Assembly (NCBI GenBank): GCA_948433435.1
Contig: CAOJDX010000002.1
Span: forward strand, 25,432-89,431
Length of the DNA stretch: 64,000 bases
Reading direction: 5' to 3'
Source of the DNA: an uncultured Clostridia bacterium
GTDB taxonomy: Bacteria > Bacillota_I > Bacilli_A > RF39 > UBA660
This document shows, one piece after another, positions 1 to 64,000 of the stretch. Position 1 is the first letter of the stretch. The number at the start of each line of letters is the position of its first letter. The translations under genes and the position numbers were made by a program. The notes beneath the pieces are model-generated. The model saw only the letters and a program-made list of their open reading frames with translations. It ran no database searches and had not been told where the DNA came from.

Positions 1-1662
1 ATTATTTATCGTATTTTTATCCTCTTTTGTTAAATGTAATTTGTAACATTTAGCAAAAAGAAAATATATACTTTTTAAATAGTCTGGATTGATATAATCA
101 GAGTCCTTATTTTCTAACATTTTTTGATAATTCTTTATATATTTGTCTACAATATAAATCATAATATGCTCATTAGTATTTGTTTTTTCATTTCTATATC
201 TAGCATTTACTATTTTTGGCATCTTTTCGACAATTCGTTTGAGATATTGAAAATAATCTTCTGTTTCTAAAAAATAATCTACTAAATTAAATAAATAATC
301 ATTTTGTTTAATATTTTTATTTTGTTTATAACTTCTTATAACAGAATCAAATAAAGTTTGAATCTCTTTCAATATTTTGCGAATTTCTATTTCTTCTTTT
401 GGAGTATTCGACAAACGAAATTTTAAAGCATCTTGAATGTAGTAAATACCATTAATCGCTTTCTCATCTTCGTTTTCATACATAATTTCATTTGTAATTT
501 TTCTGCTGTAAGATAATATTTCATTAGAAATAACACTATGTTTTATACAATGAGCAAGTGCATATAAAATGTCATTATTCTCATAACCAAAAGGTTCTTT
601 TCCTTCTAGAATAAGTCTTTTAATTAACTCTTGGGTATCATCTATTGTGATTTCATCAGCAAATTCAACATTCGCTTTTCTTTTTTTATTTTTTTGTTCC
701 TTCTGAGATAAATTGCAATAATAGCGATATTTGCCTATTAAGTATTTCATATTAGTTTCAGTCTCTTTAAGTTCTAGAGAAATTTGTTGTTCAATTTGCT
801 CCTTAGTATAATTTTGACTTAAACGACTAACAATTTCTTCTCTTTTTCCCAAAAGATTTTGATATTTTTGTCTTTCTAATTCAAGATGTGAATAATAAAT
901 ATTTATTATACTAGACAAAGTGGCCACTTTGTCTTCAGCATTTATTAAATGCTGAAGATGTTGCTTTAATTCATTTTGAACATCAATAGGAAAATGATAA
1001 CTAACTGTATTTTTTTTATCTTCTTTTATCTTTTCCTTATATCCAATTAATTCTTTTATGACTTGTTTGTACTTGTTTATATTGATTTGAATTTCAGTTA
1101 GTGAATCGTATTGTTTCTTATTTCTTAGTTGAATTTTTTGATGAATTAATTGTTGAGAATAAGAGTTTAAGTAGCTTAATATTTCATTAATATCATCCAA
1201 TTTAATCTGTCTATCTTTGATGAAGTTTGGAATATTATCTTCGTCTTTTAGTATACTAGCTAATTCAACTACCTCTTGAGAAAAATTTTTCTTTTTTTGA
1301 GGTTGTTTTTGTCTTCTGTTATCTTCTTTTTCTTTCTTAGAATAGGTAGCAGGGTAAATTACTTTTACCCCTTTATTTGTCTTTGGTTTTTCTTTAACTT
1401 CCTTGACATATTGCGACCTTAAGTAGGTAATAATATTCTTAGTTTTTCTGATTTGACTTCTTAATTGAATCAAATGATTTTCATCAGTTTCCTGCCTTTT
1501 GTCCAAATTTAACTGTTCTTTTTCTGTATTAAACAGCTTAATCAAATAATTAATTGCTTCATTTTTATGATCAGTTTGTAATATAAATGATGTAAAGTTC
1601 AACTGAAATTCCTCTACCGTGTCATGTTTTTCATATTCAAAAAATAAATCTAATTCTTCCAT
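1..1662 (-). CDS. Replication initiation/membrane-attachment protein, DnaB/DnaD-like (partial; runs off window start)
   Basis: The minus-strand ORF starts at ATG 1660-1662 and is open to position 1, so it is missing from the track. It is Lys/Glu-rich and sits immediately upstream of the dnaI-like gene, as in the B. subtilis dnaB-dnaI operon. Confidence 0.4.
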   Translation of the reverse strand, partial: MEELDLFFEYEKHDTVEEFQLNFTSFILQTDHKNEAINYLIKLFNTEKEQLNLDKRQETDENHLIQLRSQIRKTKNIITYLRSQYVKEVKEKPKTNKGVKVIYPATYSKKEKEDNRRQKQPQKKKNFSQEVVELASILKDEDNIPNFIKDRQIKLDDINEILSYLNSYSQQLIHQKIQLRNKKQYDSLTEIQININKYKQVIKELIGYKEKIKEDKKNTVSYHFPIDVQNELKQHLQHLINAEDKVATLSSIINIYYSHLELERQKYQNLLGKREEIVSRLSQNYTKEQIEQQISLELKETETNMKYLIGKYRYYCNLSQKEQKNKKRKANVEFADEITIDDTQELIKRLILEGKEPFGYENNDILYALAHCIKHSVISNEILSYSRKITNEIMYENEDEKAINGIYYIQDALKFRLSNTPKEEIEIRKILKEIQTLFDSVIRSYKQNKNIKQNDYLFNLVDYFLETEDYFQYLKRIVEKMPKIVNARYRNEKTNTNEHIMIYIVDKYIKNYQKMLENKDSDYINPDYLKSIYFLFAKCYKLHLTKEDKNTINN

Positions 1663-1687
1663 AATTTCCCCCATTGTAGTCTGCTGA

Positions 1688-2587
1688 CTAGTTTCTTCTA
1701 CTTTTGGTTATTAATTGCATTTCAACAGAAAGTTGCTTGATTCTTTCAATTACTCTTCTGGATTTTACCTTTTCTGTACCACTAAAGGTATTAGAAAGAT
1801 GTTCTTCTAATTCTTTTAAGTTAAAATTCGAGGTAAAAAAAGTTGGTAATTCTTCTTCCATTCTATATTGTAAAATTGGAGAAAGGATCTCGTCCCTATT
1901 CCAACTACTACAATTTTCTGCCCCTATATCATCTATTAACAAAATTGGACTCTTCTTAACATAATCAAATTTTTCTTGATAATCATCCTTAAAAGAAGCT
2001 TTTAAACTTCTTAAAAATTCTGGATAATAGATAATTGTACTCTTAATATTTTTTTTCGATAACTCATTGAATAAAGCAGCGATTAGATAAGTTTTCCCTG
2101 AACCAAAAGAACCGGTCAAAAAAATTCCTTTTCCCTTTTCCTCTTTTTTATAAGTATCAATAAATTCTTTAAAGTATTTAATAATCGGAACTCTAGCTTT
2201 ATCATCTTTATATAGATCTTCAAATGAGGCTCTTTTTATTTCACTAGCTATGTCAAAGTAAGTAATATTTTTTGTAGAAGACAAATATTTTTGATATTTA
2301 CTACAAGCAATATAAGTAAAAATTATTCTTTTATCGACCATTTCTGGTGTTAGGACATACCCTTTAACTTGATGAGAGCATTCATTAAGGGAAGAACAGG
2401 TCCGACAACTTTTTCGTTCTATCACACAATCCATTAAGGAAGATGTATACTTCATTAATAGTGATTCTTCTATTTTCAAACTACTAACATAGTTCATAAA
2501 GTCTTGATCACTACAAGCATCCATATAAGATTTTTTAAGATTATAGGAGTGATTATTTTGTACAAATTTATCTAATTTATCTACCAT
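1688..2587 (-). CDS. dnaI: Primosomal helicase loader DnaI
   Basis: It has an N-terminal Cys-rich Zn module (CRTCSSLNECSHQ) and an AAA+ Walker A motif GSFGSGKTYL in the DnaC/DnaI family. The likely start is the second ATG (MVDKLDK), which is preceded by GGTGGTG. Confidence 0.8.
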   Translation of the reverse strand: MVDKLDKFVQNNHSYNLKKSYMDACSDQDFMNYVSSLKIEESLLMKYTSSLMDCVIERKSCRTCSSLNECSHQVKGYVLTPEMVDKRIIFTYIACSKYQKYLSSTKNITYFDIASEIKRASFEDLYKDDKARVPIIKYFKEFIDTYKKEEKGKGIFLTGSFGSGKTYLIAALFNELSKKNIKSTIIYYPEFLRSLKASFKDDYQEKFDYVKKSPILLIDDIGAENCSSWNRDEILSPILQYRMEEELPTFFTSNFNLKELEEHLSNTFSGTEKVKSRRVIERIKQLSVEMQLITKSRRN

Positions 2588-2640
2588 AATCACCACCAAA
2601 CTTAATTATATTCTAACTAATTTCGACAAAATTGTAAATA

Positions 2641-4725
2641 TTAATGTGGAAATATCTTATTTAAAGTAAAATTTAACTCTACTGTTCCTTCTTTTTGGGT
2701 AGAATAGAAATCTATATGATGGTTTTTTAATCTTATTAAAGTTTCTTTACTAGGATGTTTAAATTTATTATCTCTACCCGCTGAAATTAAAGCGATATCA
2801 GGATTTACTCTTTTTAAGAATTCATTACTAGAACTTGTTTTACTACCATGATGACCAAGTTTTAAAATGTTTACTTTTGGTAATTCATATTCATTCAGTA
2901 AGTACCTTTCACTTTTAAAATTTGCATCTCCCATAAATAACATTTTATAATGATTATAAGTGATATAAAAAACTATGCTGCTACTATTTTCATCACCTAA
3001 ATCATGATTTAAAGACATTAATTTAAAATTTCCTATTTCAAAGTAATCACCTTTTCTGCAAACTCCTGCTTTAAGTGATTTTTTTAAAATTTTCTTTTCT
3101 AAATTATTCACCTTACCCTCATTAATAAAAACTTGATCCACTTGATAATTATCCAACAAATTTATTACCTCTCCTAGATGATCAAAATCTCCGTGAGTAA
3201 GAAAAACGTAATTAATCTTTCGAATCCCTTTGCTTTTTAAATAAGGAATTGTTGTATTTAAAACAATGGAATTTTCTCTTTTTTTACGCCAACCATTTTC
3301 ATTGTAATTGATCTTTCCCCCTGTATCAATTAACACAGTCTTACCTTTACTATGAATAATAAAAGAATCACCTTGGCCTACATCAAGCATAGTTATAAAA
3401 TCATAATCTACTATCATATAAATAAAGAAATGAATAGTTAAAAGAAGGAGAAATAAAAGGAGCGAAAATTTTTTCTTAGATTGGAGGAAAAGGAAAATTA
3501 ATATTATGTATATAAAGTAAAACCTATTATCTACTTTTCCAAAGATTAATTTTAAGAAATCAAAACCATTTAAAATAAGTGAGCTTTTTTCTAAAATGTA
3601 GATTAAAATATCATATAAAAAACTAAGAAAAGGACAAATTAAAATGATTAAGGATAAAGGAAATAATAGAAAAGTAACAAATGGAACATAAACTAAATTA
3701 TAAATAATACCTAATAAGTTTATTTGATAAAAGTGATAAATGGTAACAGGAATACTAATACAAAAACTTATTAGTGAGGTTAATAGTAAGCTTACAAAAT
3801 AAGTTTTATTTTGTAAAAGATCACTACTAATGATTAAGGCAAAACTGATTAAAAAAGAATATTGGAAACCCACATCATATATAAAGTAAGGATTTATTAA
3901 TAAAGTAACAGCTAAAGTTAAGAGAAAAATATTTTTAGAAGTGATATGCAAGTAATAAATACGATTAATAGACAATAAGAGAAAAAAGAAAACTGCCCTA
4001 ATAACTGATGGAGATAAACCTACTAAAAATAAATAACAAATAAGAAAAAGAGAAACAATAAAGTATCTTTTATTTTCTTTTACTTGCAAAAAGAGAAGTA
4101 TTTTTAAAACAATAGAGGTAAGAACCCCTATGTGCATTCCACTAATTGCAAAGAGATGACTTATGCCATTACTTCTAAAAGATTCTAATACTTCTTTGGG
4201 AAATTCATTTTTATCCCCTAGTAAAATAAGTTTTAAATATTTACCATTTTTGAATGTTTCAAAGTATTTATTTATTATATTTTTCCAAAAATAAATTATG
4301 TTCTTATTAGTACTTACCTTTTTTAAAGATTCTATGTTGATACAATAAAATAATCTTTTTCTTTGAGCATATTCTTGATAATTAAAAGTAGTTATTGTAG
4401 TATTTTTTAAAATATGAGTAAATTGACCTTCTACTTCAATTACCTCACCTAAATGAAAATAAGTTGAATAGGTTATTTTTTCTTTTTGATTATTAAAATA
4501 ATAACTAGCTATTACTTTTTCATTATTTTTATCTTTTAGGGTGAATTGGAGTAAATCTCCTTCTATTTTGATATTTGTAATGATTCCAGTAAAATTTCTT
4601 GAATGAGAATGATAACTACTTGAAAAACAAGGTCTATTTAATCGGAAAATAGTAAGTAATATTACTACTATCAGTAAGATATAATAAGGATAATTATAAA
4701 GTAATATAGTCCTTAATTTTAGCAA
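2641..4725 (-). CDS. comEC: DNA internalization competence protein ComEC/Rec2
   Basis: It has a polytopic membrane core and a C-terminal metallo-beta-lactamase domain (HGDFDHLG, LGHHGS). Confidence 0.85.
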   Translation of the reverse strand: MLKLRTILLYNYPYYILLIVVILLTIFRLNRPCFSSSYHSHSRNFTGIITNIKIEGDLLQFTLKDKNNEKVIASYYFNNQKEKITYSTYFHLGEVIEVEGQFTHILKNTTITTFNYQEYAQRKRLFYCINIESLKKVSTNKNIIYFWKNIINKYFETFKNGKYLKLILLGDKNEFPKEVLESFRSNGISHLFAISGMHIGVLTSIVLKILLFLQVKENKRYFIVSLFLICYLFLVGLSPSVIRAVFFFLLLSINRIYYLHITSKNIFLLTLAVTLLINPYFIYDVGFQYSFLISFALIISSDLLQNKTYFVSLLLTSLISFCISIPVTIYHFYQINLLGIIYNLVYVPFVTFLLFPLSLIILICPFLSFLYDILIYILEKSSLILNGFDFLKLIFGKVDNRFYFIYIILIFLFLQSKKKFSLLLFLLLLTIHFFIYMIVDYDFITMLDVGQGDSFIIHSKGKTVLIDTGGKINYNENGWRKKRENSIVLNTTIPYLKSKGIRKINYVFLTHGDFDHLGEVINLLDNYQVDQVFINEGKVNNLEKKILKKSLKAGVCRKGDYFEIGNFKLMSLNHDLGDENSSSIVFYITYNHYKMLFMGDANFKSERYLLNEYELPKVNILKLGHHGSKTSSSNEFLKRVNPDIALISAGRDNKFKHPSKETLIRLKNHHIDFYSTQKEGTVELNFTLNKIFPH

Positions 4726-5398
4726 AGATGGACTCTCCTATCCCTGTAACATTTTTTAATTCTTCAATGTTTTGGAACTTTCCATGTTCTTCTCGGTAGC
4801 TAATAATGTTTTTGGCTTTTTCGGAGCCAATACCTGCTAATGTTTGTAGCTCTTCTAATGATGCTTCATTAATGGATACTAAATTGCTAAGATTATGATC
4901 TGTAGAGTCTAGTTGCTCATTATTTATACAAGCATTATTGGTAATACCTTCATAGCTATTTTGACAATTTGTTATAATTTGCTGTTCTTTTTCTTTTGTT
5001 TTACTAAAATTACTTACCTGTTCTCTACTATAAATAATGATCACCATTTCATCTGTAATCTTTTTACTAAGATTAATCACAGAGGTATCACCATTTTCAG
5101 TTAAACCTCCTGCAAGTGCTATTACATCACTTACTCTACTTCCCTCCTTTAATGAGTATAACCCTGGGTTTATAATTTCTCCTTTTATATCTACCTTATA
5201 ATCACTTTTCGTATTTTCTTCCTTACTTACCTTTTTTACGCTAGTTGTTTTTTTACTAGAAAGCAGTACTTTATTTTTTTGAGATGGAACTTTTTTCTTT
5301 TTATTTAGCTGATAAATAGAAAAACCTCCTGTCGAAAAGGTTAAAATTAAAAATAGAACTATGGCAATTTGTTTTCGATACCGATAAGTAATAGACAT
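4694..5398 (-). CDS. comEA: Competence protein ComEA (HhH DNA-binding)
   Basis: It has an N-terminal transmembrane segment and a C-terminal helix-hairpin-helix region (ASLEELQTLAGIGSEKAKNII...LKNVTGIGESIFAKIKDYI). It overlaps comEC. Confidence 0.75.
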   Translation of the reverse strand: MSITYRYRKQIAIVLFLILTFSTGGFSIYQLNKKKKVPSQKNKVLLSSKKTTSVKKVSKEENTKSDYKVDIKGEIINPGLYSLKEGSRVSDVIALAGGLTENGDTSVINLSKKITDEMVIIIYSREQVSNFSKTKEKEQQIITNCQNSYEGITNNACINNEQLDSTDHNLSNLVSINEASLEELQTLAGIGSEKAKNIISYREEHGKFQNIEELKNVTGIGESIFAKIKDYITL

Positions 5399-5462
5399 GT
5401 AATCACCTCCACTACTATGATTCGAGTCAACTAAAAAAAATCTAGAAAATTTCTAAATTTTT

Positions 5463-6608
5463 TTATTTTTTCTTGTTTACTATTTGAGATCTAATTCCTG
5501 TTTCCACACTAACTCTTTGAACGATTGTTAAGGCAGCAACTAAACAAATAGTGAAACTTCCACCATAGCTCATAAAAGGAAGTGGAACTCCTGTCATTGG
5601 CATCAATCCCATAATTCCTAGTAAATTAACAGCTATATGCAAAAATATATATGTACAAACTCCGTAACATATGGCACATCCTCTATTAGTAGGGCTTTTT
5701 CTTCCTATTAGTAAAACTCTATATAATATATAAATATAGACCAAAATAATTGCTATTCCAAAAACACATCCTAATTCTTCTATCATAACAGCAAAGATAA
5801 AATCAGTATAGGGTTCTGGCAAATACAAATATTTTTGGGTACTATTACCAAGGCCTTTTCCCCATAACCCTCCATTATTAATCGCTATATATCCATTACA
5901 AACTTGGTTTCCATCTTTTAACAAACGATCACATGGTCTTGTAAAATTAAATCTGGCTAATTGTCGCTCTAGAATTAGACTTTTTCCTGTTCCTAAAACA
6001 ACAACTCCCATCAGTAAAACCCCTCCCAATATTAAAATAATTAATTTTAACTTAATCATTTTAGGAATAGGTTGTGCGAAGAAGAGAACGGCAACAATTG
6101 CAGAATAAATAATGGTCGTTCCCAAATCAGGCTGCGCAAAAACTAATAATGCTATCAAACCGCAGACAAAAACGGGAAATAAGGAATACCAATAGGAATC
6201 TAATTTATCTCTTTTATCTTCATAGTAATTAGCCATCCAAACAATGGAAATCACTTTGGCAAATTCACTCGGTTGAATCGTAAAGGGACCTATAGCAAAC
6301 CAACTAATGGCATTATTTTTGGCTCTTCCTACAATTAGTAAGGCAAATAAGCTAGAAATCACAGCAATCATCAGGACGTTGGAGACTATGCCGTAAAATT
6401 TAGTATTAAACTGTATCAGAATAAAAAAAAGAATAAGTCCTGTTATTAGAAAGATACCTTGTTTAATAAAGTAATTATAAGGACTGGCAGCATAACGCAT
6501 ATAAGCTGTAACATTAGAGGAAGAAAAAACCATAATAAGTCCGATAATAAAAAGAATAATACTAAGAATTAATAATGACTTATCTATGTGTTTCCATACT
6601 TTTCCCAT
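5463..6608 (-). CDS. SEDS family peptidoglycan glycosyltransferase (FtsW/RodA)
   Basis: It has about 10 transmembrane helices and conserved FtsW/RodA/SpoVE blocks (e.g. GLMPMTGVPLPFMSYGGS). Confidence 0.8.
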   Translation of the reverse strand: MGKVWKHIDKSLLILSIILFIIGLIMVFSSSNVTAYMRYAASPYNYFIKQGIFLITGLILFFILIQFNTKFYGIVSNVLMIAVISSLFALLIVGRAKNNAISWFAIGPFTIQPSEFAKVISIVWMANYYEDKRDKLDSYWYSLFPVFVCGLIALLVFAQPDLGTTIIYSAIVAVLFFAQPIPKMIKLKLIILILGGVLLMGVVVLGTGKSLILERQLARFNFTRPCDRLLKDGNQVCNGYIAINNGGLWGKGLGNSTQKYLYLPEPYTDFIFAVMIEELGCVFGIAIILVYIYILYRVLLIGRKSPTNRGCAICYGVCTYIFLHIAVNLLGIMGLMPMTGVPLPFMSYGGSFTICLVAALTIVQRVSVETGIRSQIVNKKK

Positions 6609-6741
6609 ACATCTATGCCCTCCATATCATATTGATAATAACATAGTTTTTTCTATTTGAGTATGTTAAATTTCTAATTTACACTCACAATTTTCTATTA
6701 TTTGAATATCCTATAATAGAACAGGAAAAGGAGGAAATGTT

Positions 6742-6915
6742 ATGTATTATTATGGCAGTGGCAGTTGTGGTTGTTCAGGAATGAATAATCAAACTCCTTA
6801 TTACTATCCTATGTACAATTGTGGAAGCAATAACAATAATAGTTCTACTTATGCAATTATATTAGTATTATTTATCTTATTAGTAATCGTAATTGGTACA
6901 AGATGGGCAGCATAA
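6742..6915 (+). CDS. YjcZ-like small sporulation protein
   Basis: It encodes the 57-aa product MYYYGSGSCGCSG...AIILVLFILLVIVIGTRWAA, with a Gly/Cys/Tyr-rich N-terminus and a hydrophobic C-terminus. AAAGGAGG lies upstream. A competing 15-aa frame starts 5 nt upstream. Confidence 0.45.
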   Translation: MYYYGSGSCGCSGMNNQTPYYYPMYNCGSNNNNSSTYAIILVLFILLVIVIGTRWAA

Positions 6916-6917
6916 GA

Positions 6918-6942
6918 GCTTAATGCTCTTTTTTAATTGATT
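6918..6942 (+). terminator. Rho-independent terminator
   Basis: The hairpin agagc-ttaat-gctct is followed by a T-run. Confidence 0.5.
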
Positions 6943-7042
6943 AAAATCCCTCATTTTTCGATTTTTCATACTGTAATAGTCGACTTTTATTTACAAAAAA
7001 ATACTTCCTATGTTACAATACAAATGTTTAAGGAGTGATTCC

Positions 7043-7591
7043 ATGTTAAAGACAAAGGATATTTTAGACGAGAAAGATAAAAGATTACACCAAATATCTA
7101 AAGAAGTAGTTTTTCCCTTATCTGATGAGGATAAGAAGATAATCAATGATGCTATTGAATATTTAACGAATAGCCAAATTGATGAATTAGCTGAAAAATA
7201 TGACCTACGTCCAGGAATGGGAATGGCTGCTGTCCAACTTGGTGTTTTAAAGCGATATTTCGTAGTAGTTCATGAATATGAGCCTGGTAAATTTAATAAT
7301 TATGTTTTAATCAATCCCAAAATAGTCAGTAATTCTTTAGAAAAGATTTATGTTGATATGGGAGAAGGATGTTTAAGTGTTAATCGCGAAATTGAGGGTA
7401 TTGTTCCAAGATATGCTAGGGTAACATTGGAGGCATATGATATAAATGGAAATAAAATCACAGTCAGAGGTCGTGAAGAATTAGCAATTGCTTTCCAACA
7501 CGAAATGGATCATTTAGATGGAATTATTTTCACCGATAAAATTGACAAAAAAAATCCATACAAAGATATGGATAATATGAGAGCAATATAA
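7043..7591 (+). CDS. def: Peptide deformylase
   Basis: It has the GxGxAAxQ, EGCLS and HEMDHLDG metal-binding motifs. The start was chosen at ATG 7043, after AAGGAG. Confidence 0.9.
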   Translation: MLKTKDILDEKDKRLHQISKEVVFPLSDEDKKIINDAIEYLTNSQIDELAEKYDLRPGMGMAAVQLGVLKRYFVVVHEYEPGKFNNYVLINPKIVSNSLEKIYVDMGEGCLSVNREIEGIVPRYARVTLEAYDINGNKITVRGREELAIAFQHEMDHLDGIIFTDKIDKKNPYKDMDNMRAI

Positions 7592-7605
7592 GCTCTTTTT
7601 CTTTT

Positions 7606-10563
7606 TTATAAAACATCAACATGTTCATTTAATTGAACACTTACTAATTTAGAAACTCCTGATTCTTGCATTGTTATTCCATATAAGGTGTCTGCATATT
7701 CCATTGTCTTTTTTTTATGAGTAATAATTAAAAATTGAGTTTTATTTTTATAATGTGCTAAATACTTGCCAAAGGTTTCTACATTGGCTTCATCTAAAGC
7801 AGCTTCTACTTCGTCAAACAAGCAAAATGGTACATGTCTTATATTTAGAATTGCAAATAAGAGACTAATTGCAGTTAAGGTTTTTTCTCCACCTGAAAGA
7901 AGACTAATGGAAGACAATTTTTTTCCTGGGGGAGAGGCAATAATATCAATTCCTGTTGTTAAAATATGCTCAGGATCTGAAAGCATCAGTTTAGCATCCC
8001 CTCCTCCAAATAATTCTTTAAATACTTCAGAAAATTCTTTATTAACTGAAGTAAATGTTCGCATAAATTCTTGTTGGATAACATCGTCCATTTCATTCAT
8101 AATATCAAGAAGAGAATTCTCGGCAATTAATAGATCGTCTTTTTGACTACATAAAAATTCATATCTAGTATTTACACGTTCAAATTCTTCAATAGCATCT
8201 ATATTAACCATTCCTAATCTTTTTATGTTTGCCTTATAGGAATTTACTTTAGACCGAGCACTTTCACTATCAATATCTAGAGAATAATTTTCTCGAGCTT
8301 TTTCAAAAGTAAGAGCATATTCTTCATTTAAGGTTAATAGCATGGAATCTAATCTAACATCTAAACGATTAACTTTTACTTCTAACTCATTTTTTTCTTT
8401 TTCTAAAGTTCTAATTTCATTATTTTTTAATTTATATAGTGCTTCCTGCTCATCTATTTTCTTTTTTAATTCTTCTATTTGCTTAGTTAATATTTGAATA
8501 TCACTAATAGTTTTTTCTTTTAGATTGCTTTTTTCATAATATTGGTCTAATAAACTTTTTTCGCGATCAATAAAAGTATCATTAACAACCTCTTTCAAAG
8601 AGTTTAATTCTCTTTCAATATTTTCCAATTGAGTTTTTTCGTTATGAGTATCACTTTGTTTACCTGCCAATAATTCTTTTAACTTCGTTTGTTCTAAAGA
8701 AATGTTAAAGTATTCCTCCTCTACTTTATCAATTTCTTGATTTACCTTAGCAATTTCTTCTTGAATATTTCCTTTTTCGACTTCTTTATTAAAGATATTT
8801 TCTTTTAAAAAGTTAAGTTCTTGTTTTATGGTCATATTAGATTTACTATGACTTTTGCTATCTCCTCCAGTCATAGAACCACCAACATTAACGACATCCC
8901 CTTCTAAAGTTACAATTTTGTATCGTCTATTTATTTTCTTACTTAGTCTAGTAGCACTATCAATATCAGGGCTAACTAAAGTTAACCCTAATTGATTTTC
9001 TATAATATTTTTATAGATTTTCTCACAATGAACAATGTCGCTAAGAACACAGATAAAGTCTTCATCCTCTTGAATATTTATTAATAGCTGTTGATCCACT
9101 TTTCTAGCTTCTATAATATTTAAAGGAAAGAAGGTTGCTCTCCCTAGCCTTTCTTCTTTTAAATATTGAATGGCTTTTTTACTATCTGCTTCAGAATCAG
9201 TGATGATAAAATTGCGACAACTATTGAGACTAACTTCTAATGCTTTGGTAAATTTTTCATCAACTTCAACGATATTTCCTATAATATTGTGAATACCAGT
9301 TAATTTTTTTTCATTTAGAATTTTTTTAATTACATTAGGAAGATAAGATAGTCCCTCTAGTTCATGAGTCATAACAGTAGCTTTATTTTTTAAGCTGATA
9401 ATTTCTTGATCTATCTTAGAAAAATCAACTTGTAATAAATTTCTTTTTTGTTTTAAAGTATTTTTAGTAGAATTAATCTGATTCAATTCTTCTTCTTTTT
9501 GTTTTAAAGACTGATAAAGATCTTCTAACTTTTTTTCTAAACTACCAATACTTGCTTTTATTTTTGCCTGTTCTTCTAAAAGTCTTTTTAATTCGATTTT
9601 TTTTTCATCTTGACTAGAAGTATTTTTAGTCTTTTCTTTTAATAAAAGACGTTCACTATTCAATTTTTCTACTTCTTCTGTTATTTCTAATAATCGTTTA
9701 TTTTGAATATTCAACGTATTTTGTAAATGATCCAATTGATGATTATCTTCTAATATTTTCACATCACTATTACTAGAAGTATTACTAACTTCTAAGATTT
9801 TTTGTTCCAATCGTTCTTTTTTTTCTAGGAGAATTTTTTTCTCTTCTGAATCATTATAAATATCATAAGAAAGGAGTGCTATTTCTAGTTTTTCTAATTG
9901 TTCTTTATTTTCTAAATACTCTTTAGCTTTAATACTTTGTATTCGTAAAGGTTCAACTTGAAGTTCTAACTCGCCAATAATATCATTAATACGTGACAAA
10001 TTATCATGTGTTTTATCCAACTTTTTTAAAGCTTCTTCTTTTCTTTTTTTATATTTTAAAACTTCAGCTGCTTCTTCTATAATAAGACGTCTATCTTGAG
10101 AGGAATTAGAAAGAATCTTATCTACTTCTCCTTGACTAATAATGTTGAACGATTCTTTTCCTATTCCAGTATCTAATAATAAATTAATGATATCTTTTAA
10201 ACGACATTTCTGATGATTTATAAAATATTCATTTTCTCCACTTCTATAAGCCTTTCTTTTGATTGATACATCATTATATTCAAAATTCAGATAATGATCA
10301 CTATTATCAAAGACAAGTTCTACACTAGCAACATTCAAAGAATTTCTTGATTTACTTCCTGAAAAAATAACATCACTCATGGCCCCATCACCGCGAAGCG
10401 ATTTAACTGATTGTTCTCCAAGAACCCATCTAACAGCATCAACTACATTACTTTTCCCACTTCCATTTGGTCCGACAATACAAGTAATTTTATTATCTAA
10501 TTGAATATCCATTTTATCGGCAAAGCTCTTAAATCCTGTCGCTACTATTTGTTTCAAATACAT
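7606..10563 (-). CDS. smc: Chromosome segregation protein SMC (short form)
   Basis: It has an N-terminal FKSFADK...GPNGSGKSN Walker A, a hinge, and C-terminal LSGGEKTLTAISLLFAI...DEVEAALD signature and Walker B motifs. The start was chosen at MYLKQ, after AAGGATGA. Confidence 0.85.
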   Translation of the reverse strand: MYLKQIVATGFKSFADKMDIQLDNKITCIVGPNGSGKSNVVDAVRWVLGEQSVKSLRGDGAMSDVIFSGSKSRNSLNVASVELVFDNSDHYLNFEYNDVSIKRKAYRSGENEYFINHQKCRLKDIINLLLDTGIGKESFNIISQGEVDKILSNSSQDRRLIIEEAAEVLKYKKRKEEALKKLDKTHDNLSRINDIIGELELQVEPLRIQSIKAKEYLENKEQLEKLEIALLSYDIYNDSEEKKILLEKKERLEQKILEVSNTSSNSDVKILEDNHQLDHLQNTLNIQNKRLLEITEEVEKLNSERLLLKEKTKNTSSQDEKKIELKRLLEEQAKIKASIGSLEKKLEDLYQSLKQKEEELNQINSTKNTLKQKRNLLQVDFSKIDQEIISLKNKATVMTHELEGLSYLPNVIKKILNEKKLTGIHNIIGNIVEVDEKFTKALEVSLNSCRNFIITDSEADSKKAIQYLKEERLGRATFFPLNIIEARKVDQQLLINIQEDEDFICVLSDIVHCEKIYKNIIENQLGLTLVSPDIDSATRLSKKINRRYKIVTLEGDVVNVGGSMTGGDSKSHSKSNMTIKQELNFLKENIFNKEVEKGNIQEEIAKVNQEIDKVEEEYFNISLEQTKLKELLAGKQSDTHNEKTQLENIERELNSLKEVVNDTFIDREKSLLDQYYEKSNLKEKTISDIQILTKQIEELKKKIDEQEALYKLKNNEIRTLEKEKNELEVKVNRLDVRLDSMLLTLNEEYALTFEKARENYSLDIDSESARSKVNSYKANIKRLGMVNIDAIEEFERVNTRYEFLCSQKDDLLIAENSLLDIMNEMDDVIQQEFMRTFTSVNKEFSEVFKELFGGGDAKLMLSDPEHILTTGIDIIASPPGKKLSSISLLSGGEKTLTAISLLFAILNIRHVPFCLFDEVEAALDEANVETFGKYLAHYKNKTQFLIITHKKKTMEYADTLYGITMQESGVSKLVSVQLNEHVDVL

Positions 10564-10685
10564 ATCTATCATCCTTACTAACATTGTTAGTATACCATAT
10601 AATCATATAAATTAGAATAGATAAAAATGATCATAGAAGCAAAAAACTGATTATTTTTCTAATCAGTCTCTGTGATAATAAACAC

Positions 10686-11528
10686 TTAGCTCTCACTTAA
10701 AAGTTGGTCTAGTCTCACTAAGTTATAGCCCCGTTGCTTAATATAATTAATAGACATTTCTAACTCCTCTGTTTTATTATTCATTCTAATAATAGAACCT
10801 CCTTTCAAACTGTTTTTTATGGTTTGATAAGGAGAATTTTTGGCATTGATGCTGGGAATAACAGTATGCAATTCTAACTTTTTACATAAATTTAGTACTT
10901 TACTTTTTTTATAGTCTTGATAGCAAAAATTCCCCTTTGAACCTCTTAATTCATCTAAAATAGAAATAGCATTTTTAAAATAAGTTTCTTGATAATTACC
11001 GTTATAACTAAAAACTTCGACTTCGTACCCTCCCTCTAACATATTTAAAACAAAACTTTTATTGTTTTCAATAAATAAGCCATCGATAAAAAAAGTTGCC
11101 TTTATATTATGATCAGATAAAACTGTAAGTAAATCAATAATGTCATCATCCCTGTTGACGACAAAAACTAAGGATATGTCCATTGAGTCCTCTCTTCCAT
11201 GATTTACGTATTTATCATAATAATCATTAATCGAAATAGCTGGTTTAGATTCACTAAAAGTATAAAGACTTTCGTTATATTGGCCATAATTAAACATTTT
11301 ATTAAAACTTTTAGAAACATTTACCTCTAATCCTACAACACCAGGAGTAATTGTATCGTCAATGATTTCTGCATTAACACTACTAACCTCGTATTTACTT
11401 TTTTCACTTTTGATTGTCTTCATAATGGGATTATTACTCTTGACGATATCAACAGCTAACTTTGTATAATAGAAACTAAAACATAAAAGAGTAACAGAAC
11501 AAATAACTTTACAAATTTTTTTGTACAT
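10686..11528 (-). CDS. Polysaccharide deacetylase-like (NodB fold) membrane-anchored protein
   Basis: It has an N-terminal transmembrane segment and a C-terminal region resembling NodB homology (KATFFIDG...). Confidence 0.4.
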   Translation of the reverse strand: MYKKICKVICSVTLLCFSFYYTKLAVDIVKSNNPIMKTIKSEKSKYEVSSVNAEIIDDTITPGVVGLEVNVSKSFNKMFNYGQYNESLYTFSESKPAISINDYYDKYVNHGREDSMDISLVFVVNRDDDIIDLLTVLSDHNIKATFFIDGLFIENNKSFVLNMLEGGYEVEVFSYNGNYQETYFKNAISILDELRGSKGNFCYQDYKKSKVLNLCKKLELHTVIPSINAKNSPYQTIKNSLKGGSIIRMNNKTEELEMSINYIKQRGYNLVRLDQLLSES

Positions 11529-11767
11529 TTATATCACCACTTAAATATATGATATTTATAAAATAAAAAAGAACATTAAAGGGAGCGGATAAGAGTAAAA
11601 GGTAAGTGTATATGAATTAAATAATAAAATCCCTTTAAATGTTCGTATCTAAATTATCATATTTTTTTGAATAAGAAAAAGAGCTCTTTTTGAAATTCCA
11701 TTAAAAAAACACCTCAAAAAAAGATGATTTTCTCAAGGTAATTTTACTTTTTACAAGGTGTTTATTC

Positions 11768-12283
11768 TTAGAAATGGTTAATTCTCTTATTACCATGTTT
11801 TTTGGATGAATGCTTGATCACAATAAACATGACTCCTCCATAAATAAGATTACTAATTAATGAATGACTTATTTTATAAAATAGTTTATCAAAAGTAATT
11901 GGTACTAAATGATTAATCAAGATCATAGAGGCAAATATTGATTCGTAAAGAACAATAATTAAAGTTAAACAAAGAATTGTATGAAAGATAGTAATTTCAA
12001 AATTTTTATATATAAAAGCAATTATATAGGCTAATAGTAAAAAAATAAGGGCATCATATAGGAATAGATTGGTATAAAATAGATCGTAAACAAACCCTAG
12101 AATAAAGCTATAAAGATAGTATTTCTTATTATTTTTCATAAAAAGTGGATAGATAATAAATAACGTACATACTGTAAACATAGTTGTATATATAGATAGG
12201 TTATTTACTAAATAGGGCATATAATTGGTAAAAAGTCCATCTAATATTAAAGATATTCCTGTAATTAAAATTACTAAGCCCAT
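11768..12283 (-). CDS. mreD: Rod shape-determining protein MreD
   Basis: It is a small polytopic membrane protein immediately downstream of mreC. Confidence 0.5.
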   Translation of the reverse strand: MGLVILITGISLILDGLFTNYMPYLVNNLSIYTTMFTVCTLFIIYPLFMKNNKKYYLYSFILGFVYDLFYTNLFLYDALIFLLLAYIIAFIYKNFEITIFHTILCLTLIIVLYESIFASMILINHLVPITFDKLFYKISHSLISNLIYGGVMFIVIKHSSKKHGNKRINHF

Positions 12284-13080
12284 TATTTTTTCTCCTTAAG
12301 AACTGTAACATAATGAATGTTATTAAAATCTTGGGTTGTTTTAACATAAAGAGTTTTACTTAGATTATATTTATCACTAACAATTTTAGAAACTGTTCCT
12401 ATATAAATTCCTCTGGGAAATAGACCTCCAAAGCCACTGGTTAAAACGACATCATCTATTTTAACATTACTATCTTTATCTACCCCTGTAACTTTTACAG
12501 TATTTGTTTTTTTATCATATCCATTTAAGATGGCATAGGTATCTTTTTCTGCTACAGAAATCGATACAGATACTTTATAGTTTAAATCATCTGAAGTAAT
12601 TAATTTTATTTCGCTAGAATTATAGGTTACCTTAGTCGTTTTCCCAACCAAACCATCTTTAGTTACAACAGCCATATCATTTTTAATCCCATCATGACTT
12701 CCTTTATCAATTGTAATGGTATTAAACCAGTATCCTTTATTTCGTGATAAGACAGTTGCATTTACTATATCGTATTCTGTAAATGTTTTATTTAACTTTA
12801 AGGCATCTTTCAATTCTTGAATTTCCTTTTCTAAAGAACTATTAACATTTTTTTGAATTAAATAACTATCTGATTGATCAATATTTTTTTGATGATTTAA
12901 TTCAGTAAAAGGATACATGATTATTTTTTGAATAGAAATAGCTATATCTTTGAACCCCTTTTCTAAAAAAGTCATATGTCGATATGATACAAAAGAATAA
13001 AATAAAACAAAAATGATAATGATTATACTACTAATCACTATGACCATTTTTTTCTTCTTTTCTTTTTTCTGGTTATACAT
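12283..13080 (-). CDS. mreC: Rod shape-determining protein MreC
   Basis: It has an N-terminal transmembrane segment, a coiled coil and a C-terminal beta domain (VTSGFGGLFPRGIYIGTV). Confidence 0.8.
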   Translation of the reverse strand: MYNQKKEKKKKMVIVISSIIIIIFVLFYSFVSYRHMTFLEKGFKDIAISIQKIIMYPFTELNHQKNIDQSDSYLIQKNVNSSLEKEIQELKDALKLNKTFTEYDIVNATVLSRNKGYWFNTITIDKGSHDGIKNDMAVVTKDGLVGKTTKVTYNSSEIKLITSDDLNYKVSVSISVAEKDTYAILNGYDKKTNTVKVTGVDKDSNVKIDDVVLTSGFGGLFPRGIYIGTVSKIVSDKYNLSKTLYVKTTQDFNNIHYVTVLKEKK

Positions 13081-13136
13081 ATAATCAACTCTTTCTACTA
13101 GCTCTTATTATAGTATATTTTTGTTTAAAGAACAAC

Positions 13137-13820
13137 TTAAAGATTAAAAACATTATTGTTCTCATAGAAGCTATAGTAACTATTATCTCCTACTATAATA
13201 TGATCAATTACAGGGATGCCACTTACCTTTCCTATTTCAATTAATGATTTAGTAAAAATGACATCTTCTCTACTAGGTTTAGTATCTCCAGATGGATGAT
13301 TATGTATACATACAATTGAGGAAGCACTACTAATATAGGCTTCTTTAAATACTTCACGTGGATGAACGATACTTCTATTAATTGTTCCCATAAATAATAA
13401 TTTCCTTTCAATTAATTCTTGCTTATGATTAAAATACAAACAATAAAATTGTTCTTGCATTTTACCAATAAACAAATATTTACTACTTTCGTAAATTTCT
13501 TTGGCATTCATTAATTTTTCTTTGTGTTTTAAGGTGTTATAATAAATTCTTTTACCAAGTTCAATAGCACATATAATTTCTGTTGCTTTCACTAAGCCAA
13601 TTCCTTTAATATCCATTATTTGATTAATGCTAATATTTTTTAATTGATGAATTCCTCCTACCTGATTTAACAGATATAATGCTAAATCCATAGAACTAAG
13701 TTCTCTTGTTCCTGTTTTAATTAAAATAGCTAGTAATTCTTGATTGGTTAAATTGGTAACCCCTACTCGCAAAAATCTTTCTCTTGGTCTTTCTTCCTTT
13801 ATAATATCTCTAACAAGCAT
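13137..13820 (-). CDS. radC: RadC-like JAB domain protein
   Basis: It has an N-terminal HhH region and a JAMM motif HNHPSGDTKPSREDVIFT. Confidence 0.85.
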   Translation of the reverse strand: MLVRDIIKEERPRERFLRVGVTNLTNQELLAILIKTGTRELSSMDLALYLLNQVGGIHQLKNISINQIMDIKGIGLVKATEIICAIELGKRIYYNTLKHKEKLMNAKEIYESSKYLFIGKMQEQFYCLYFNHKQELIERKLLFMGTINRSIVHPREVFKEAYISSASSIVCIHNHPSGDTKPSREDVIFTKSLIEIGKVSGIPVIDHIIVGDNSYYSFYENNNVFNL

Positions 13821-13868
13821 AACTATACCTCCAATATTATTATTAGAGCTAGAGAATTAAATTAAAGA

Positions 13869-14321
13869 TTATTTTTTTAAAACCATTTCTTCATAACTAG
13901 ATAAAATTACAGAATTAATAGACTCTATTTCATCATTCGTTGCTGCTTTGTTTAATAATAAATCGAACTGTTCTAAATTTGTTAAAAATTCCTTGTTACT
14001 CACTTCTTCTTCTGATAAATATAGATTAAATCCTAATTTGTTATATAAATAGCTTATTTTTTTTAGATTATCTTTATTTTTACTAATACCAACGTAAACA
14101 TAATAGTTTTTGTTTTTTTTAATTACCAATTTATTATTAATATCTCTAGTATCGCTTTCTAAACTTGTCTTATTGGAATAAACTCCTAATTGTAATAAAT
14201 ATACGGTATTATCTTTTCTTATATTTAGGGCATAAACATCACTGATCTTAGTATAAAGCACTTTTCCGGAAAAACATCCTAGAATAATTACGATAATTAG
14301 TACGACTAAATTCTTCTTCAT
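13869..14321 (-). CDS. SPOR-domain-like lipoprotein
   Basis: It has a signal peptide with an LGCFSG lipobox-like motif, and the YLLQLGVYSNK...YYVYVG pattern resembles a SPOR domain. Confidence 0.35.
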   Translation of the reverse strand: MKKNLVVLIIVIILGCFSGKVLYTKISDVYALNIRKDNTVYLLQLGVYSNKTSLESDTRDINNKLVIKKNKNYYVYVGISKNKDNLKKISYLYNKLGFNLYLSEEEVSNKEFLTNLEQFDLLLNKAATNDEIESINSVILSSYEEMVLKK

Positions 14322-14412
14322 AGCATCACCATATTTATACTAACAAGAAGCATTTGAGTATTTTGTCGAAAAAAATAAAGAATATTCTTTTTTTAATATT
14401 CTTTACACTTTT

Positions 14413-15528
14413 TTATATTTTTCTTTTATTTAATTCTTTAAAATAGTAGTTACCATCATCACTTTCTGTAAATGTATAATAAAACATTTGAAGAGATTTA
14501 TTCTCATTATTAGTTACTTTAACAACAATAGTTAAATCATCCCCTTCTTGATAGGCTTTATCTAATTTATTAGAGTATCCTTTACAGCTGTTCTCGCCAT
14601 AAAATGATTGATGAATATAGGCAGATAACTTACTATCATATAAATATCTTTCTGAATTGCCAATAGCAAAAGTTTTTGCTTTATAGGTCTCCTCACCAAA
14701 CATTTTATTTGCTTGGTCTTTTATAGAATCTTCACTAATTACGGAGGTAATTGCCATTTCATCGTTAAAATTATTATTGCCACTAGTTAAAATACCAGCT
14801 CCACAATACCATAGGGCAACTTGATCATTTCGGTGTAGTGCATTGGGATAATTACTGCAATTTTTTTGTTCTAATTCATTATACTTTAATTGTCTATAGG
14901 CTAAGTAGTTTCTATTTTCATCTGATAAATCAGTTACTTTAACATTCTGACTTTCTCCATAGAAAAAATTAATTTGATTATCACAACCATCCAAGTTTAC
15001 ATAGTTATATAACTCTTGAACAACTAGACTATTTGTATTTACTGTTCTTTTTCTTTGCCACTCTTTGACAGGATCTACTTCTACCTTAGGAGTAAAATAA
15101 TTTTGATAAGTCATATACCCAGCAATCCCTCCTAATAATATGATTATTAGAATATATAAAGTGTTGTTTTTATTAGATTTAGGAGATTTTTGTTTTTCTT
15201 TTTTTGATTTAGAATTTTCTAGCTGAGTGGGTTGATTAGCAATATTGGAGGAACTAGTGGGTGGATTAATGATACCAACTGGTGGAATTACTTGTTGCTC
15301 TATAGGGACTGAAGGAGTTTGATTGGTATTGACAACATGAGTCATATTAGGCATCGGAGCAACTGAGGTAGCTGAAACATTTGATGTATTGGTTAAATTT
15401 TGATTGATTTCTTTATTGGTATTGATCATAGAACTTTCCAATACTTGGCCATTTTCTGTTGTTTGAGCAGGAATAATTACCCCTGGTATATTGTAAGTTG
15501 TTTTTTGTTTCTCATCTTTATTATCCAT
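14413..15528 (-). CDS. Hypothetical membrane-anchored protein with N-terminal low-complexity region
   Basis: It has an N/T/S/P-rich N-terminus, one transmembrane segment and a Cys-containing extracytoplasmic domain. Confidence 0.4.
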   Translation of the reverse strand: MDNKDEKQKTTYNIPGVIIPAQTTENGQVLESSMINTNKEINQNLTNTSNVSATSVAPMPNMTHVVNTNQTPSVPIEQQVIPPVGIINPPTSSSNIANQPTQLENSKSKKEKQKSPKSNKNNTLYILIIILLGGIAGYMTYQNYFTPKVEVDPVKEWQRKRTVNTNSLVVQELYNYVNLDGCDNQINFFYGESQNVKVTDLSDENRNYLAYRQLKYNELEQKNCSNYPNALHRNDQVALWYCGAGILTSGNNNFNDEMAITSVISEDSIKDQANKMFGEETYKAKTFAIGNSERYLYDSKLSAYIHQSFYGENSCKGYSNKLDKAYQEGDDLTIVVKVTNNENKSLQMFYYTFTESDDGNYYFKELNKRKI

Positions 15529-15596
15529 ATTTATCCTCTCCTATTCTATTTTTATTTATTATACCACAAAAAAAGCAAATCAAAACAAGATTTACT

Positions 15597-18131
15597 TTAT
15601 TTTATTTTTTCCTTCAACATTTCTAACTTTTCAAGCTCTTCTTTTAACTTATTTCTATCTAAATCTACGATGTTTTTAGGAGCTTTCTTTACATAGTTTT
15701 CATTATTTAAAAGATGTTGTCTTCTAGAAATTGACTGTTCAAGTTCTTTTATTTCTTCTTTTAATGTTTCTATATCAATTTCAACCTCTTTTATAAAGTA
15801 GCTTATAGAAAGATTAGTCGATTTATAGTTAATCTCTGTATAATCAATCGGAGCCTTATCAATTAAGTATTCTTCTTTAATTTTTAATTGATTTTTAAAT
15901 AATTCAAGATATTTAGACTCGATTATAACCAAATCATCTTTTTTAATATTATTTGTTGCTTTTAAATTACGAATTTCTACAATATCATGTAAAATTCCAT
16001 CTACTAAATTCGTTTCTTCTAAAAAGACCATATCGACATCATATGTTGGATATTGACTAATCATGATAGATTCTTCTTTAATTGGTAGCATTTGATATAT
16101 TTCTTCGGTAACATAAGGCATAAATGGATGTAATAGTTTTAAAATATTAGTTAGAACTGTTAAAAGTACTTTTTTGGTAGTTAAGTTCATATTAGCTTTT
16201 GAAAGTTCAATATACCAATCACAAAATTCTTCCCAAATAAATTGATAAAGGTTATTTCCAACATGATGAAATTCATATTTATCCATATTATTTATTGTTT
16301 TTTTGATTACTTGCTCCATTTTAGTAAGAATCCATTTATCTTCAATTGATAAATCAGATAACACTAGTTCCTTTTCTTGTAGATCTTCGATATTGAGTAA
16401 AACAAAACGAGAAGCATTCCATAATTTATTAACGAAATTCCATGTGGATTTTACTTTTTCTTCATCATATCTTAAATCCATTCCAGGAGAAGAATTCGTA
16501 GTTAGAAAAAAGCGTAAACTGTCAGCTCCATATGTATCAATAACATCCATTGGGTCTACTCCGTTGCCAAGGCTTTTACTCATTTTTCTTCCTATCTTAT
16601 CTCGAATTAAACCATGAATAATGCAATCTTTAAAAGGTCTTTTATTGGTAAATTCTAATCCCTGGAAAGTCATTCTATTTACCCAAAACGGAATAATATC
16701 ATATCCTGTTACGAGAACATTATTAGGGTAAAATCTTTGTAATAGATCATTATCATTTGGCCAACCTAATGTGGAAAATGGCCATAGAGCAGAACTAAAC
16801 CAAGTGTCTAGAACGTCGGGATCTCGCTCCCAACCGTCACCAGTTGGTTCTTCTTCTCCAACATATACCTCTTCTCCACGGTACCAAGCGGGAATTTGAT
16901 GACCCCACCATAATTGACGAGAAATACACCAGTCATATGTAATTTCCATCCAATGGTTCATTACCTTTTCGTATCTTTCAGGTACGAAATGAACTTTGGT
17001 CTTTTCATTTTTTTGATTTTCTAATACCCGATCGGCAAGAGGTCGCATTTTAACAAACCATTGCTTGGATAGATAAGGTTCTATTACAGCATCACTTCTT
17101 TCAGAATGTCCTACTGTATGAGTCATTTCTTCAATTCTAATTAAAAGTTCCTTTTGTTGTAATTCCTCTAAAAGTTTTTTTCTACATTCATAACGATCCA
17201 TTCCAACATAGTGACAAGCATTTTCATTCATTGTAGCATTTGGATGCATGATTACTACTCTTGGAAGATTGTGTCTTACTCCAACTTCATAATCATTAGG
17301 GTCATGAGCGGGAGTTATTTTTACAACACCTGTTCCAAATTCAGGATCAGCATGAATATCACCAACAATAGGAATTTTTTTACCAACGATTGGAAGAATA
17401 ACATTTTTTCCAATTAAATGTTTATATCTTTTGTCAGTAGGATTAACAGCAACGGCGGTATCTCCAAATAATGTTTCTGGTCGAGTCGTTGCAATATCTA
17501 AAAATTCGTCACTATCTTCAAGGTAATATTTTAAGTGATAAAAGGCTCCCTTATCTTCTTTATAAATAACTTCCTCATTAGAAAGAGCAGTCATTTGTAC
17601 AGGATCCCAATTAATAATTCTTTCTCCGCGATAAATTAGTCCTTTTTTATATAGAGTAACAAAAACATGATTAACTGCTTTACTTAAGCCTTCATCTAAC
17701 GTAAATCTCTCCTTTGAATAATCGAGACTTAAACCTAGCTTAGCCCATTGGTTATGAATTGTTTCGGCATATTCTCCTTTCCAACTCCAAGCAGCCTTTA
17801 GCCATTCTTCCCGGCTCATATCACGAGGATTAATCCCCTTGTCTCTTAACCTTTTATCTACCTTGGCTTGTGTAGCAATTCCTGCATGATCCATCCCTGG
17901 AAGCCAAAGTGCATCATAGCCTTGCATTCTTTTATAACGAATGATAATATCTTGAATTGTTGTATCCCAAGCGTGTCCTAGGTGAAGTTTTCCTGTTACA
18001 TTTGGTGGTGGAATTACAATACAAAAAGGTTCTTTTGATTGATCAACATTTGCCTTAAAATATTCCTTTTCCTTCCAAATATTATATTTATTTTTTTCTA
18101 CTTCTATGTGATTATATTTTTTCTCTAACAT
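15597..18131 (-). CDS. valS: Valine--tRNA ligase
   Basis: It has the class I HIGH motif ([14 protein letters not shown]) and KMSKS, plus an editing domain and a C-terminal coiled coil. Confidence 0.95.
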
Positions 18132-18630
18132 ACTTTTTTTCCTTTACCTTTTGTTTAAAATGATTCAAACTATGTACTAAGTGTGCATTATAAATCTTAT
18201 CATTAAGTATAGCTATCGCCTCATCTAAAGGCATTATTTTAGGCTCAAACTTTTCCCCTAACCTTTTTATAGGAGCTATTGTTTTTTGCCACTCATTCTC
18301 CAAATTAATTGCACAGCAATAATAATCACGAATCACTTTTAAATATACTTTTTTTAATTTATTATTTTTTCTTTCTAATTCTAAATAATAATTGATTACT
18401 TGTAAAAATTGTTCCACTTGATCTTCCAAAGCAGAAATACCTGTTATTTGGCAAACTTGATGGAAAAATTCATTATCCGATTTTGTTTCAATTGTAGGTA
18501 AATGGAGTTCACCCTGTCTTTGATATATTAATATTTCATTATTTCCATTGTAAAAAAGCATATTCTTTTTTACTTTAGATCTGGTAGCTAAATTTTGGTA
18601 TTCTTTACCAGATAAAATTATTGTTTCCAT
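18112..18630 (-). CDS. Hypothetical protein between the T-box leader and valS
   Basis: It is a 172-aa ORF with AAGGAG 8 nt upstream of its ATG, and it overlaps the valS start by 20 nt. Confidence 0.5.
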
Positions 18631-18654
18631 ACATTTCTCCTTCTTTTCTTCAAA

Positions 18655-18885
18655 AGTAAAAAACTATCCATCCTATAAGGACGAATAGTTTCGTGGTACC
18701 ACCTTAATTAATAGATTAGAAAATCTACCTCAAGTTTGATAACGGAATTCTCCGGATATATATCGGCTCCGTTGCAACATTCAATATTTATTTATAACTA
18801 TTTTCACCAATCATAGTCTCTCTTTAATAAATCAAATATTTACTCCTCAACTTCATCGCTTGTGTTCTTATTATAAAATATTACT
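18655..18885 (-). ncRNA. T-box riboswitch leader (Val specifier GUU)
   Basis: The minus strand carries an AGAGAG bulge, a distal loop, aGUUA in the specifier position, the F-box CCGUUA, the T-box AATTAAGGTGGTACCACG and a terminator hairpin (aaactattcgtcc...ggatggatagttt) followed by a T-run. Confidence 0.7.
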
Positions 18886-18989
18886 ATTTTTTTTTCAATA
18901 TATTTTTGTGATAAATTTATTTTATTTAAAAAGGAATATTTTTTATTGTTCTTTCGATAAGTAAGACAAATACCTTAATATTTTATAAC

Positions 18990-19853
18990 CTACTTTTCGT
19001 TTTCTGTAGGATTAATATGAATATTAATATATTTGGCACGAGAATCGTACTTCTTTAATTCTTCTTCAATTTTTTCTATAATATCATGAGCTTTTTTTAG
19101 AGAAAGTGTTCCAGCCATACTAACTTCCCCAGTTATTTGAAAATATGGTCCATTTTTCATTACTACTAATTTATCAATTTTGTCAATTTGTTTTTCCCTT
19201 GCAATAATTTTAGACATTTCCTCAAATATAAGATCTTCTTGTTCTCCTAATATAGAACTGATATTTTCCTTTATAATTGAAACACCTGTTTTTATAATTA
19301 GGAGTCCTACGATAATCGTTGCAACTAAATTAGAGTATTTCAAAAAATGGTAAGTTTCAGAAAATTGCATCAAAATGCAAGATAGCAATACAAATATAGA
19401 ACTAATAACATCAGCACTACTTTCTTTCCCACTAGCAACTAGAATAGTGTTATTGTGTTTCTTACCAGTTCTTAATAAATATGTAGAAAGAAGAAACTTA
19501 ACCACTATAGTAAAGATACTAACTAAGATGACAATTTTACTGGGAATCACTACTTCTTCTTTAAAAGAAGCTATTATAATTTCAAAACCTAATAACAAAA
19601 CTACTACTCCAATAATTAGACATGTTAAATATTCCATCTTTCCATGACCAAAAGGATGTTCTTTGTCAGCAGGTTTTAACGAGTAGTGATTTCCAAAAAT
19701 GGAAACAGCATCAGTTGCTAAATCACTAAAGGAATGTATGCCATCTGCTATTAAAGCACTCGATTTTCCAAAAAGACCTGTTACTACTTTTATAATAGAT
19801 AAAAATAAGTTAGCTAAAAAGCTTTTTAACAATGCTTTTGTTGTAATACACAT
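18990..19853 (-). CDS. Cation diffusion facilitator (CDF) family transporter
   Basis: It has six transmembrane segments with ADGIHSFSD, the HPFGHGK motif and a C-terminal cytoplasmic domain. Confidence 0.85.
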   Translation of the reverse strand: MCITTKALLKSFLANLFLSIIKVVTGLFGKSSALIADGIHSFSDLATDAVSIFGNHYSLKPADKEHPFGHGKMEYLTCLIIGVVVLLLGFEIIIASFKEEVVIPSKIVILVSIFTIVVKFLLSTYLLRTGKKHNNTILVASGKESSADVISSIFVLLSCILMQFSETYHFLKYSNLVATIIVGLLIIKTGVSIIKENISSILGEQEDLIFEEMSKIIAREKQIDKIDKLVVMKNGPYFQITGEVSMAGTLSLKKAHDIIEKIEEELKKYDSRAKYINIHINPTENEK

Positions 19854-19988
19854 AAAATCAACCTTTCATTTTATTATATGAAAAAGAAGTACCAATTTTA
19901 CTAATACATACTTTTTCTATTATACCTAATAAAATTTATTTTTCAATAATGACTATATTTATGCTAAAATGTCTAAAGAGGTGAAAAT

Positions 19989-20552
19989 ATGAATGAGCAA
20001 GATAACTCAATCTTTAAAAATATAGAAAATATCCATAATTTTAATCTCGAAAGAGATGATTATTTAGGTTTTATTATTGATTCGGATACTACCTTTCTGC
20101 TTCCTCAAAATAACCATGGGGAGGGGTACATTCATCATAATGATTCACTAAATCTTACACTTACTAAATTATATAAAAAAGAAAGAGATCAGTATTTTAA
20201 CGAATTTAAAACTAAAATTCAACAACTAATTCCTGATAATATTTGTTTTTTAGATAGTCCTGAGCTTCTATATTCTTTTTTTCTGACTAGTCTTTCCAAA
20301 ATTGTCTTTTTAAATTCTAGTTTAGGTTTATTTACATCAGGTCTTCTTTTTATACCAGAACAAAAGAAAAATTTATCAATCTATCAACAAGAAAATTTAG
20401 AACTTCTTTTGAATATGATTCCTAAAAATAATGAGGATTATGAAATTGTTACAATGACTTCTATTAAGGAGTTAAACAAAGATATATGTCAGTATTATGA
20501 ATATACTATTTTAGAATATCAAAACCTAGAAAAAAATGCTAAAGTTATATAA
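19989..20552 (+). CDS. Hypothetical protein
   Basis: It is a 187-aa ORF with GAGGTG upstream. Confidence 0.4.
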   Translation: MNEQDNSIFKNIENIHNFNLERDDYLGFIIDSDTTFLLPQNNHGEGYIHHNDSLNLTLTKLYKKERDQYFNEFKTKIQQLIPDNICFLDSPELLYSFFLTSLSKIVFLNSSLGLFTSGLLFIPEQKKNLSIYQQENLELLLNMIPKNNEDYEIVTMTSIKELNKDICQYYEYTILEYQNLEKNAKVI

Positions 20553-20556
20553 AGTA

Positions 20557-21024
20557 TTATTTTCTTTTAAAGCCAGAAAAATCCACTATCTCGGTTTTTC
20601 TTTTTTTGTAACAATATTTTGGAAAGATGTCACATATTTTTATAATCTGTTCAGGAGTATAGCTATTCAAATAATGTCCTAATGATAGACGATGAATAGA
20701 GTTTACCCTACTTACCTTCAATACCTCTGGAGATAAAGATAATTCCTCTTTAGAAAGTAATTCTCTTACTCTATTAGGAAAGGCAAGACCTTCAAATACT
20801 AAATATTCAGGTAAATGATATTTTTGTAATTCACTCTTTATCTCTTCTTCTATTTTACTTAACTTTGCCTCTAAAATTTCATTTTTTTGATCACAATAAG
20901 TAGTTAATTTTTGTTTTTGTTGATATAAATGAAAAATATCTAAATATAATGCTTCCAAAAAGCTTCTTTCTTCATATAAATCAAAAATATCTTTGATATG
21001 AACAGCATAATAATTTTTATTCAT
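20557..21024 (-). CDS. Hypothetical protein
   Basis: This ORF lies downstream of the pentapeptide-repeat gene and is probably co-transcribed with it. The start was chosen at MNKNYY. Confidence 0.35.
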   Translation of the reverse strand: MNKNYYAVHIKDIFDLYEERSFLEALYLDIFHLYQQKQKLTTYCDQKNEILEAKLSKIEEEIKSELQKYHLPEYLVFEGLAFPNRVRELLSKEELSLSPEVLKVSRVNSIHRLSLGHYLNSYTPEQIIKICDIFPKYCYKKRKTEIVDFSGFKRK

Positions 21025-21025
21025 C

Positions 21026-21607
21026 TTAAACCACCTTAATCCCCAATGCCTTAACAATCGACAGTACTTGTTCTGTAGAACAACTGGCTCCTACTAAATC
21101 TTCTAATTTCATTCTAGCGTCCAAAAGACTGCAAGTACTTAAGTTGATATTTTTTAAGGACGTTTGAACATTTTCAAACCTTTTCATGCTGCAAGAGATT
21201 ATTTCTGTTTTCGTAAATTGACATTTATAAAACTTGACATCATCTAGCTTACAACATTTTATAAGGGTATCTTTTATATTACAATTGGCAATACTAGAAA
21301 AGTCCAAATTACAATCAAGAAAATTACTATTCTTTATAACAGATAATTCGTTTGTTGTTAAACCATTTAATTTACAATTGATAAAATCTGTATTTAAAAT
21401 ACTATCTATATTAAGATTAATAAATATACAATTCTTAAATTCACTATTACTAATAATAAGTTCTGACAATGAACAATCAATAAACTGAACATTGGTAAAA
21501 GAACAATGGTCTATATTGATATTAGATAGTTGATTATTAGTAAGCACAATATCCTTTATTTCTAAATTTTTAATATCTTCATCTTCTTGAAAAAACATAA
21601 TTACCAA
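21026..21607 (-). CDS. Pentapeptide-repeat protein
   Basis: It carries repeated A(D/N)LxX-like quintets (CNLDFSSIANCNIKDTLIKCCKLDDVKFYKCQF). Confidence 0.55.
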   Translation of the reverse strand: MVIMFFQEDEDIKNLEIKDIVLTNNQLSNINIDHCSFTNVQFIDCSLSELIISNSEFKNCIFINLNIDSILNTDFINCKLNGLTTNELSVIKNSNFLDCNLDFSSIANCNIKDTLIKCCKLDDVKFYKCQFTKTEIISCSMKRFENVQTSLKNINLSTCSLLDARMKLEDLVGASCSTEQVLSIVKALGIKVV

Positions 21608-21718
21608 CCTTCATATTTTTTTATTTCTTCTTCATTATATATGATAATGATTTTTTTTCATAGTATTTGCTTAACTTTTTTATTATTTCTTGATAAAATT
21701 TTTATGGGAGGATAAAAA

Positions 21719-22729
21719 ATGAATATTATAGAAAGAATAAAACAACGAGCTAGAAAGGAAATTAAAAAAATTGTCTTACCTGAGGCACAGGATATTAGAA
21801 TTTTAAGAGCAGCTGAATTGATTCAAAAAGAAGAATTCGCTCAACCAATCTTAATTGGAAAAGTAAAAGAAGTTATTGAATTAGCCGAAAAGAATCATAT
21901 TAATTTGGAAAACATTGAGATTATTGACCCTAAAGAATTTAAAGATCTTGAACTTCTTATTGAGCGATTTTATGAATTGAGAAAAAATAAAGGCATCAGT
22001 ATGGAAGAAGCTAAAAAAATTATGACTACTGATTATATTTATTTTGGCAATATGTTAGTTAAAGAAGATTATGCTGATGGTTTAGTATGTGGCTCAATTT
22101 GTACCTCTAGTGACAGTCTAAGACCAGCTCTACAAATTATTAAAACTGCTGACCACGTCAAAGTTGCCTCTTCTTTCTTTTTAATTGAATTGGAGAATAA
22201 AATTTTAGGAAAAAATGGCTGCTTTATTTATTCTGATTGTGGTATGATTCAAAATCCTACAAGTGAAGAGTTGGTAGAAATTGCGGCAGCTTCTGCTCAA
22301 ACTTTCCAGCTTTTATTGGAAGATGAAGCTACTATTGCCCTTTTGTCTCATTCTACTATGGGTTCATCAAATTGTTTAAATCAAGAAAAGGTTGCAACTG
22401 CTGTTTCGATGGCAAAAATGAAATATCCTCATCTAAATCTAGATGGAGAAATGCAATTTGATGCAGCAATTATTCCTGAAGTTGCTAAAATGAAGGCCCC
22501 AAATAGTAAAGTAGCAGGTCATGCTAATTGTTTAATATTCCCTAATTTAGATGCTGGCAATATTGGTTATAAAATTACTCAAAGATTAGCTAATGCTAAT
22601 TCCTATGGTCCGATGACTCAGGGATTAAAAAAGCCTATCAACGATTTATCTAGAGGATGCTCTGTTGAGGATATCGTTGGTGTAGTTGCTATTACTGCTT
22701 TACAAGCTCAAAAGAAAAATATTGAATAA
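21719..22729 (+). CDS. pta: Phosphate acetyltransferase
   Basis: Its length and sequence blocks (IVLPEAQD, SDCG, PNLDAGNIGYK) match the Pta/EutD family. Confidence 0.9.
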   Translation: MNIIERIKQRARKEIKKIVLPEAQDIRILRAAELIQKEEFAQPILIGKVKEVIELAEKNHINLENIEIIDPKEFKDLELLIERFYELRKNKGISMEEAKKIMTTDYIYFGNMLVKEDYADGLVCGSICTSSDSLRPALQIIKTADHVKVASSFFLIELENKILGKNGCFIYSDCGMIQNPTSEELVEIAAASAQTFQLLLEDEATIALLSHSTMGSSNCLNQEKVATAVSMAKMKYPHLNLDGEMQFDAAIIPEVAKMKAPNSKVAGHANCLIFPNLDAGNIGYKITQRLANANSYGPMTQGLKKPINDLSRGCSVEDIVGVVAITALQAQKKNIE

Positions 22730-22843
22730 CTATTCAAAGTTTCACCATACTATAAGTAAAATGTTTTATCATTTTTAGCACTCTGTATTGACAACTGCTA
22801 AAAATAGTGGTATAACATATTTATGAAAGGAAAGGTGATATAT

Positions 22844-23224
22844 ATGTTACCAAGAAGATTTTATCTTGATGATGTAATTGATTCTTTAATGGAAAGTGAA
22901 AAAAGTGGAATGAAATGTGATATTTATGAAAAGAATAACACTTATTTTGTAGAATTAGATTTACCAGGTTACCAAAAAGAAGATATCAAAATTGAGTGTA
23001 ATAAGGGAAATTTAATTATATCATGTGAAAAACAACACGAAGAACATGATGAGGCAAAAAAATATATTCGTCGTGAAAGAAGTTATGGAAAATATTCTAG
23101 AAGTTTATATCTAGGTGATATTGATCAAAATAATATTGATGCAGCATTTCATAATGGAACTTTAACTATCACTATTCCAAAAATTGATGAAGAAAAAAAT
23201 AAAAAATATATAGATATTAAATAA
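22844..23224 (+). CDS. Hsp20/alpha-crystallin small heat-shock protein
   Basis: It has an alpha-crystallin domain (YFVELDLPGYQKEDIKIE...GTLTITIPK). The start was chosen at MLPRR, after AAAGGTGA. A terminator hairpin follows at 23228-23262. Confidence 0.85.
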   Translation: MLPRRFYLDDVIDSLMESEKSGMKCDIYEKNNTYFVELDLPGYQKEDIKIECNKGNLIISCEKQHEEHDEAKKYIRRERSYGKYSRSLYLGDIDQNNIDAAFHNGTLTITIPKIDEEKNKKYIDIK

Positions 23225-23333
23225 GATATCATGATGAAAATCATGGTATTTTTTTATTATCATCCCCTTTCTATTGTTGTGATCCTTAGTAATATAAGGT
23301 ATAATATAATTACTATAAAAAGGAGATTATTTT

Positions 23334-26300
23334 ATGTTAGTTAGGTTTAAAAAAGTGATTAATAATTTACTAAAATTTCATACTACTCAACCCTTTGCTA
23401 ACATAATTAGAGAAAACTATCAATCCATTATTCAGAATTTAGATACCTCTAAAAATTTTCAGAAAAGGCCTATTTATCAATGTGTGTATGATTATCTTAT
23501 CCAGTATGATTATCTTTTGATCGAAAAAGAATTGATTGACTTTATCAATTCCTATCAAGAAAAAAAGAATTATCATTTTCAGTATCAAGAAATCAATCAG
23601 ATTAAAAAAGTTAGTAGACAACTATTAACTAAGCAATTAATGTTGTTAGTAAATGAACAATATCTCTGCTTAATGGAAGAAACAAAAATTAGAAATGCCA
23701 TAAAAAAATTGAAGCAAAATCGGGATATTTCTCTTAATAGATATTATTTGGTAACAGAAAACACCTCTAATCAATCTATTTTTCTTTTAAATCAAGAAAT
23801 CGAGAAGTTAAATAACGAAAAAGTTTTTAGGACCTTTGATCTTACATTACAAAGTCATGGAAAAGAACTTTCTCCAATTTTAGCAGAAGTTAAGAAAACG
23901 GAAATCTTAAAGATTTATTTGTTAAATAATATTATTCATAGCTTTCAAGAAATAAGTGATTTTAAATTACATCATTTTTATCAAAAAAATATTGATCTTG
24001 AAAAATTACTAAATAAAGATCATATCTATTCTTTAATGACAGAAGAAAGTAAACAGTATTATAGAAAAAAAATATTAAAGAAAAGAAGACCCTTTGTATA
24101 CTTAGAAAACCATTTAAAGGAAAAAAAACATATTGGTTTTTTTCTATTTCAACATTCACATTATTTATTTTCTTTAGATTACAAAAATCGTGATATTCCT
24201 AATACTAGTAAGACTATGATAAATCTTTCACAGTTTTTTTCTAATAAAGAGCAGATCGATCTATTTTTTAAAGAATTAGAGAAAAATATTGCTCCTAATA
24301 TTTATTTTAATATCATCAATGAAAATCTTACTTTGGAAGAAGAGCTTGTTAATTATCTAGAAAAAAAATGTCGCATATTGAATAAAAGTCAAGAAGTGGT
24401 TCAAGTTTACCAGAAGAATCAAAAAATAGTATATTCTAAAAATATAAAGTATGTCCTTTCCCTTTATGCCGTTTCCAAAATAGAAATAGATAAAATTAAA
24501 TATTTACTTGGAATTATGGATCATCCTCTTAATCTAAGTATAATGGACAGGAAGAGAAAAGAACTTAATGGTACTGCTCTACTTTTATTACAAGTTTTTA
24601 ACGAAAATGAATGTAGTTTATTTAACAGACTTTATCAAAAAGAGCAAATGTTATTAGGGCAAAACGAGTTTTATCGATTAAAAGAATATACAACATTAAA
24701 CAGAACTTTTTTGCACGATCAGTGTTTAAAAAGGAAGTTTTTAAAAGCAAAATATATAAAAAATATTATCTTTCATAGTAATCATTCCCCTACTTTTAAT
24801 CATTATTTAAAAAACTATCAAAAATTTTTAAAGAAAAATATATATAACTTAAAAAATAGTTCTTGGCAACAAAAAATACTAATTTTATCACAATTCAAAA
24901 AAGAATTCATTTATTTTTTCTTTTTACTCACTATAATTATTTTTCCTTCTTGGTTCTTATTTAGTGTACAATTTATCTGTCTTCTTGTTTGGCATCATTC
25001 CAATCATTTTTTATCTTCCTTTTTGAAAGCATTTAATGAATATACAAATATACCTACTTATCTTTCTCTACTTATTACTAAAAGGTATTATTCAAAACAG
25101 TACTTTTTCAATATAGGAATCGGAATTCTTCTTTTATTACAAAATAATCTTGTTGGTTTTATCTTTATTTTATCTCTTCCTCTACTATTTTTTATGAATA
25201 AAGTTAAGGAAAGTAAAAACGAGAAAATTGATCAACTTGCAAAAGAAAATCTCTCTAAAAAACAAAATTATGCTATTCCTAATATGGCTATTTTATCTAA
25301 TCAAAATATTTCTTTGTATATCGATAAAGAAGAAAATTCTACCTGTATCTATCATCATTTTAAAGTAAGTACTATAAATTATAAAAAAGATATTTCCTTA
25401 ATTGATTTAGATCTTTGTAAAGAACTTGAAGTGATCGATTCGACAATTTCTTTTGATAACAATAGAGTAAAAATAACAAAAACATATCAAGATATTCAGG
25501 CTATCATCGAACCTGTCATTTCTCCCTTACATGATGTAGAAATTAAAAAAATCACATTGCAAAACAATAGTAAAAAAAGAAAGAAGATTTTATGCAAAAT
25601 ATACTTTCCCTATGAAATAGATGAAAAGTTATTAGATGATTCTTGTTTAACTATAAAAAAAGAAAAGCATAATCTTTATGTTACAGCATATTTTTTAGGT
25701 GGTAACAGTGATTACTCGATTCTTAATACTTTGACTAATACTCAAAAGATAGCTGCTTACCAGCAAAAAGAAATTTATTTCATTACAACTTTTTCAAAAA
25801 AATTAGAGAAAAAGGAAGTTCTACATCTTTATCATAGTCCTTTTAAATTTTCTTCATTTTATGCTTTAATCAAAAAGGAGGAAAATTCTATTCATCATCT
25901 TCTTTTAAGTTATCTTTGGCAAATTAATAAATTTAAACTTAATGAGGCTAGGGAAAAACTACTTACATATAATTATTTGTCAACAAAGGAATTACAAAAA
26001 TTCGGAATTACAGAAAACATTCCTATTATCTTATTAGATTTAAAAAACAGTTCTCAAAAAACTCTCATTAAAGAAATTATTTTATTTTTTAAATATTGTA
26101 AATTGAATCACTTTATAGTTCATTTAATTATTCTTAATGGTGTTGATCAGCAATATATTGAAGAGCTTGTGTATCATATTAACCAGGAAAATAGTAGTTT
26201 GACAAAAATTCCTGGAAGTATTTATCAGATTAATGAGCAAGAATTAACTCCTGATGAAATCATTTTATTCTATACTTTATCATACTTAACGATTGATGCT

Positions 26301-28115
26301 TCTAATTATTCTTCTTTAAAAAATTATGTACAAATGATGAGCGATAAAATATCCATAGCTGAACATTCCCCTATTAAAATTAAAAAAAGTTTGCCTATTT
26401 CTTTTGTGGAGGAGATGAATAATTTTAAAGATCAAACTAATATCTATGATGCTAAAAATAAAGAATATTTAATTTTTAATCAAACCAACGAGAATGTTTT
26501 TTCACATATCTTTACCTCTCCCACTTCTTTAAAAACAGTTACCAATCTTAGAGCAAAAAGTTATACCTATTTAGATTCTCAAATTAGGTTATCCTCTAGA
26601 GAAGAGATATTAGTCAACCATTCTAAAATTTCATTTGCTGTTGTCAAATACGGGCTAGGATATACTTCTTATTTAGCCAAAACAAAAAAATTGGAAATAA
26701 CAATGACAGAATTTATCTCTTACTTTGAAAAGATAAAATTTTATCAATTAAAGATTAAAAATATCAGCAACGATGATTTAAAACTATCTCTACAATATAT
26801 TATTCATCCTATTCTGTCAGAAAATATTCTAAATAGTGAGCGATATATTTTATGTAAATATGACTATAAGAAAAATTTAATTACTCTGCAAAACAAACTA
26901 AATTCATATTTTTTAGAAAACACCTGTTTCATTACTTGTACAGAAAAAATTGCCAAAGTTCAATTACATGACCCTGTACAAAAAACAATAGAAATCAAAA
27001 AAAATATTTTTAAAGATTCTTCCTGTGAATTTGCCTTTACTTTAGGAATAACAAATTCCAGTCATTTAGATTATTTAAAGGAAAAATATTCCACTATTTC
27101 TACTATTAATACTGCCCTTGCTATCAGTATCAATTATTTTAAAACCATTTTAAATACTGTAACAGTTCAAACTAATGATGAAAAATTCAACCAAATGATG
27201 AATCACTTTTTATTATATAAAACAGTTACTGAAAAAGTGTTTCAACAAGATGATTTTGTTAGTTTAAAACATTGTTGTACTATTATAAATATTTTACCTA
27301 ATGTTGTAAAAGATGTAATTATTAATTGTGCTAAAAAGCCTCTAAAAGGTGAAGAAATATTTGATTTAATTCATGCTGTTTATGTTTATATTATTAAAAC
27401 TGAACAAAAAGAAATTTTAACGGAATTGATTAATGAACATATTATTCTTTATTATATATTAGAGAAAAATCTTCAACGTTTTATTGATGAAGAGCACAAC
27501 CCATATCATGTATATGAAACAATAAAATTCTTTATTGAAATTATCAAAATTTATGACAAAAAAATTGACACCACTTCTTACTTGCAAAAATTAACTATAT
27601 TTAAAAGAAAAATTGAAGAAAAAGTGCCTACTAATTTAATAGATGAGACTTACAAAATATTAATAGATGCAAAACATGAAGACGAAAAAATATATTGTTC
27701 TAAATATATGCCAAAAGATTTTTTTAAGCAAGAATTTCTTTTTCTGCAGTTATTGTTAAAACAAAAAAGTTATGATTTACTGTATTATCATTACCAAAAT
27801 ATGATTCTCCCCAATCAACAAAATAGGAATTTACTTAATCAATATGCTGGAAATTTTTATCAAATGGGTTTAGAAGAAATATTAGGTTTTCAAAAAAAAG
27901 GAATAAAATTATATATATCTCCACATCTTCCATCCTCTATTAAGGATTATCAAATTACCTATCGTTACTTAAATACACTTTATCACATTAATATCATTCT
28001 TCAGCATAAAGAAAATAAAATTATGATAGACAACTACAAGATAACTACTGATTACATAGAATTAAAAAATGATCATAAAACTCATGAAGTGCTTATTTAC
28101 AAGAAAAGAAAATAG
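23334..28115 (+). CDS. Giant hypothetical protein (1593 aa) with a central transmembrane cluster
   Basis: It is an uninterrupted 4.8-kb ORF in an AT-rich genome with a good RBS. Hydrophobic helices lie at about aa 520-620. No confidently recognisable catalytic motif was found. A terminator hairpin follows at 28108-28135. Confidence 0.6.
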   Translation: MLVRFKKVINNLLKFHTTQPFANIIRENYQSIIQNLDTSKNFQKRPIYQCVYDYLIQYDYLLIEKELIDFINSYQEKKNYHFQYQEINQIKKVSRQLLTKQLMLLVNEQYLCLMEETKIRNAIKKLKQNRDISLNRYYLVTENTSNQSIFLLNQEIEKLNNEKVFRTFDLTLQSHGKELSPILAEVKKTEILKIYLLNNIIHSFQEISDFKLHHFYQKNIDLEKLLNKDHIYSLMTEESKQYYRKKILKKRRPFVYLENHLKEKKHIGFFLFQHSHYLFSLDYKNRDIPNTSKTMINLSQFFSNKEQIDLFFKELEKNIAPNIYFNIINENLTLEEELVNYLEKKCRILNKSQEVVQVYQKNQKIVYSKNIKYVLSLYAVSKIEIDKIKYLLGIMDHPLNLSIMDRKRKELNGTALLLLQVFNENECSLFNRLYQKEQMLLGQNEFYRLKEYTTLNRTFLHDQCLKRKFLKAKYIKNIIFHSNHSPTFNHYLKNYQKFLKKNIYNLKNSSWQQKILILSQFKKEFIYFFFLLTIIIFPSWFLFSVQFICLLVWHHSNHFLSSFLKAFNEYTNIPTYLSLLITKRYYSKQYFFNIGIGILLLLQNNLVGFIFILSLPLLFFMNKVKESKNEKIDQLAKENLSKKQNYAIPNMAILSNQNISLYIDKEENSTCIYHHFKVSTINYKKDISLIDLDLCKELEVIDSTISFDNNRVKITKTYQDIQAIIEPVISPLHDVEIKKITLQNNSKKRKKILCKIYFPYEIDEKLLDDSCLTIKKEKHNLYVTAYFLGGNSDYSILNTLTNTQKIAAYQQKEIYFITTFSKKLEKKEVLHLYHSPFKFSSFYALIKKEENSIHHLLLSYLWQINKFKLNEAREKLLTYNYLSTKELQKFGITENIPIILLDLKNSSQKTLIKEIILFFKYCKLNHFIVHLIILNGVDQQYIEELVYHINQENSSLTKIPGSIYQINEQELTPDEIILFYTLSYLTIDASNYSSLKNYVQMMSDKISIAEHSPIKIKKSLPISFVEEMNNFKDQTNIYDAKNKEYLIFNQTNENVFSHIFTSPTSLKTVTNLRAKSYTYLDSQIRLSSREEILVNHSKISFAVVKYGLGYTSYLAKTKKLEITMTEFISYFEKIKFYQLKIKNISNDDLKLSLQYIIHPILSENILNSERYILCKYDYKKNLITLQNKLNSYFLENTCFITCTEKIAKVQLHDPVQKTIEIKKNIFKDSSCEFAFTLGITNSSHLDYLKEKYSTISTINTALAISINYFKTILNTVTVQTNDEKFNQMMNHFLLYKTVTEKVFQQDDFVSLKHCCTIINILPNVVKDVIINCAKKPLKGEEIFDLIHAVYVYIIKTEQKEILTELINEHIILYYILEKNLQRFIDEEHNPYHVYETIKFFIEIIKIYDKKIDTTSYLQKLTIFKRKIEEKVPTNLIDETYKILIDAKHEDEKIYCSKYMPKDFFKQEFLFLQLLLKQKSYDLLYYHYQNMILPNQQNRNLLNQYAGNFYQMGLEEILGFQKKGIKLYISPHLPSSIKDYQITYRYLNTLYHINIILQHKENKIMIDNYKITTDYIELKNDHKTHEVLIYKKRK

Positions 28116-28586
28116 GTTTTCTCCTATTTTTTTATTGTCTTAATAAAATAATATTATTAAAATCAGTACAATACTAACAAGATAAATAATTCCCAATTTT
28201 TTATATAATGGAATAAAGTATTCTTTTTCTTCCTCTTCAAAAAAATAATCTACTATTTTATTCATTACTACTCACCTTTTTTCTAATATATGTTACTCCA
28301 TAAAAAAAGCACTCATTAGTGCATATATATAAAACAGTAAATGTTCTTTTAATTCCCATACTTATTCATTAATATACTGCAATAATACTACTCTTTTTAT
28401 TCGATATTTCAAATAAACCATATCATAGTATTTAAGTAATTTATGACTTTGGACTAAAAAGCCTAAAAAATAGACTCTTATTATATTTCTAAGGTCTAAA
28501 AAGTATCTTTTAGGGACAACTTCAAGCTTTTATTCAAAATAAGTGGTATAATTTATTCATAATCATGAAGGAGAAGTAGTAGCCTA

Positions 28587-29240
28587 ATGAAAATTGTAGT
28601 AATTGAAAATAATCATAATTTTAATAAATTAATATGTAAATATCTTAATCAAATTTTAATTGATAGAAATCTAGAATGGGATATTGTACCATTTTTTAAT
28701 TATAATGATGAATTAAAAAATATTATTCATGACAATGAAATTAAAATATACATTATCGATATTAAATTAGGAGGATCTTATTCTGGATATGATATTTGTA
28801 GAGAAATAAGGGAATCAGCTTATGATTGGGATAGTATCTTAATTATATCATCCATTCATAATCAAAAGGAAAATTTTATTACCTTAAGACTAGCCATTTT
28901 TACTTATTTATCAAAATATTATAACTTCGAGAATAATTTAAAGGATACAATTGTTCATGCTGTTAATATATTAGAACAGAGAAAGTTTCTAAGAATCAAT
29001 AAAAGTTGTCGAATTTCTATTAATGATATTTGTTATATCTTAAAAGAAAGAAACAGTAAATACTGTTATATTAAAACTTTAGATGATCATTTTAGGATCA
29101 GGAAATCATTAAAAAGTTTAGAAGCTGATTTAAAATTAAGAAAAGTAAAGGGTTATCTTTTAGTTAATGATAGAAATATCAAATCAACACATAGAGATAA
29201 AATTATTTTTGAAAATAAAATAAAAATTAAGATAGATTAG
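28587..29240 (+). CDS. LytTR-family response regulator (orphan)
   Basis: It has an N-terminal receiver-like domain (IIDIKL) and a C-terminal LytTR DNA-binding domain. No histidine kinase gene is adjacent. Confidence 0.7.
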   Translation: MKIVVIENNHNFNKLICKYLNQILIDRNLEWDIVPFFNYNDELKNIIHDNEIKIYIIDIKLGGSYSGYDICREIRESAYDWDSILIISSIHNQKENFITLRLAIFTYLSKYYNFENNLKDTIVHAVNILEQRKFLRINKSCRISINDICYILKERNSKYCYIKTLDDHFRIRKSLKSLEADLKLRKVKGYLLVNDRNIKSTHRDKIIFENKIKIKID

Positions 29241-29301
29241 TTTTGATATCACAATTCTAATTATTTTTTATGGTTGATAAATTCTGTAGGTGAATAAATT
29301 T

Positions 29302-29330
29302 AAAAATAGTTGATAAAGGTCAACTATTTT
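29302..29330. terminator. Bidirectional terminator between the LytTR gene and the cotJC 3' fragment
   Basis: It is a perfect 11-12-bp stem (aaaaatagttga-taaagg-tcaactattttt) with A/T runs on both sides. Confidence 0.6.
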
Positions 29331-29339
29331 TAAAATGGA

Positions 29340-29693
29340 CTAATTATTTTTAATTTTTTCTTGATAATACTTAAATAATTCTTTAAATCTATTATAGTGA
29401 ACAATTTCTCTTTGCCTAAGCCATAATAATGGACCTATTACATCAGCATCTTCTGCTAAATCAATTAAGTTTTCATAAACTGCTCTAGCTTTTTGTTCTG
29501 CTGCCATATTCTCAGAAATGTCAGCTAGTGGATCGCCAGTAGTAGCAAAATATGTTGTTGTAAAAGGTACTCCATTGGCATCTGTTGGGAATAAAGCTCT
29601 ACTATGTTCCGCATAATGAGGATCAAGTCCAGCTTCCTTTATTTCTTCTATTGTAGCATCCTTCATTAATTGATAAACCATAGTTGAAATCAT
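29340..29693 (-). pseudogene. cotJC: cotJC 3' fragment (Mn-catalase-family spore coat protein, C-terminal part), split by prophage insertion
   Basis: The translation (QYCKN)ELAHVEMISTMVYQLMKDATIEEIKEAGL... continues exactly where the 60904..61110 fragment stops (...LLTDIGTEEL). There is no RBS or start of its own. Confidence 0.8.
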
Positions 29694-29729
29694 TTCTACA
29701 TGAGCTAATTCATTTTTACAATACTGTTA

Positions 29730-31898
29730 TCAGTCAAAGGGCAATAAAATAATATCAATAGTGAAATTTTCTTTTAAATAGCGGCCTCCATGGTCTTTTT
29801 TATATATAATTTTCTTAATTATTGTAGATAATAATTCGTTTTTTTCTTCGGCTGTCATTTCTGGAGTATAACTACTTAAAACATCTTCTAATATAGGTAT
29901 AGCCTTTTTCTTGCTAGTAAATTCATGAGCTATATTATTTATGTTAGGCAACTCTTGTTTTTGATTTAATAATGCTTCTAACTGATTATTTAAAACATCT
30001 ATTCTTTTTTTAAAAAGTTCTTTAGTATATGCTCCAGCTTCTACTAATTCACAGGCTTTCTCAATTTGTGCGTTTACTTTGTCAATTTCATTGTCTATTA
30101 CCTGTATAACTTCTTTGTTATTATTTATTTCTTTTTGTACTGCTTCTTTGTAATTATCAATATATAATTTATAATCTTCTTTTATTGATCTTAATGTTTG
30201 TAATATTTTACTTTCCACTAATTCTAAATCGCTTGAAACACACTTACATCTAGGGCGACTACACATAAGAGTATCGGCGTGCGCTGGCGTTATACTTTCT
30301 TCTAATGTAGTTACTGCTTTATCAAACTCTGTAGTTTCTATATTCAATAATTTCTTTAGATCTTCCCATTTATTAGCGTATGGCATGGTAAATTTATCGT
30401 CATTACTAGCAAACCAATGATCTACGCAGCATTTAGATACCTTTAAGGATCTAGCTATATCGTTTAGACTATAGTCTCCTTTATGTTCTCGAAGTAATAA
30501 TCTTAACTTAGTCTTATTAACTTCGTAAACTCGTTTTACTGTAGGTTTTGTGTCTTTTCTTATATAGTATGGTCGTCTCGTCATATTATTACCGCAATAC
30601 CCACAAACAACTAAACCAACAAGAGGGTTTTTTAATTCTTTCTCGTCTGGAACAGTTTTAACTCGATTACTTAAAAATTTTTCTTGTATTCTACTACGAT
30701 ATTCTTCATTTAAAATACTATTTTTGTAATGTTTACCTTTTACGAATAAATAATCATTATTATTAGGGTTTTTTCTTACAATTTTACCATTTACTAAAGT
30801 TGTAACAGTTTTTCGTCTGTCCCAAGTTAAATAGCCGTATATAGTTGGACTTTGTAATATATTTCGTATCATATTGGCCGTCCACTCTTTAGCTTTTCTA
30901 GGAGTGATTTTAAGGTAGTTAAAATAGTGTGCTATGTTTGTTGGTCTCATATCGTCAATAATTATTTTAATTGTTTCTCCAGGGTTAAAAATATCGTTAG
31001 GTATATGTATATGATCTATTTTTATATGATAAGCAGCTGATATACTCTCTAATGTATCATTTTCTTGTAATGTATAATCAACACTTTTACTATCTACCGT
31101 AAGTTTTATATCATAACCAATTTTTAAATCTAAATTATGAGTAATTATTACTTTTTTATGAGTACCAAAAGTTTTAGCTATTGTAGATACCGTATCATTT
31201 TCTTTTACTATGTAAGTAGTATTAAGACCGTCCAAAAATAAATCAGCCATAAGTCTAACTACTTTAGCCTCCGACTCATTTTCAACTAACATAAAACCTT
31301 TTTCGTTAGGTATTTTTATTTTATTAGATCCATAAGGAAGCACAGAGCCCACATAATTACCTTCTTTAACGCTTCTTACACGCCCACGAGATAATATTCT
31401 TTTGGTATATTTTAAGTATTTTCTTGACTGATATAAGCCGTCTTCAAAATAGGAAAGATCATCTTCATTGTCAAGATCATAAATTTTCATAGGAGTTACT
31501 ATTTTTGTACCAGTATACTTAAATGTTTGAGCTATGATACCCTGGTCTATAGTGTTACCACGTGCTAGACGTTCTATTTCAATACATATAACGCCTTTTT
31601 TATCGTCGTTTTCTATTATAGATAATACTTCTTGCATTACTGGACGATTTTCGATAGTGTCTCCAGACGCAACCTCTCTATAGATATTATGCTCTGGTAT
31701 AGGTTTACCGAAAATACTTATAATAAAGTCCTGTAAGTCTTTTTCATGACGTTGTAATGTTTTTTCTATAGACTCGTCTTTAAAATAGTCCATATCTTTA
31801 CGTGATTTTCTTAAGTATATTATTAACATATCTAGTATTTCATCTATAGATAGATTACTAGGTATATGTAAAATTCTTAAAAATGTATCTAAATTCAT
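29730..31898 (-). CDS. Large serine recombinase (SpoIVCA/SprA-like integrase)
   Basis: It has an N-terminal resolvase catalytic domain (YLRKSRKD...IERLARG) and long recombinase and zinc-ribbon/coiled-coil domains. Its stop codon lies inside the attL arm. Confidence 0.9.
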   Translation of the reverse strand: MNLDTFLRILHIPSNLSIDEILDMLIIYLRKSRKDMDYFKDESIEKTLQRHEKDLQDFIISIFGKPIPEHNIYREVASGDTIENRPVMQEVLSIIENDDKKGVICIEIERLARGNTIDQGIIAQTFKYTGTKIVTPMKIYDLDNEDDLSYFEDGLYQSRKYLKYTKRILSRGRVRSVKEGNYVGSVLPYGSNKIKIPNEKGFMLVENESEAKVVRLMADLFLDGLNTTYIVKENDTVSTIAKTFGTHKKVIITHNLDLKIGYDIKLTVDSKSVDYTLQENDTLESISAAYHIKIDHIHIPNDIFNPGETIKIIIDDMRPTNIAHYFNYLKITPRKAKEWTANMIRNILQSPTIYGYLTWDRRKTVTTLVNGKIVRKNPNNNDYLFVKGKHYKNSILNEEYRSRIQEKFLSNRVKTVPDEKELKNPLVGLVVCGYCGNNMTRRPYYIRKDTKPTVKRVYEVNKTKLRLLLREHKGDYSLNDIARSLKVSKCCVDHWFASNDDKFTMPYANKWEDLKKLLNIETTEFDKAVTTLEESITPAHADTLMCSRPRCKCVSSDLELVESKILQTLRSIKEDYKLYIDNYKEAVQKEINNNKEVIQVIDNEIDKVNAQIEKACELVEAGAYTKELFKKRIDVLNNQLEALLNQKQELPNINNIAHEFTSKKKAIPILEDVLSSYTPEMTAEEKNELLSTIIKKIIYKKDHGGRYLKENFTIDIILLPFD

Positions 31899-32063
31899 AT
31901 TATAGCACTTTCTTTCTTTTAAATTTTATGCTATAATCGTATAGAAAAACCTATACAATTATAGTTTCTTATATAACCTATTAGTTTCTATTTTTGTTCT
32001 GAGTGTGATAGCTTTTGTGGTTTTTCATTTTGACACTTTATGTTCGCGCATAACGTGTCTTTT

Positions 32064-32543
32064 TTATTTACTTATAAAACATATAAGTTTATTATGATCT
32101 AAGCAATTTAATGTAATTACTTCGTTACTATTTCTTTTTATTTCTCCAACAATAATATTATTATCTATTAAATTGTTATTATTTATTATAAAAGATGTTC
32201 CATTTTCTAAAGTATTGTTTAATTTAATATCAAATGTCTTTAAATAACCGTTTTGACATATTATCGCAATAGTATAAAATTCATTATCAAAATCATATAT
32301 CAAACCGTAATCATAACTTTCGCATAAATTATAATATTTATTATCAATTTTATTACTTATTCTTATGTATTTATTATTTTCATTATCATAAGCCATAAAG
32401 TAGAAATTGTTATTTTTTTCGTCTATTTCAATAGAGACAAATTTACCTTTAAAGCAATTAAAATCATTGTTGTTTTTGCTAACTTTAATTAGTTGCATAT
32501 CAACTTTTTTTATTGTATTTTTTTTCTTAAATAATCCAAACAT
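32064..32543 (-). CDS. Hypothetical prophage accessory (moron) protein
   Basis: It is an Asn-rich ORF in the cargo position between the integrase and the repressor. Confidence 0.4.
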   Translation of the reverse strand: MFGLFKKKNTIKKVDMQLIKVSKNNNDFNCFKGKFVSIEIDEKNNNFYFMAYDNENNKYIRISNKIDNKYYNLCESYDYGLIYDFDNEFYTIAIICQNGYLKTFDIKLNNTLENGTSFIINNNNLIDNNIIVGEIKRNSNEVITLNCLDHNKLICFISK

Positions 32544-32620
32544 ACATTAACCTCTTTCTCTTTGTTAATTGGTAAATATTACCATTTACCTTATAATATC
32601 GCCCTAAGGAGGGGGTATTT

Positions 32621-32719
32621 ATGAAATATAAGTCAAAGTTCGATCTATTATATGAGCTACTTCTTAAAAAACATATAAACGTAGATCTTCTTATTGAACT
32701 TCTAAAGTATTTCAAATAG
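32621..32719 (+). CDS. Small ORF (32 aa) with strong SD
   Basis: It has AAGGAGGGGG 6 nt upstream and TTATAATAT as a -10 element. It encodes MKYKSKFDLLYELLLKKHINVDLLIELLKYFK. Confidence 0.25.
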   Translation: MKYKSKFDLLYELLLKKHINVDLLIELLKYFK

Positions 32720-32730
32720 GAATACTTTTT

Positions 32731-33096
32731 TTATTCCTTTTTATCAATAATAAATTCTTTATTTTTTTCTATAAACTTTAATAATTTATTAAAACTTTCT
32801 TCTGAGAGATCTTCGCCGTCGAAAAAATCATTTTCCATTAAAGCGTCTTTGAGTTTTTCTTTGATATTTTCCGCAGCTTTTCTTTCTTGCCACCCTAATA
32901 GATAGTTTGCGTCAACATCAAGTGCACCACATAAGGAGCATAATGTATCAGCGTCTGGCTTACTTGTTCCTTTTTCCCAGTTTGAAATAGCTGTATTTCC
33001 GAATTTCATTTCGTCATCACTTATTAACTCGGCTAATTGCTCTTGCGTTATTCCTTTTTTTATTCTAGCATTTCTAATATTTTCCCCTAATGACAT
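32731..33096 (-). CDS. XRE-family HTH repressor (cI-like)
   Basis: It has an N-terminal HTH (IRNARIKKGITQEQLAELI) and is divergent from a cro-like gene. Confidence 0.8.
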   Translation of the reverse strand: MSLGENIRNARIKKGITQEQLAELISDDEMKFGNTAISNWEKGTSKPDADTLCSLCGALDVDANYLLGWQERKAAENIKEKLKDALMENDFFDGEDLSEESFNKLLKFIEKNKEFIIDKKE

Positions 33097-33158
33097 TTAA
33101 AACCACCTCTCTTTAATTAGAATTATAACATTTAAAAAATGTCAAGTAAATACAAAAA

Positions 33159-33245
33159 TTCAAGAAACTTGAAATTTTATCATAAAAACATATTGACTTT
33201 ATTCAAGAACTATGGAATAATGAAAATAACTTCAAGATACTTGGA
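33159..33245. promoter_or_regulatory. Lysogeny switch region: three TTCAAG-N3-CTTG(A/G)A operator-like palindromes and the cro promoter
   Basis: O1 is ttcaagaaacttgaa at 33159-33173. O2 is ttcaagaactatgg at 33203-33216 and overlaps the promoter spacer. O3 is ttcaagatacttgga at 33231-33245. The promoter is TTGACT (33194-33199), a 16-nt spacer and AATAAT. Confidence 0.5.
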
Positions 33246-33267
33246 GTCAAAAATAAGGAGGTGTACT

Positions 33268-33498
33268 ATGAAAGTCTATGAAAGATTAAATAAATACATT
33301 AAAGAAAATGGTATTAAACAGTCTTATATTTCTGAAAAGTCCAAGATACCTGAAAATACTTTAAGTATGATTTTAAACGGAAAATTAAGATTAGACGCAG
33401 ATAAACTGCAAGACATTATAACAGCATTAAATATTGATCCTAATATTATTATTTATGCGCCTAATAATTCAACATCTGAAATATCAAACACTAACTAA
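33268..33498 (+). CDS. XRE-family HTH protein (Cro-like)
   Basis: It has an HTH (KENGIKQSYISEKSKIPENTLSMILNGK) and GGAGGTG upstream of ATG 33268. Confidence 0.7.
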   Translation: MKVYERLNKYIKENGIKQSYISEKSKIPENTLSMILNGKLRLDADKLQDIITALNIDPNIIIYAPNNSTSEISNTN

Positions 33499-33522
33499 CA
33501 TAAAATTTAATGAGGTGTTGAA

Positions 33523-33765
33523 ATGGAAAATACAGAAAGCTATCACACAATTAAGGAGCTAACACTAGGAAAAACGCAAGTTAGGGTTTGTATAGAGTCT
33601 ATTCCAACAGAAGATCAAATAAAAAGACGTTTAACTAAAATTTATGATGTCGTTAATGATATAGCTCGTAAAGCAGAAAGACGAGGCGTTGATACTTCTA
33701 AATGGTTTTATACTCCTAAACAAATTCGTCAGTTAAAGGAAAGCTCAGAAAATAGATTTATCTAA
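33523..33765 (+). CDS. Hypothetical phage early protein
   Basis: It is an 80-aa ORF following the cro-like gene. Confidence 0.4.
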   Translation: MENTESYHTIKELTLGKTQVRVCIESIPTEDQIKRRLTKIYDVVNDIARKAERRGVDTSKWFYTPKQIRQLKESSENRFI

Positions 33766-34155
33766 CTTTCCCTAGTAGGACAAGCTCTAAAAAAGAAAAG
33801 GAGAAACTATCATAAGAAAAAAACGTAAACTTAAAACTTGGGTAAGAGTTACCCTAACAATATTATTAACCATTATTATTGGTTTAATACTAGGTCTAAT
33901 AATCAAGAAAGGAGTCGACGACTTTGAGGAATTAGCGAGACAATGCGATCAAGACCGTGGCTATACTTGCTCTTATTATGATATAAGACAATATTCCTTA
34001 GGTAAGTAAAAAATATGTATGGAAGATCTAATAAAAAAAGATTTATAAGTTGGATCAGAACTCATAAATCAAAATGTAAACTTTCTTATAATTTACTCTC
34101 TAATTGTACCATATTTAGGGGGTAAAGTCAAAATATGGACGATTGGAGGTAAAAC

Positions 34156-34830
34156 ATGAAAGATAGTTATATAATGCACTGCGACTATAGTAGTCATTTT
34201 GAATTATTAACAGACGAAGAATTAGGTCGGCTAATACGCGACGTAAACAACTATGTTAAAAATGGTGTTTTACCCCAATACTCCGAGAGAGATCGCGTTT
34301 TAAATATGGCCTTTAGCTTCATGAAAACTAATATTGATATTGAAACCGAAAAATACATCAAGAAATGTGAAAAAAACAAAGAAAATGGGCGACGTGGTGG
34401 AAGACCGAGAAACCCAGAAAAAGCGAACGGTTTTGACGAAAACCCAGAAGAAGCCAAAAAAGCCGATACTGATACTGATACTACAACTGATACTGATACT
34501 ACAACTGATACTGATACTACAACTGATACTGATACTGAAACAACTAATAAAGGTGTGTGTAAAAAAAGCGCGCACGCGAAAGAAATCACTTGTCATTTAG
34601 GAAGTGAATACAAAGAAGAGTCTTGTTTCTACTGTATGAAAAAGAATTTATGTAAGAATAAAGACTCGCCTAGTTTTAAATTTTCCCACCCTCACGAAAC
34701 ATTTAGCGAGTGGAATAAAAAACTAGAACAAAGAAAAGAAGAAGTCATAAAAGAATTAGAGTCTATGGGTAAAAACCCAGATATAGAGCTTATTGATTAT
34801 GACTGGTTAAATGAAGACTTAGACACGTAA
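34156..34830 (+). CDS. Phage replisome-organizer-like protein with (TDTDTT)n repeat and C-terminal Cys cluster
   Basis: It has an N-terminal Lin1244/DnaD-like region, an acidic tandem repeat and a CxxxxxxxxCxxC cluster. Confidence 0.35.
   Translation: MKDSYIMHCDYSSHFELLTDEELGRLIRDVNNYVKNGVLPQYSERDRVLNMAFSFMKTNIDIETEKYIKKCEKNKENGRRGGRPRNPEKANGFDENPEEAKKADTDTDTTTDTDTTTDTDTTTDTDTETTNKGVCKKSAHAKEITCHLGSEYKEESCFYCMKKNLCKNKDSPSFKFSHPHETFSEWNKKLEQRKEEVIKELESMGKNPDIELIDYDWLNEDLDT
34455..34545 (+). repeat. 18-bp tandem repeat (gatactgatactacaact) x ~4 built on 6-bp GATACT subunits
   Basis: The repeat is directly visible in the sequence. It encodes TDTDTT units. Confidence 0.8.
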
Positions 34831-34846
34831 AGGAGGAAATTATATT

Positions 34847-35101
34847 ATGAGAATAACAAGTGTTAAAGTTAAAAAAATAGAAGAAAAAAATTCACGCTTA
34901 GTAGGAGTAGCTACTGCGGTAATTGATAAAGTATTTATCATTGAAGATATTAAGATTATTAAAGGCGACGAGAAATTGTTTCTAGCTATGCCTAGTCAAA
35001 AAATGCCTGACGGATCATACAAAGATATAGCACACCCACTTAACGCAGACTGTAGAAAGTTATTTGAAGACGCTATCTTAACAGAATATGATAATTGCTA
35101 A
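34847..35101 (+). CDS. SpoVG-family protein (phage-encoded)
   Basis: MRITSVKVKKIEE...KVFIIEDIKIIKGDEKLFLAMPSQKMPDGSYKDIAHPLNADCRKLFEDAIL aligns along its length with SpoVG (MEVTDVRL...[36 protein letters not shown]). Confidence 0.7.
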   Translation: MRITSVKVKKIEEKNSRLVGVATAVIDKVFIIEDIKIIKGDEKLFLAMPSQKMPDGSYKDIAHPLNADCRKLFEDAILTEYDNC

Positions 35102-35636
35102 TGAAATATGGAAATCTATCGAGTACGATCCTCGTTACCAGGTATCGAACTACGGAAGATTTAGAAAGAAAAACCCTAAAAATGGTTATAGATATTTAAA
35201 GCCATTTCGTAAAGGTAATCTATTCCAGGTAAAAATAAAAGATAAAGATATGAATTGTGCTAGATTAGTAGCTAATGCCTTTATAAAACAATTAGCTAAA
35301 GAAGATCGTGTTTATCACAAAAACAAAAATGAAAGTGATAACTATTATCGTAATTTAGAAATTGTAACATTAAAAGAACTAGGAAAACGTACAGGTCATA
35401 TATCTAAGTCGCAGCGTGTAGTTGAAGTAAAAGACGACGAAATAATAAGAGACTGGCCTTCTGCTCGCAAAGCTGCTAAAGACTTGTATATTTCATATCA
35501 AACAGTTATGGACTATTGTAATAATAAAGTAAAAAAGCCTATGTTTAATCTTATGTGGGAAGACGATTACTTCGATATGGTTTTCGAGCCATTTGTTTGG
35601 GAGAACAAACGGAGGAAATATGAAGTTAAAAATTAA
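35088..35636 (+). CDS. NUMOD4/HNH-like homing endonuclease family protein
   Basis: It has an N-terminal IWKSIEYDPRYQVSNYGRFR (NUMOD4-like) motif. Confidence 0.5.
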   Translation: MIIANEIWKSIEYDPRYQVSNYGRFRKKNPKNGYRYLKPFRKGNLFQVKIKDKDMNCARLVANAFIKQLAKEDRVYHKNKNESDNYYRNLEIVTLKELGKRTGHISKSQRVVEVKDDEIIRDWPSARKAAKDLYISYQTVMDYCNNKVKKPMFNLMWEDDYFDMVFEPFVWENKRRKYEVKN

Positions 35637-35982
35637 AAAATACATCAGACAGTTTATAGATTATACATTAACAGAAGAATTTAAGTCAATAGTTATCATA
35701 TTTTTAGTAGCTGTTACTATCTTAGCTGTATGTTGGGGCGCAATAATGACAGCTCTTACACAGGACCTTACTAATGTAGCTATAGAGAGAGGCGAAAAAA
35801 TCACAGAGTTAGAGCAACGCGTCGACTATTTTAGTGGCGAGGCTGCTAGATACAAAATGATTAGTGAAGAATATTACGAGTTATTTACTACTTGTCAAGA
35901 TACTGAAAGTTGGTACGAAAAATTTTACTACGACAATGTAGATCCATATACAGGAGAAATTGAGGGCGAATATTATGAGTAG
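35593..35982 (+). CDS. Hypothetical membrane protein
   Basis: The ORF has one transmembrane segment. Confidence 0.35.
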   Translation: MFGRTNGGNMKLKIKKYIRQFIDYTLTEEFKSIVIIFLVAVTILAVCWGAIMTALTQDLTNVAIERGEKITELEQRVDYFSGEAARYKMISEEYYELFTTCQDTESWYEKFYYDNVDPYTGEIEGEYYE

Positions 35983-36319
35983 TAATATTATATGTCTGTT
36001 ACTCGGTATAATATTCGGATCAATAATCACTTACATAGCTTATCATGATGTATTAAAAAGTAAAGACGATTTAATAGACGATTATAGAAAAGGTATTAAG
36101 ATCCACAATAACCGTGAACTTAAACTAATATTTATAAATCAGTCTACTAAAGATTATGTAAAAAAACAACAAAATATTATTAAAAGTAACTATGGTAAAA
36201 ATGAAAAGCCTACTACTGACGATACTATCGCAGCTGGTTACTATAGTGCTCTTAAAGATGTCGAAAAAACTATCACTCAATTTGAAAAGAACTCGGAGGA
36301 ACTTGTAACAAAGGAGTGA
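35960..36319 (+). CDS. Hypothetical membrane protein
   Basis: The ORF has an N-terminal transmembrane segment. Confidence 0.35.
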   Translation: MRANIMSSNIICLLLGIIFGSIITYIAYHDVLKSKDDLIDDYRKGIKIHNNRELKLIFINQSTKDYVKKQQNIIKSNYGKNEKPTTDDTIAAGYYSALKDVEKTITQFEKNSEELVTKE

Positions 36320-36323
36320 TCTT

Positions 36324-36965
36324 ATGTCTAAATCTAAGCCTAGATATTTTAGAGTAAAATTCGGACGTAAAACAGTTAGGCCGTTTAAAAAGCCAGATAT
36401 TGATAATATGATCGTAAATTGTAAAAAACGTATGGCCGAAGCTGAAACGAAAGAAGATCAAGAACAATATTACTTATGGTATCGAAACTATATGATTTTA
36501 CATCTAGGTAGAAACTTAGCCTTTCGTATAGAGGATCTATTACAATTAAAAACAGACAATTTTAAAAATGGTGGTATATATACGAGAGAGTTTAAGACTG
36601 GAAAAGAGCAGACATTCGAATTACACCCTTCTCTAGCTAAAGACGTTGAAGAATACGTAAATAAATTCGAGTTAGTCGAAGGAGAGTATTTATTCAAGAG
36701 TCGTAAAGGTGTTAATAAACCTATTACACGTCAAAGAGCATGGCAGATTATAAAACAATTAGCTAATGAAGTTAAAGTCAATTATGTTGTAGGCTGCCAC
36801 TCTTTACGTAAATACTTTGCTCGTACTTATTACGAACAGACAGGAGATCTTATCGGCCTATCAGAGATGTTAAACCACTCTAGCCCTAGAGTAACGCTTA
36901 TATACATCTGCTGGGAGACTGACGATAAGGAAGAAAAAAGAAAAGGCTTCTATTTAGGAGGTTAA
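36324..36965 (+). CDS. Tyrosine recombinase, catalytic-domain-only (phage integrase family)
   Basis: It has the catalytic residues R (GRNLAFRIEDL), K (FKTGKEQ), HxLR (GCHSLRKYFA) and Y (NHSSPRVTLIYI). It has no N-terminal core-binding domain. Confidence 0.7.
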   Translation: MSKSKPRYFRVKFGRKTVRPFKKPDIDNMIVNCKKRMAEAETKEDQEQYYLWYRNYMILHLGRNLAFRIEDLLQLKTDNFKNGGIYTREFKTGKEQTFELHPSLAKDVEEYVNKFELVEGEYLFKSRKGVNKPITRQRAWQIIKQLANEVKVNYVVGCHSLRKYFARTYYEQTGDLIGLSEMLNHSSPRVTLIYICWETDDKEEKRKGFYLGG

Positions 36966-36967
36966 TC

Positions 36968-37534
36968 ATGAATAAACAAGAGCAGCTTAGCATTATAGAT
37001 AATTCTACAACTTATGAAGTAGACAAGACACAAAATAAGGATCATGTAGCTACTCCTCGTTGGGTAGTAGAAAATATATACGATTTAATTGATATTAAAA
37101 GCTTTAAAATGATATGGTTTCCTTTTAATAACTACGATAGTCATTTTAAATTAAAAGCTGACGAATTAAACCTACAGTATAAAGCTACACATATCTTTGA
37201 TAACTTAGGTAATGATTTCTTTACTACATTACCACCTAAAGACTGTGATCTGTTAATTAGTAACCCACCTTTCTCACAACAAAACGAAATTATAAAAAGA
37301 AGTTTTGAGTTAGTGGAGCTAGGTTTAATTAAGTCTTTCTGTTTATTACTTCCTTTATCTACTTTAGAGACTCCTAAAAGAGCCGAGATATACGAAAAGT
37401 ATATTGATAAATTAAACATACTTATCTTTAAGAAGAGAATTAAGTTTTTAGGTAAAGCTACAAGCTTTAATACTGCTTGCTGCTGGGTATGTTATAACAT
37501 TGACTCACTTAAACAAAAAATAATATGGATCTAA
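36968..37534 (+). CDS. N6-adenine DNA methyltransferase (small, NPPF motif)
   Basis: It carries the DLLISNPPF motif IV. Confidence 0.55.
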   Translation: MNKQEQLSIIDNSTTYEVDKTQNKDHVATPRWVVENIYDLIDIKSFKMIWFPFNNYDSHFKLKADELNLQYKATHIFDNLGNDFFTTLPPKDCDLLISNPPFSQQNEIIKRSFELVELGLIKSFCLLLPLSTLETPKRAEIYEKYIDKLNILIFKKRIKFLGKATSFNTACCWVCYNIDSLKQKIIWI

Positions 37535-37866
37535 GGAGGTTAACTATGTTTGAAAATATTAAAAATTATAACGATTTAAAAACATTATTTAATACTAATG
37601 ATAAAACATTTAATACTTACAGTTATTTAAAATGTTGTTCTAGGTATGGCGAAGGTGGACGTTTAATCATTACTCCAAGTAAAGAAGCTAGCAAAGATAT
37701 ATTTATTAGATTTCAACAAGAAAATAAAGTCGGATCATTTATCAGAAATGGAAATACTTTTAAGATTTCTATAGGAGCTGAGGAAATACTTATTTATGAT
37801 ATTGAGTATTTACAGACACATCATTTAGACGGTATTAGATTTAAAAGTATAAATTTTATGGAGTGA
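37525..37866 (+). CDS. Hypothetical phage protein
   Basis: ORF in a co-directional early/middle gene array. Confidence 0.35.
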   Translation: MDLRRLTMFENIKNYNDLKTLFNTNDKTFNTYSYLKCCSRYGEGGRLIITPSKEASKDIFIRFQQENKVGSFIRNGNTFKISIGAEEILIYDIEYLQTHHLDGIRFKSINFME

Positions 37867-37870
37867 TATT

Positions 37871-38266
37871 ATGGAAGAAAAAATAAAAGCGAAACCATTT
37901 AATTTAGATAACTTAAATAGATACTTACAAGAAATAGACGGAGATGTCTTAAATGTCGGCTATGATTTATCAGAAAATAAAGATCACGCAGCTTTAACAA
38001 TAGCTCGTCATGAAAAAGGTGTAATAAGAGTTCTATCTACTATCTATGATAGAGAGGCTAAACTAATGTATAACCTATTAAAAGGTGCTAGCCCTTCTAT
38101 AGAAGATGTCGTTTATATGTTAGAAAAATATTACTCTTTACAAGATATAGCTATTATTAGCGGTAAATTAAGAAAGACCGTTTTATCTAAAGCTGGTAGT
38201 CAATTAACAGTAGCATATTTAGAAAACGGATCATTATTAAGGAGTGCTAGCAACTATGAAAACTAA
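37871..38266 (+). CDS. Hypothetical phage protein
   Basis: ORF in a co-directional array. Confidence 0.35.
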   Translation: MEEKIKAKPFNLDNLNRYLQEIDGDVLNVGYDLSENKDHAALTIARHEKGVIRVLSTIYDREAKLMYNLLKGASPSIEDVVYMLEKYYSLQDIAIISGKLRKTVLSKAGSQLTVAYLENGSLLRSASNYEN

Positions 38267-38675
38267 AATTAAACATCATTGTAAGTTTAATAATAAATTA
38301 TTATTGCTTACCCCACTAGAGCACCATATAGCACATGATATAGAAGCAACAGCACTTACTCCACACTTTCATAGCGTTAATATTGCTATATTACGAACAA
38401 TAAAAACCTGTAAAAAAGACTTTTGCTTTATTGAAGCATGGCGTATTAAAAGATTATTAAAATATTATAAGAAAGCTATTGAAGAAGAACAACTAAAAAT
38501 ATTTTTATATAATAAAAAATTACAAGTACAATGTGGCCGTGCTAATGGTAAAACTTTCTATACTACTAATATGTGGTTAAATGTAGAATATCGCCTACTA
38601 AAGAAACAACATAAATATATTAAAGCGTTAAAAATTAAAAGGTTAATAAAAAAATACAATAAAGGAAAATTATAG
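38244..38675 (+). CDS. Hypothetical phage protein (basic)
   Basis: ORF in a co-directional array. Confidence 0.35.
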   Translation: MLATMKTKIKHHCKFNNKLLLLTPLEHHIAHDIEATALTPHFHSVNIAILRTIKTCKKDFCFIEAWRIKRLLKYYKKAIEEEQLKIFLYNKKLQVQCGRANGKTFYTTNMWLNVEYRLLKKQHKYIKALKIKRLIKKYNKGKL

Positions 38676-38686
38676 GAGGTATCATT

Positions 38687-38926
38687 ATGGAAGAAGAAAT
38701 AAAAAAAGAAATTAAAGATTTACGAACAAAGATAGATAACTTTGAAAGAAAATATCTATTTGCCGGTAATTATAAACTTGTAGTAGCTATATTAGATAAA
38801 TTAGGAATTGATAATTTAGAAATTTCATACGAAGATCTTAATCAAAAATATAATGATGTTAAATATATTGTTGAGTATAGTGAGGACTTTAAAACAGTAA
38901 CAGTTAGAAGGTATGAAAATGATTAA
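38687..38926 (+). CDS. Hypothetical phage protein
   Basis: ORF with GGAGG upstream. Confidence 0.35.
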   Translation: MEEEIKKEIKDLRTKIDNFERKYLFAGNYKLVVAILDKLGIDNLEISYEDLNQKYNDVKYIVEYSEDFKTVTVRRYEND

Positions 38927-39176
38927 ATTAACTGATATTCAAAAGGAGAATATTGTAGATCATATAATGAATAGTCAAATAAGATGTAAAAGATGTTCTA
39001 AATATGACGGAGATAGAAGCGATAAAGCTGATAAAGAAGATGTTAAGTACCATTGTACTGTAGATACATACGACGGTAGATGTTGGTATTACTGTTTTTC
39101 AGAAATATATAACTATATTGAAAGTAATAACTTATGGGAAGTTATGATAAAAAAACATAGAATTAAGAATTTTTAA
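38913..39176 (+). CDS. Hypothetical Cys-rich phage protein
   Basis: ORF with a CKRCSKYDGD...HC pattern. Confidence 0.3.
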   Translation: MKMIKLTDIQKENIVDHIMNSQIRCKRCSKYDGDRSDKADKEDVKYHCTVDTYDGRCWYYCFSEIYNYIESNNLWEVMIKKHRIKNF

Positions 39177-39357
39177 AAAATCACTAGCAATTTTACATAA
39201 TGAAAAGTTGTAAATTCGATAAAAACTAACACCTTCCTATTATAGGGAAAATGCTTATAAATTCTCGAAAAATTACCCTAGTAGATAGTGGCTCGTGAAT
39301 TTAACAGAATTATGTCATTATGTAAAATTCGTAATAGTAAGAAATGAGGTGTCGATT

Positions 39358-39642
39358 ATGACAGATAGCGACTTCGATATTGTCGATTATAGAGAGTATG
39401 GTACATTTAATGGTAAACCTACTTTACCTAGTTATAACCGAGAAGAACGAAGAAAATATATAAGAGATCATAAAAATAAAAATGGTTGTAAACTTTGTCC
39501 TAATTGTAAAAATAAAACAATGTTTATAACTGACGATAATAATAAAGAATTTTGTGAGTTGTGTGGTAAATTATACCCAACTATAATGTTTAAAAATGAA
39601 AATGGAGATTACGTTCCTTTAGGAGTTGGAAAAATATGTTGA
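39358..39642 (+). CDS. Hypothetical zinc-ribbon phage protein
   Basis: It has CKLCPNC...CELCG pairs. The start was chosen at ATG after GAGGTG. Confidence 0.35.
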   Translation: MTDSDFDIVDYREYGTFNGKPTLPSYNREERRKYIRDHKNKNGCKLCPNCKNKTMFITDDNNKEFCELCGKLYPTIMFKNENGDYVPLGVGKIC

Positions 39643-39917
39643 CTTTACCAATTAAGAAAAAATGGTTTGATATGATCCTTAGCGGAGAGAAAAAAGAAGA
39701 GTATCGAGAAATAAAACCTTACTACGATAGTCGTTTTAAATATATCGGCCCAGAATATATGTATAAAATCATTTTTCGAAATGGTTACAGCAAGAATAGT
39801 CCAGCTATTAAATGCAGCTGTATTATTTACAAAAAGTGTGGTAACCCAGACTGGGGAGCTATTCCAGATAAAGAATATTATGTTTTAAAAATATTAAGTA
39901 TGGAGGTAATTAAATGA
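39636..39917 (+). CDS. ASCH/PUA-like domain protein
   Basis: LPIKKKWFDMILSGEKKEEYREIKPYY resembles ASCH. Confidence 0.35.
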   Translation: MLTLPIKKKWFDMILSGEKKEEYREIKPYYDSRFKYIGPEYMYKIIFRNGYSKNSPAIKCSCIIYKKCGNPDWGAIPDKEYYVLKILSMEVIK

Positions 39918-40291
39918 AAAAAATAAATTATATAAGTATTGAAATCAGATCAGACGGAAAAAATGACATATTTACTACTGATTATGACTTGATGTTTGAA
40001 ACAGACGAACAAGTTTGTATAAAGCATGGCGAAAAATTAGAAATACTAACTTTAAAAAAAAGATACATTAAAAATTCACTCTCAATTAGAAGACATACAC
40101 ATTTATTTTAGAGACTGGGACTTTTTAAAGTATAAAGCTATTCATTGTAGCACTTATACTACAAAAGATCTTACAGAAGTATTGGAAGAAATGAAAAAGA
40201 AAATAACTAAGTTTATTCATAAAGAGTATGACTGGTTATTTGGGAAAGATATAGAAGACAGAATAAACTCTATAACTTTGGAGACTAGACA

Positions 40292-40492
40292 ATGAATTTG
40301 GTAGAAACAAAAAGATATTATAATGCTTTATCAGAAATAAGAGTGAAATGTCCGTGTAGTCATACATTGTTTTTCCCTTCTTATGGTCCAGATATACAGA
40401 TTTGTTCTCATTGCGGACATAAAGTCTATAGAAATGACAAAGTAAAATTTATGGATCTATTAAATAAACAGTTAAAAGTTAGGAGGTGCTAA
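40292..40492 (+). CDS. Hypothetical zinc-ribbon protein
   Basis: It has CPCSH...CSHCGH. Confidence 0.3.
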   Translation: MNLVETKRYYNALSEIRVKCPCSHTLFFPSYGPDIQICSHCGHKVYRNDKVKFMDLLNKQLKVRRC

Positions 40493-40695
40493 AAATGGAA
40501 GAACAAAAGAAAGAATTACATTGTTCCGAGTGTGGTGTTAAAATTGAAGGCGAATATTACAAGTGTTTAGATAATTGCCTACAAGTAAATTTTTTTGATA
40601 CAGAGGAAGAAAATTGTTTTTGCTCTACGGAGTGTTTTGATAAATATATGTCTTTGGAGCAGCTAAATATTGAAGACGACGAAGACGAAATTTAA
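40486..40695 (+). CDS. Hypothetical zinc-ribbon protein
   Basis: It has CSECG...C...C. Confidence 0.3.
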   Translation: MLKMEEQKKELHCSECGVKIEGEYYKCLDNCLQVNFFDTEEENCFCSTECFDKYMSLEQLNIEDDEDEI

Positions 40696-40873
40696 AGATA
40701 AATGCGACGAGTGCGGAAAATTTGATTTTCTTAGAGGCGTTAATAATAAGTGCCTTTGTGAAAATTGCATAAAGCAATATAACTTACCTGTTGAAGAAAA
40801 ACAATTAAGCATTTTTGATATGGAGGTATTAGAAAATGGACAACAACGCAGAAATAGTGAAATTAGTAAATGA
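40670..40873 (+). CDS. Hypothetical zinc-ribbon protein
   Basis: It has CDECG...CLCENC. Confidence 0.3.
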   Translation: MKTTKTKFKDKCDECGKFDFLRGVNNKCLCENCIKQYNLPVEEKQLSIFDMEVLENGQQRRNSEISK

Positions 40874-41177
40874 ACTTTATGACAATATTCGTGAAGCTAT
40901 TACACCAATAGTAGAAGCTATAAAAAAACTTGCTGACTCTTTATCTACTGCTTTCTTAGAAGCGTGGAAAGAGGTAAAATATGATATAAACTATTTTGAT
41001 ATAAATATATCGCGTAAAAGATTTACTAAGCTTCTCATTTCTATTGGTTATCAGAGAAACGACGCTAATAAAATAGCATGGAAATATCACGAAGAAAAAG
41101 GAAAGTATACTTTACTCGACTTTTTAATAGAAAATCGAAAAAAGGAGGATCTAAAAAATGATATGGTTAGGAATTAG
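40836..41177 (+). CDS. Hypothetical phage protein
   Basis: ORF. Confidence 0.3.
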   Translation: MDNNAEIVKLVNELYDNIREAITPIVEAIKKLADSLSTAFLEAWKEVKYDINYFDINISRKRFTKLLISIGYQRNDANKIAWKYHEEKGKYTLLDFLIENRKKEDLKNDMVRN

Positions 41178-41285
41178 TATTATAATTTCTTCTCTATTGC
41201 TAGACGCTGGTATGTATGTAGCTGTAGAAAGATATTTTGAGTTAAAACATAGTAAAAAATAATTGTAGAAAAGGAGGACTTAAAA

Positions 41286-41834
41286 ATGGCTGATACTATG
41301 GAAGCAGCCAACACAGAAAAATCACAAGTCGATTTTAAGGAAATAACAAGTTACATTTTCGAGGAATTATCTAAACGAAATTTATTACGCAAAGGAACAT
41401 CTACGTATCAAAACACAGAGTCGCTTTTATACAAGTACAATGATTTAAAAAAATCTATCGAAGATCGCGAAGACGAAATCGAAGAAATTAAGACTTCTGG
41501 ACTACGCGCAAAATCTAAAAGTATTTTAAAAATGCCAGAAGGAAGTCATAGCGATCATGATACGATCGAAGAAGAAATAATCGAAGGTCTTATCGGAGAC
41601 ATCAAAAAAACGCAGCTTGTAATTAACCGTATAGACCGCATAATTAAAAAATTTAACTCTGATAAATACATAGATATTATCAAGTTAAAATATTTCGAAA
41701 ATAAAACGCAACAAGAAATAGCCGAAACACTTGATAAAGATACATCTACAATATGGCGAAATAACAAGAGACTTATTAACGAAATTAAGGTTTATTTATT
41801 CCCTAACGACGTTGTGAAAGAATTAACCTCTTGA
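41286..41834 (+). CDS. ArpU/RinA-like phage late transcriptional regulator (sigma-70 region-4-like)
   Basis: It has a C-terminal KLKYFENKTQQEIAETLDKDTSTIWRNNKRL helix-turn-helix. It sits directly upstream of the packaging module. Confidence 0.55.
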   Translation: MADTMEAANTEKSQVDFKEITSYIFEELSKRNLLRKGTSTYQNTESLLYKYNDLKKSIEDREDEIEEIKTSGLRAKSKSILKMPEGSHSDHDTIEEEIIEGLIGDIKKTQLVINRIDRIIKKFNSDKYIDIIKLKYFENKTQQEIAETLDKDTSTIWRNNKRLINEIKVYLFPNDVVKELTS

Positions 41835-41867
41835 CAAAATGCAATAACCCACGCAATACCCACGCCA

Positions 41868-41957
41868 TTGACATAGCAATTTTTATACTTTATAATGTGT
41901 ATAATATGAAATAATTGGAAATGCGAAAACACGTCTTTTTACAGGCGTGTTTTTTTC
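41868..41957 (+). promoter_or_regulatory. Late-operon promoter (TTGACA-N17-TATAAT) immediately followed by a hairpin plus T-run
   Basis: TTGACA lies at 41868-41873 and TATAAT at 41891-41896. The hairpin aaacacg-tctttttacagg-cgtgttttttt lies at 41927-41957. Upstream there are repeated CAATAACCCACGC/CAATACCCACGC motifs. Confidence 0.5.
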
Positions 41958-41976
41958 GCGTGTTGCGAGGTGGTAT

Positions 41977-42307
41977 TATGGCTAGAGATTTCGCTAAAGC
42001 TTTCTATCAGTCTACCGCGTGGCGCAAGACAAGAGCCTATATCTTTAACAAAGAGCATGGTATCTGTCAGCGTTGTCATGGTGCTAATGGACCAGGCGAA
42101 ATAGTACACCATAAAATCTACCTTACTCCTTCCAATATTCATAACCCAGCTATCACACTGGGAGAGGACAACCTAGAGCTATTGTGTAGAGTATGCCATG
42201 CTTTAGAGCATGAGTCAGAACTGCCAACAGATAAGAGCCTTATGTTCGACGAGGAAGGTAACCTAGTAGAGAGGAGTGTTGACAATGACTATCACAGTCT
42301 ATACTAA
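41977..42307 (+). CDS. HNH endonuclease (packaging-associated)
   Basis: It has CQRCHG...HHKIYL...N...CRVCHALEH. It lies adjacent to terS/terL. The start was chosen at ATG 41977, after GAGGTGG. Confidence 0.8.
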
Positions 42308-42563
42308 CTATTTGATTATGTCTTATGATGTAGTGTTCCATGGTACTACTACAGAGCTAGCTAAAGCTCTGGACGAAGGACCTGTACTACTAAGCATTAA
42401 AGGCGGTGGCGAAGTGTTAATAAATTCTGTCAACGCTGCTTTAATCGAAATAAAAGACTCCCCCCTAACTTAAAAAATATTTGCTTCACAGTGAACCGCA
42501 CTTGTGTCCTTTCTTGAACCGCTTCGGTCGTGTGAGGGGGGTGTAGTCAAAGGTGGTGGAAAA

Positions 42564-42950
42564 ATGGAAAATGAGGACGTTAATTCTAAAGAATTAAAAG
42601 AAGTACCAGACTATAACAAAGAGTTAAAAAAACTTAATAAAATCTTTAAAAATATCTCAAAAGATAAAAAAGATTTGGTACAAAAGTTAATAAAAAGTGC
42701 TGCTTTTATGACAGTAGAATTGACTAAGCTAGAGAACTACATCAGTATACATGGTGTTTCTGAAACATACCAAAACGGAGAAAATCAGTACGGAACGAAA
42801 ACAAGTACAGAAGCCAGTGTATATAACACCATGATTAAAAATTATACGTCGATCATAAAGCAATTATGCGAACTATTGCCAGAAGGTTTACCAAACACAA
42901 AGGAAGGTAACGCCTTAATGAACTTTGCTACTAAACCTAAAGGGCGATAG
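42564..42950 (+). CDS. Terminase small subunit (P27-like)
   Basis: It lies upstream of terL. Its size and helical character fit a P27-like small subunit. The start was chosen at ATG 42564, after AAGGTGGTGG. Confidence 0.65.
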   Translation: MENEDVNSKELKEVPDYNKELKKLNKIFKNISKDKKDLVQKLIKSAAFMTVELTKLENYISIHGVSETYQNGENQYGTKTSTEASVYNTMIKNYTSIIKQLCELLPEGLPNTKEGNALMNFATKPKGR

Positions 42951-42953
42951 CTA

Positions 42954-44600
42954 ATGAATTATATTCGAGAGTATAATTCAAAAATACAGTCTGGCGAAAT
43001 TAAAACAAGTCGCAGAGTTAAAGCTGTTTATGCTCGATTAGTTAAAGAAATGGACGACGAAAACTCGTCTTTTTATTTTGACGAAGACGCAGCTATGAGA
43101 CCTATAGAGTTTACCGAGACTTTTTGTAAACAGTCTCAGGGAGAACTTGGAGCAGATCTAAAGTTAGAACTATTCCAAAAAGCTTATATACAAGCTTTAT
43201 TCGGTTTCTTAGAAAAAGAGTCAGGGTATCGAAGATTTAACGAGACCATGTTCTTAGTCGGTCGTAAAAATGGTAAGACTACACTTTTATCTTCCATAGC
43301 GCTTTATATGTTAATTGCTGACTATGAAGGCGCAGCAGAAATATACTCAGTAGCGACAAAGAAAGATCAAGCTAAGAAATGTTTAACAGAAGCTGTAAAC
43401 ATGGTTAAGCAGAGCCCAGAGTTAAGAGCTGTTTTAAAGAAACGAAGAAACGATCTATACTTTAGTGCCACTTCTTCTATCTTTGAGGCGTTAGCTTCTG
43501 ACTCTAACACGTTGGACGGTCTTAATAGCCACGCGGTTATTATAGACGAGCTACACGCAATTAAAGACCGTAATTTATACGAAGTTATGAAACAGTCTAT
43601 GTCAGCACGTCGTCAACCATTACTTGTAATGATTACTACTGCTGGTACGGTACGCGAGTGTATCTTTGACGATAAGTACGATTATGCTTGTAGAATCGCT
43701 GACGGCGAAATAACAGACGATCACTTTTTACCTATTCTTTACGAACTAGATAATCGTAACGAGTGGACTGATCCGTCATGTTGGGTAAAAGCTAACCCAG
43801 GTTTAGGTACAATTAAGAGTTATAACACTTTAGCTCGTTTCGTTGAAACCGCTAAAAATGACTCGAAAGAATTACCAGGAGTTTTATGTAAAGATTTCAA
43901 TATTCGTGAAAACGATAGCAACACTTGGCTTACTTTTACAGAAATAAATAATACTGAAACTTTTGACATTGAAGACTTAAAAGATACTTACGCTATCGGT
44001 GGTTGTGATTTATCAGCAACAACAGACCTTACGTGTTCTTCCCTACTTATCAGAAAACCTAACGACGAGAAAATATATGTTATACAACATTATTTCTTAC
44101 CACAGGCGAAAATTGATAAGTTAGACGAGAAAAATACACAAGAAGCGCCATACAAGATATGGCGTGATCGAGGGTTACTCACAGTCTGCGAAGGAAACCG
44201 TGTCAATTATTCACAGGTTACGGAGTGGTTTGTAGAAATGCAGCAAAAGTATAGTATTGATCCTATTTATGTTGGTTATGATAGAGCCTTAGCTGGTTAT
44301 TGGGTAGACGAAATGACATCAAACGGCTTTCAAATGGAGTCTGTCGCACAAGGACCATTTACTTGGTCGCAGCCAATGCGTGAAATGGGAGCAGCTTTAG
44401 CGGATCATAAAGTAAATTACAATAATAACCCTATTCTTAAGTGGTGTTTATCTAATACAGCTGTTAAGAAAAGCGGTTTAAATAATATACAACCTATAAA
44501 AATAAATGAACGTCGTAGAATTGACGGAGCCGTTTCTTTATTAAATGCTTGGGTTTTATACGTTAAGCATTATGAAGACTTTATGTATAATGTGGGGTGA
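42954..44600 (+). CDS. Terminase large subunit
   Basis: It is 548 aa with an ATPase Walker A-like motif (VGRKNGKTT), Walker B (VIIDELHA) and a C-terminal nuclease fold. Confidence 0.9.
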   Translation: MNYIREYNSKIQSGEIKTSRRVKAVYARLVKEMDDENSSFYFDEDAAMRPIEFTETFCKQSQGELGADLKLELFQKAYIQALFGFLEKESGYRRFNETMFLVGRKNGKTTLLSSIALYMLIADYEGAAEIYSVATKKDQAKKCLTEAVNMVKQSPELRAVLKKRRNDLYFSATSSIFEALASDSNTLDGLNSHAVIIDELHAIKDRNLYEVMKQSMSARRQPLLVMITTAGTVRECIFDDKYDYACRIADGEITDDHFLPILYELDNRNEWTDPSCWVKANPGLGTIKSYNTLARFVETAKNDSKELPGVLCKDFNIRENDSNTWLTFTEINNTETFDIEDLKDTYAIGGCDLSATTDLTCSSLLIRKPNDEKIYVIQHYFLPQAKIDKLDEKNTQEAPYKIWRDRGLLTVCEGNRVNYSQVTEWFVEMQQKYSIDPIYVGYDRALAGYWVDEMTSNGFQMESVAQGPFTWSQPMREMGAALADHKVNYNNNPILKWCLSNTAVKKSGLNNIQPIKINERRRIDGAVSLLNAWVLYVKHYEDFMYNVG

Positions 44601-44604
44601 TCTA

Positions 44605-45897
44605 ATGAAACAAAGAGGCTTATTTAAAACTATATTCGGTGGAACTCCTAAAACTACTATGTCTGACGCTACTAGTTACAATATTTATAGTTTGTTAAAT
44701 TCTTTTCAAACTACTTTTTATAATAATACTGGTAACGCATGGGACATGGACGTTGTTAGAAGTGCCGTTGACGCGTATTGTAGAAACTTTGCTAAATTAA
44801 AAGCAAAACATACACGCGCTGGTAAAACTGGTAAATCAAAAATAGAAAGATTATTAAATTATAGACCAAACTCACAAATGGAAGCGTATAGCTTCTATTA
44901 TAAAGTGGCTGCTAATTTAAAACTTACTAATAACGCATTTATTTACCCAGAGTTTTCTCCTAGTGGAGAATTATTGAATTTTTGGCCGTTAATGTCCGAT
45001 AAAATCGGACTGTTAGAGAAAAAAGGACAATTATATTTAAAATTTATGTTTAAAACTGGAAAGATTAAAGTTGTTCCTTATGAGAGTGTTATTCACATGA
45101 GAGGACATTTCTTTAATCATGATATTTTCGGTAGTAAAAATACCGCTTTACTTCCAGCTTTAGAAACAGCAGGAGCTATTAACAATGGTGTTTCTAACTT
45201 CGCTAAAATGATAAATAGTATTAGAGGTATCTTATCAGCTAAAGTAACGTCTAAAGACGAAGACTTAGCGAAAGCAAGAGATAAATTCGTAGAGAATAAC
45301 TTTAAAATATCTTCTAATGGTAGTGGAATAATTGTTACTGATAATAAAATGGACTACACTTCTATTAACGAGAAGTCTACACCTATCTCAAAGGAACATT
45401 TAGCGTATGTTAAAAATGCTATATATGATTATTTCGGAGTTAATGAAGCTATCGTACAAAATAAATTTGACGAAAACCAATGGAACGCTTTTTATGAGGG
45501 AGCTATTGAGCCTGTATCAATACAGATGTCTCAATGTTTTACTAATATCTTATTTACGGAAAATGAGCGTAATTATGGTAACGAGATTACGTTCGAAGCT
45601 AATAGACTACAATATGCTTCTAATACTACAAAGATAAGTATTGTAGAAAAATTAGCGCCTTTAGGAGTCTTAAGGAAAAATGCTATATTAGAAATTTTTA
45701 ATATGGCGCCGCTTCCAGACGAGGAAGGCGAAAAAGTTATACAGTCTTTAAATTGGATCAACGCAGATAAAGCAGACGAGTACCAAACTAAAGATAAAGA
45801 GGCTACTCCTCCACCTAAAGAGGACGAAGTAGATCCACCAGACGAAACAGACGAAGAAACTGACGACGAAGGAGGTGTTGAAAATGGCGACGAATAA
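44605..45897 (+). CDS. Portal protein
   Basis: It lies downstream of terL, is about 430 aa and has an acidic C-terminal tail (EVDPPDETDEETDDEGG). Confidence 0.8.
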   Translation: MKQRGLFKTIFGGTPKTTMSDATSYNIYSLLNSFQTTFYNNTGNAWDMDVVRSAVDAYCRNFAKLKAKHTRAGKTGKSKIERLLNYRPNSQMEAYSFYYKVAANLKLTNNAFIYPEFSPSGELLNFWPLMSDKIGLLEKKGQLYLKFMFKTGKIKVVPYESVIHMRGHFFNHDIFGSKNTALLPALETAGAINNGVSNFAKMINSIRGILSAKVTSKDEDLAKARDKFVENNFKISSNGSGIIVTDNKMDYTSINEKSTPISKEHLAYVKNAIYDYFGVNEAIVQNKFDENQWNAFYEGAIEPVSIQMSQCFTNILFTENERNYGNEITFEANRLQYASNTTKISIVEKLAPLGVLRKNAILEIFNMAPLPDEEGEKVIQSLNWINADKADEYQTKDKEATPPPKEDEVDPPDETDEETDDEGGVENGDE

Positions 45898-46034
45898 TAA
45901 TCAAAGTCAGGAGACTAAAGATATTAAAGTTGTAAAACTTAATAATTTTATTAGCTATGAACTTTTAAAGAAAATGAAAGAAAAAGAGCCTAATACTAAG
46001 TTTATCTTGCCTAATGGAAAGGAGGCTGTCCTAA

Positions 46035-46652
46035 ATGACAAAAAATAATTTAATAAATAAGACAGGTCGTGAATTTAGAGCGTTTTGTTCTTTTGAACTA
46101 AAGGAGCAACGAAGCGACGACGGCGAAAGTCAAGATTACGTACACGGCGTTCCAGTAGTATTTAATACTCCTACTTGTCTTTATGAATATGAAGGCGTTA
46201 AATTCTACGAACAGATAGACCGACACGCATTTGATAGCTGTGATATGTCAGATGTTATATTTAATTATAATCATGGTGGACGTGTTGCCGCTCGCCTTAG
46301 AAATAACACCTTAAAATTAACTATAAATGATGTCGGTATGGAAATGGACGCATTTTTAGGGGGTACACAATTTGGTAGAGACCTTTTAGAAGATATAAGA
46401 GGTGGCTATATAGATAAAATGAGTTTTGCTTTTGTAGTAGCAGCTGACGGCGACGAGTACGATCCGTTAACTCATACAAGAACAATAACTAAAATTAAGA
46501 AGCTATACGACGTATCAGCCGTTGATATACCAGCTTACGATACAACAAGTATCTCAGCTAGAGATCTCTTTTCGGAGGAGTACGAAAAAGAGATAAGAGC
46601 TTTGGAGGAAGCCAAACTACGTGAGATATGTATAGCAAAAAGTAAAATCTAA
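46035..46652 (+). CDS. HK97-family prohead protease
   Basis: It is in the conserved position and has a length and motifs typical of the Caudovirales prohead protease. Confidence 0.8.
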   Translation: MTKNNLINKTGREFRAFCSFELKEQRSDDGESQDYVHGVPVVFNTPTCLYEYEGVKFYEQIDRHAFDSCDMSDVIFNYNHGGRVAARLRNNTLKLTINDVGMEMDAFLGGTQFGRDLLEDIRGGYIDKMSFAFVVAADGDEYDPLTHTRTITKIKKLYDVSAVDIPAYDTTSISARDLFSEEYEKEIRALEEAKLREICIAKSKI

Positions 46653-46678
46653 AATTGTTCGAATAAGGAGGAATAAAC

Positions 46679-47830
46679 ATGAACGAAAAAAGATTAAAAG
46701 AAATTGAAGCTAGAAAGGCTGAAATTAAATCACTTTTAGAAAACCCAAAAGAAGAAATTGATTTAAAATCAATTAACGCGGAATTAGATAGTTTAAATAC
46801 TGAAAAGGAAGCTATCGAAGAAAGAGCAGCTATCGCTCGCAGCTTAGAAACAGGAGAAGAAACTCCAGATCATGAAGAAAAAGCGCCTAGTGTTGAAGAC
46901 ACAAAAGAAGAAAGAAACGAGGTTAAGAATATGAATAAAGAATATCGTAGTGCTTACTTAAAGAACTTAAGAGGCCTAGAATTAACAGACGCTGAAAAAA
47001 GAGCCTTTACTGTTAGTGGAGCTGGCGCTGTTATTCCAGTTGAAACTGCTGACGAAATTATGAAGAAGATTAAAGATCAAGCTCCACTATTAAGCGAAAT
47101 CACATTACTTAACGTAAAAGGAAATGTTAAGTTTGCTGTTGAAGGTGTTAAAACTGACGCTGCAGGTCATACAGAAAATGCTACTATCTCAGCTGATAAC
47201 GATACACTTGTAACAGTATCATTAAACGGTTACGAAATCACTAAGAAAATTCAAGTATCTGATAGTGTTATGACTATGAGTAACGACGCTTTCGAAGGTT
47301 GGTTAACTTCTATGATCGCTGAAATGTTAGCAGATAAAATTTGTTACTTAATCATTAAAGGTAGTGGTACTAATGAAGCTACTGGAATTGATAAAGCTAA
47401 CACTTGGGGAGCTGGTAACTCTGTTACAGTCGGTAAGACTGCTAGCTTAACAGAAGCTAACGTACAAGCTTTAATCGGTATGTTAAAGGCTGGTTACGGT
47501 AAAAACGCTAAATTTTTAATGAATAATGAAACTTTATTTAATGATTTCATGCCATTACAAAATCTAGCTAAAAACTCTATCGTTACAGAAAAAGACGGTA
47601 CTTACTATGTATATGGTAAAGAAGTTATGCTTTCTGACGACGTAGCAGCACATGAGGCTTATCTTGGTAACTTTAAAAAGTATGTTGGTAACCTAGCAGA
47701 AGAAGTTACTATCGTAAGTGGTTTTGATATTGACACTAACTCTTATAAATATCTTGGAAAAGCTATCTTTGACGGTAAATGTGCTATTGGAGAAGCTTTT
47801 GTAAAATTAGTAAAAGCTACTACTGCCTAA
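46679..47830 (+). CDS. Major capsid protein (HK97 fold) with N-terminal coiled-coil delta/scaffold region
   Basis: It is 383 aa with a coiled-coil N-terminus and lies after the protease. Confidence 0.85.
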   Translation: MNEKRLKEIEARKAEIKSLLENPKEEIDLKSINAELDSLNTEKEAIEERAAIARSLETGEETPDHEEKAPSVEDTKEERNEVKNMNKEYRSAYLKNLRGLELTDAEKRAFTVSGAGAVIPVETADEIMKKIKDQAPLLSEITLLNVKGNVKFAVEGVKTDAAGHTENATISADNDTLVTVSLNGYEITKKIQVSDSVMTMSNDAFEGWLTSMIAEMLADKICYLIIKGSGTNEATGIDKANTWGAGNSVTVGKTASLTEANVQALIGMLKAGYGKNAKFLMNNETLFNDFMPLQNLAKNSIVTEKDGTYYVYGKEVMLSDDVAAHEAYLGNFKKYVGNLAEEVTIVSGFDIDTNSYKYLGKAIFDGKCAIGEAFVKLVKATTA

Positions 47831-47861
47831 CTAATAAAAAATAATATAAAGGAGTGATATT

Positions 47862-48185
47862 ATGGCTGAAAAGCAACAAATTAGTAAGGAGTTTTTAGCA
47901 GAAGCTAAAGGCTGCCTAAGAATTACTACTGACGATCAAGTAATAAATACTGAAATCGTATCTCTTATTAAAGCTTGTCAAAGAGATTTAATAAGAAACG
48001 GTATTACTCCTAGTTTAGCTAATGGTTTGGAGGACAGTCTAATAAAAATGGCTGTCCTTACTTATCTTAAAGCTGAGTTTGGGTTAGATAATAAAAACCG
48101 TGATAAGTTTAGAGCTTCTTACGAACAGTTAAGAGCTGATCTTTCTTTAACGGACGATTACATTACCGAAAAGAAGGTGTCGTAA
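47862..48185 (+). CDS. Head-tail connector (gp6-like)
   Basis: It is assigned by size and position. Confidence 0.6.
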   Translation: MAEKQQISKEFLAEAKGCLRITTDDQVINTEIVSLIKACQRDLIRNGITPSLANGLEDSLIKMAVLTYLKAEFGLDNKNRDKFRASYEQLRADLSLTDDYITEKKVS

Positions 48186-48186
48186 T

Positions 48187-48498
48187 ATGTGGAGTGATGT
48201 TTTATATTTATTAGAAGAAATAGAAACTTTCGATAAACTTAATCGCCCCCACACTTCTTTTAAAGAGAAAAAAGTTTATGCTAACAAAATATCAGTAAAA
48301 AGATCTGAATATTATCAGGCGCAAGCCGCAGGTTTTAAACCAGAAAAATGTTTTGAAATAAAGACTATAGAATTTGACGAAGATAGATATACTCACGCTA
48401 AATACAACGACGTAACATATAAGATATTACGATCTTACGAAGTAGATAGCGAGACTACAGAAATTACTTTGACAGGACTTTCTAATAAACATGAGTAA
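48187..48498 (+). CDS. Head closure / head-tail adaptor
   Basis: It is assigned by size and position. Confidence 0.45.
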   Translation: MWSDVLYLLEEIETFDKLNRPHTSFKEKKVYANKISVKRSEYYQAQAAGFKPEKCFEIKTIEFDEDRYTHAKYNDVTYKILRSYEVDSETTEITLTGLSNKHE

Positions 48499-49015
48499 TA
48501 ATGATATTAAGTTTATAGATACATCTAAAGAAGTTAAAAGCACTATGGTAAAGCTTTCGAAGTCTGCTCTACGTGCTTCTGCTAAAGTGGCTGGTAAAGC
48601 TATTAGAGAAAATACACAAAAATATACTGGTAAGCTTTCTAAACAAGTTGGCTACTGGCCGAGAATAAACCGAGATACAGGACAACCAGAATTACAGATC
48701 GGCTATTATTCTAAAGGACAAGCTAAGAAAAAAGGGAAATCTCCGTCTCATGCTAACCCAGCATGGAGCGAGTTTGGAGTCAACCCCCATGTAATAAGCA
48801 TAAAAAAAGCTAATACTTTGAGTAATGGTAAAATCAATTTTGGTAAATCTGTTAGCCACCCTGGCCTTAGAGGTCAAAGTATATTGCGAAATAGTGTTTT
48901 CAATAATATAGACGCAATTAAGGACGCACAAAAAGAATTTTTATCAGCATTAAATAAAACGATAGAAGCCGCTGGAGGTAAAGTCGTAGAAAGTGAGGAG
49001 ATAGAAGATGCCTAA
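48491..49015 (+). CDS. HK97 gp10-like neck protein
   Basis: It is assigned by position. Confidence 0.4.
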   Translation: MSNNDIKFIDTSKEVKSTMVKLSKSALRASAKVAGKAIRENTQKYTGKLSKQVGYWPRINRDTGQPELQIGYYSKGQAKKKGKSPSHANPAWSEFGVNPHVISIKKANTLSNGKINFGKSVSHPGLRGQSILRNSVFNNIDAIKDAQKEFLSALNKTIEAAGGKVVESEEIEDA

Positions 49016-49370
49016 TTCAAAAGAAGTTTTTATAGCTATTCAAGAATATGTTAATTCTAAAGACGTTATAAAACTTTATTATGAAGAAGCTAGCAAAAAA
49101 GCTACTTTCCCCTATGGTGTAATAACTGATCCTGTTGAGACAAGTTTAAGATATGGTAATTTAGTGTATTTTGATATAAATATATGGTCCAAAGAGCCTA
49201 CTACAGGCGACGACTTGGAAGATATAGTCAGAAAGCTAATTAACTTATTAGATAGTAAACTATTTTCTAAACAAAGAGCTGTAGTATATTTCGAGACACA
49301 GAAGCCAGTATCTGATCCAGAATTTGAACTCATAAAAAAACAAGTAACATTTAGTATTAAAGTATTTTAA
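49008..49370 (+). CDS. Tail completion protein
   Basis: It is assigned by position. Confidence 0.4.
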   Translation: MPNSKEVFIAIQEYVNSKDVIKLYYEEASKKATFPYGVITDPVETSLRYGNLVYFDINIWSKEPTTGDDLEDIVRKLINLLDSKLFSKQRAVVYFETQKPVSDPEFELIKKQVTFSIKVF

Positions 49371-49384
49371 AGGAGGGAAAACTA

Positions 49385-49951
49385 ATGTTAAGAGTATTTA
49401 CTGAAAATGACGTCAAGAAAATTCAAATAGACGAAGGTATTGTCGTTTTTAACTTAGGCGAAACAGACGAGATGATCGTAGGACCTACTCGTGGTGGTGC
49501 TGAAATGACTATAACTCCAGAAATTAGAGACATTGAGTTTGACGGTCGCCGTGGTAAAACTGCTGGTATGCAAGTTATCGACGGAGAGGACGCAACTATT
49601 AAGGTTGTTTCTCTATGTTGTAGTCAAGAACTATTACAAAAAGGGTTACCTAACTCTGTAATAGATCCTACTACTAAAGTAATTACACAAGGAAACTTCG
49701 GTGTAATTAGTAAGGAAAAATATCTTAAAACTATCGACATCATTACACAAATGTTAGACGGTACTTATAAGATATTAACATTTAATTACGGTTTACATGA
49801 AGGAGCATTTACTTATAAAGCAGCTCCTAAGGCTGAAAACGAACATAATCTTGAAATTATACCTCATTATACTATTGACGATAGTAGTAAGCTATATGCT
49901 ATTAAAGATAGTGAAACTTGTCCTATTACAGTAGGTCAACCTGGAGAATAA
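49385..49951 (+). CDS. Major tail protein
   Basis: It is 188 aa and lies immediately before the chaperone and tape-measure genes. Confidence 0.6.
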   Translation: MLRVFTENDVKKIQIDEGIVVFNLGETDEMIVGPTRGGAEMTITPEIRDIEFDGRRGKTAGMQVIDGEDATIKVVSLCCSQELLQKGLPNSVIDPTTKVITQGNFGVISKEKYLKTIDIITQMLDGTYKILTFNYGLHEGAFTYKAAPKAENEHNLEIIPHYTIDDSSKLYAIKDSETCPITVGQPGE

Positions 49952-50025
49952 AAATAAAATTTATTCTCCTTTTTGTTTTCTATTTGAGCGATAACAAAAG
50001 GGAGAATAATAGAAAGAAGGAAATT

Positions 50026-50409
50026 ATGAAAACAGAATATTTACTAATGTTAAGTGAAATCATAGATAAAATGGAGATCACAGAAGAATTAAAATCTTTA
50101 GAAGTAAACACAGGCGACGAAAAGAAAGATCAAGAAGAGTTAGGAAAACAGCTTATAGCTCTTCTTATTACACGTATTTATAAGTGTAAAAAAGAAGTTT
50201 ATAAGTTTATTGCTACTTATAAAGGGTATTACCCAGAAGAATTAGAATTTGATAGCGAAGATACAGAAGAAATCAAGAAAGATAAAACTAATAAATATGA
50301 TCTTGCTTGTAAGGAAGCTATAAAGAAAGCTAAAAATGAAGATGTAATCGCTATTTTAAAAGAAGTATCTAAACTTCCTGGTTTATCGGATTTTTTATCT
50401 ATAGCGTAA
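50026..50409 (+). CDS. Tail assembly chaperone (G-like)
   Basis: It is acidic, lies upstream of the tape-measure gene and ends at a slippery site. Confidence 0.6.
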   Translation: MKTEYLLMLSEIIDKMEITEELKSLEVNTGDEKKDQEELGKQLIALLITRIYKCKKEVYKFIATYKGYYPEELEFDSEDTEEIKKDKTNKYDLACKEAIKKAKNEDVIAILKEVSKLPGLSDFLSIA

Positions 50410-50681
50410 GTATCGGTACTGCGGAGGTCTTACGAATATTATATAAGCATTATGGCGGCTTAGACTGGTTTGAGGGTAAGCCGTCTTTTTTATTAGGTAA
50501 ATGTTTAGATAATGCTATAAAAAAAGAAACTGAGCTGCCTAAACTAATTAACGAAATAGTTAAGAAAATATCTAATAAAAAGTCTTTTGTTCCTCAATTA
50601 GAACAAAAGTCTAAAAAGAAAATGCGAAGCGCAGAAGAAATTATGAAAGATTACGGTTTAGGAGGTGTTAAACTTGGCTAG
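50026..50681 (+). CDS. Tail assembly chaperone -1 frameshift fusion (GT-like)
   Basis: The slippery heptamer T_TTT_TTA lies at 50391-50397. The -1 frame is open for a further 94 codons and ends at TAG 50679-50681. Confidence 0.5.
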
Positions 50682-52827
50682 TATATTTAGTTTATATGGA
50701 TCTATATTTATTGATAATGAAAAAGCTAATAAAGCTTTAGACGGTACTACTAAAAAAGGAGAAAGTTTCGCTTCTAAACTAGGAGGCGTTTTTTCTAAAG
50801 TAGGAAAAGGAGCTCTTGTTTTAGGAGGTACTCTTGCTACTGCTGCTACTGCTATTGGTGGTTTAGCGATCAATTCTCAAAAGAATATGGATCAAGCTAT
50901 GAACTCATTTATAGCACAAACAGGAATTGCTAAAAATGAGTCTGCGGAGTGGAAAAAAGCTCTTGAAGATATATACAAAGGTAATTATGGCGAAAGTTTC
51001 GAAGATATAGCCAACTCTATGGCTTTAGCTTCACAAGAATTATACGAGTTTGATCCTTCACAAATAAAGGCCGTAACAGAGAACGCCTTAGCTCTGCGTG
51101 ATACTTTTGGAGTTGAAGTTAATGAGTCTATTCGAGCCTCAAAAGCTTTGATTACTCAATTTGGAATATCAGCAGACGAAGCTTATAACTTAATGGCTCA
51201 GGGAGCACAGAACGGCCTAGATTTCTCAGGAGAGTTAGTAGATAATATTAACGAATATTCCGTACAATTTGGGAAGTTAGGTTTATCGGCGGAAGATATG
51301 TTTAATATCTTTCAAAGTGGCGCAGACGCTGGAGCTTGGAACTTAGACAAAATCGGCGACGCCGTTAAAGAATTTTCTATTAGAGCCATAGACGGATCTA
51401 ATACGACTATTGAAGGTTTTACAAAGTTAGGTCTTAATTCTGACGAAATGGCTAAAAAATTCGCTGCTGGAGGAGATACTGCTAAAAAGGCCTTTTATGA
51501 AACTATTGACGCTATTAAAGCTATGGACGATCCAGTACAACAGTCTATTGTAGGTGTAGATTTATTCGGTACTATGTGGGAAGATCTAGGACCAGAGGTC
51601 GTTACACAGCTAGGATCTATACGAGATATGTACGACGGAACAGCCGACTCTATGAATAAAATTAAAGAGGTAAAATACGACGATATAGGTAGTATGTTCG
51701 AAGGTTTGAAGCGTAATGTAGAAATGCTCTTACTTCCTTTAGGAAATGCCTTAATGCCTCTTATTGTTTCTATCATGAATTTAGTCTTAAATAATATGCC
51801 TTTGATCGAGGGTTTGATTAACCAATTAACCCCAGTCATTACTCAATTATTTACGGCTCTTATTCCACCGATACAGACTTTTATAGAGACAGCTTTACCA
51901 ATGTTCGCGACACTTGCGGAGCAGCTTTTACCTATATTTATAAATTTACTTACGACTTTATTACCTCCTATTATGGAAATCGTACAAGCACTGCTTCCAG
52001 TTTTTGTAGAATTGATACAAATGTTACTTCCACCTATACTACAGATCGTAGAAATGATCTTACCTTTATTACTTAGTCTGATACAACCACTTTTACCTTT
52101 ATTACAGCCTATCTTATCTTTATTACAACCATTTATTGATTTACTGATGTTAATTTTACAACCATTGACTCAATTACTTAACGTAATTTTGCCGCCTTTA
52201 ATGTCATTACTGAATATTATTATTCAAACTATTATACCTATGCTTTCGGCTCAATTTACGTATGTCGCTAATATTATAGGTAGCGTCTTCGGAAATGCTT
52301 TAAGTTATATCACTTCACAAGTTCAAGTTGTTAAAAATATTTTTATGAGTATAATCGACTTTGTCAAAAATGTGTTTACTGGAAATTGGCGAGGTGCCTG
52401 GGAAAATGTCAAAAATATTTTTAGTAATATTATTTCTGGTATTGCGAACGTCTTTAAATTTCCTATTAACCTTATCATTGACGGTATGAACGCATTTATA
52501 AAAGGTCTTAATAAATTAAAGATCCCAGACTGGGTACCTGGTGTTGGTGGAAAAGGTTTAAATATACCTTTACTTAAAAAGCTTCGTGTTGGTATGGAAT
52601 ATGTACCTTATGACGATATGCCAGCTTTACTACATAAAGGCGAACGTGTTTTAACCGCCGACGAAGCTAAAGAATATCAAGAAATAACATCAGCTGTTAC
52701 TAATAATGAAACTACTAATAATTGGAATATAACAATTAACTCAACAGAGCCTTTATCTCCAGCAGAAACAGCTCGACAAACGCGTAAAGCTATTCAAGAG
52801 TTAAATCTAGTACATGGAAAGGCGTGA
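50665..52827 (+). CDS. Tail tape measure protein
   Basis: It is 720 aa with helical and hydrophobic repeat blocks. The likely start is TTG 50674, after AGGAGG. Confidence 0.85.
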   Translation: MLNLASIFSLYGSIFIDNEKANKALDGTTKKGESFASKLGGVFSKVGKGALVLGGTLATAATAIGGLAINSQKNMDQAMNSFIAQTGIAKNESAEWKKALEDIYKGNYGESFEDIANSMALASQELYEFDPSQIKAVTENALALRDTFGVEVNESIRASKALITQFGISADEAYNLMAQGAQNGLDFSGELVDNINEYSVQFGKLGLSAEDMFNIFQSGADAGAWNLDKIGDAVKEFSIRAIDGSNTTIEGFTKLGLNSDEMAKKFAAGGDTAKKAFYETIDAIKAMDDPVQQSIVGVDLFGTMWEDLGPEVVTQLGSIRDMYDGTADSMNKIKEVKYDDIGSMFEGLKRNVEMLLLPLGNALMPLIVSIMNLVLNNMPLIEGLINQLTPVITQLFTALIPPIQTFIETALPMFATLAEQLLPIFINLLTTLLPPIMEIVQALLPVFVELIQMLLPPILQIVEMILPLLLSLIQPLLPLLQPILSLLQPFIDLLMLILQPLTQLLNVILPPLMSLLNIIIQTIIPMLSAQFTYVANIIGSVFGNALSYITSQVQVVKNIFMSIIDFVKNVFTGNWRGAWENVKNIFSNIISGIANVFKFPINLIIDGMNAFIKGLNKLKIPDWVPGVGGKGLNIPLLKKLRVGMEYVPYDDMPALLHKGERVLTADEAKEYQEITSAVTNNETTNNWNITINSTEPLSPAETARQTRKAIQELNLVHGKA

Positions 52828-53695
52828 TTATATGGAAAGAACTTTAATATATAAAAACCATAAAGGCGATATGATTACTTTTACATATAAACCGCCTTTT
52901 CTTCTAGGTATCTGCGACGGTTTTCACGAAGTTGTTGGAACTGTTAATACTATTAGCTCAGCCTATGGCGTTGGTACAAAATGGAACGGTACAAGTATTG
53001 GAGAGCGAGAGCTTACAATAAAAGGAACTATTACAGAAAACGTACAAGAAAATAGACTATTATTATTCGATATGTTTCCTAGAAATAGCGAAGGTACTCT
53101 TTACTATTATGAAGGTAATATCGAAAGAAAGATAACTTGTGTTGTTGAAAAAGTAATAATACCAGAAAAAGGAACATATACAAGAGATTTTTCTATTTCT
53201 CTTGTTTGTCCTAACCCTCGCTTTTCAGCTTTAGCTGCTACTGTATTATCTATGGCTACATGGACGCCAGCGTTTAAGTTTGCGTTGAAGATCCCACAAA
53301 GTACAGGTATTAAGTTTGGAACTAAAAATACTACTTCTATGGGAACAACGCAAAATACTACTGAAATTGATTACGGTATGACAATAACTTTTAAAGCAAA
53401 TGATACAGTCGTTAACCCATATTTATTTAATGTAAATACTAGAGAAATGATACATATAGAAAAAACTTTGTCTGTGGGCGATAAAATAGTTATTACTACT
53501 CATATAGATAATAAAAACGTAATCTTTATAAACGCTTTAACTGGCGAAGAAGAAAACATCAATTATTTAATGACGTATGGTAGTAAATATTTACAGATAC
53601 CTAGCGGAACTAATACATTTAGATCTGGTGCTGATAGTGGCGAGGACAACCTAGAAACTACTATCGAATTTTTACCAGAATATGAGGCGGTATAA
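52814..53695 (+). CDS. Distal tail protein (Dit)
   Basis: It is assigned by position and size. Confidence 0.65.
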   Translation: MERRDYMERTLIYKNHKGDMITFTYKPPFLLGICDGFHEVVGTVNTISSAYGVGTKWNGTSIGERELTIKGTITENVQENRLLLFDMFPRNSEGTLYYYEGNIERKITCVVEKVIIPEKGTYTRDFSISLVCPNPRFSALAATVLSMATWTPAFKFALKIPQSTGIKFGTKNTTSMGTTQNTTEIDYGMTITFKANDTVVNPYLFNVNTREMIHIEKTLSVGDKIVITTHIDNKNVIFINALTGEEENINYLMTYGSKYLQIPSGTNTFRSGADSGEDNLETTIEFLPEYEAV

Positions 53696-54747
53696 TGAAA
53701 GCTATATTTTTAAATGTGTATGATCGCGATTTAAACTTTTTAGGAGTTATTGATAGTTATAGCTCTTTACGTTGGCGTCGTAAATACTTTGAAGCTGGCG
53801 AGTTTGAGTTAAATATAAACCCTACAGCTAATAACTATAGACTCTTAAAGGCTGATAACATTATTGTTAGAGGTGATTTAACAGAAAATGACGAGTTTGG
53901 TATTATTGACTCTTGGAAGTTTAAAGAAGATAAGGAAAAAGTTACTATTACTGTATATGGTAGGTTTGGTTTATTCTTATTAAATAGAAGGATCATAAAA
54001 AATCGTATCAATTATAGAGGAACGTATATCGGAGGTTTTAGGAAATTACTTACTTCCATGCGTCCATTTAAGAAACTAGATATTACAGATAGTGATATTG
54101 TTAGTGGTAAAGTTGATTTTCAATGCACTTATAAAAATGTATATACATATCATGAGAAGTTATCTAAAGCGTCTAATATTGGTGGTAAGATCGTTTTAGA
54201 CTTAGAGAATAAGCGTTATAAATATGTTAATTATGTTGGAAAAGATAGAACAGAAGATCAAAAAGTAAATACTAGGTATGAATTTAGCGAAGATAAATCA
54301 AACTTAGATACTACAGAACACACTTATAGCAGAAAAAACATGATTACTGATGTATTAGTCGGTGGAGCTGGCGAAGATACAAACAGAATTATGAGGACTG
54401 TTACTAATGTTACAGCAGATACTCACGACTTCGATATTAGAGAGGCTTTTGTAGACGCTAAAAACGAAAGTAACAAAGATCTATCAGCAGCTGAATATAA
54501 CGCTATCTTGGACGATTTAGGAAAAGAAAAGTTAACAGATCCTACAGAAACTTTCGAAGCTACAGTACACTCTACCGATTATAGAAAATATTGGGACTTG
54601 GGCGATATTGTAAATATCAAAAAAGAAAGTTGGAGTATGACTAAGAAACAACGAATTACCGAAGTTGAAGAAGTTATCGAAAAAGGTAAACATGATGTAA
54701 TACCTACTTATGGTAACCCTATAGCAGAAACTTTTAATAATGATTAA
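53695..54747 (+). CDS. Tail-associated lysin / baseplate hub (Tal-like)
   Basis: It is assigned by position and size. Confidence 0.55.
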   Translation: MKAIFLNVYDRDLNFLGVIDSYSSLRWRRKYFEAGEFELNINPTANNYRLLKADNIIVRGDLTENDEFGIIDSWKFKEDKEKVTITVYGRFGLFLLNRRIIKNRINYRGTYIGGFRKLLTSMRPFKKLDITDSDIVSGKVDFQCTYKNVYTYHEKLSKASNIGGKIVLDLENKRYKYVNYVGKDRTEDQKVNTRYEFSEDKSNLDTTEHTYSRKNMITDVLVGGAGEDTNRIMRTVTNVTADTHDFDIREAFVDAKNESNKDLSAAEYNAILDDLGKEKLTDPTETFEATVHSTDYRKYWDLGDIVNIKKESWSMTKKQRITEVEEVIEKGKHDVIPTYGNPIAETFNND

Positions 54748-54764
54748 GGAGGGAAATAAGAGTT

Positions 54765-55682
54765 ATGGAAAAGTTTAGTTTTTTTAACGATATAGACGAC
54801 GATAGAGTCTATTTCGCGGAAGATTTCGCTAGACATCTGGCGAAGTATTTTACTAATGGTATCTTTAATAATGAGTTACAAGTTATAGCTAATAATGATA
54901 TGACAATAACTATTAAAGAAGGCGACGCCAATATTGAAGGTTACCGTTATACTAATACTGGAGATCTAACTAAAACAATAGATACAGCAGACGGAGCATT
55001 AAAACGTATTGATAATGTTGTTATAAGATTAGATTTAACGAACAGGTTAATATCAGCTCAAATAATCAAAGGAACATTTAGCGACAAGCCGTCTGCTCCT
55101 TCTTTAGTTAGATCCTCAACAACGTATGATATTAAACTAGCTGAGATATATGTTGATAATGGAGTTACTTCTATTACTCAGTCAGCTATTAAAGACACAA
55201 GATTTGATAAAAATGTTTGTGGTAATGTTGTGTCTACTGTAGAGACAATAGATACTACAGATGTATATAATCAGTTATATACAAAGTTTGAGGAAATCAT
55301 ACAGCAAGAAACAATAGAGTTTACAGACTGGTTTAATAGAATTAAAAATCAATTAGACACAGACGCCGCAGGTCATTTGGCCGCAGAAATAAATAAAATA
55401 GTCGATAGTGGCCTTAAAAGTTATACAAAGACACTGACTGTAGATAACTGGTCGCTAAACAACGAGACTAATTTATATGAATATGATATAATAGATAGTG
55501 ATGTTACATCTAGCACGTTAGTAAATGTTAATTTAGATTTAGTAAATCAAGTTAAACTTAATGACGGTATGGTTAACTCCTACAATGGAGGTTTTAAGAT
55601 AATTACTTCTGAAAAGCCTCTCGAAAATATAGATACCACTATCACATATCAAGTATCTAATTTAAGTTTGGAGGGGATCTAA
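54765..55682 (+). CDS. Tail fibre/baseplate protein
   Basis: It is assigned by position. Confidence 0.4.
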   Translation: MEKFSFFNDIDDDRVYFAEDFARHLAKYFTNGIFNNELQVIANNDMTITIKEGDANIEGYRYTNTGDLTKTIDTADGALKRIDNVVIRLDLTNRLISAQIIKGTFSDKPSAPSLVRSSTTYDIKLAEIYVDNGVTSITQSAIKDTRFDKNVCGNVVSTVETIDTTDVYNQLYTKFEEIIQQETIEFTDWFNRIKNQLDTDAAGHLAAEINKIVDSGLKSYTKTLTVDNWSLNNETNLYEYDIIDSDVTSSTLVNVNLDLVNQVKLNDGMVNSYNGGFKIITSEKPLENIDTTITYQVSNLSLEGI

Positions 55683-55683
55683 T

Positions 55684-56805
55684 ATGTTGGGTGTAATCAA
55701 TGTTCGAGATAAAAGATCGAACAATTTAAGTAAGGTTTACGGAGTAAGACGTTCCCTAGCTTCTTCTTCGTCAGCCTGGGAAAGAATTGAGGACGCTGTA
55801 GGTTTAGTAGCTAACGCACAAGTGGGAACAACTGCTGTAAGAAATGATTTCGATAGTATTTACCCATGGAGCGATATAATTACTTGTAATTATAATAATT
55901 CTACTAAAAAAGTAACCGCTTACTATGGCGACGCTAATTTCTCATTTACTGGAGGTACTAACATACAAGTTATGACTATTATTCCAGAGTTTTATTACAG
56001 ACGTTATATTTCCGACGGTTACGAATATATCTTTATTTCTAAAGACAATTTAAGTGGCTTTATTAAGAGTAAAGAATTTATGATCGGACGTTATACAATG
56101 TCTGGTACTTCTTCTGGAGTATATAGTCGTAGCGGACAAGCTCCATTTACTAACCACACTATCGCAGAGTTTAGGCAATATGCTAAAAACTTGGGCCCTG
56201 GCTGGAGTCAATTAGACTGGCATTATTTCTTAATACAGCTACTTTATTTAGTAGAATATGCAGACTATAATATTCAGTCTAAAATTGGACCAGGACATAC
56301 TAACGCTAATAATACAGCACCTAAAAATAGCGGTGGCTGTAATGCTTTAGGTATGAAATCTGGTTGTATGGTTAAAAATGATACGAACTCTGTTGTTTAT
56401 AGAGGTATCGAAGATTTATACGGTAATGTATGGCAATTTTTCGACGGTCTTAATATAAATAACTATCAAGCTTATATCAATTATAACCCTAGTACCTACG
56501 CTTCTGATGTGTTCGACGGAGATTATCATAAGTTAGGCTATGTTAATAGTTCTACAAGTAGTAGTTATATAACCTCTTTAGGTTATGATCCTAAAAACCC
56601 TTTAGTAGGTCTTCCTACTGATGTAAACGGTAGTAGTAATACTTATATGTGTGATTATTATTGGACTCAAAGCGGAGAACGAATAGCTCTTGTCGGCGGT
56701 GCTTGGAATAACGCATTTCATGCGGGGTTGTGGTGTTGGATCTTTTACGAGGCGTCTTCTGCTTATGGCGTGGGCGTCGGAGCTCGACTTCTTAAAACCA
56801 GTTAG
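55684..56805 (+). CDS. DGR target: receptor-binding tail fibre with C-terminal variable region
   Basis: Its last ~35 codons are the VR (ALVGGAWNNAFHAGLWCWIFYEASSAYGVGVGARLL). This region is homologous to the downstream TR, as expected for a C-type-lectin-fold DGR target. Confidence 0.7.
   Translation: MLGVINVRDKRSNNLSKVYGVRRSLASSSSAWERIEDAVGLVANAQVGTTAVRNDFDSIYPWSDIITCNYNNSTKKVTAYYGDANFSFTGGTNIQVMTIIPEFYYRRYISDGYEYIFISKDNLSGFIKSKEFMIGRYTMSGTSSGVYSRSGQAPFTNHTIAEFRQYAKNLGPGWSQLDWHYFLIQLLYLVEYADYNIQSKIGPGHTNANNTAPKNSGGCNALGMKSGCMVKNDTNSVVYRGIEDLYGNVWQFFDGLNINNYQAYINYNPSTYASDVFDGDYHKLGYVNSSTSSSYITSLGYDPKNPLVGLPTDVNGSSNTYMCDYYWTQSGERIALVGGAWNNAFHAGLWCWIFYEASSAYGVGVGARLLKTS
56687..56795 (+). repeat. 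DGR variable region (VR)
   Basis: It is the 3' end of the tail-fibre ORF. From ttgtgg to cgacttctta it is identical to the TR except where the TR has A. Confidence 0.7.
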
Positions 56806-56933
56806 CGGGGGTTTGGGGGCGGCCAGCCTCCCATAAATAAAAAATTAAATTACCGACTGAAAGTCGGCGACGCTCCATTTTAAAATTTGGGGAAATGGTG
56901 TGTGCGCTTCGGTCGTTCTTGTCCTTTTGAGAG

Positions 56934-57363
56934 CTCTTGTCGGCGGTAGGTGGAACAATGCTCTTAATTGTGGCTTGTGGTATTGGAATTACAACAACGC
57001 GTCTGCTGATTACAGTATCAACGTCGGAGCTCGACCACTTATATTAAGATTAGGGATTTGATGTGTATGCTTCGGTTTGTGATTACTGCTCTTGTCGGCG
57101 GTAATTGGTACGAGCACACTCGCGCTGGCTTGTGGTGTGTTACGCTTAACAACCTAGCGTCTAACGTGAACTCTACGATCGGAGCTCGACCACTTGTATT
57201 AAAAATAGGGATCTGGTGTGTATGTTTCGTTGTTTATGACCGTCTACTCTTGTCGGCGGTTGTTATGTCGACCACCTTATGTGTGGCTTGTGGTATTGGA
57301 ATTGTAATCAAGCGTCTTCTATCGCATGGACTAACGACGGAGCTCGACCACTTGTATTAAAAA
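56934..57363 (+). repeat. Three tandem VR/TR-like cassettes (R2 56934-57046, R3 57089-57201, R4 57247-57360), period ~157 bp
   Basis: Each cassette starts with ctcttgtcggcggt and ends with cggagctcgaccactt(a/g)tattaa. Each is an in-frame alternative ALVGG...GLWxW...GARPL module. Confidence 0.75.
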
Positions 57364-57404
57364 TATGGGATCTGGTGTGTGTGCTTTGATGTTGACGCTT
57401 GCTG

Positions 57405-57512
57405 CTCTTGTCGGCGGTAATTGGACTAACAATACTAGATGTGGCTTGTGGTATTGGAACTTTAACGAGGCGTCTTCTGCTTATAACGTGAACGTCGGAG
57501 CTCGACTACTTA
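57405..57512 (+). repeat. DGR template repeat (TR)
   Basis: It is the last cassette, about 125 bp upstream of the RT gene. All nine 3'-region mismatches to the VR are TR adenines. Confidence 0.7.
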
Positions 57513-57637
57513 TCATTAAATTCCTTACACATCATTTTCCTTAGCGCTTGCTAAAAATTAGTCGTTCTGGGTGGGTTTAGTAGGTTTATTCTCGAAAAAC
57601 TCGCAGGCAAATATAAAAATTATAAGGACCAGGAAAT

Positions 57638-58702
57638 ATGAAAAGAACAGGTAACATTTATCAAAAAATCATAGAATTAAGCAATATTGAAGCAGCTATT
57701 TATAAAGCTAGCAAAGGTAAAGGAAATCGTAAGAGTGTTGAAAAAATACTCGACTCTCCTACATATTACGCTTTACAGATACAAAAAGCATTACAAAATA
57801 AAACGTACAGGCCTAGTCCATACGTTGAAATGAAAATACACGACGGAGCTAATAAGAAGGAACGTATTATTTATAAACCACACTTCTACCCAGATCAGAT
57901 AGTACACTGGGCGTTAATGCTTCAATTAGAGCCTTTACTTATGAAAGGTATGTATGAGTTTTGCTGCGCTAGTGTTAAAGACCGCGGTATTATGCGTGGT
58001 ATGAGACATATTAAAAAGATCTTAGTACAAGATCGTAAGTATACTAAATATTGTTTAAAGCTTGATATTAAGAAGTTTTACCCTAGTATTGATAAGCAGA
58101 TACTGAAAAATAAATTTCGTAGGATCTTAAAAGACAAAGATACTCTTAATCTTATAGACCTTATTATTGATAGTGGTATCGAAGGTATACCTATCGGAAA
58201 TTTCACGAGTCAATGGTTTGCGAATTTTTATTTACAGGATCTCGATCATTTTATAAAAGAACACTTAAAAGTAAAATATTACGTGCGTTATATGGACGAT
58301 ATGGTATTATTTTCTAACAACAAAAAAGAATTACGAAAAATCAAAATAGAAATCGACAATTTTCTAAGTAAAGAAAAGCTAACGATAAAAGAAAATTGGC
58401 AGCTTTTCAAAACTGAGTCTAGGCCTCTTGATTTCTTAGGTTATCGCTTCTATCGTGGGTATACTACTCTTAGAAGAAGTAATTTCTTAAGAATTAAGAG
58501 GCGTGCGAAGAAAATGAGTAAGAAAGATCACATAACTTTCCACGACGCCGCAGCTATGATTAGTTATAGCGGCTGGCTAAAACATTGTAACTCTTATAAT
58601 TATCAACAGAAGTACATAAAACCGTATGTAAATTATAAATTGTGTAAGGAGGTTATAAGAAATGAAAGTAAAAAAGACAGAAAGCACAATAAGACCACTT
58701 AA
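57638..58702 (+). CDS. DGR reverse transcriptase
   Basis: It has the RT motifs including YVRYMDDMVLF (YxDD) and the DGR-specific IPIGNFTSQWFANFYL (I/LGxxxSQ), which closely resembles the bRT of Bordetella phage BPP-1. Confidence 0.9.
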   Translation: MKRTGNIYQKIIELSNIEAAIYKASKGKGNRKSVEKILDSPTYYALQIQKALQNKTYRPSPYVEMKIHDGANKKERIIYKPHFYPDQIVHWALMLQLEPLLMKGMYEFCCASVKDRGIMRGMRHIKKILVQDRKYTKYCLKLDIKKFYPSIDKQILKNKFRRILKDKDTLNLIDLIIDSGIEGIPIGNFTSQWFANFYLQDLDHFIKEHLKVKYYVRYMDDMVLFSNNKKELRKIKIEIDNFLSKEKLTIKENWQLFKTESRPLDFLGYRFYRGYTTLRRSNFLRIKRRAKKMSKKDHITFHDAAAMISYSGWLKHCNSYNYQQKYIKPYVNYKLCKEVIRNESKKDRKHNKTT

Positions 58703-59186
58703 CTTTAAAATTGGCGATCACAAAGGCAACCTTATAGAGGTTGTTTTTTTTGACGACATAGAAGAAGTTATAAGGACATCAGAAGACGGAACAGAACAAA
58801 CGGTATATCTTTATTATGAGTACACTATCAAAATAGTTAATAGAAGTGATTTAGAGTCTTATATAAACGAAAACTATGAGACATGGCTACAAATGGCTAA
58901 AGATAACTTTATCGCTTCTAAATCAGCAGAAATAAGAGCAATAAGAGACAAATTACTCGCTGATAGCGACAAACACGTCCTTATTGATAGATTAGGTATT
59001 GAAATACCAGAAACAATTAACGCCGCCACTATGTTAACTGTTATCAAAGATCTATTTAGTTCTCTTGGTAATATCTTAAATGGAGACTGGTCTACTTATA
59101 GACAGGCTTTAAGAGATATTACTAAACAGCCTAACTTCCCATTTGACGTAGATTTTCCTACAATACCTGGAGAAAATAAAGAATAA
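58662..59186 (+). CDS. Hypothetical phage protein
   Basis: It is an ORF downstream of the RT. It is not Avd-like. Confidence 0.4.
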   Translation: MKVKKTESTIRPLNFKIGDHKGNLIEVVFFDDIEEVIRTSEDGTEQTVYLYYEYTIKIVNRSDLESYINENYETWLQMAKDNFIASKSAEIRAIRDKLLADSDKHVLIDRLGIEIPETINAATMLTVIKDLFSSLGNILNGDWSTYRQALRDITKQPNFPFDVDFPTIPGENKE

Positions 59187-59488
59187 TGGAAAGCTCGACT
59201 ATGATTTCAATAGGCTTAATTTTTACTATCATAGGTGGAATAATTGGTTATGCTACCTTTTATATGAATAGTAAGAAAAACACAAAACAAGAGACTAAAG
59301 AGGAAGTGGCTATGTCAACTAAGCTAGAGACTAAACTTGATATGATAAGTAGAAATATTGACGAAATAAGGCTCGATAATAAAGACTTTAGTAAGTCAAT
59401 ACAACAGTTGGCCGAACGTGTATCAGCTGTAGAACAGTCGGCAAAATCAGCACATCACAGAATAGATCAATTAGAAGAAAGAAAGTGA
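59186..59488 (+). CDS. Lysis-associated membrane protein (N-terminal TM plus coiled coil, XhlA-like)
   Basis: Its single transmembrane segment and position in the lysis cassette support this call. Confidence 0.4.
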   Translation: MESSTMISIGLIFTIIGGIIGYATFYMNSKKNTKQETKEEVAMSTKLETKLDMISRNIDEIRLDNKDFSKSIQQLAERVSAVEQSAKSAHHRIDQLEERK

Positions 59489-59742
59489 GGTGTCAGATAA
59501 TGACTTTAGAAGCTATTATAATGTTGGTTACTATGGTAGTAACCTTTTTTTGTGGTTTAATCGCGAAAAAAGTAAGTTGGTTTAATACTAACTTAATACC
59601 TATACAAAATATCATGATCGGCGTTATTGTGGCCGTTATAGAGTGGATCATTACTAAAGATTTTAGTACAGCTATAGCCGTTAGTGGTTTAATAGCTGGT
59701 GGTATCTATGATATAGGACATAATTTACAAAAAATGAAATAA
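59485..59742 (+). CDS. Holin
   Basis: It is 85 aa with 2-3 transmembrane segments and lies immediately upstream of the endolysin. Confidence 0.7.
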   Translation: MRCQIMTLEAIIMLVTMVVTFFCGLIAKKVSWFNTNLIPIQNIMIGVIVAVIEWIITKDFSTAIAVSGLIAGGIYDIGHNLQKMK

Positions 59743-59754
59743 GGAGGTCTCGCT

Positions 59755-60810
59755 ATGGAGAAAGTATTTGGTATTGATATTAGTACATATCAAAGAGGAA
59801 TAAATCTAGCAGCTGCTAAAAATGAAGGTGTTAGGTTTGCTATCTTAAGAGCTGGTTTTACTGGCTATGGTAACGGAGTCAGCAAGTCAAAAGATAATCA
59901 ATTCGAAAATCATTATAGAAATGCTAAAGCTAATGGTATTGGTGTTGGTGCTTATTGGTATAGTTGTGCTACTACTTATGAGAACGGCAGAGCTGAGGCT
60001 GAATATATGTATAATAATTGTTTGAAAGGTAAACAATTCGAGTACCCTATAGCTATAGATGTAGAAGATAGTCATTATCAAGCTAAAGCTGGTAAGGCTG
60101 CTGTAACAGCTGCTATTAAAGGTTTCTGCGAGTTTTTAGAAGCTAAAGGCTACTATGTTTCTATTTACGCTAATAGTAACTGGTTTAATAATTATATTGA
60201 TACATCACAATTAGCTAAATATGATAAATGGGTAGCTAACTGGAGCTCTAACAGACCAAGTAACCCAGCAGGTGGTCTATGGCAATTCGGCGGAGAAACT
60301 AACCGTATTAGAACAAATAAAGTAGCTGGTATGACTGTAGATCAAAACTACGCTTACTATGATTACCCAGCCATTATGAGACAAAAAGGCTTAAATGGTT
60401 TTAGTGCTGACGGAAGCGTACAACCACAAGAGCCTACACAACCAAGTAACCCAGCTCCACAACCTAGTACATCAAATAGCGACTCTGTTTATACAGTAGT
60501 AGCTGGAGATACTTTAAGTGGTATTGCTTCTAGGTATGGTACTACATATCAAAAGTTGGCCGCATACAATAATATTAGTAACCCTAATCTTATTCATGTA
60601 GGACAACAAATTAAAATACCTGGTGCTGGTAAGGACACTAATGTCGTTACCAACAATAGTAGAACATATACTGTTAAGAGTGGAGATACTTTAAGTGGTA
60701 TCGCTTCTAAGTATGGTACTACATGGCAAAAGATCTATAACGATAATAAATCTGTTATAGGATCTAACCCTAACTTAATTAAACCAGGGCAGGTATTAAC
60801 AATTAACTAA
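59755..60810 (+). CDS. Endolysin: GH25 muramidase with two C-terminal LysM domains
   Basis: It has an N-terminal GH25 fold (FGIDISTYQ...) and two LysM repeats ([14 protein letters not shown]..., [14 protein letters not shown]...). Confidence 0.9.
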
Positions 60811-60812
60811 AA

Positions 60813-60858
60813 AAGGAGGTCTCCGACTAAAATGTCGGTTACCTCTCTTTTTTTTTGC
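60813..60858 (+). terminator. Rho-independent terminator after the lysin
   Basis: The hairpin gaggtctccgac-taaaat-gtcggttacctc is followed by T9. Confidence 0.6.
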
Positions 60859-60903
60859 TCTTTTTTCTCCTTATTTTATCTATGGCTTTTATTTATGATA
60901 ATC

Positions 60904-61110
60904 TTATTGTGTCAATTCTTCTGTGCCAATATCCGTAAGTAGGGCTCTTCCCTGATTATCAGGCATAGTATAGCGTTGATTTAGATAACGAAGTGCCGCA
61001 GCAAGTTCTCCATTAGCACCACCATACTGTGTCACTAATATTTTAGCCATTTTTAAGTTTTTCTTTTTAATATTAACTGGATATTGTAATCTCTTTTCAT
61101 ATGCCCACAT
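60904..61110 (-). pseudogene. cotJC: cotJC 5' fragment (N-terminal 65 aa, premature stop in prophage end)
   Basis: MWAYEKRLQYPVNIKK...GGANGELAAALRYLNQRYTMPDNQGRALLTDIGTEEL matches the CotJC N-terminus and then runs into TQ* inside the phage arm. Confidence 0.8.
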
Positions 61111-61508
61111 TATTTACTACCTCCCTCAAATGGCCAAGCATCTACTTCCCATAAAAATGGGCTAGCATCTAATGAATCGCTATTAACAGTAATTGGTCCA
61201 TATTTTGTTTCGTATTCATCAATAAGTGAATTGGTTTTTCTACGATAATCGTTAAAAAGAGTTAACACAGATTCATCATTTGGATGTAGATCTAAATATA
61301 AATTAAGTTCATGACTAGCAAAACTAACTGCACTTAATTCTAATAATAATTTGCTTTGTTCATCTTTAGCTCTTAAAATAACTGGTTGATAATTCTTATA
61401 TTGGTCATAAAGTTCTGGAAATAAATTTCCTTTCATATATCCTTCTTCTGGTGAATATAAACTGACTGCCCTATTCCCACTTTGATCGTTCAAATTATAA
61501 TTATACAT
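61110..61508 (-). CDS. CotJA/CotJB-like spore coat-associated protein (apparent fusion)
   Basis: Its C-terminal ELNLYLDLHPNDESVLTLFNDYRRK matches CotJB. Its N-terminal GYMKGNLFPELYDQY resembles CotJA. It lies immediately upstream of cotJC. Confidence 0.55.
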   Translation of the reverse strand: MYNYNLNDQSGNRAVSLYSPEEGYMKGNLFPELYDQYKNYQPVILRAKDEQSKLLLELSAVSFASHELNLYLDLHPNDESVLTLFNDYRRKTNSLIDEYETKYGPITVNSDSLDASPFLWEVDAWPFEGGSK

Positions 61509-61559
61509 ATATCCTCCTTCTAAAGTAATATATGTCTTGATAAGTGATTGGGTTGGGCT

Positions 61560-62510
61560 TTAGTATACTAGACTAATTACATAAAATAAATAAATCACTA
61601 GAAATAAAATTCCTTCTTTTCTAGTCATTTTTTTCTTCTCCCCTATTAATGGATAAATAGAGAAGATAATAGTTGAAAACAATAAAAGCAGCATATCTTT
61701 ATTGTATGAAGAAGCATATTGAATAGGATTAATAAAGGCGGCAAGGCCTATAATTAAAAGTATATTAAAAATATTTGATCCTATTATATTCCCAATTGCC
61801 ATTTCTATTTCTCCCCTTCTGGTAGCAGAAACAGAGGTAATTAGTTCAGGTAGACTAGTACTAAAGGCCACTAAAGTTAAACTAATGATTTTTTCACTAA
61901 TTCCTAAATAAGAGGCAATTAAACTAACATTATCAACTACTAAATCTCCACCTATTTTTAAAGAAATAATTCCTATGATAATACCACTGATAGAAAAAAG
62001 AATATTTTTTCTTTTAGAATCTCTTTCTATCTTAGTGTCATTATTTTTATGAATTGCCATATATAAATTATATATTATAAATAAAAAGGCAAAACTAAGA
62101 AGAAGTATCCCCTCACTTCTAGTAATCATATTCATTTTCCCTTCTACACAATTGATTCCTAGAAATGAAAGTAAGAAAGTGGTAAATATCATAAATATGT
62201 TTTCATATTTAATGGTTTCTTTGGTAAAAATTAAAGGTTTGATTATGGCACATAGTCCAAGAATTAATAATAAGTTAGTGATGTTACTGCCTACAATATT
62301 TCCTATGGCAATATCGGAGTGATTTTCTATAGCGGCCTTAGTACTAACAACAAGTTCGGGTAGACTAGTCCCGATTGCTACAATGGTCATCCCAATAACT
62401 ATTGTAGGAATATTTAATCGTTTTGCTATATCACTTGATCCATCTACTAAAAAATCAGATCCCTTCACAAGAAGAAAAAAACCAAATAATACTAAAATGA
62501 AACAAATCAT
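61560..62510 (-). CDS. Ca2+/cation antiporter (CaCA, YrbG-like)
   Basis: It has two alpha-repeats (GTSLPELVVS, STSLPELITS) and about 10 transmembrane segments. Confidence 0.8.
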   Translation of the reverse strand: MICFILVLFGFFLLVKGSDFLVDGSSDIAKRLNIPTIVIGMTIVAIGTSLPELVVSTKAAIENHSDIAIGNIVGSNITNLLLILGLCAIIKPLIFTKETIKYENIFMIFTTFLLSFLGINCVEGKMNMITRSEGILLLSFAFLFIIYNLYMAIHKNNDTKIERDSKRKNILFSISGIIIGIISLKIGGDLVVDNVSLIASYLGISEKIISLTLVAFSTSLPELITSVSATRRGEIEMAIGNIIGSNIFNILLIIGLAAFINPIQYASSYNKDMLLLLFSTIIFSIYPLIGEKKKMTRKEGILFLVIYLFYVISLVY

Positions 62511-62589
62511 AAATCACCTCATATAAAATAAAAATTTATCTGCTTTTACTGCAAATAAATTTTCTATTTAATTAAATGTATATAATCTG

Positions 62590-64000
62590 TTATTTATTAC
62601 TACTTTCAAATTTAAAATCAGTAATATATGGCATATCTACTCCATTTTCATGAATATATTTCTTATTCATATCTAGCATTTTATTACACCAATCAATTAA
62701 TGGTTTAGAGGTAGCTTTATACCTATCTAACTGATTTAGGGCATCTATTACTAAATGGAATCTATCAATTTCATTTTGAACTCTTATATCAAAAGTTGTT
62801 GTAATTGTTCCCTCTTCTTGATAGCCATGAACGTGTAAGTTGTGATTATGTCTTTTATAAGTAAGTTCTTTTATTAATCCTGGGTACCCATGAAAATTAA
62901 AAATAATTGGCTTGTTTTTTGTAAATAGCAAATCATATTCTTCATCACTCATTCCGTGAGGATGATCTTCTTTGGAACGAATTTTCATTAAATCAACAAC
63001 ATTAATAAATCTAATCTTAATATTTTTAATGGATGTTTTCAAAATTTGAACTGCAGCAATAGCCTCTAATGTTGGCGTTTCCCCACAACTAGCAATAACA
63101 ATTTCTGGATCTTTTGCATCACTAACAAAATCCCAAATACCAATTCCTTGAGCACAGTGTTTTTTTGCCTGTTCCTTATTAAGCCACTGAGGTCTTGGAT
63201 GTTTACTGGCAATGATTACGTTAATGTAGTTTTTCGTTTTTATACAATGATCAAAGCAAGAAAGTAAACAATTACTATCAGGTGGTAAGTATATTCTGAT
63301 GATATCTGCTTTTTTAGTTACTAAATGGTTCATAAAGCCAGGATCTTGATGGGTGTAGCCATTATGATCTTGTTGAAAAACATGAGATACCAACAAATAG
63401 TTTAGAGATGCTATCTCTTTTCTCCATGCTATACTTTTGCATGTTTTTAACCACTTAGCGTGTTGACTAGCCATTGAATCAATAATTCTGATGAAGGCTT
63501 CGTAACTGTGCATAAAGCCATAACGTCCTGTCAACAAATATCCCTCTAACATGCCCTCACATACATGTTCAGAAAGATAAGCATCCATAACTCTTCCATC
63601 ATTACTTAAAAATTCGTCCGTTTTATAGGTTTTAAAATTCCATGTTCTATTGGTAACTTCAAAAGTATGATTAAAGCGATTAGAAAGAGCTTCATCTGGA
63701 CCAAATAGTCTAAAATTTTTATGATCTTTATTTAATGTAAATAAGTCCCTGATATATTTACCAAGAATCATAGTGTCTTGACTTTCAATTAGACCAGGAG
63801 CTTCAATATCTAAAGCATAATTTTCCCACATAGGAGTTATAATTTCTTTTAAAAGCAATCCTCCATTAGCATAGTTACTAGCTCCCATACATTTACTTGG
63901 TGTTGGAATAAAACTTTTGAATTCATTTTTTAATTTTCCATTGTTATTAAAAAGCTCTTCTGGTCGATAACTTTTTAGCCAGTTTTCTAATAAAGTTAAA
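62590..64000 (-). CDS. Xylulose-5-P/fructose-6-P phosphoketolase (5'-partial; continues past window end)
   Basis: The C-terminal blocks are typical of XFP (GYPGLIKELTYKRHN, HGY, EGTITTTFD). The frame is open to position 64000. Confidence 0.8.
   Translation of the reverse strand, partial: LTLLENWLKSYRPEELFNNNGKLKNEFKSFIPTPSKCMGASNYANGGLLLKEIITPMWENYALDIEAPGLIESQDTMILGKYIRDLFTLNKDHKNFRLFGPDEALSNRFNHTFEVTNRTWNFKTYKTDEFLSNDGRVMDAYLSEHVCEGMLEGYLLTGRYGFMHSYEAFIRIIDSMASQHAKWLKTCKSIAWRKEIASLNYLLVSHVFQQDHNGYTHQDPGFMNHLVTKKADIIRIYLPPDSNCLLSCFDHCIKTKNYINVIIASKHPRPQWLNKEQAKKHCAQGIGIWDFVSDAKDPEIVIASCGETPTLEAIAAVQILKTSIKNIKIRFINVVDLMKIRSKEDHPHGMSDEEYDLLFTKNKPIIFNFHGYPGLIKELTYKRHNHNLHVHGYQEEGTITTTFDIRVQNEIDRFHLVIDALNQLDRYKATSKPLIDWCNKMLDMNKKYIHENGVDMPYITDFKFESSNK

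Follow-up and report, generated by a model that had tools for sequence, protein, structure and literature searches.

In the 64-kb stretch of DNA analysed here (the window), an open reading frame of 1593 codons runs on the forward strand from an ATG to a TAG with no internal stop (Table 1), and the other five frames across 23334-28115 contain 132-183 stops each. At the composition of the gene (24.0% G+C, lower than the approximately 28% given in the original prediction), stops should occur roughly once in 11 codons (9% per codon), and the probability of finding none in 1593 codons is approximately 4e-66. Both figures bear out the earlier view that so long an uninterrupted frame would hardly arise by chance, and the frame is a genuine gene. 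As had also been noticed, hsp20 precedes the gene and a LytTR regulator follows it. A ribosome-binding site (GGAG) is centred 9-12 nt 5' of the ATG; this site and the N-terminus are kept in relatives, and a TATAAT-like -10 box is found at an equal distance from the ribosome-binding site in four of four orthologous loci. Downstream of hsp20, a hairpin and T-run of different sequence occur at the equivalent place in loci L008, L009 and L001. Judged from its sequence, the gene is its own transcription unit downstream of hsp20, set apart by a likely terminator.

Table 1. Features of the 1593-codon gene and its neighbours, with window coordinates.
Feature	Position	Strand	Basis
hsp20, conserved upstream neighbour, separate transcription unit	22823..23224	+	Pfam HSP20, E=1.6e-22
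Hairpin and T-run 3' of hsp20, likely intrinsic terminator	23226..23258	+	Read from sequence
Candidate sigma-A-type promoter, TTGTGA-17-TATAAT	23277..23305	+	Consensus scan; by itself not above chance
Whole gene, 1593 aa	23334..28115	+	ORF; weak collinear phmmer segments; P0003 blocks; predicted folds match AtCgs best
N-terminal all-helical domain, aa 1-276, homologous to Cgs NTD scaffold	23334..24161	+	HMM, AF2, fold
Eroded GT84 glycosyltransferase fold, aa 277-500	24162..24833	+	Motif alignment
Membrane region, aa 501-625, two long hydrophobic hairpin-like stretches; remnant of Cgs post-GT TM helices	24834..25208	+	Hydropathy, AF2, weak alignment
GP1 beta-sandwich, first GH94-type N-terminal subdomain, aa 652-821	25287..25796	+	AF2 strands (model residues 13-182); aligns with P0003 1327-1462
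Rossmann-fold-like (RFL) subdomain, aa 826-1005	25809..26348	+	AF2 alpha/beta segment (model residues 187-366)
GP2, GH94 supersandwich domain, aa 1015-1241	26376..27056	+	PF06165; AtCgs PDB match
Shrunken helical remnant of GH94 (alpha/alpha)6 catalytic barrel, aa 1242-1516	27057..27881	+	Active site removed; helical in AF2
GH94 C-terminal beta-sandwich, aa 1519-1590	27888..28103	+	41% identical to P0003 2445-2547
Receiver+LytTR response regulator, downstream neighbour	28587..29240	+	Pfam Response_reg and LytTR

The LytTR regulator is 76% identical in L008 and L009, with an acceptor-like Asp58 retained, and its adjacency to the gene is kept in three lineages. This adjacency belongs to a long stretch over which gene order is conserved, the two genes are separated by approximately 470 bp containing a small ORF on the opposite strand, and the regulator is absent beside the orthologue in L010/L011; thus, their proximity is not evidence of a functional pair. 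A two-component pair was considered and rejected on the same grounds, and further because no kinase domain (HisKA/HATPase) was found in the 1593-aa protein in Pfam or NCBIfam.

The original prediction regarded the protein as an orphan and named a profile match to a well-known family as the result that would speak against this. An exhaustive search returned 322 relatives at E<=1e-3, and a profile search revealed just such a family. The C-terminal region of approximately 950 aa, previously thought to lack any assignable motif, contains a Pfam PF06165 (GH94 supersandwich) match at aa 1103-1206 (E=6e-13; 49.3 bits, cut-off 23). PF17167 (GH94 catalytic domain) reached 14.7 bits in the protein, under its 27-bit cut-off, and PF10091 (cyclase, GH189) gave no Pfam match. 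The closest full-length relatives are Bacillota proteins of approximately 2550 aa carrying PF10091, PF06165 and PF17167. Six weak but collinear phmmer segments were located on AtCgs (8rf0/8rf9), the best PDB sequence match of GP2 is AtCgs 2148-2247, and collinear blocks were mapped against a full-length homologue, P0003, and the full-length family (HMM and E-INS-i maps). Structure prediction on pieces of the protein, proposed earlier as a check, pointed the same way: AF2 models of the two halves (pLDDT 85 and 82) both found AtCgs as best PDB match (TMq 0.77, E=1e-42; TMq 0.69, E=2.5e-13), and Foldseek matches to GH94 glycoside phosphorylases were obtained at E 1e-25 to 1e-28. The protein follows the domain order of cyclic-glucan synthase (Cgs; NTD-GT84-TM-CY-GP1-RFL-GP2-GP3), minus the CY module. 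It descends from Cgs, the maker of cyclic beta-1,2-glucans.

The N-terminal domain matches positions 46-315 of the full-length-family HMM (E=2.9e-31), and its AF2 model is helical (pLDDT mostly >85) with a fold that matches AtCgs. The TM1-2 segment, which comes next in P0003 (aa 307-369), is deleted. The transmembrane cluster placed at about aa 520-620 by the original prediction was confirmed by Kyte-Doolittle peaks at aa 534-552 and 594-612 and by AF2 helices at aa 488-622; the region aligns weakly with P0003 692-718. Of the six TM helices that surround the GT domain in Cgs, the post-GT hydrophobic region alone remains. GP1 is the least conserved part of the protein and is lost in frame in the orthologue P0002. 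The RFL subdomain, as defined in AtCgs (PMC10901819), lies within the block best conserved against the full-length homologue (aa 794-1309, corresponding to P0003 1546-2093). GP2 ranks with the best-conserved parts (mean identity 0.54 to three orthologues; dN 0.27 vs dS 1.8), approximately 370 HMM positions of the GH94 barrel are replaced by approximately 196 aa, and the C-terminal sandwich is the part most conserved among orthologues (mean identity 0.59).

The roles of catalytic residues in the ancestral enzyme, given here in AtCgs numbering, were taken from published work. The GT84 site contains the UDP-coordinating D527/D624 (DxD), the catalytic base D739, R773 of the RW motif and R586/R776, while the IF1h loop carries the autoglucosylated primer tyrosine Y694 (PMC10901819). 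The cyclase/transglycosylase of GH189 uses a Glu nucleophile and a Glu acid/base (PMC10834661, the source for cyclase residues). In the 1593-aa protein, D527 is replaced by E, the GWERKRG segment holding R586 is deleted, D624/D626 of the DxD are Y378/V380 (Y-A-V), and SHD739LLEG reads LHDQCLK, a segment that the orthologues do not conserve; the motif alignment shows no RW motif. The primer loop (P0003 586-607, GGFDPYSN) is deleted in the protein and its orthologues. The cyclase domain is entirely missing, with P0003 ~720-1320 lacking a counterpart; of approximately 830 HMM positions (576-1403), none has a counterpart except for a membrane segment of approximately 280 aa. Similarly, each of the GH94 motifs RDQLQD (D2393), GGGDWND (with the catalytic acid D2528), RENGGQYTH and GGWTWYTGSA is either deleted or no longer recognisable. 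The orthologues share the substitution or deletion of D527, R586, D624/D626, Y694, D739, R773W, D2393, D2528 and the phosphate-site and WYTGSA motifs, all of which are kept in the full-length relatives. The catalytic-site deletions are therefore ancient, being common to all orthologues, and with these residues and domains lost the known mechanism of glucan synthesis is not open to the protein.

These results also bear on the earlier suggestion of a large machine, unassigned to any family, that would work at the surface, in secretion or in glycan processing. Ancestry in a glycan enzyme was thereby anticipated in a loose sense. A surface or secretion role found no support: the N-terminus does not resemble a signal peptide, there are two or four membrane hairpins, and the two large soluble parts both have their homologues among the cytoplasmic parts of Cgs. 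The protein is also unlikely to process glycans actively, since substitutions or deletions affect all of the ancestral catalytic motifs tested.

Orthologues occupy the same pta-hsp20 locus in related, uncultured Onthousia-like Bacilli. The neighbourhood, whose conservation had been put forward as a check, held up, with pta-hsp20 preceding the gene in L001, L008, L009 and L010/L011. Intact ORFs are present at this locus in L008 (47% identity), L001 (38%) and L010 (~30%). The orthologue lengths of 1593/1584, 1322 and ~1235 aa amount to a natural deletion series, in which different lineages dropped different parts: the 1322-aa form (P0002) is without GP1, and the shortest forms (P0143/P0145/P0155) are soluble, both GT and TM regions being gone. 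The L009 orthologue contains one in-frame TAA; the 107 codons between it and the start of the next called ORF (P0140) hold no further stop, and the frame continues through P0140 to the normal end.

The rate at which the gene evolves is two to three times that of its neighbours (37-51% amino acid identity vs 68-94%). Between orthologues, pN is 0.32 vs a pS of 0.67, and dN/dS is ~0.25 overall and ~0.15 in GP2 and the C-terminus. The gene is thus under purifying selection, with a dN/dS of ~0.25 or less. Its classification as a pseudogene was rejected, the frame being intact at 23334-28115 and constraint on amino acid change being present. The protein is a homologue of an enzyme, has lost the catalytic residues and is under purifying selection, as is characteristic of pseudoenzymes.

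Taken together, the protein is probably a catalytically dead Cgs descendant, a pseudoenzyme kept by selection for a non-catalytic role in a narrow set of uncultured gut bacteria. It has lost the parts of Cgs responsible for chemistry (GT motifs, tyrosine primer loop, whole cyclase domain and phosphorylase active site) and retained a non-catalytic skeleton of NTD scaffold, hollowed-out GT fold, reduced membrane region, GP1/RFL/GP2 platform, shrunken helical domain and C-terminal sandwich. Such a protein would not make, cyclise or phosphorolyse beta-1,2-glucan via any ancestral site and, with no ancestral chemistry left, would have to act by binding. It is unlikely that the gene is instead a relic in slow decay, whose function was lost with the catalytic domains and whose frame is merely unbroken so far in this strain. 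The disappearance of all catalytic motifs, a divergence far above that of the neighbours, the lineage-dependent domain losses and the nonsense codon in L009 would fit decay, as would the sole within-species comparison, in which a 99% identical strain differs by eight nonsynonymous and two synonymous changes, a ratio closer to neutrality than to a dN/dS of 0.25 (binomial estimate, P ~0.05). However, pN is 0.22-0.43 in every domain while synonymous sites are saturated (pS 0.62-0.73), and with a 9% chance of a stop at each codon, a frame of 1200-1600 codons free of constraint could not have remained open in four or more diverged lineages. Further, the open frame beyond the L009 TAA suggests that this stop arose very recently or is a sequencing error, the N-terminus, ribosome-binding site and -10 box are conserved, and AF2 predicts a confident, compact fold.

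The soluble orthologues, which are without any GT fold, imply that the conserved function cannot reside in that fold. This weighs against a protein that is still an enzyme, using a new active site invisible to the ancestral motifs to act on a glycan or some other substrate, a reading considered highly unlikely. The predicted structure still shows a GT-A-like alpha/beta fold and a remnant of the helical barrel, an HPLN motif past the former DxD is conserved in all relatives, and the His-Asp at the catalytic-base position is kept in the 1593-aa protein, but this pair is not retained in P0139, P0141 and P0002. The UDP-coordinating Asp residues, RW motif and gating region are missing, and roughly half of the barrel's length has gone, the -1 subsite and phosphate-site motifs with it. 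The least probable reading is that the protein serves without catalysis as a partner, regulating or scaffolding a full-length Cgs or a different glucan enzyme whose gene lies elsewhere in the same genome. The back-to-back dimer of AtCgs forms via its C-terminal domain, whose non-catalytic presence is required for function (PMC10901819), and the retained parts are those making inter-domain contacts; yet no full-length cgs or other beta-1,2-glucan gene was found in the window or syntenic contigs, and none within 20 kb near valS on a related 1.5-Mb contig.

For a pseudoenzyme with a non-catalytic role, the kind of residual activity can be proposed from the parts that survive. In A. tumefaciens Cgs, the NTD holds the glucan primer and RFL-GP2 form a 'glucan-binding landscape'. 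Since the kept modules are these glucan-holding parts, non-catalytic binding would be the most likely residual activity, and binding of a beta-glucan/oligosaccharide, or of a protein partner, at the cytoplasmic face of the membrane is tentatively proposed. More broadly, it is conceivable, if speculative, that a clade of uncultured, small-genome gut Bacilli whittled Cgs stepwise at one locus into a non-enzymatic protein whose core is a new cytoplasmic glucan- or partner-binding module. The steps would lead from a 1590-aa membrane form to a 1320-aa form without GP1 and a soluble form of ~1240 aa, with the front of the NTD, RFL, GP2, helical remnant and C-terminal sandwich as the invariant core. 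This core might sense or sequester beta-glucan oligomers, or serve a stress-related role beside hsp20.

Cgs is a virulence and symbiosis factor, and understanding of its non-catalytic parts (NTD, RFL and the 'glucan-binding landscape') is only beginning. In a cryo-EM study, the C-terminal domain of AtCgs was needed although its active site was dispensable (PMC10901819). A lineage that keeps just those parts and discards all three catalytic centres would offer independent evolutionary evidence for the scaffold's own value. If Cgs was indeed whittled down in this way, the series is a natural deletion map of the Cgs parts that form a self-sufficient scaffold. The small soluble versions found in this lineage (~1240 aa) could provide expressible material for glucan-binding tests. 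For annotation, the assignment avoids the label 'hypothetical' or, wrongly, 'cellobiose phosphorylase / glucan synthase'.

Among known systems, AtCgs matches both halves of the protein best, in sequence and in fold, and the surviving modules (NTD, GT fold, membrane helices, GP1, RFL insert, GP2 supersandwich, helical domain and C-terminal sandwich) stand in the same order. In contrast, Cgs proteins have ~2550-2830 aa rather than 1593, and TM1-2, the IF1h Tyr primer loop and the entire cyclase domain are deleted here, with GT84 and GH94 catalytic residues substituted or deleted. The full-length Cgs-like Bacillota proteins P0003-P0014 (~2550 aa), to which the CGS of Thermoanaerobacter italicus is comparable (PMC10834661), share 22-30% identity over common parts and come from similarly A+T-rich hosts. 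They differ in that the tested GT84 and GH94 motifs are kept (P0003, P0007, P0010, P0012 and P0014), all have PF10091, and their gene contexts are other, with pgi next in two of three contexts examined. P0004, outside that motif table, has DAG at the DxD position. GH94 glycoside phosphorylases have the N-terminal sandwich, supersandwich, helical domain and C-terminal sandwich in the same arrangement, whereas their catalytic Asp, RD motif and phosphate-binding motifs are absent from the 1593-aa protein, which has the RFL insert and a long N-terminal extension in addition. As in pseudoenzymes in general, the enzyme fold survives without its catalytic residues and purifying selection can still be detected; unusual here is that a single multi-domain machine had three catalytic modules inactivated or removed and its scaffold kept.

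The gene encoding the window protein is an unbroken ATG-to-TAG reading frame of 1593 codons, with GGAG 9-12 nt 5' of its ATG. Its G+C content is 24.0%, a base composition at which stops are expected in 9% of codons; the other five frames of the same interval contain 132-183 stops each, and the probability of an open frame this long is about 4e-66. The original prediction that the ORF is real thus stands, as does its central transmembrane cluster (hydropathy highest at aa 534-552 and 594-612; AlphaFold-predicted helices at aa 488-622) and its placement between hsp20 and a receiver-LytTR regulator. The protein is, however, no orphan as had been supposed, since an exhaustive HMMER search retrieved 322 relatives at E<=1e-3. 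The C-terminal 950 aa, described as lacking an assignable motif, contain a GH94 supersandwich (PF06165, aa 1103-1206, E=6e-13); the GH94 catalytic domain left a sub-threshold trace in Pfam, and NCBIfam gave no match.

Matches from phmmer to the synthase of cyclic beta-1,2-glucan (Cgs) from A. tumefaciens (AtCgs; cryo-EM structures 8rf0/8rf9) span the window protein from its N-terminal scaffold domain (NTD) to its C-terminus. The AtCgs cryo-EM structure was also the best PDB fold match for the AlphaFold model of aa 640-1593 (pLDDT 85, pTM 0.76; TM-score 0.77, E=1e-42, GH94 phosphorylases next) and for that of aa 1-660 (pLDDT 82, pTM 0.74; TM-score 0.69, E=2.5e-13, BcsA and hyaluronan synthase next). 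Both large soluble parts of the protein correspond to cytoplasmic parts of Cgs. A word-indexed protein search found relatives of three kinds, namely a 99% identical copy, a 1322-aa protein at 37% identity and about a dozen proteins of ~2550 aa with PF10091 (cyclase/GH144-like), PF06165 and PF17167. The last are full-length proteins of the Cgs type, from low-G+C Bacillota. Among them, P0003 has every known motif and matches AtCgs at E=1e-67 (GT84 domain) and 3e-137 (GH94 domain). Repeating the word-indexed search with a family alignment yielded nothing beyond the relatives already found, and pattern scans of GTDB species genomes, based on the window protein alone or on its alignment with the reduced relative P0002, gave no relative, the peptide patterns being poor. 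The window protein is clearly descended from the Cgs/GT84/GH189/GH94 enzyme families.

Its anatomy was mapped against P0003 by an HMM block map and E-INS-i alignments, and AtCgs residue numbers were checked via P0003; residue roles follow the AtCgs structure paper (PMC10901819) and, for the cyclase domain, PMC10834661. As the table lists, the tabulated motifs are substituted or deleted, so the window protein fails on every catalytic count as a Cgs, GT84, GH189 or GH94 enzyme and, judged by its residues, has no usable ancestral active site. The full-length relatives compared for these motifs, P0003, P0007, P0010, P0012 and P0014, keep every tabulated GT84/GH94 motif; P0004, full-length but outside that comparison, has DAG where DxD stands.

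Features of the window (nt) and of the window protein (aa), with counterparts in P0003 or AtCgs
Feature	Position	Strand	Counterpart or remark
172-aa ORF	18112-18630		in operon with valS
T-box leader	18674-18865	-	127.9 bits
CIRCE-like repeat	22775-22801	+	5' of hsp20
hsp20	22823-23224	+	5' neighbour of window gene
Window gene	23334-28115	+	1593 codons
41-aa ORF	28140-28265	-	MNKIVDYFFEEEEKEYFIPLYKKLGIIYLVSIVLILIILFY
Receiver+LytTR regulator	28587-29240	+	3' neighbour of window gene
cotJC halves	29340-29711 and 60914-~61110	-	split by prophage
Prophage	29712-60913		31.2 kb
Prophage junctions	29711/29712 and 60913/60914		common core AATTC
Large serine recombinase	29730-31898	-	722 aa, LysM motif; prophage left end
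RT-18 RNA and reverse transcriptase	57542-58702	+	in prophage
NTD	aa 1-276		P0003 aa 1-307
TM helices 1-2	deleted		P0003 aa 307-369
Eroded GT84 fold	aa 277-500		P0003 about aa 369-676
Remnant of post-GT membrane helices	about aa 501-625		P0003 about aa 692-718, weak alignment
Entire cyclase domain	deleted		P0003 about aa 720-1320
GP1 (GH94-type sandwich)	aa 648-821		P0003 about aa 1327-1546
Rossmann-fold-like (RFL) insert	aa 826-1005		inside P0003 aa 1546-2093
GP2 supersandwich	aa 1015-1241		inside P0003 aa 1546-2093
Helical remnant	aa 1242-1516		about 196 aa in place of about 370 HMM positions
C-terminal sandwich	aa 1499-1593		P0003 aa 2445-2547, 41% identical
UDP-coordinating residue	E		AtCgs D527
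GWERKRG	deleted		AtCgs R586
DxD	Y378-A-V380		AtCgs D624/D626
IF1h loop	deleted		AtCgs primer Tyr694
Catalytic-base motif	LHDQCLK, not conserved in orthologues		AtCgs SHD739LLEG
RW motif	absent		AtCgs
RDQLQD (GH94)	deleted		AtCgs D2393
GGGDWND	deleted		AtCgs catalytic acid D2528
RENGGQYTH	deleted		
GGWTWYTGSA	deleted		

Other reduced forms are among the best of the 322 relatives. P0139 (L008, 1584 aa) is 47% identical to the window protein with like architecture, and the best reduced relatives include P0141 and P0140, two adjoining ORFs on one contig (L009). P0002 (L001, 1322 aa) and P0149 (1435 aa) are reduced forms too. P0143, P0145 and P0155 (about 1235-1278 aa) have ~210 aa of NTD fused straight to GP1, without a GT fold or any hydrophobic segment (KD19 maximum <=1.4). 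The gene order in L008 and L009 is valS-HD-CDF-...-pta-hsp20-gene-small ORF-LytTR regulator-cotJB/cotJC-Na/Ca exchanger-XFP; L001 has valS...pta-hsp20-gene, and L010/L011, from NCBI assemblies, have XFP...pta-hsp20-gene, the gene there (8001-11708) encoding the soluble 1235-aa P0145. These common pta-hsp20 neighbourhoods show that the reduced proteins of all these loci are orthologous to the window gene product. GP1, the GT fold and the membrane anchor are each dispensable in some lineage, and the front of the NTD, RFL, GP2, the helical remnant and the C-terminal sandwich are present in all orthologues. In a neighbour-joining tree built on RFL, GP2 and C-terminal columns, all strongly reduced forms make up one clade, separate from the full-length proteins, and the motif table and alignment reveal deletions common to them; catalysis was thus lost once, long ago, and individual lineages were trimmed in their own ways afterwards. 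Outside this clade branch P0147 (1941 aa, L012 8001-13826; DxD lost, no cyclase domain) and P0159 (1430 aa; NTD and GH94 only), both with a complete GH94 fold but with DFTY and DFIE, respectively, in place of DWND, which suggests independent inactivations; the partial loss of catalytic residues in P0004 likewise seems independent.

Other neighbours of these genes were also recorded. A phosphoglucomutase gene lies two genes 3' of the P0145 gene in L010/L011, on the opposite strand, with a UvrD-type helicase gene between. In two of three full-length Bacillota Cgs-like loci examined (L004 8150-9346 and the P0010 contig), pgi (glucose-6-phosphate isomerase) is directly 3' and overlaps or abuts the cgs-like stop codon, a link absent from the reduced genes.

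Divergence from L008 and L009 allows selection to be assessed. The window protein is 45-47% identical to these orthologues, as against 75-79% for pta, 90% for hsp20 and 76% for the regulator. Nei-Gojobori estimates gave pS of 0.66-0.67, which is near saturation, and pN of 0.32-0.33, for an overall dN/dS of ~0.25 or lower (~0.15 in GP2 and the C-terminal sandwich, 0.3-0.45 in GP1 and linkers); the three neighbour genes gave 0.08-0.17. With stops expected at 9% of codons, only selection could have kept frames of 1235-1593 codons open across at least four lineages so diverged. The L009 orthologue has one in-frame TAA (8698-8700) near the GP1/RFL boundary in a frame otherwise open for 1571 codons, at which gene callers split it into products of 779 and 684 aa. 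Past the TAA, the frame is open for 107 codons to the P0140 start and then through P0140 to its normal end, which points to a mutation of very recent date or an error in sequencing. Alternatively, this lineage may make the two halves separately. Recoding of TGA is excluded, as the codon is TAA.

The probable interpretation is an inactive enzyme that selection maintains for a non-catalytic role. That the gene is instead a relic in slow decay draws on the L009 stop, on the eight nonsynonymous against two synonymous differences from the 99% identical strain and on the dispensable GP1, GT fold and membrane anchor, all of which argue against strong present-day constraint; with the frames kept open across diverged lineages, we regard such decay as improbable. 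The AlphaFold models retain the multi-domain fold with confidence, and a cryptic new active site within it seems a slim prospect. Slightly slimmer still is the chance that it partners a full-length Cgs whose gene lies elsewhere.

As a non-catalytic protein, the window protein would be a pseudoenzyme retained as a binder of either a beta-glucan oligomer or a protein partner at the inner membrane face, and the shortest orthologues would do so in the cytosol. The NTD of AtCgs holds the Tyr-linked glucan primer, a 'glucan-binding landscape' extends over RFL and GP2 as far as GP3, and the C-terminal domain is required even with its catalytic Asp mutated (PMC10901819), which makes a binding pseudoenzyme the parsimonious reading. 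By this analogy, a glucan-binding role in particular is conceivable, although doubtful.

A promoter and terminator scan of the window's A+T-rich DNA was not above shuffled expectation, so statements on either rest on conservation among four loci of the window type. In all four, a hairpin and T-run, differing in sequence per locus, lie 3' of hsp20, and the large gene has its own TATAAT-like box and GGAG. Thus, the window gene is a separate transcription unit, and co-transcription with hsp20 was judged unlikely on account of the hairpin. That the protein is the sensor kinase of the LytTR regulator was likewise rejected, as it lacks any kinase domain and the two genes are no longer neighbours in L010; nor was a kinase gene found near the regulator. 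The latter keeps acceptor-like Asp58, Ser88 and Lys110, shares 76% identity with its L008 and L009 counterparts, and scores near the Pfam cut-offs (receiver 30.0 vs 30.2 bits; LytTR 25.8 vs 22.6 bits). The 41-aa ORF probably encodes a genuine small membrane protein, acidic at its N-terminus and with a single hydrophobic helix; L008 and L009 keep a 40-41-aa ORF at this position, between the large gene and the regulator.

The CIRCE operator of HrcA has the consensus TTAGCACTC-N9-GAGTGCTAA. The inverted repeat 5' of hsp20, TTAGCACTC-N9-AACTGCTAA, matches its right arm at 7/9 positions and overlaps a TTGACA-17-TATAAC promoter-like site, and hsp20 may be HrcA-controlled. Further upstream, a T-box leader 5' of the 172-aa ORF (PF01966 HD in the L001 and L008 counterparts) and valS is consistent with tRNA-Val-sensing control of this operon. 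The window ValRS is 76% identical to that of Candidatus Onthousia (Bacilli incertae sedis), a similarity that places the host among uncultured Bacilli, and the host has spore-coat genes. One of these, the Mn-catalase gene cotJC, is split by a siphovirus-like prophage encoding terminase, portal, major head protein, tape measure, tail proteins and a GH25-LysM endolysin; in contig L002 of the near-identical strain (99.8%), the site is empty and cotJC intact. The prophage resembles skin/SPbeta-type elements, which interrupt sporulation genes until the mother cell excises them. Just past its tail genes, RT-18 RNA (Rfam, 58.7 bits) directly precedes a 354-aa reverse transcriptase (PHROG 1423, E=1e-112; Pfam RVT_1), and the two probably make up a diversity-generating retroelement whose target would be a tail protein.

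In a literature search, no description of catalytically dead Cgs homologues came up. The natural deletion series may be useful to specialists in beta-1,2-glucan enzymology, and current understanding is not overturned. Compared with Cgs/NdvB/ChvB, the closest known system, the window protein works neither as a GT84 synthase, a GH189 cyclase nor a GH94 phosphorylase; it is a pseudoenzyme lineage from a well-studied machine and not a new class.

Follow-up and report, generated by a model that had tools for sequence, protein, structure and literature searches.

The window (the whole 64,000-nucleotide stretch of DNA analysed here) very probably carries a 31,207-bp functional temperate phage of siphovirus type, inserted by its own large serine integrase at the GA of codon Glu65 of cotJC. 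The phage is inserted precisely, and the matching empty site is found in an isogenic context. Across many different cotJC alleles the position used by this integrase family is always the same, and relatives exist in attP (excised or virion) form. The host, an uncultured gut bacterium of the Bacilli, has Candidatus Onthousia as its nearest named relative. The features of the element and its flanks are collected in Table 1.

Table 1. Features of the interrupted cotJC locus and its prophage, in order of position (counted from the first letter of the window)
Feature	Position	Strand	Basis or remark
cotJC 3' part: Glu65 to stop	29340..29711	-	ORF reading
Junction of phage int-side arm and cotJC 3' half: CTGATAACAGTATTGTAAAAAT-GA-ATTAGCTCATGTAGAAATGATT	29688..29733	-	sequence comparison
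Prophage DNA enclosed by the GA copies, 31,205 bp	29712..60916	.	31,207 bp expected for the circular form
Large serine integrase, 722 aa	29730..31898	-	Resolvase, LysM-like insert, Recombinase, zinc ribbon
159-aa gene between repressor and integrase	32064..32543	-	conservation comparison
Genetic switch, divergent sigma-70-type promoters	32731..33498	.	domain matches and promoter pattern
CI-like repressor	32731..33096	-	part of genetic switch
Cro-like HTH	33139..33498	+	part of genetic switch
80-aa early protein, candidate RDF	33523..33765	+	co-conservation
SpoVG homologue, phage-encoded	34847..35101	+	Pfam SpoVG E 7.6e-27
Late regulator (sigma/ArpU-like) and HNH endonuclease, upstream of terminase genes	41286..42307	+	
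Packaging/head module	42504..49370	+	putative small terminase, portal, protease, major head protein, four connector proteins
Large terminase	42954..44600	+	within packaging/head module
Tail module	49385..56805	+	major tail, distal/minor tail, tail or receptor-binding proteins
Tape measure	50665..52827	+	within tail module
DGR-like cassette	56686..58702	+	five 119-nt repeats and reverse transcriptase
Reverse transcriptase of DGR-like cassette	57638..58702	+	
Two small holin-like genes	59186..59742	+	
Endolysin (GH25 and LysM)	59755..60810	+	PHROG 291 E 2e-66; Pfam annotation of homologue
Hairpin with A and T runs on either side, between endolysin gene and junction	60809..60854	.	RNA fold
Junction of cotJC 5' half and phage right arm: ACTTACGGATATTGGCACAGAA-GA-ATTGACACAATAAGATTATCAT	60895..60940	-	sequence comparison
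cotJC 5' part: codons 1-64 and GA of Glu65	60917..61110	-	ORF reading and flank comparison
cotJB, weak CotJA-like N-terminus	61110..61508	-	Pfam CotJB E 1.3e-20, CotJA E 2e-4
sigmaK-type promoter of cotJB-cotJC operon, AC-N17-CATATATTA	61526..61553	-	pattern scan

Interruption of cotJC

The 31,207-bp element interrupts cotJC at Glu65, the first codon of E65-x-x-H68, the di-manganese ligand (ExxH metal-binding) motif of CotJC. Both halves lie on the minus strand where the original prediction had placed them. The N-terminal ORF (60904..61110) continues into phage sequence, from which it gains L-T-Q and its stop at 60904, so that the product ends ...LLTDIGTEEL+TQ*. The frame of the C-terminal ORF (29340..29693) is open upstream to ...NELAHVEMIST at 29711, and the first in-frame start of the 3' part is Met71.

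Deleting 31,207 bp (one repeat unit) in silico brings the halves into one frame of 187 aa; the length first given was 189 aa. The prediction of an in-frame join by excision between two GAATT copies (minus strand, 60918-60914 and 29711-29707) stood as to the join. It did not stand as to GAATT being the whole crossover: the core is GA alone. End-to-end alignment of the joined ORF with CotJC, run as a preset test, gave 95% identity to intact 187-aa proteins. Pfam Mn_catalase covers the joined protein as a single match (profile positions 1-197, E 1e-55), the alignment with 6j42 contains the EExxH motif, and 1jku was also matched. Against the NCBIfam model of bona fide manganese catalase the score is 110 bits (cut-off 350 bits), as expected because this is a short CotJC-type protein.

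The stop codon of cotJB overlaps the start codon of cotJC. The sigmaK-type promoter of the operon is conserved in three relatives; in L001 and L004 it keeps AC, CATATATTA and a spacing of 16-17 nt, while the spacer sequence diverges. Homology, operon structure and promoter motif together suggest that cotJB and cotJC form a spore-coat operon, with cotJC as its Mn-catalase-family member, and that cotJC is expressed in the mother cell. Sporulation hints in the flanks are weak (a YlxY/PdaB-like deacetylase with a score below cut-off). GC content is 32.5% in the prophage, and 26.7% and 29.9% in the flanks.

The metagenome contig L027 is identical to both flanks (100.000% over 3087 and 2809 bp) and has an intact cotJC, and is therefore the empty site. 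It contains the predicted attB verbatim and, as had been expected of related genomes, an uninterrupted cotJC at the same locus. The exact joined CotJC sequence is the intact protein on 37 contigs, and among the contigs read that encode an identical CotJB, 18 of 22 have cotJC intact. Since the in-silico join equals this natural intact allele, excision is predicted to restore cotJC exactly.

Integrase and attachment sites

The serine recombinase gene expected at the left junction, on the cotJC strand, was found there. Its Pfam domains are Resolvase (residues 26-143), Recombinase (314-407) and Zn_ribbon_recom (425-445), and a YLRKS motif is visible in an alignment, in keeping with a large serine recombinase whose N-terminal resolvase catalytic domain has the nucleophilic Ser. 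The nearest solved relative is SprA of SPbeta (E 7e-30). Only 18 nt separate the end of int from the crossover, and the int stop codon lies within the attP arm.

At least 17 distinct cotJC alleles (host half-sites) are joined to phage DNA at the dinucleotide GA. These are the sole bases common to all junctions compared; the remaining three bases of GAATT are a chance match in the present host allele. attP is a 46-bp imperfect palindrome at the int stop codon, with 14-16 of 22 dyad positions matching. Variants with central TC integrate in the opposite orientation.

The source is apparently a metagenome-derived assembly, and a chimera of phage and host contigs could in principle produce a split gene. 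This reading is effectively refuted, its probability being negligible: both junctions are seen again in independent assemblies, and the dinucleotide at which they fall never changes. Those of the present host recur in L025 and L040-L043, and many more are found in other hosts. In L040-L043 the right junction joins the same 68-aa truncated CotJC to the endolysin gene.

The phage and its relatives

Lysogeny, replication, packaging, head, tail and lysis modules were all found as uninterrupted ORFs by PHROG and Pfam matches. This full module set agrees with the prediction of a complete, apparently phage-competent prophage. The five 119-nt repeats of the DGR-like cassette span 56686-57522, and the first of them lies within the C-terminus of a tail protein. 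The hairpin beyond the endolysin gene was missed by a simple terminator scan and is supported by folding (RNA fold -22 kcal/mol, z -5.1). It is likely a bidirectional terminator, which would block cotJ transcripts from entering the phage. When 25 kb of the element was compared by megablast with 50,697 phage records, there was no match, and a protein search with Int against isolated phages gave nothing above 40% identity.

Related integrases occupy the same place. The C-terminal half of CotJC, from residue 64/65, directly follows a homologous int (71-94% identity) in six of seven full-length genome loci. Of 14 metagenome places, 13 show the same arrangement, and the remaining one, L013, is in attP form. 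The attP-form contigs, which belong to relatives at 72-94% Int identity and are other phages than the one studied, are L008 (29,942 bp), L013 (30,334 bp) and L045 from IMG/VR (29,861 bp), and each carries int, then attP, then the endolysin gene. The studied phage itself is mobile, because DNA 98.8-100% identical to it sits in cotJC genes that are 67-80% identical. A second phage in the same species has a homologous 508-aa integrase and uses the same cotJC site in the opposite orientation; it also encodes a SpoVG homologue.

Skin and several other intervening elements are defective, and the present element might likewise be a domesticated remnant that no longer forms phage. We consider this very improbable. 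All modules are uninterrupted, the length of 31.2 kb agrees with the attP-form genomes of relatives (29.9-30.3 kb), and near-identical copies sit in divergent hosts.

Timing of excision

A functional temperate phage at this site would have the following cycle. Integration would shorten CotJC to 68 aa and silence the 3' part of the gene, and the CI-like repressor would maintain lysogeny. On induction, the early operon would supply a recombination directionality factor (RDF), for which the 80-aa ORF is the candidate. Int and this factor would then recombine both junctions, releasing the phage and restoring cotJC. The phage probably uses this site because protein function constrains the ExxH-coding sequence in many hosts, and probably also because the gene is silent in growing cells, which can do without it.

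A search for the RDF among all small ORFs with PHROGs and Pfam returned SpoVG only. The candidate (33523..33765) was chosen by co-conservation. It is conserved at 63-92% in every family member, and a 75-aa early ORF in the second cotJC phage matches it at 33% identity (E 1e-14). It has no family match in PHROGs or Pfam, and a PDB search gave only coiled-coil noise. Its gene belongs to the early lytic operon under CI control, where it lies 24 nt downstream of the Cro-like gene. The 159-aa gene adjoining int was also considered as RDF. It occurs in contigs whose Int is identical or 94% identical, and was dropped because no homologue of it was found in more distant family members (71-84% Int).

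Consensus scans for sigmaE/sigmaK promoters found none upstream of int, where none is conserved across the family, and none upstream of the candidate RDF in either cotJC phage. The same scan detects the cotJ promoter, but scans that rely on consensus are weak as negatives in an uncultured lineage. Other matches are intragenic or antisense, and none is conserved across the family. One antisense sigmaE-like match (36014..35987) is also present in L012, but no sensible ORF follows it. Looking for a sporulation promoter or an RDF that controls the recombinase, as the original prediction had proposed, yielded an RDF candidate and no such promoter at int or at the candidate.

That prediction also likened the element to skin and SPbeta in being excised in the mother cell, a claim left unsupported by the scans upstream of int and the candidate RDF. 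In such a switch a sporulation sigma factor would drive the RDF or the integrase, CotJC would then be made for the spore coat, and the forespore would retain the prophage. We regard this as possible but doubtful. The layout is that of SPbeta in spsM, with an active phage and a large SprA-related serine integrase; the host gene has a conserved sigmaK-type promoter; and excision would be exactly restorative. Two different phages use the same site, and tested elements in sigK, spsM, spoVFB, spoVR, gerE and yabG excise in a sporulation- or growth-phase-dependent manner. Besides the promoter scans, the place of the candidate RDF in a CI-controlled operon and the hairpin terminator between cotJ transcription and the phage argue against a switch. 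In Bacillus subtilis cotJC is not known to be required for completing sporulation, so selection for timed excision would be weaker than for sigK. Neither split half differs from the intact allele, so the insertion is too recent to judge purifying selection on the two halves.

A wider version, which we put forward tentatively and think unlikely, makes the ExxH codons of cotJC a developmental switch for a widespread gut phage family in uncultured small-genome Bacilli. Mother-cell excision would rebuild the coat catalase while the prophage is carried in the spore. This would be an SPbeta-like programme, independently evolved and horizontally spread across many host species, with integrases that carry a LysM-like insert and an orientation set by the central GA/TC flip.

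On balance we lean towards plain insertional inactivation. Here cotJC would be a conserved, low-cost landing site, excision would occur solely on prophage induction, and the lysogen would sporulate without this CotJC or with a paralogue in its place. No coding stretch of cotJC is more constrained than the target, and the same phage is inserted in many divergent alleles. The scans and the lytic-operon position of the RDF candidate fit this account as well. Non-lysogenic contigs predominate in the species (37 with cotJC intact, 4 and 5 with it split), which is what an ordinary temperate phage would be expected to show. Weighing on the other side are the weakness of consensus scans as negatives, the candidate status of the RDF, and the developmental excision of all comparable elements tested to date in mother-cell genes.

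Comparison with known systems

Only a few mobile elements are listed as splitting sporulation genes, and the cotJC phage is a cleanly defined further case, with attB, attP and the crossover dinucleotide located, an empty site that is isogenic, and numerous independent insertions. By its gene content it appears to be a live phage, not a remnant, in a gut lineage without cultured members. Two related integrases converge on one protein-constrained motif, and the natural set of at least 17 attB variants can serve the study of target recognition by serine integrases. The locus also offers a concrete test of whether insertions in coat genes are under developmental control or simply tolerated.

The closest parallel in layout is SPbeta in spsM of B. 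subtilis (SprA integrase, SprB RDF). SPbeta is an active temperate phage, as the cotJC element very probably is. Each has its integrase gene at one end and interrupts the coding region of a late mother-cell gene for the envelope or coat; excision restores that gene exactly in SPbeta and is predicted to do so in cotJC. SPbeta differs in size (~134 kb) and in its unrelated gene content. Its sprB has a demonstrated sigmaE/K-dependent promoter, and mother-cell excision was shown experimentally (PMC4191935, PMC5499854), whereas the cotJC phage has a candidate RDF only, scans without a sporulation promoter, and an Int with a LysM-like insert.

Skin in sigK (B. subtilis, C. difficile) and PhiS63 in sigK (C. 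perfringens) are likewise phage-derived serine-recombinase elements that split a sporulation gene. Their target is a regulator essential for late sporulation, whereas cotJC encodes a coat enzyme. Skin is defective, and PhiS63 is a fully functional phage (PMC3442830) whose integrase matches residues 25-233 only of Int, at 39% identity. The prophage-like yin in yabG of Clostridium botulinum also has a serine recombinase and interrupts a sigmaK-dependent coat-related gene, and both its integrated and circular forms were detected (PMC10747680). It is unique to one strain, with a proposed SigK promoter before a putative RDF; the cotJC phages form a widespread family, in which the scans gave no such promoter. 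As a separate observation, C. difficile phi027 adjoins a CotJC-like gene.

The original prediction suggested that cotJC might be an undescribed host gene, but it is already on record. Kohm et al. (2021), citing Abe et al. (2013), name cotJC as a frequent integration target, and Galperin et al. (2022) report a skin-like element that interrupts cotJC of Laceyella sacchari. The supplements of Mageeney et al. (2020) list neither catalase nor cotJC. The likeness to the interruptions noted by Abe et al. and Galperin et al. is that a mobile element interrupts the same host gene. As cited, those are listings in Bacillales, and the comparison is with the listings alone; here an intact phage lies in uncultured gut Bacilli, and its att sites and family-wide target are defined.

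Rejoining of the split gene

The cotJC gene is split by the phage at codon Glu65, and its parts lie in one frame on the same strand (see table). Deleting one 31,207-bp unit in silico yields a 187-aa ORF, shorter than the 189 aa of the original prediction, which was right that the halves rejoin in frame. The joined protein gives one uninterrupted Pfam Mn_catalase match (profile positions 1–197, E 1e-55) and can be aligned with two Mn catalases of solved structure, 1jku and 6j42, in the second case through the EExxH motif. It also aligns end to end with intact 187-aa CotJC proteins at 95% identity.

In 18 of the 22 contigs examined with an identical CotJB, cotJB on one side and the LytTR and GH94 genes on the other flank an intact 187-aa cotJC. 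Two stretches of the window, 3087 bp (64000..60914) and 2809 bp (29711..26903), match the empty-site contig L027 with 100.000% identity. These alignments share a 5-bp overlap, GAATT, and the reconstructed 46-bp attB is present verbatim in L027. The exact joined protein is recorded on 37 contigs and the N-terminal half truncated at TEELTQ on four; truncated cotJC adjoining the phage is also found in the independent contigs L025 (junction checked in DNA) and L040–L043. An uninterrupted locus in relatives, on which the original prediction depended, thus exists, and the empty site together with the intact and truncated records excludes an assembly artefact.

Features of the window at the split gene and within the phage
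Feature	Position	Strand	Remark
Pentapeptide-repeat protein	21026-21607		host flank
cotJC C-terminal part	~31 kb to the left, stop at 29340	-	resumes ...N-ELAHVEMISTMVYQL, same frame
GAATT copies	29711-29707; 60918-60914
Serine integrase (Int), 722 aa	29730..31898	-	integration
14-nt inverted repeat	31931-31964	-	CTATAATTGTATAG-N6-CTATACGATTATAG
32-aa ORF	32621..32719	+	region 32569-32719
CI-like repressor, divergent Cro-like gene			genetic switch; sigma-70-type promoters
Candidate RDF, 80 aa	33523..33765
Early genes			SpoVG homologue (34847-35101), HNH nucleases, methyltransferase, short tyrosine-recombinase-like protein (213 aa, 36324-36965)
Late control			late regulator
Packaging and head			terminase, portal, protease, major head protein, connectors
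Tail			major tail protein, tape measure, tail proteins
Diversification (DGR-like)	55684-58702		reverse-transcriptase cassette
Tail protein with lectin-like end	55684..56805
119-nt repeat, five copies	56686-57522
Reverse transcriptase (RT)	57638..58702
Lysis			holins, GH25-LysM endolysin
Hairpin	60809-60854		between junction and endolysin gene
cotJC N-terminal ORF	60904..61110	-	reads MWAYEK...LLTDIGTEEL, then TQ-stop
cotJB	61110..61508	-	precedes cotJC N-terminal ORF

Host gene context

The motif AC-N17-CATATATTA lies 18 nt upstream of cotJB. Contigs L001 and L004 from relatives keep both elements and a spacing of 16–17 nt with a diverged spacer sequence, which fits a sigmaK-type mother-cell promoter. 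The predicted hairpin (-22 kcal/mol, z -5.1) would keep cotJ transcripts out of the phage. The host ValRS shares 76% identity with its counterpart in Candidatus Onthousia (Bacilli incertae sedis).

CotJB residues 17–37 have a weak CotJA-like match (E 2e-4, below the cut-off), and no separate cotJA gene lies upstream of cotJB, so the product may be a fused CotJA-CotJB. In L004 (6825-9552), from a related species, cotJB and cotJC are flipped as a pair with respect to the surrounding genes, compared with positions 28587-62510 of the window. Gene order in L004 is GH94(+), LytTR(+), cotJB(+), cotJC(+), Na_Ca_ex(-), XFP(-); in the window, unlike L004, the pair is on the strand of Na_Ca_ex and XFP. 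The pentapeptide-repeat protein weakly resembles HalA, the Hailong anti-phage effector, with a match (E 4e-7) that falls far short of the cut-off.

Integrase and crossover site

Int has Resolvase, Recombinase and zinc ribbon domains (Pfam), and SprA (YokA) from SPbeta is its closest relative among solved structures (E 7e-30). Gut MAGs labelled as uncultured Bacilli contain homologues with 71–94% identity. The catalytic and recombinase domains of Int are separated by an insert resembling LysM (Pfam LysM, E 1e-7, residues 229–259), present in every one of about 120 family members among the matches listed. Such a peptidoglycan-binding fold is odd in a DNA recombinase.

The C-terminal half of CotJC, from residue 64/65, directly follows the integrase stop codon in six of seven full-length loci of these homologues. 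Fourteen further metagenome places carry an identical or 94%-identical Int. Thirteen adjoin Mn_catalase fragments, whose neighbourhoods are quite different; the other (L013) is in attP form. This form (int, then attP, then the endolysin gene) is seen in three contigs of about 30 kb: L008 (29,942 bp), L013 (30,334 bp) and IMG/VR L045 (29,861 bp). The attP is an imperfect 46-bp palindrome with layout 8+14+2+14+8 and dyad matches at 14–16 of 22 positions.

In an alignment of all junctions, which represent at least 17 distinct half-sites, the phage arm ...CTGATAAC-N14 does not change as far as GA, and host bases vary from the first position after it (ATTAGCT, GCTTGGT, ACTTGCC and others). Judged from this alignment, the crossover dinucleotide is GA, which opens the Glu65 codon. 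Of the 5-bp GAATT core proposed earlier, only GA stands; the remainder is coincidence.

The left 5.2 kb of the phage is 98.8–100% identical across contigs L021–L026, and the adjoining cotJC halves are 67–80% identical, except in L025, which is from the same host. Different cotJC genes have thus recently received the same phage, an argument for its being active. Beside one family integrase (L012, 12192-12556), the alignment of the cotJC 3' half runs through two frames and shifts between them near residue 152–157, reflecting either split-gene decay or an assembly error.

The site is also used by a second phage. Contigs L032 and L034, from the same species, have a cotJC N-terminal half ending TEELVH-stop, after which comes a different prophage with a 508-aa serine integrase directed towards the junction. 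This prophage (L032 10399-20399, and L034) sits in the opposite orientation and has a PemK-like gene, an ImmA-like peptidase, a repressor, a DnaB helicase and SpoVG. The two integrases are 35–43% identical in three blocks; relative to the shorter form, Int has two insertions, one LysM-like (residues ~228–320) and one of about 90 aa (~445–538). The second phage's site is centred on TC, 14 nt in from a GATAAC arm, and TC is also central in the attP of L045. Since TC is the same GA on the other strand, the opposite orientation is explained.

Phage gene content

By its gene content, from integration to lysis, the element is a temperate siphovirus-type phage with all parts present, in line with the original prediction of a phage-competent element. 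Its GC content is 32.5%, versus 26.7% and 29.9% in the flanks. Isolated phages gave no megablast match and no integrase of at least 40% identity, so none is close.

In the DGR-like cassette, the first 119-nt copy is the lectin-like C-terminal end of a tail protein. Copy 5, directly before the RT, is the best template fit (15 mismatches at A, 8 elsewhere). Several extra diverged copies are unusual for such a cassette.

The early regions of the two phages that target cotJC each contain a gene for a SpoVG homologue (L032 18564-18821 in the second). In Bacillus, SpoVG regulates sporulation and septation, and the phage may therefore influence host development. Besides the serine integrase, the 213-aa ORF (PHROG 216 integrase, E 1e-40) is 78–97% conserved across the family. 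An inverted repeat lies directly upstream of int. The 32-aa ORF has a strong RBS, is convergent with the repressor gene and is preceded by a sigma-70-like promoter overlapping the palindrome GGTAAATATTACC.

Excision and sporulation

Looking for a sigmaE/K promoter controlling the recombinase, or for an RDF gene, had been suggested with the original prediction. Strict sigmaE/sigmaK consensus scans, which are weak negative evidence, gave no match upstream of int and none conserved across the family. SpoVG apart, the 80-aa ORF alone among the small early proteins is conserved throughout the family, and the second phage encodes a homologue of it (33% identity, E 1e-14), making it a candidate RDF. 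Within the early operon controlled by the repressor, it follows the Cro-like gene after 24 nt, and consensus scans, again weak negative evidence, show no sigmaE/sigmaK motif upstream of it in either phage. This placement points to induction-coupled excision. Excision tied to sporulation, for which we found no positive sign and no promoter of that kind at int or the candidate RDF, seems less likely than not; we lean modestly towards plain insertional inactivation of cotJC. Neither split half differs from the intact allele, and the insertion is too recent for purifying selection on them to be judged.

Comparison with known systems

The element in cotJC has the same arrangement as SPbeta in spsM and as PhiS63 or skin in sigK. 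Mother-cell excision defines the regulated class, of which the cotJC element is at most a putative member. The gene is already a described target, although the original prediction did not list it among the known hosts: Kohm et al. (2021), citing Abe et al. (2013), count cotJC, gerE, yaaH and yhbH among the genes often targeted for integration, and Galperin et al. (2022) place a skin-like element in Laceyella sacchari cotJC. Our literature search found no paper characterising a mobile element in cotJC. New here are the definition of an active phage family in gut Bacilli that are uncultured, the placing of the crossover, by the junctions, exactly at GA within the ExxH ligand motif of cotJC, and one site common to two related integrases in opposite orientations.

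Follow-up and report, generated by a model that had tools for sequence, protein, structure and literature searches.

Comparison across metagenome contigs identifies the site studied here as the left attachment site (attL) of an intact-looking temperate tailed phage of 31.2 kb, integrated by a large serine recombinase (LSR) within the coding sequence of cotJC, a reading to which we give a probability of about 0.93. The site lies in a window of 64,000 nucleotides, the whole stretch of DNA that was analyzed, which has a GC content of 29.7% and comes from a low-GC Firmicute recorded in mouse-gut metagenomes. The mechanism is well known, and the site is an ordinary example of it that leaves the current view of serine integrases unchanged. 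It does yield, for an uncharacterized serine integrase, a fully specified attP/attB pair whose 2-bp core is defined and which has been validated by comparison; such a pair is useful starting material for integrase toolkits and studies of attB recognition.

Support for recombination is comparative throughout. It was drawn from metagenome assemblies because deposited phage genomes gave no match to the prophage ends and no close integrase. Megablast of both ends yielded zero matches among 50,697 deposited phage genomes, and no integrase of a cultured phage exceeded ~39% identity by tblastn. Two related contigs only were found in IMG/VR. The endolysin gene (59755–60810, + strand; GH25 and two LysM domains by Pfam), the last phage gene before the right attachment site (attR), served as the query with which attR and attP forms were located in other samples. 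Related contigs of ~30–31 kb in attP form were recovered.

Prophage limits and the interrupted cotJC gene

The limits of the prophage in the window are now exact to the base. The prophage body occupies 29712–60916 and, with one copy of the 2-bp core, forms an insert of 31,207 bp. The ORF list and family hits place the lysogeny module on the left, followed by structural, DGR-like, and lysis genes to the right. Removing the 31,207-bp insert from the window yielded the sequence of an empty-site contig (L030) with 100% identity over 6.9 kb and a 5-nt overlap. The unoccupied cotJB-cotJC locus was present in independent metagenome contigs, which were retrieved with the exact CotJB protein. The empty site, attP, attL, and attR each hold one copy of the core, and nothing is duplicated.

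The target, cotJC, encodes the manganese catalase of the cotJ spore-coat operon and is split after codon 64. The 3′ part (29340–29711, − strand) starts at the core GA, comprises codons 65–187 and the stop codon, and matches positions 66–197 of the Pfam Mn_catalase profile (E = 2.7e-29). The 5′ part (60917–61110, − strand; placed by ORF, Pfam, and tblastn) comprises codons 1–64 and the first 2 nt of codon 65 and matches profile positions 1–68 (E = 2.5e-21); its called ORF (60904–61110) extends into phage DNA. The upstream gene cotJB (61110–61508, − strand; PF12652 CotJB in the gene tables) lies alongside, which identifies the target as a sporulation operon. Joining the two parts in silico gave a 564-nt cotJC ORF identical to the intact genes of three contigs (L030, L033, and L034). 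The gene is thus interrupted in the window, not missing.

The bacterial site attB consists of the cotJC codons ...GATATTGGCACAGAA-GA-ATTAGCTCATGTAGAA..., which encode the conserved stretch DIGTEELAHVE. Half-site B′ of attL (29688–29709, codons for LAHVEMI) and half-site B of attR (60919–60940, codons for LTDIGTE, antisense) were both placed by continuity with the empty-site contig at 100% identity. The dyad score of attB was 7/20, which is not significant; weak symmetry is usual for LSR attB sites. The outer limits of both half-sites are nominal, that of B′ following typical attB sizes of about 44–48 bp (PMC5499854). Half-site B holds TATC where the zinc-ribbon-domain motif, shifted 5 bp inward, would fall. 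With PMC3783163 as a guide, TATC may be this motif, although the shift is matched only partially.

LSR clades 63–94% identical to the window enzyme hit the same cotJC codon in 22 different 3′ alleles and 10 different 5′ alleles. One further junction (L041) was considered as a mis-oriented insertion and rejected: its site is a second, inverted Mn-catalase relic of ~70 bp downstream of cotJC, and the polarity rule described below is obeyed there. Judged from these alleles, the cotJC codons for the conserved DIGTEE(L/F/M)xH appear to serve the phage family as an attB that is nearly universal in many spore-forming hosts. Natural variation in attB is widely tolerated by the integrase, as seen in the 22 3′ and 10 5′ alleles, and the ~70-bp relic is a target as well.

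attP symmetry, crossover dinucleotide, and prophage orientation

The initial annotation had reported GAATT at both junctions. The pentamer was found as AATTC on the + strand at 29707–29711 and 60914–60918, and the identity ends at its own borders on both sides. Long direct repeats, which had been named as evidence that would count against the site, were looked for at the junctions, and there were none. Joining the phage-side arms gave the attP gataatcttattgtgtcaATTCatttttacaatactgttatc, and an independent phage contig (L040, Logan DRR865667) has exactly this sequence between the lysin and recombinase genes. A 102-nt reconstruction centered on attP is identical to the site in this contig. The predicted junction of the excised circle, ...GTGTCAAT-TC-ATTTTTAC..., is likewise present exactly in attP-form metagenome contigs, as expected for excised or free phage.

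The arms had been described as imperfect inverted repeats, GATAAnnnTATTGTnnnAAT, and they match at 14 of 20 positions, or 15 of 21 with the outer T. The center of this dyad is the TC at 29710–29711 and 60917–60918; neighboring possible centers in the reconstruction score 2–8. Such symmetry is rare, with just 29 of 63,950 window positions (4.5e-4, or 0.045%) reaching 14/20. The shape is the usual one of an LSR attP, as had been proposed, with a 15/21 dyad on TC/GA here and 13–17/21 in all attP forms. The recombinase-proximal arm P of attL, ATTTTTACAATACTGTTATCA on the + strand, lies at 29712–29732 and contains the recombinase TGA (29730–29732, − strand) at positions 19–21 of its 21 bp, which bears out the earlier placement of the stop codon inside the left arm. 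The lysin-proximal arm P′ of attR, TGATAATCTTATTGTGTCAAT on the + strand, had been located correctly to within 1 nt; junction and attP comparison put its limits at 60896–60916, not 60897–60917.

These arms recur in other samples. P was found joined to 11 cotJC junctions, and P′ to 8 different cotJC 5′ alleles (7 genes and the L041 relic); P′ was joined to P in 6 attP contigs. Further attP forms were found in L036, L007, L054, L056, L059, L061, L012, and L018, several of them on contigs of ~30 kb. The arms of seven independent attP-form contigs (L040, L036, L007, L054, L061, L012, and L018) were aligned, covering four LSR clades 71–94% identical to the window enzyme. The outward arm consensus is ATTnnnACAATnnnnTTATCA. 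Positions 1–3, 7–11, and 16–21 are conserved in all attP forms examined, and the positions between them vary. In the LI integrase of Listeria phage A118, each attP half-site has an inner block for the recombinase domain and a distal block for the zinc-ribbon domain, with contacts at positions 9–11 and 20–21 (PMC3783163). Blocks 7–11 and 16–21 of the window arms fall at these positions and would be contacted by the recombinase and zinc-ribbon domains, respectively.

The pentamer is shared at both junctions as reported, but the crossover takes place within the 2-bp GA and does not extend over the 4–5 bp of ATTC/GAATT. The crossover dinucleotide reads TC on the + strand (GA in the sense of the gene and the recombinase) and lies at 29710–29711 in attL and 60917–60918 in attR, both assigned from the attP dyad center and from junction comparison. 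In GAG-type hosts (attL junctions of L005, L013, L020, and L023), GA/TC is the sole identity between phage and host, and the same holds at CTC-type attR junctions (L038, L039, L042, and L044). Hosts other than the window host share 2–3 bp with the phage; the extra ATT is shared in the window only because its host encodes this Leu as TTA. Exchange between attP and attB is conservative at the 2-bp core, and the two sites are otherwise dissimilar.

The core also differs between phage clades. Phages with a GA-core attP produce junctions in which the recombinase arm is followed by GA and the 3′ part of cotJC. In the L018/P0073 clade, the attP core is TC in the recombinase orientation, and the prophages lie inversely in cotJC (L045–47), with the recombinase arm followed by TC and the inverted 5′ part of cotJC. 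All five clades for which both attP and junction data were available (5/5) are consistent with this rule, and comparison across them shows that prophage orientation follows the non-palindromic core. In one contig (L008, SRR30018223), a GA-clade P arm is joined to an inverted cotJC half. This single observation, from a phage whose attP is not known, breaks the simple expectation unless the phage carries a flipped core. A scan of JGI metagenomes for a TC-core P0001-type arm (TGATAACATAATCGTAAAAATTC) gave one match, in an unrelated acyl-carrier-protein gene, which was dismissed as chance.

In the Bxb1 and phiC31 systems, integration polarity is determined by the central dinucleotide (Ghosh 2003 and Smith 2004, cited in PMC3783163). 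The window system resembles them in its non-palindromic 2-bp core and in a prophage orientation that follows the core. The difference is that polarity was switched there by engineered mutations, whereas here it differs naturally between clades of one LSR family at one site. The GA and TC clades thus parallel, in nature, the experiments in which polarity was switched by engineering.

From these comparisons, we infer the following course of integration. One recombinase dimer would bind attP, with its two 21-bp imperfect inverted-repeat arms flanking the core GA, and a second dimer would bind attB in cotJC. The four strands would be cut at the GA/TC dinucleotide, the half-sites rotated by 180 degrees, and the ends religated. 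The products would be attL (29688–29732) and attR (60896–60940), with no base lost or duplicated, and prophage orientation would be fixed by the non-palindromic core. Because its stop codon lies within the P arm, the recombinase gene overlaps attP at its 3′ end. For the control of excision, a search of PHROGs with the 10 early-region ORFs gave no match to an excision protein or recombination directionality factor (RDF). RDFs are not homologous across systems, and an absent match is uninformative.

The 722-residue recombinase

The recombinase gene (29730–31898, − strand; its stop TGA forms the outermost triplet of P) encodes a protein of 722 aa, which is a large serine recombinase. Pfam detected a Resolvase domain (PF00239, E = 1.6e-7, above cutoff) and a Recombinase domain (PF07508, E = 8e-12), and LysM was also matched. 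The motif YLRKSRKD, which includes S32 as the serine nucleophile of the N-terminal resolvase-type domain, is invariant in 21 homologues. The match to Zn_ribbon_recom remained below the curated cutoff (21.2 versus 25.3 bits) because an insert of ~95 aa splits the domain. The split Cys4 ribbon consists of C432/C435 and C546/C551, which are invariant in homologues, and both flanks of the insert align to an LSR of 508 aa. In the predicted structure model, long helices span residues 558–676.

A total of 1,326 homologues were found at E ≤ 0.001. The closest solved relative is SprA of SPbeta, both by sequence (E = 7e-30, SprA residues 15–208) and by fold (E ~ 1e-21). Next in closeness are the phiC31 and LI integrases. 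Fold matches ran over the full length for the SprA and phiC31 integrases and also included LI (4kis) and TP901-1; the catalytic domains of TP901-1 and gamma-delta were matched as well. Sequence and the structure model together suggest a family of uncultured gut phages with enlarged integrases, in which the recombinase domain would contain a pair of LysM domains and the zinc ribbon a helical, HTH-like module. In the window enzyme, the LysM pair spans residues ~225–320 and the insert in the ribbon residues 445–538. A 508-aa relative that also targets cotJC (L031) differs from the window enzyme in having neither the ~95-aa helical insert nor the LysM pair. Any role of these extra domains is a matter of speculation. 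Searching the literature for LysM domains in large serine recombinases gave no result, and the conserved leader of the recombinase gene matched no Rfam family.

Alternative readings and related systems

Three other origins of the junctions were weighed against LSR integration. The prophage carries a small tyrosine recombinase gene (36324–36965) of the Phage_integrase family (Pfam E = 5e-20; phrog_216 "integrase", E = 9.5e-41) that is conserved in related phages, and its product could have integrated the phage with GAATT as the overlap and the inverted arms as core-type binding sites. The protein has just 213 aa, however, and its gene, which belongs to the early-gene region, is 6.6 kb away from the att site. 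Tyrosine-integrase att sites have an identical core of at least ~6–7 bp, seen as direct repeats at the prophage ends, and the phage-host identity of 5 bp here and 2–3 bp in other hosts is too short for such an overlap. Arm sequences also vary with LSR clade, and an otherwise unrelated element in the sequenced flank, which has a homologous LSR of 508 aa and homologous arms, uses the same cotJC position. We regard integration by the tyrosine recombinase as very improbable. A transposon-like insertion, with the GATAA... arms as terminal inverted repeats and GAATT as a 5-bp target-site duplication, would account for the imperfect repeats at the element ends and the 5-bp direct repeat flanking the insert in the window. 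Across hosts, the length of the flanking repeat ranges from 2 to 5 bp with host codon usage and is always explained by chance identity between phage and host. Both the free form and the empty site hold one copy of the core, which means that nothing was duplicated; the same codon was hit in at least 22 alleles, and no transposase was among the family hits obtained. The comparisons with the empty site and attP thus refute a transposon, for which we see hardly any chance. The dyad could also be a functionless chance feature of AT-rich DNA, since the window has 29.7% GC and 29 other positions in it reach 14/20. Against this, its center falls precisely on the exchange point, which was mapped independently, both arms of the aligned attP contigs keep the same three blocks while the spacers vary, and an LSR of 38% identity has a homologous arm. 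Coincidence is as implausible as the transposon. Integration by the LSR is the reading we retain.

A further proposal adds to lysogeny by this LSR and does not replace it, as the att architecture would be the same. The element may also be a developmentally regulated intervening element, whose excision in the mother cell during sporulation would rebuild cotJC and allow its expression. The target is a gene of a sporulation operon (cotJB-cotJC), excision would restore the intact cotJC ORF exactly, and the prophage carries a SpoVG homologue. The closest characterized enzyme, SprA, does the same job for spsM, and cotJC is listed among the sporulation genes used by such elements in a preprint, which cites Abe et al. 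2013 for the listing (bioRxiv 10.1101/2021.11.22.469490). On the other side, no sporulation-type promoter was identified, and a scan around the recombinase for sigma-70 promoters and terminators did not rise above the background level expected by chance. PHROGs gave no excisionase. The complete structural and lysis modules and the ~30-kb attP-form contigs are those of an active phage, and the attP forms in metagenomes could equally derive from virions. We consider this additional role possible but doubtful. It is slightly less likely still that sporulation-timed excision makes the element a reversible switch of the spore-coat catalase, with the flipped-core clades reversed relative to the cotJ operon. 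If so, the flip from GA to TC could alter read-through and regulation. The natural flip of the core is observed; the switch function is speculation.

Lysogeny through an LSR within a host gene has several known parallels. SPbeta of Bacillus subtilis (SprA/YokA, SprB, spsM) also has its LSR at the prophage end, and its precise excision restores a sporulation-related ORF. Its attP is likewise about 50 bp with inverted repeats around a 2-nt core, but its attP and attB share an identical core of 16 bp around AA (PMC5499854), whereas identity in the window system goes down to GA. SprA and the window enzyme share ~18% identity in the fold alignment. The phages measure 134 kb and 31 kb, respectively, and differ in target gene and host. 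SPbeta has SprB, and no SprB-like factor was found in the window prophage with PHROGs. Listeria phage A118 likewise disrupts a host gene, comK, by means of an LSR, and it differs in the target gene and the site sequences. The skin element with SpoIVCA in sigK and the elements in spoVFB, spoVR, gerE, and yabG resemble the window element in that an LSR element interrupts a mother-cell sporulation gene that precise excision would rebuild. Skin and several of the others are defective and domesticated, whereas the window element has full phage modules and free genomes of ~30 kb.

The interrupted gene and its free and empty sites

Outside the left and right junctions, the prophage is flanked by two minus-strand fragments of one gene. 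The 5' fragment (60904-61110) covered positions 1-68 of the Pfam Mn_catalase profile, the 3' fragment (29340-29711) covered positions 66-197, and cotJB (61110-61508, PF12652) comes next after the 5' fragment. The split gene is therefore cotJC of the cotJB-cotJC spore-coat operon. The left junction (29690-29735, plus strand) reads ...atttctacatgagctAATTCatttttacaatactgttatcag and the right end (60896-60925) reads TGATAATCTTATTGTGTCAATTCttctgtg; AATTC at 29707-29711 and 60914-60918 is their sole identity. Directly inside the left junction lies a 722-aa recombinase ORF (29730-31898, minus strand; TGA stop at 29730-29732) with Resolvase, Recombinase and LysM matches and a sub-threshold zinc-ribbon match.

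The initial annotation had joined the phage-side arms into an attP with dyad symmetry. Rejoining them gave exactly that sequence, and the arms around TC (29710-29711/60917-60918) paired at 14 of 20 positions, or 15 of 21 counting the outer T. Alternative centres in or beside the shared pentamer scored only 2-8, and a scan of the whole window reached at least 14/20 at 29 of 63,950 positions (4.5e-4).

The free phage form was sought by looking up the exact endolysin in public assemblies. In metagenome contig L040 (Logan DRR865667), the lysin gene is directly followed by the recombinase gene, and 102 nt at the junction region are identical to the reconstructed attP. blastn resolved this contig into window 57276-60918 and 29707-31793, overlapping by 5 nt, which is the circle junction predicted from the sequence. 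Further attP forms were found in L036, L007, L054, L056, L059, L061, L012, and L018, and several attP-form contigs were 29.9-30.7 kb long, close in length to the 31,207-bp insert. For the empty site, the exact CotJB protein was looked up. Among the matches listed, L030, L033, and L034 carry an uninterrupted 564-nt cotJC identical to the in-silico join of the two fragments. Over 6.9 kb, L030 was 100% identical to window 64000-60914 joined to 29711-25903, again with a 5-nt overlap; this and like contigs thus contain the precise empty site expected from the same model. This evidence from other samples is decisive for the reality of the reconstructed attP.

Standard serine-integrase lysogeny into cotJC best explains these sequences, with a probability of about 0.93. 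A large serine recombinase (LSR) dimer on attP would synapse with a dimer on attB, all four strands would be cut at GA/TC, and the subunits would rotate before the ends religate. Excision may also be coupled to sporulation, as in SPbeta/spsM and skin/sigK. A bioRxiv preprint (10.1101/2021.11.22.469490) lists cotJC as a known target of sporulation-gene intervening elements, but neither a recombination directionality factor (PHROGs, 10 early-region ORFs) nor a sporulation promoter (sigma-70 scan around the recombinase) was identified. The element has the appearance of a complete and active phage. The empty site, the free attP and the 2-bp core support the serine-integrase interpretation originally proposed, and the underlying observation was correct. 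Systems of this kind are textbook examples, and cotJC was already on record as an insertion target. The phage-integrase family had no cultured relative above ~39% identity and was found solely in gut metagenomes, mostly from mouse, making it a newly found representative of an established system. The most interesting by-products are natural GA/TC polarity variants and an enlarged integrase.

Exchange point, core orientation and attP arms

In many different host contexts, cotJC lies next to the window's exact recombinase or to relatives that share 63-94% identity with it. In the recombinase sense, every attL reads arm-GA-host, with ATTAGC, ACTTGG, ACTAGC, AATGGC, or GCT... (codon GAG) following GA. 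In the GAG hosts (L005, L013, L020, L023), GA is preceded by a phage-specific base and followed by a host-specific one. The attR arm, ...GTGTCAAT-TC, leads into TTCTGT, CTCTGT, CTCAGT, or TTCAGT; where the host reads CTC, a host-specific base comes directly after TC. Taken together, the GAG-host attL and CTC-host attR sequences confine the exchange to the GA/TC dinucleotide, the same point as the dyad centre. The GAATT described earlier is indeed common to both junctions, but the crossover is narrower, only this 2-bp core; the window's phage and host share the pentamer because the host Leu66 codon is TTA, matching the inner ATT of the arm. The hallmark of serine integrases is a non-palindromic core of 2 bp (PMC3783163; PMC5499854).

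Core orientation set prophage orientation in all five clades having both an attP and a junction; PMC3783163 cites this rule as experimentally established for Bxb1 and phiC31 (its refs 43, 44). The P0073 recombinase clade (L018), 73% identical to the window enzyme and closest to L049 (78%), is nested among GA clades, and its attP reads arm-TC-arm in the recombinase orientation. In its prophages (L045-47), the recombinase arm joins the inverted cotJC 5' half and then cotJB, at the same cotJC codon in the opposite orientation. The recombinase-side arm of this clade (TGATAACGAAATTGTAGCAAT; L018:5160-5205, L045-L047) shares 19/21 positions with the lysin-side arm of L012, a hint that the attP may have flipped as a whole instead of changing by mutation at two bases. 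The TC type also occurs in a 508-aa LSR element (L031, L032) in the window's own host species.

A single contig, L008 (4740-4800; Logan SRR30018223), joins a GA-clade recombinase-side arm to the inverted cotJC 5' half and then cotJB, reading ...CGTAAAAAT-TC-TTCAGTTGC. Its recombinase is identical to P0001 of a GA-core clade, and a GA-core attP would not be expected to give this orientation. The junction may stem from a phage variant whose core has flipped, or replication may have fixed a rare antiparallel mis-join; the latter would yield exactly AAAAAT-TC-TTCAG. A JGI metagenome scan for a TC-core form of the P0001-type arm gave one match, by chance, in an unrelated acyl-carrier-protein gene.

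Eight attP forms (L040, L036, L007, L054, L061, L012, L018, and the window reconstruction) were aligned. The outward half-site consensus was ATT...ACaAT.a..TTATCA, with positions 1-3, 7-11, and 16-21 conserved and those between variable. A homologous arm, AGATAACATTAGTGTACTAAT, belongs to the 508-aa LSR, whose identity to the window enzyme is just 35-43%. The structure of LI integrase bound to attP shows the recombinase domain touching positions 9-11 and the zinc-ribbon domain touching distal positions 20-21 (PMC3783163). Two conserved blocks of the arm coincide with these contacts, and we infer that they are bound by the recombinase and zinc-ribbon domains, respectively. The stop codon had correctly been placed within the arm; the TGA is its outermost triplet (positions 19-21) on the recombinase side in at least five clades (window, P0001, P0002, P0119, P0073/L018), and the P0104 clade (L072-74) has a TAA stop 1 nt farther out. 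This overlap is conserved in the recombinase family. The minimal attP of SPbeta spans 52 bp (PMC5499854), and by analogy the final 2-3 recombinase codons here are probably part of attP.

In attB, half-site B has TATC where the distal motif moved 5 bp inward would fall and half-site B' is a poor match; this counts for little as support for a shifted motif. Dyad pairing in attB was 7/20, not significant, as is usual for serine-integrase systems.

The integrase and its cotJC target

The nearest solved proteins by sequence were SPbeta SprA (YokA) complexes (E=7e-30 over the catalytic domain). An AlphaFold model from 21 homologues (mean pLDDT 74, pTM 0.35) matched SprA over its full length (E~1e-21), followed by phiC31 integrase, a phiC31 N-terminal fragment, LI integrase, and TP901-1. 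Two insertions, both well predicted, distinguish the 722-aa enzyme from the 508-aa relative targeting the same site, which lacks them. Residues ~225-320 form two LysM-like modules in the recombinase domain (pLDDT 83-88; Pfam LysM E=9e-10 for the excised segment, in two stretches), and a full-text literature search returned no paper mentioning LysM together with LSRs. The ~95-aa insert at ~445-538 sits between the zinc-ribbon Cys pairs and is helical (pLDDT up to 90), with HTH-type matches below threshold only.

The attB region encodes the conserved DIGTEE(L/F/M)xH stretch of Mn-catalase, which plausibly explains why the same phage, its recombinase protein identical, occupies at least 7 different cotJC alleles and the family as a whole at least 22. 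An inverted ~70-bp Mn-catalase relic (...LLNDIGTNE|SVHGEM...) lies ~60 bp downstream of cotJC in L005 (12590-12680), and in L041 (5140-5200), from another sample, the phage is integrated in the Mn-catalase relic (GGTACCAAT-GA-ATTGACAC). These sequences show the relic as a natural secondary attB, a short fragment being enough as a target. The 508-aa serine recombinase element (L031:4590-6141 and L032) also encodes a PemK-like toxin and an M78 peptidase, and its host has an identical CotJB protein. This element sits inverted at the same point of cotJC, with TC following its homologous arm; at least two types of element thus share cotJC as a hotspot.

Other prophage features

Upstream of the recombinase gene, a ~165-nt leader (31899-32060, minus strand) shows stronger conservation between clades than the protein does. 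A covarying hairpin lies within it, as does a 14-bp inverted repeat (CTATAATTGTATAG/CTATACGATTATAG). Alternatively, ATTATAGC can pair with GCTATAAT, which immediately precedes the ATG, and even the 508-aa relative retains this pairing. An Rfam search gave no match, and the RNA fold z-score was -3.3. Translation of the integrase may be controlled by this leader.

A DGR-like module (55684-58702, plus strand) comprises a 373-aa tail-region gene with a variable-repeat-like 3' end (56686-56804, plus strand), a reverse transcriptase (57638-58702, plus strand), and four non-coding, template-like cassettes of ~119 nt (56933, 57088, 57246, 57404) with conserved ends and variable middles. Several cassettes are unusual for a DGR. 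Between the cassette adjoining the reverse transcriptase and the coding copy there are 25 differences over 112 positions, of which 15 fall on cassette adenines. The early region encodes a 213-aa tyrosine-recombinase-family protein (36324-36965, plus strand; phrog_216 'integrase') whose gene adjoins no att site. It also encodes a homologue (34847-35101, plus strand) of SpoVG, a sporulation and septation regulator family.

Follow-up and report, generated by a model that had tools for sequence, protein, structure and literature searches.

The molecular role of SpoVG is debated, and the protein has been viewed both as a DNA-binding transcription factor and as an RNA-binding regulator. Chromosomal SpoVG proteins are described for B. 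subtilis, S. aureus and S. epidermidis, L. monocytogenes and B. burgdorferi, with structures under PDB entries 2ia9, 2i9z and 2i9x. SpoVG acts as a general regulator that binds DNA/RNA, and it occurs in bacteria that do not sporulate as well (PMC3688583). In the S. aureus protein, K50A or R51A alone abolishes DNA binding; the R53A-R54A double mutant of Borrelia SpoVG likewise abolishes it, and sequence specificity is determined by six consecutive residues of the helix (PMC3688583). Host SpoVG can also matter to a phage, as S. aureus deleted for spoVG shows lower activity of the phi13 late promoter and a lower phage yield (PMC13123087).

Homologues of spoVG are also known from mobile elements. 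The family (PF04026) is enriched on mobile elements of gut Firmicutes (Jiang et al., 2019; PMC6907783), and a curated list of sporulation-gene homologues found to be enriched in spore-former phages includes spoVG (Schwartz et al., 2023, mBio; PMC10294663). Post-transcriptional control of sporulation by phage spoVG has already been speculated upon for gut phages (PMC10294663). We found no experimental test of a phage-encoded SpoVG in the literature. Other host regulators that have been copied into phages and altered include sigma factors that resemble sigF and sigG, and a truncated spo0A, and for the phage sigma factors an effect on sporulation has been demonstrated experimentally (PMC10294663, PMC12713726). 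Also relevant are the intervening prophages that reside inside mother-cell sporulation genes (skin in sigK, SPbeta in spsM and PhiS63 in C. perfringens sigK). These carry a large serine recombinase at one end, and the reading frame of the interrupted gene is restored by excision. The gene cotJC is among the listed targets of intervening elements (Abe et al., 2013).

The spoVG homologue considered here lies in a 64,000-nt stretch of DNA (the window) from a low-GC genome (~26%). It is encoded at 34847..35101 (+), with an ATG start at 34847 and a stop codon that ends at 35101, and its product is 84 aa in length. A ribosome-binding site (AAGGAGG, 34830..34836, +) is located 10 nt 5' of the ATG. 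The initial annotation took the product to be a SpoVG homologue over its length, quoted a peptide from it and named a profile match to PF04026 as the check. The peptide is present in the product of this reading frame, and the profile search bears out the assignment with a significant match (E=1.8e-28; 99 bits, compared with a gathering score of 29.6) in which residues 1-82 align to profile positions 1-81 of 82. SpoVG chains in the PDB (2i9x, 2i9z and 2ia9) also match, with E values of 1e-20 to 2e-18.

The predicted structure agrees with this assignment. In the AlphaFold2 model (pLDDT 83.7), a C-terminal helix comes after six short strands, which is the arrangement of beta strands and C-terminal alpha helix seen in 2i9z and 2ia9. 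In a Foldseek search with the model, 10 of the 10 top matches are SpoVG crystal structures and no other fold scores. Superposition on S. epidermidis and B. subtilis SpoVG gives TM values of 0.79-0.85 and rmsd values of 1.7-3.0 A (best match: TM 0.85, rmsd 1.8 A). The invariant MPS...D..HP...R motif is shared by the phage and chromosomal proteins. However, the phage protein scores 99.7 bits against the NCBIfam equivalog for the septation regulator SpoVG (NF009749), below the cutoff of 108. Thus, as judged from these scores, it is a member of the SpoVG family but not a typical orthologue of chromosomal SpoVG. It also differs from the chromosomal proteins in having Q at the first residue of a basic doublet and ADCRKL in the helix, and in lacking the C-terminal tail.

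Unlike chromosomal spoVG, which we found in yabG-veg-spoVG-yabP or ispE-spoVG-prs-ctc-pth contexts (seen for homologues P0105, P0108 and P0281), this gene is situated among phage early genes. It was previously proposed that the gene is prophage-encoded and that the phage occupies a sporulation gene, and both proposals hold: spoVG is surrounded by phage genes from recombinase to endolysin, and the prophage splits cotJC. The element is a complete, siphovirus-type prophage of ~31.2 kb (about 29707..60918) with a GAATT/AATTC core at both ends. The core copies are at 29707-29711 and 60914-60918, as determined by comparison of the junctions with attP of two metagenome contigs (L007 and L008). At one end of the element, 19 nt from the att core, is the gene for a large serine recombinase of 722 aa (29730..31898, -; Pfam Resolvase, Recombinase and Zn_ribbon_recom), the integrase. 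It is followed by a CI-like HTH repressor (32731..33096, -; Pfam HTH_19/HTH_3) and by a Cro-like HTH protein (33139..33498, +; Pfam HTH_3), which is the first gene of the rightward early operon that holds spoVG. The early region encodes orf80, a DUF6291 protein, SpoVG, a NUMOD4-HNH endonuclease, two small membrane proteins and a short tyrosine-recombinase-like protein.

Later prophage genes encode a sigma/RinA-like protein, an HNH endonuclease, TerL, portal, S78 protease, capsid, tape measure, Dit and Tal proteins. The terminase large subunit (42954..44600, +; Pfam TerL_ATPase and TerL_nuclease) marks the start of the late module. The sigma-70/RinA-like gene (41286..41834, +), a candidate late-gene activator, matches the NCBIfam sigma70-ECF model (6.7e-8) and, below cutoff, phage_rinA (4e-4). 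It is located just upstream of the HNH-terminase block, and the protein is probably the late-gene activator of this prophage. A reverse-transcriptase cassette and then an endolysin complete the prophage before attR. The endolysin (59755..60810, +), the last phage gene before attR, has GH25 and LysM domains according to its homologues (annotation of L007 and L008; tblastn identity to L008 of 97%).

The cassette in the tail region (55684-58702) resembles a diversity-generating retroelement. The reverse transcriptase is encoded at 57638..58702, with an Rfam RT-18 RNA just upstream (57542..57618). A 119-nt repeat occurs in five copies (56686-57522), the first of which is the 3' end of a gene for a 373-aa protein (55684..56805). 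Between this first copy and the copy nearest the reverse transcriptase, 17 of the 30 mismatches are at adenines of the latter. The presence of four non-coding, template-like copies in such a cassette is unusual.

The two pieces of cotJC lie on either side of the prophage. The 3' fragment (29340..29693, -) encodes the C-terminal 117 aa as called, matches Pfam Mn_catalase positions 73-197, and continues the frame from ...AHVEMIS. The 5' fragment (60904..61110, -; 68 aa, from the list of open reading frames, the sequence itself and the reconstituted gene) ends with ...TDIGTEEL plus two codons derived from the phage. This N-terminal fragment adjoins cotJB with a CotJA-like N-terminus (61110..61508, -; Pfam CotJB E=1.3e-20), which is upstream of the split gene. 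The split point is between ...GTEEL and AHVEM... When the pieces are rejoined in silico at GAATT they form a continuous 187-aa protein of the manganese-catalase/CotJC type, which covers manganese-catalase profile positions 1-191 contiguously. Thus, like the intervening prophages, this one is inserted in a sporulation gene with a frame-restoring junction and has a large serine recombinase at its end. The likeness to skin and SPbeta concerns the surrounding prophage rather than the spoVG gene, and in the present case it is drawn from DNA sequence. Elements of that type are excised in the mother cell in the course of sporulation, with a directionality factor controlled by sigma-E/K; no such factor was identified here.

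The metagenome contigs L007 and L008 (29.6 and 31.4 kb) have the endolysin gene directly beside the recombinase gene across attP, so an excised form of the phage exists in gut samples. The element is a complete and apparently active phage. Relatives differ in the att core. Comparison of L007 (4840-4870) and L004 (4850-4880) with the window (29700-29720 and 60905-60925) revealed that the 5-bp core is inverted in a variant's attP, which reads ...CAATGAATTTTTAC where the other form has ...CAATTCATTTTTAC. The variant with the inverted core is integrated in cotJC in the opposite orientation, and the cotJC 5' fragment abuts the recombinase end. It appears to exemplify, in nature, how the core sets the polarity of serine integrases.

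Near-identical phages (L001-L019) lie next to cotJC 3' fragments whose identity to that of the window (29340-29693) is only 58-89%, and the genes downstream of these fragments are entirely different. This range of identity indicates, from sequence comparison, different hosts or paralogues. The att site is within a metal-binding motif (TDIGTEELAHVEM) that is conserved among manganese-catalase/CotJC proteins, and its location in a conserved motif may permit integration into several hosts or paralogues. A megablast search with 25 kb of the prophage returned no match among 50,697 GenBank phages. A tblastn search of the same phages with SpoVG returned only 14 weak matches (<=46% identity), to unannotated records.

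The exact SpoVG protein of the window was found on 102 contigs, and a variant with 96% identity on 161. The loci of this lineage that carry spoVG come from mouse, human and ruminant gut samples. Proteins with 63-100% identity to the window's SpoVG were, in every context read (loci L001-L019, L089-L096 and L101-L111), from the same phage lineage and encoded after a replication-organizer gene. All members of the phage family for which the early region is covered have spoVG. These phages are mosaic, and in some SpoVG is 100% identical while CI is only 31% and the DUF6291 protein only 67% identical. One relative, with a SpoVG that is 64% identical, has a tyrosine integrase next to smpB and a DnaB_2/DnaD-like protein in place of the DUF6291 protein, and has kept spoVG. 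Therefore, carriage of spoVG and occupancy of cotJC are independent, and carriage is a property of the phage lineage. A 94-aa homologue labeled by its source as 'stage V sporulation protein G' (P0083) was considered as a possible host chromosomal gene and rejected, as it is in a sister prophage, also in cotJC.

Purifying selection acts on spoVG (median dN/dS of 0.19 over 147 pairs). Between the window and L001 dN is 0 and dS is 0.18, and across the lineage the synonymous divergence of spoVG is saturated. Thus, the reading frame encodes a genuine SpoVG-fold protein that has been kept by selection, and spoVG is a fixed, probably early-lytic gene of one temperate siphovirus lineage of uncultured low-GC gut Bacilli.

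Directly upstream of spoVG is the gene for the DUF6291 protein (34156..34830, +; 224 aa; Pfam DUF6291 E=2.3e-23). This replication-organizer-like protein has weak matches to 'primosomal protein' PHROGs, a TD-repeat linker and a C-terminal ...IDYDWLNE tail. In the gene, the TD-repeat is built of an 18-nt unit (34468-34563) and varies in length among relatives. In the relative L095, a DnaB_2/DnaD-like protein with the same C-terminal motif is in the place of the DUF6291 protein. A [FIL]DY[DN]WL[NED] tail is common to DUF6291, DnaB_2 and Lin1244_N+DnaB_2 organizers, and is present in those of the window (34156-34830, tail at 34783-34827) and L095 (6216-6866) and in the upstream genes of L142, L147 and L152. 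The shared tail may be a docking motif that these proteins have in common.

Downstream, the start of a NUMOD4/HNH homing endonuclease gene (35088..35636, +; Pfam NUMOD4; PHROG HNH endonuclease) overlaps the spoVG stop by 14 nt. The endonuclease gene is absent in some close relatives, one of which (L092) has only a 23-codon remnant and another (L177) none, and by this pattern it behaves like a mobile homing endonuclease inserted right behind spoVG. Also encoded in the early region is a short tyrosine-recombinase-like protein of 213 aa (36324..36965, +; Pfam Phage_integrase E=5e-20), with weak XerA/XerD-like matches, that is not the integrase. It lacks the N-terminal SAM-like domain, and is conserved in the phage family though integration uses the serine recombinase. 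Homologues with 75-79% identity occur in phage backbones without SpoVG (L170-L173 and L182). The idea that SpoVG travels with this gene was rejected, as the five tyrosine-recombinase loci of other or unidentified backbones lack SpoVG; three of the five have a divergent TerL.

Expression timing was judged from gene order. The spoVG gene begins 16 nt behind the DUF6291 stop codon, and no terminator-like site was found within 32000-37500, including between cro and spoVG. Promoter-like matches in the 32-37.5 kb region are at chance level (30, compared with a shuffled expectation of 27.9). Chromosomal spoVG has a promoter for a stationary-phase or stress sigma factor, which is sigma-H in Bacillus and sigma-B in Staphylococcus. 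The whole window has 0 matches to a sigma-H-type consensus where 1.07 are expected, although this consensus may not be that of the host. For a promoter, terminator or sigma-H site belonging to spoVG itself there was no signal above chance. In the simplest reading, spoVG would be co-transcribed from the Cro-side early promoter, expressed once the prophage is induced or a cell is infected, and kept repressed during lysogeny. Because it is part of the Cro-side early operon and has neither a terminator of its own nor a convincing promoter, the gene is probably silent in the lysogen.

The closest homologues that we found in a chromosomal context (P0105 and P0281) are 53-57% identical to the phage protein. 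Their context is mfd-spoVT...ksgA-yabG-(veg)-spoVG-yabP-yabQ-divIC. Two annotated SpoVG proteins from 'Bacilli bacterium' MAGs (P0278 and P0313), assigned by annotation alone, are 59-60% identical, and SpoVG proteins of model organisms, the crystallised ones included, are 39-41% identical. Since the nearest chromosomal-type SpoVG proteins (57-60%) are from gut Bacilli and those of model organisms are at 39-41%, the phage gene was most likely captured, judging by these identities, from the chromosome of a host of the gut Bacilli lineage.

Chromosomal SpoVG proteins have a basic doublet (KR, RK or KK) after the invariant MPS motif, and P0105, P0281, P0278 and P0313 all keep it as RK. In the window's SpoVG the doublet is replaced by Q51-K52. 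Within the phage clade, the position of S. aureus K50 is occupied by Q, by S in two members and by E in the relative integrated at smpB, and never by K or R; the second of the two basic residues (K52 in the window) is retained. The comparison set was the nearest 150 of 3,833 family cluster representatives (50% identity, E <= 1e-3). Of the 164 domains in these nearest 150 representatives, 121 carry K or R as the first doublet residue and only six carry QK or EK; proteins with tandem SpoVG domains account for most of the remaining exceptions. The helix residues that correspond to SDMRQE in S. aureus are ADCRKL in the phage protein. Sequence comparison thus identifies the phage protein as a conserved variant with a predicted alteration of the binding surface. 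That it has lost DNA binding would be an extrapolation from the S. aureus and Borrelia mutants. Against such a loss, glutamine is still able to form hydrogen bonds to the backbone, and K52 is kept.

Other SpoVG-family proteins in the databases (P0115, P0137, P0185 and P0173, outside the window) have two to four tandem domains or are fusions. Fusions of the type found on conjugative elements include ArdC_N with an M78 peptidase and two SpoVG domains, and two SpoVG domains with DUF4316. Many of these tandem or fused proteins have Y instead of K or R at the first doublet position.

We tentatively favor a reading, to which we give a probability of about 0.4, in which the phage protein is a host-derived SpoVG paralogue that is made early in the lytic cycle and substitutes for, or antagonises, host SpoVG. 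It builds on what is described above (SpoVG family and fold, location in a prophage, conservation across the lineage, purifying selection, place in the operon and the residue change specific to the clade), and proposes the following for the time of expression, nucleic-acid binding, target and host effect. The gene would be transcribed with the early-lytic operon, from Cro and the DUF6291 organizer through SpoVG and onward. The product, a small oligomeric paralogue with an altered nucleic-acid-binding surface (Q51 and helix ADCRKL), would act in trans on host SpoVG-dependent control. By competing or co-assembling with host SpoVG it could replace or antagonise it, and the infected cell would be kept in a state that favors phage gene expression over septation and sporulation. 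We favor this reading because the gene is accessory and is conserved whichever phage modules flank it, and because a regulator copy with a changed contact residue resembles the competitor or poison subunit that would be expected. The phi13 precedent, in which host SpoVG matters to a phage, is also counted in its support. A chromosomal spoVG of the host was not found within the 64,000 nt of the window.

The early-operon position fits equally well with a second reading, which we rank close behind the first, in which the protein is a regulator or architectural factor directed at the phage itself. In this case SpoVG would bind phage DNA or RNA at the origin, in the organizer complex or at the early-to-late switch, with no designed effect on host development. 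Consistent with this, spoVG is always right behind an organizer gene (DUF6291 here, DnaB_2/DnaD-like in L095). The order recurs in distant viral contigs (L142, L147-149 and L152) with SpoVG proteins that are 35-39% identical, where a DUF6291 or Lin1244_N+DnaB_2 organizer is again upstream and shares the C-terminal [FIL]DY[DN]WL tail with the DUF6291 protein of the window and the DnaB_2 protein of L095. Among 40 other SpoVG loci in IMG/VR, the upstream neighbor encodes thymidylate synthase in seven, a DnaD-like/DUF6291 organizer in three and an HU protein in one. SpoVG domains are also fused to ArdC_N and other conjugative-element modules. The RinA/sigma-like late activator of the prophage could be under the control of such a factor. 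In phi13, a circuit of this kind responds to host SpoVG.

However, an obligate partnership with DUF6291 was rejected. In 80 DUF6291 viral loci that were taken from IMG/VR independently of SpoVG, and so without ascertainment bias, SpoVG is within 4 kb in 11, all of the same phage family, and the other 69 lack it. As phages of other backbones with the same tyrosine-recombinase-like gene also lack SpoVG, we conclude that spoVG is an accessory early gene of certain lineages and not a required component of this replication module. Also counting against a phage-directed factor is that, of the two residues with which characterised SpoVG proteins need to bind DNA, the clade has lost one. In addition, the early region offered no conspicuous repeats as candidate binding sites; a search for repeats and iterons found only the coding TD-repeat and short repeats at chance level, which were rejected as candidate sites.

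A role tied more closely to sporulation, the stronger form of what the initial annotation had suggested, is only partly supported. In this reading spoVG would serve for lysogenic conversion or as a sporulation sensor; it would be expressed in the lysogen or in sporulating cells and be linked to residence in cotJC through the timing of excision or through spore formation. The prophage does split cotJC and carry a large serine recombinase, in the manner of skin and SPbeta-type elements; cotJC is already a known target of intervening elements; and the published list of sporulation genes enriched in spore-former phages includes spoVG. Nevertheless, we consider this reading unlikely. The gene is inside an early lytic operon without a terminator or a promoter signal above chance, there are no sigma-H-type matches in the window (0, compared with 1.07 expected), and spoVG is on the strand opposite to cotJ transcription. 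The relative at the smpB site, with its tyrosine integrase, keeps spoVG. Moreover, SpoVG homologues occur on IMG/VR viral contigs with a GC content of 51-66%, which argues for a role not confined to sporulation. Given the early-lytic operon, the smpB-site relative, the general nature of the regulator and the high-GC viral SpoVG proteins, the context evidence does not favor a special link to sporulation. By comparison with the phage sigma factors, for which there are experiments, a sporulation role for phage spoVG would be a reading from sequence.

Also improbable is that the phage protein is a dedicated anti-SpoVG. Having lost the lysine that contacts DNA but kept the oligomerisation surface, it would poison host oligomers upon induction and stop or divert asymmetric septation and sporulation, which would keep the lytic cycle from becoming trapped in a spore. 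If true, an anti-SpoVG together with residence in cotJC would amount to a two-pronged phage control of host spore formation.

A functionless passenger, i.e., a recently captured and decaying fragment of a host gene, might be suggested by the length of 84 aa (compared with 85-107 aa for many chromosomal SpoVG proteins) and the score under the NCBIfam equivalog cutoff, but it is effectively excluded by the dN/dS values and the lineage-wide conservation, given strong purifying selection with saturated synonymous divergence over the lineage and a gene in every family member that covers the early region, and it also conflicts with the full-length domain match, good ribosome-binding site and confidently predicted fold.

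Phage-borne spoVG was known before, and like the examples in the published catalogues (PMC10294663, PMC6907783) this is a gut phage of a spore-forming Firmicute with a spoVG homologue. It is an expected kind of accessory gene that refines those catalogues and overturns nothing. To catalogue-level knowledge we add, modestly, the phage lineage, the fixed position behind an organizer gene, the signal of purifying selection, the likely origin in the host lineage and the conserved change of K to Q, S or E. As with the phage sigma factors and truncated spo0A, a host regulator appears to have been copied into a phage and altered, here at a binding residue. This abundant lineage offers a natural SpoVG variant that is strongly selected yet lacks one of the two residues thought to be essential for DNA binding. 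Such a variant could reveal which activities of SpoVG are important, and whether it serves phages to direct the development of the host or their own late genes.

We also identified a T-box leader (Rfam RF00230, 127.9 bits) at 18674-18865 (-), within the host portion of the window.
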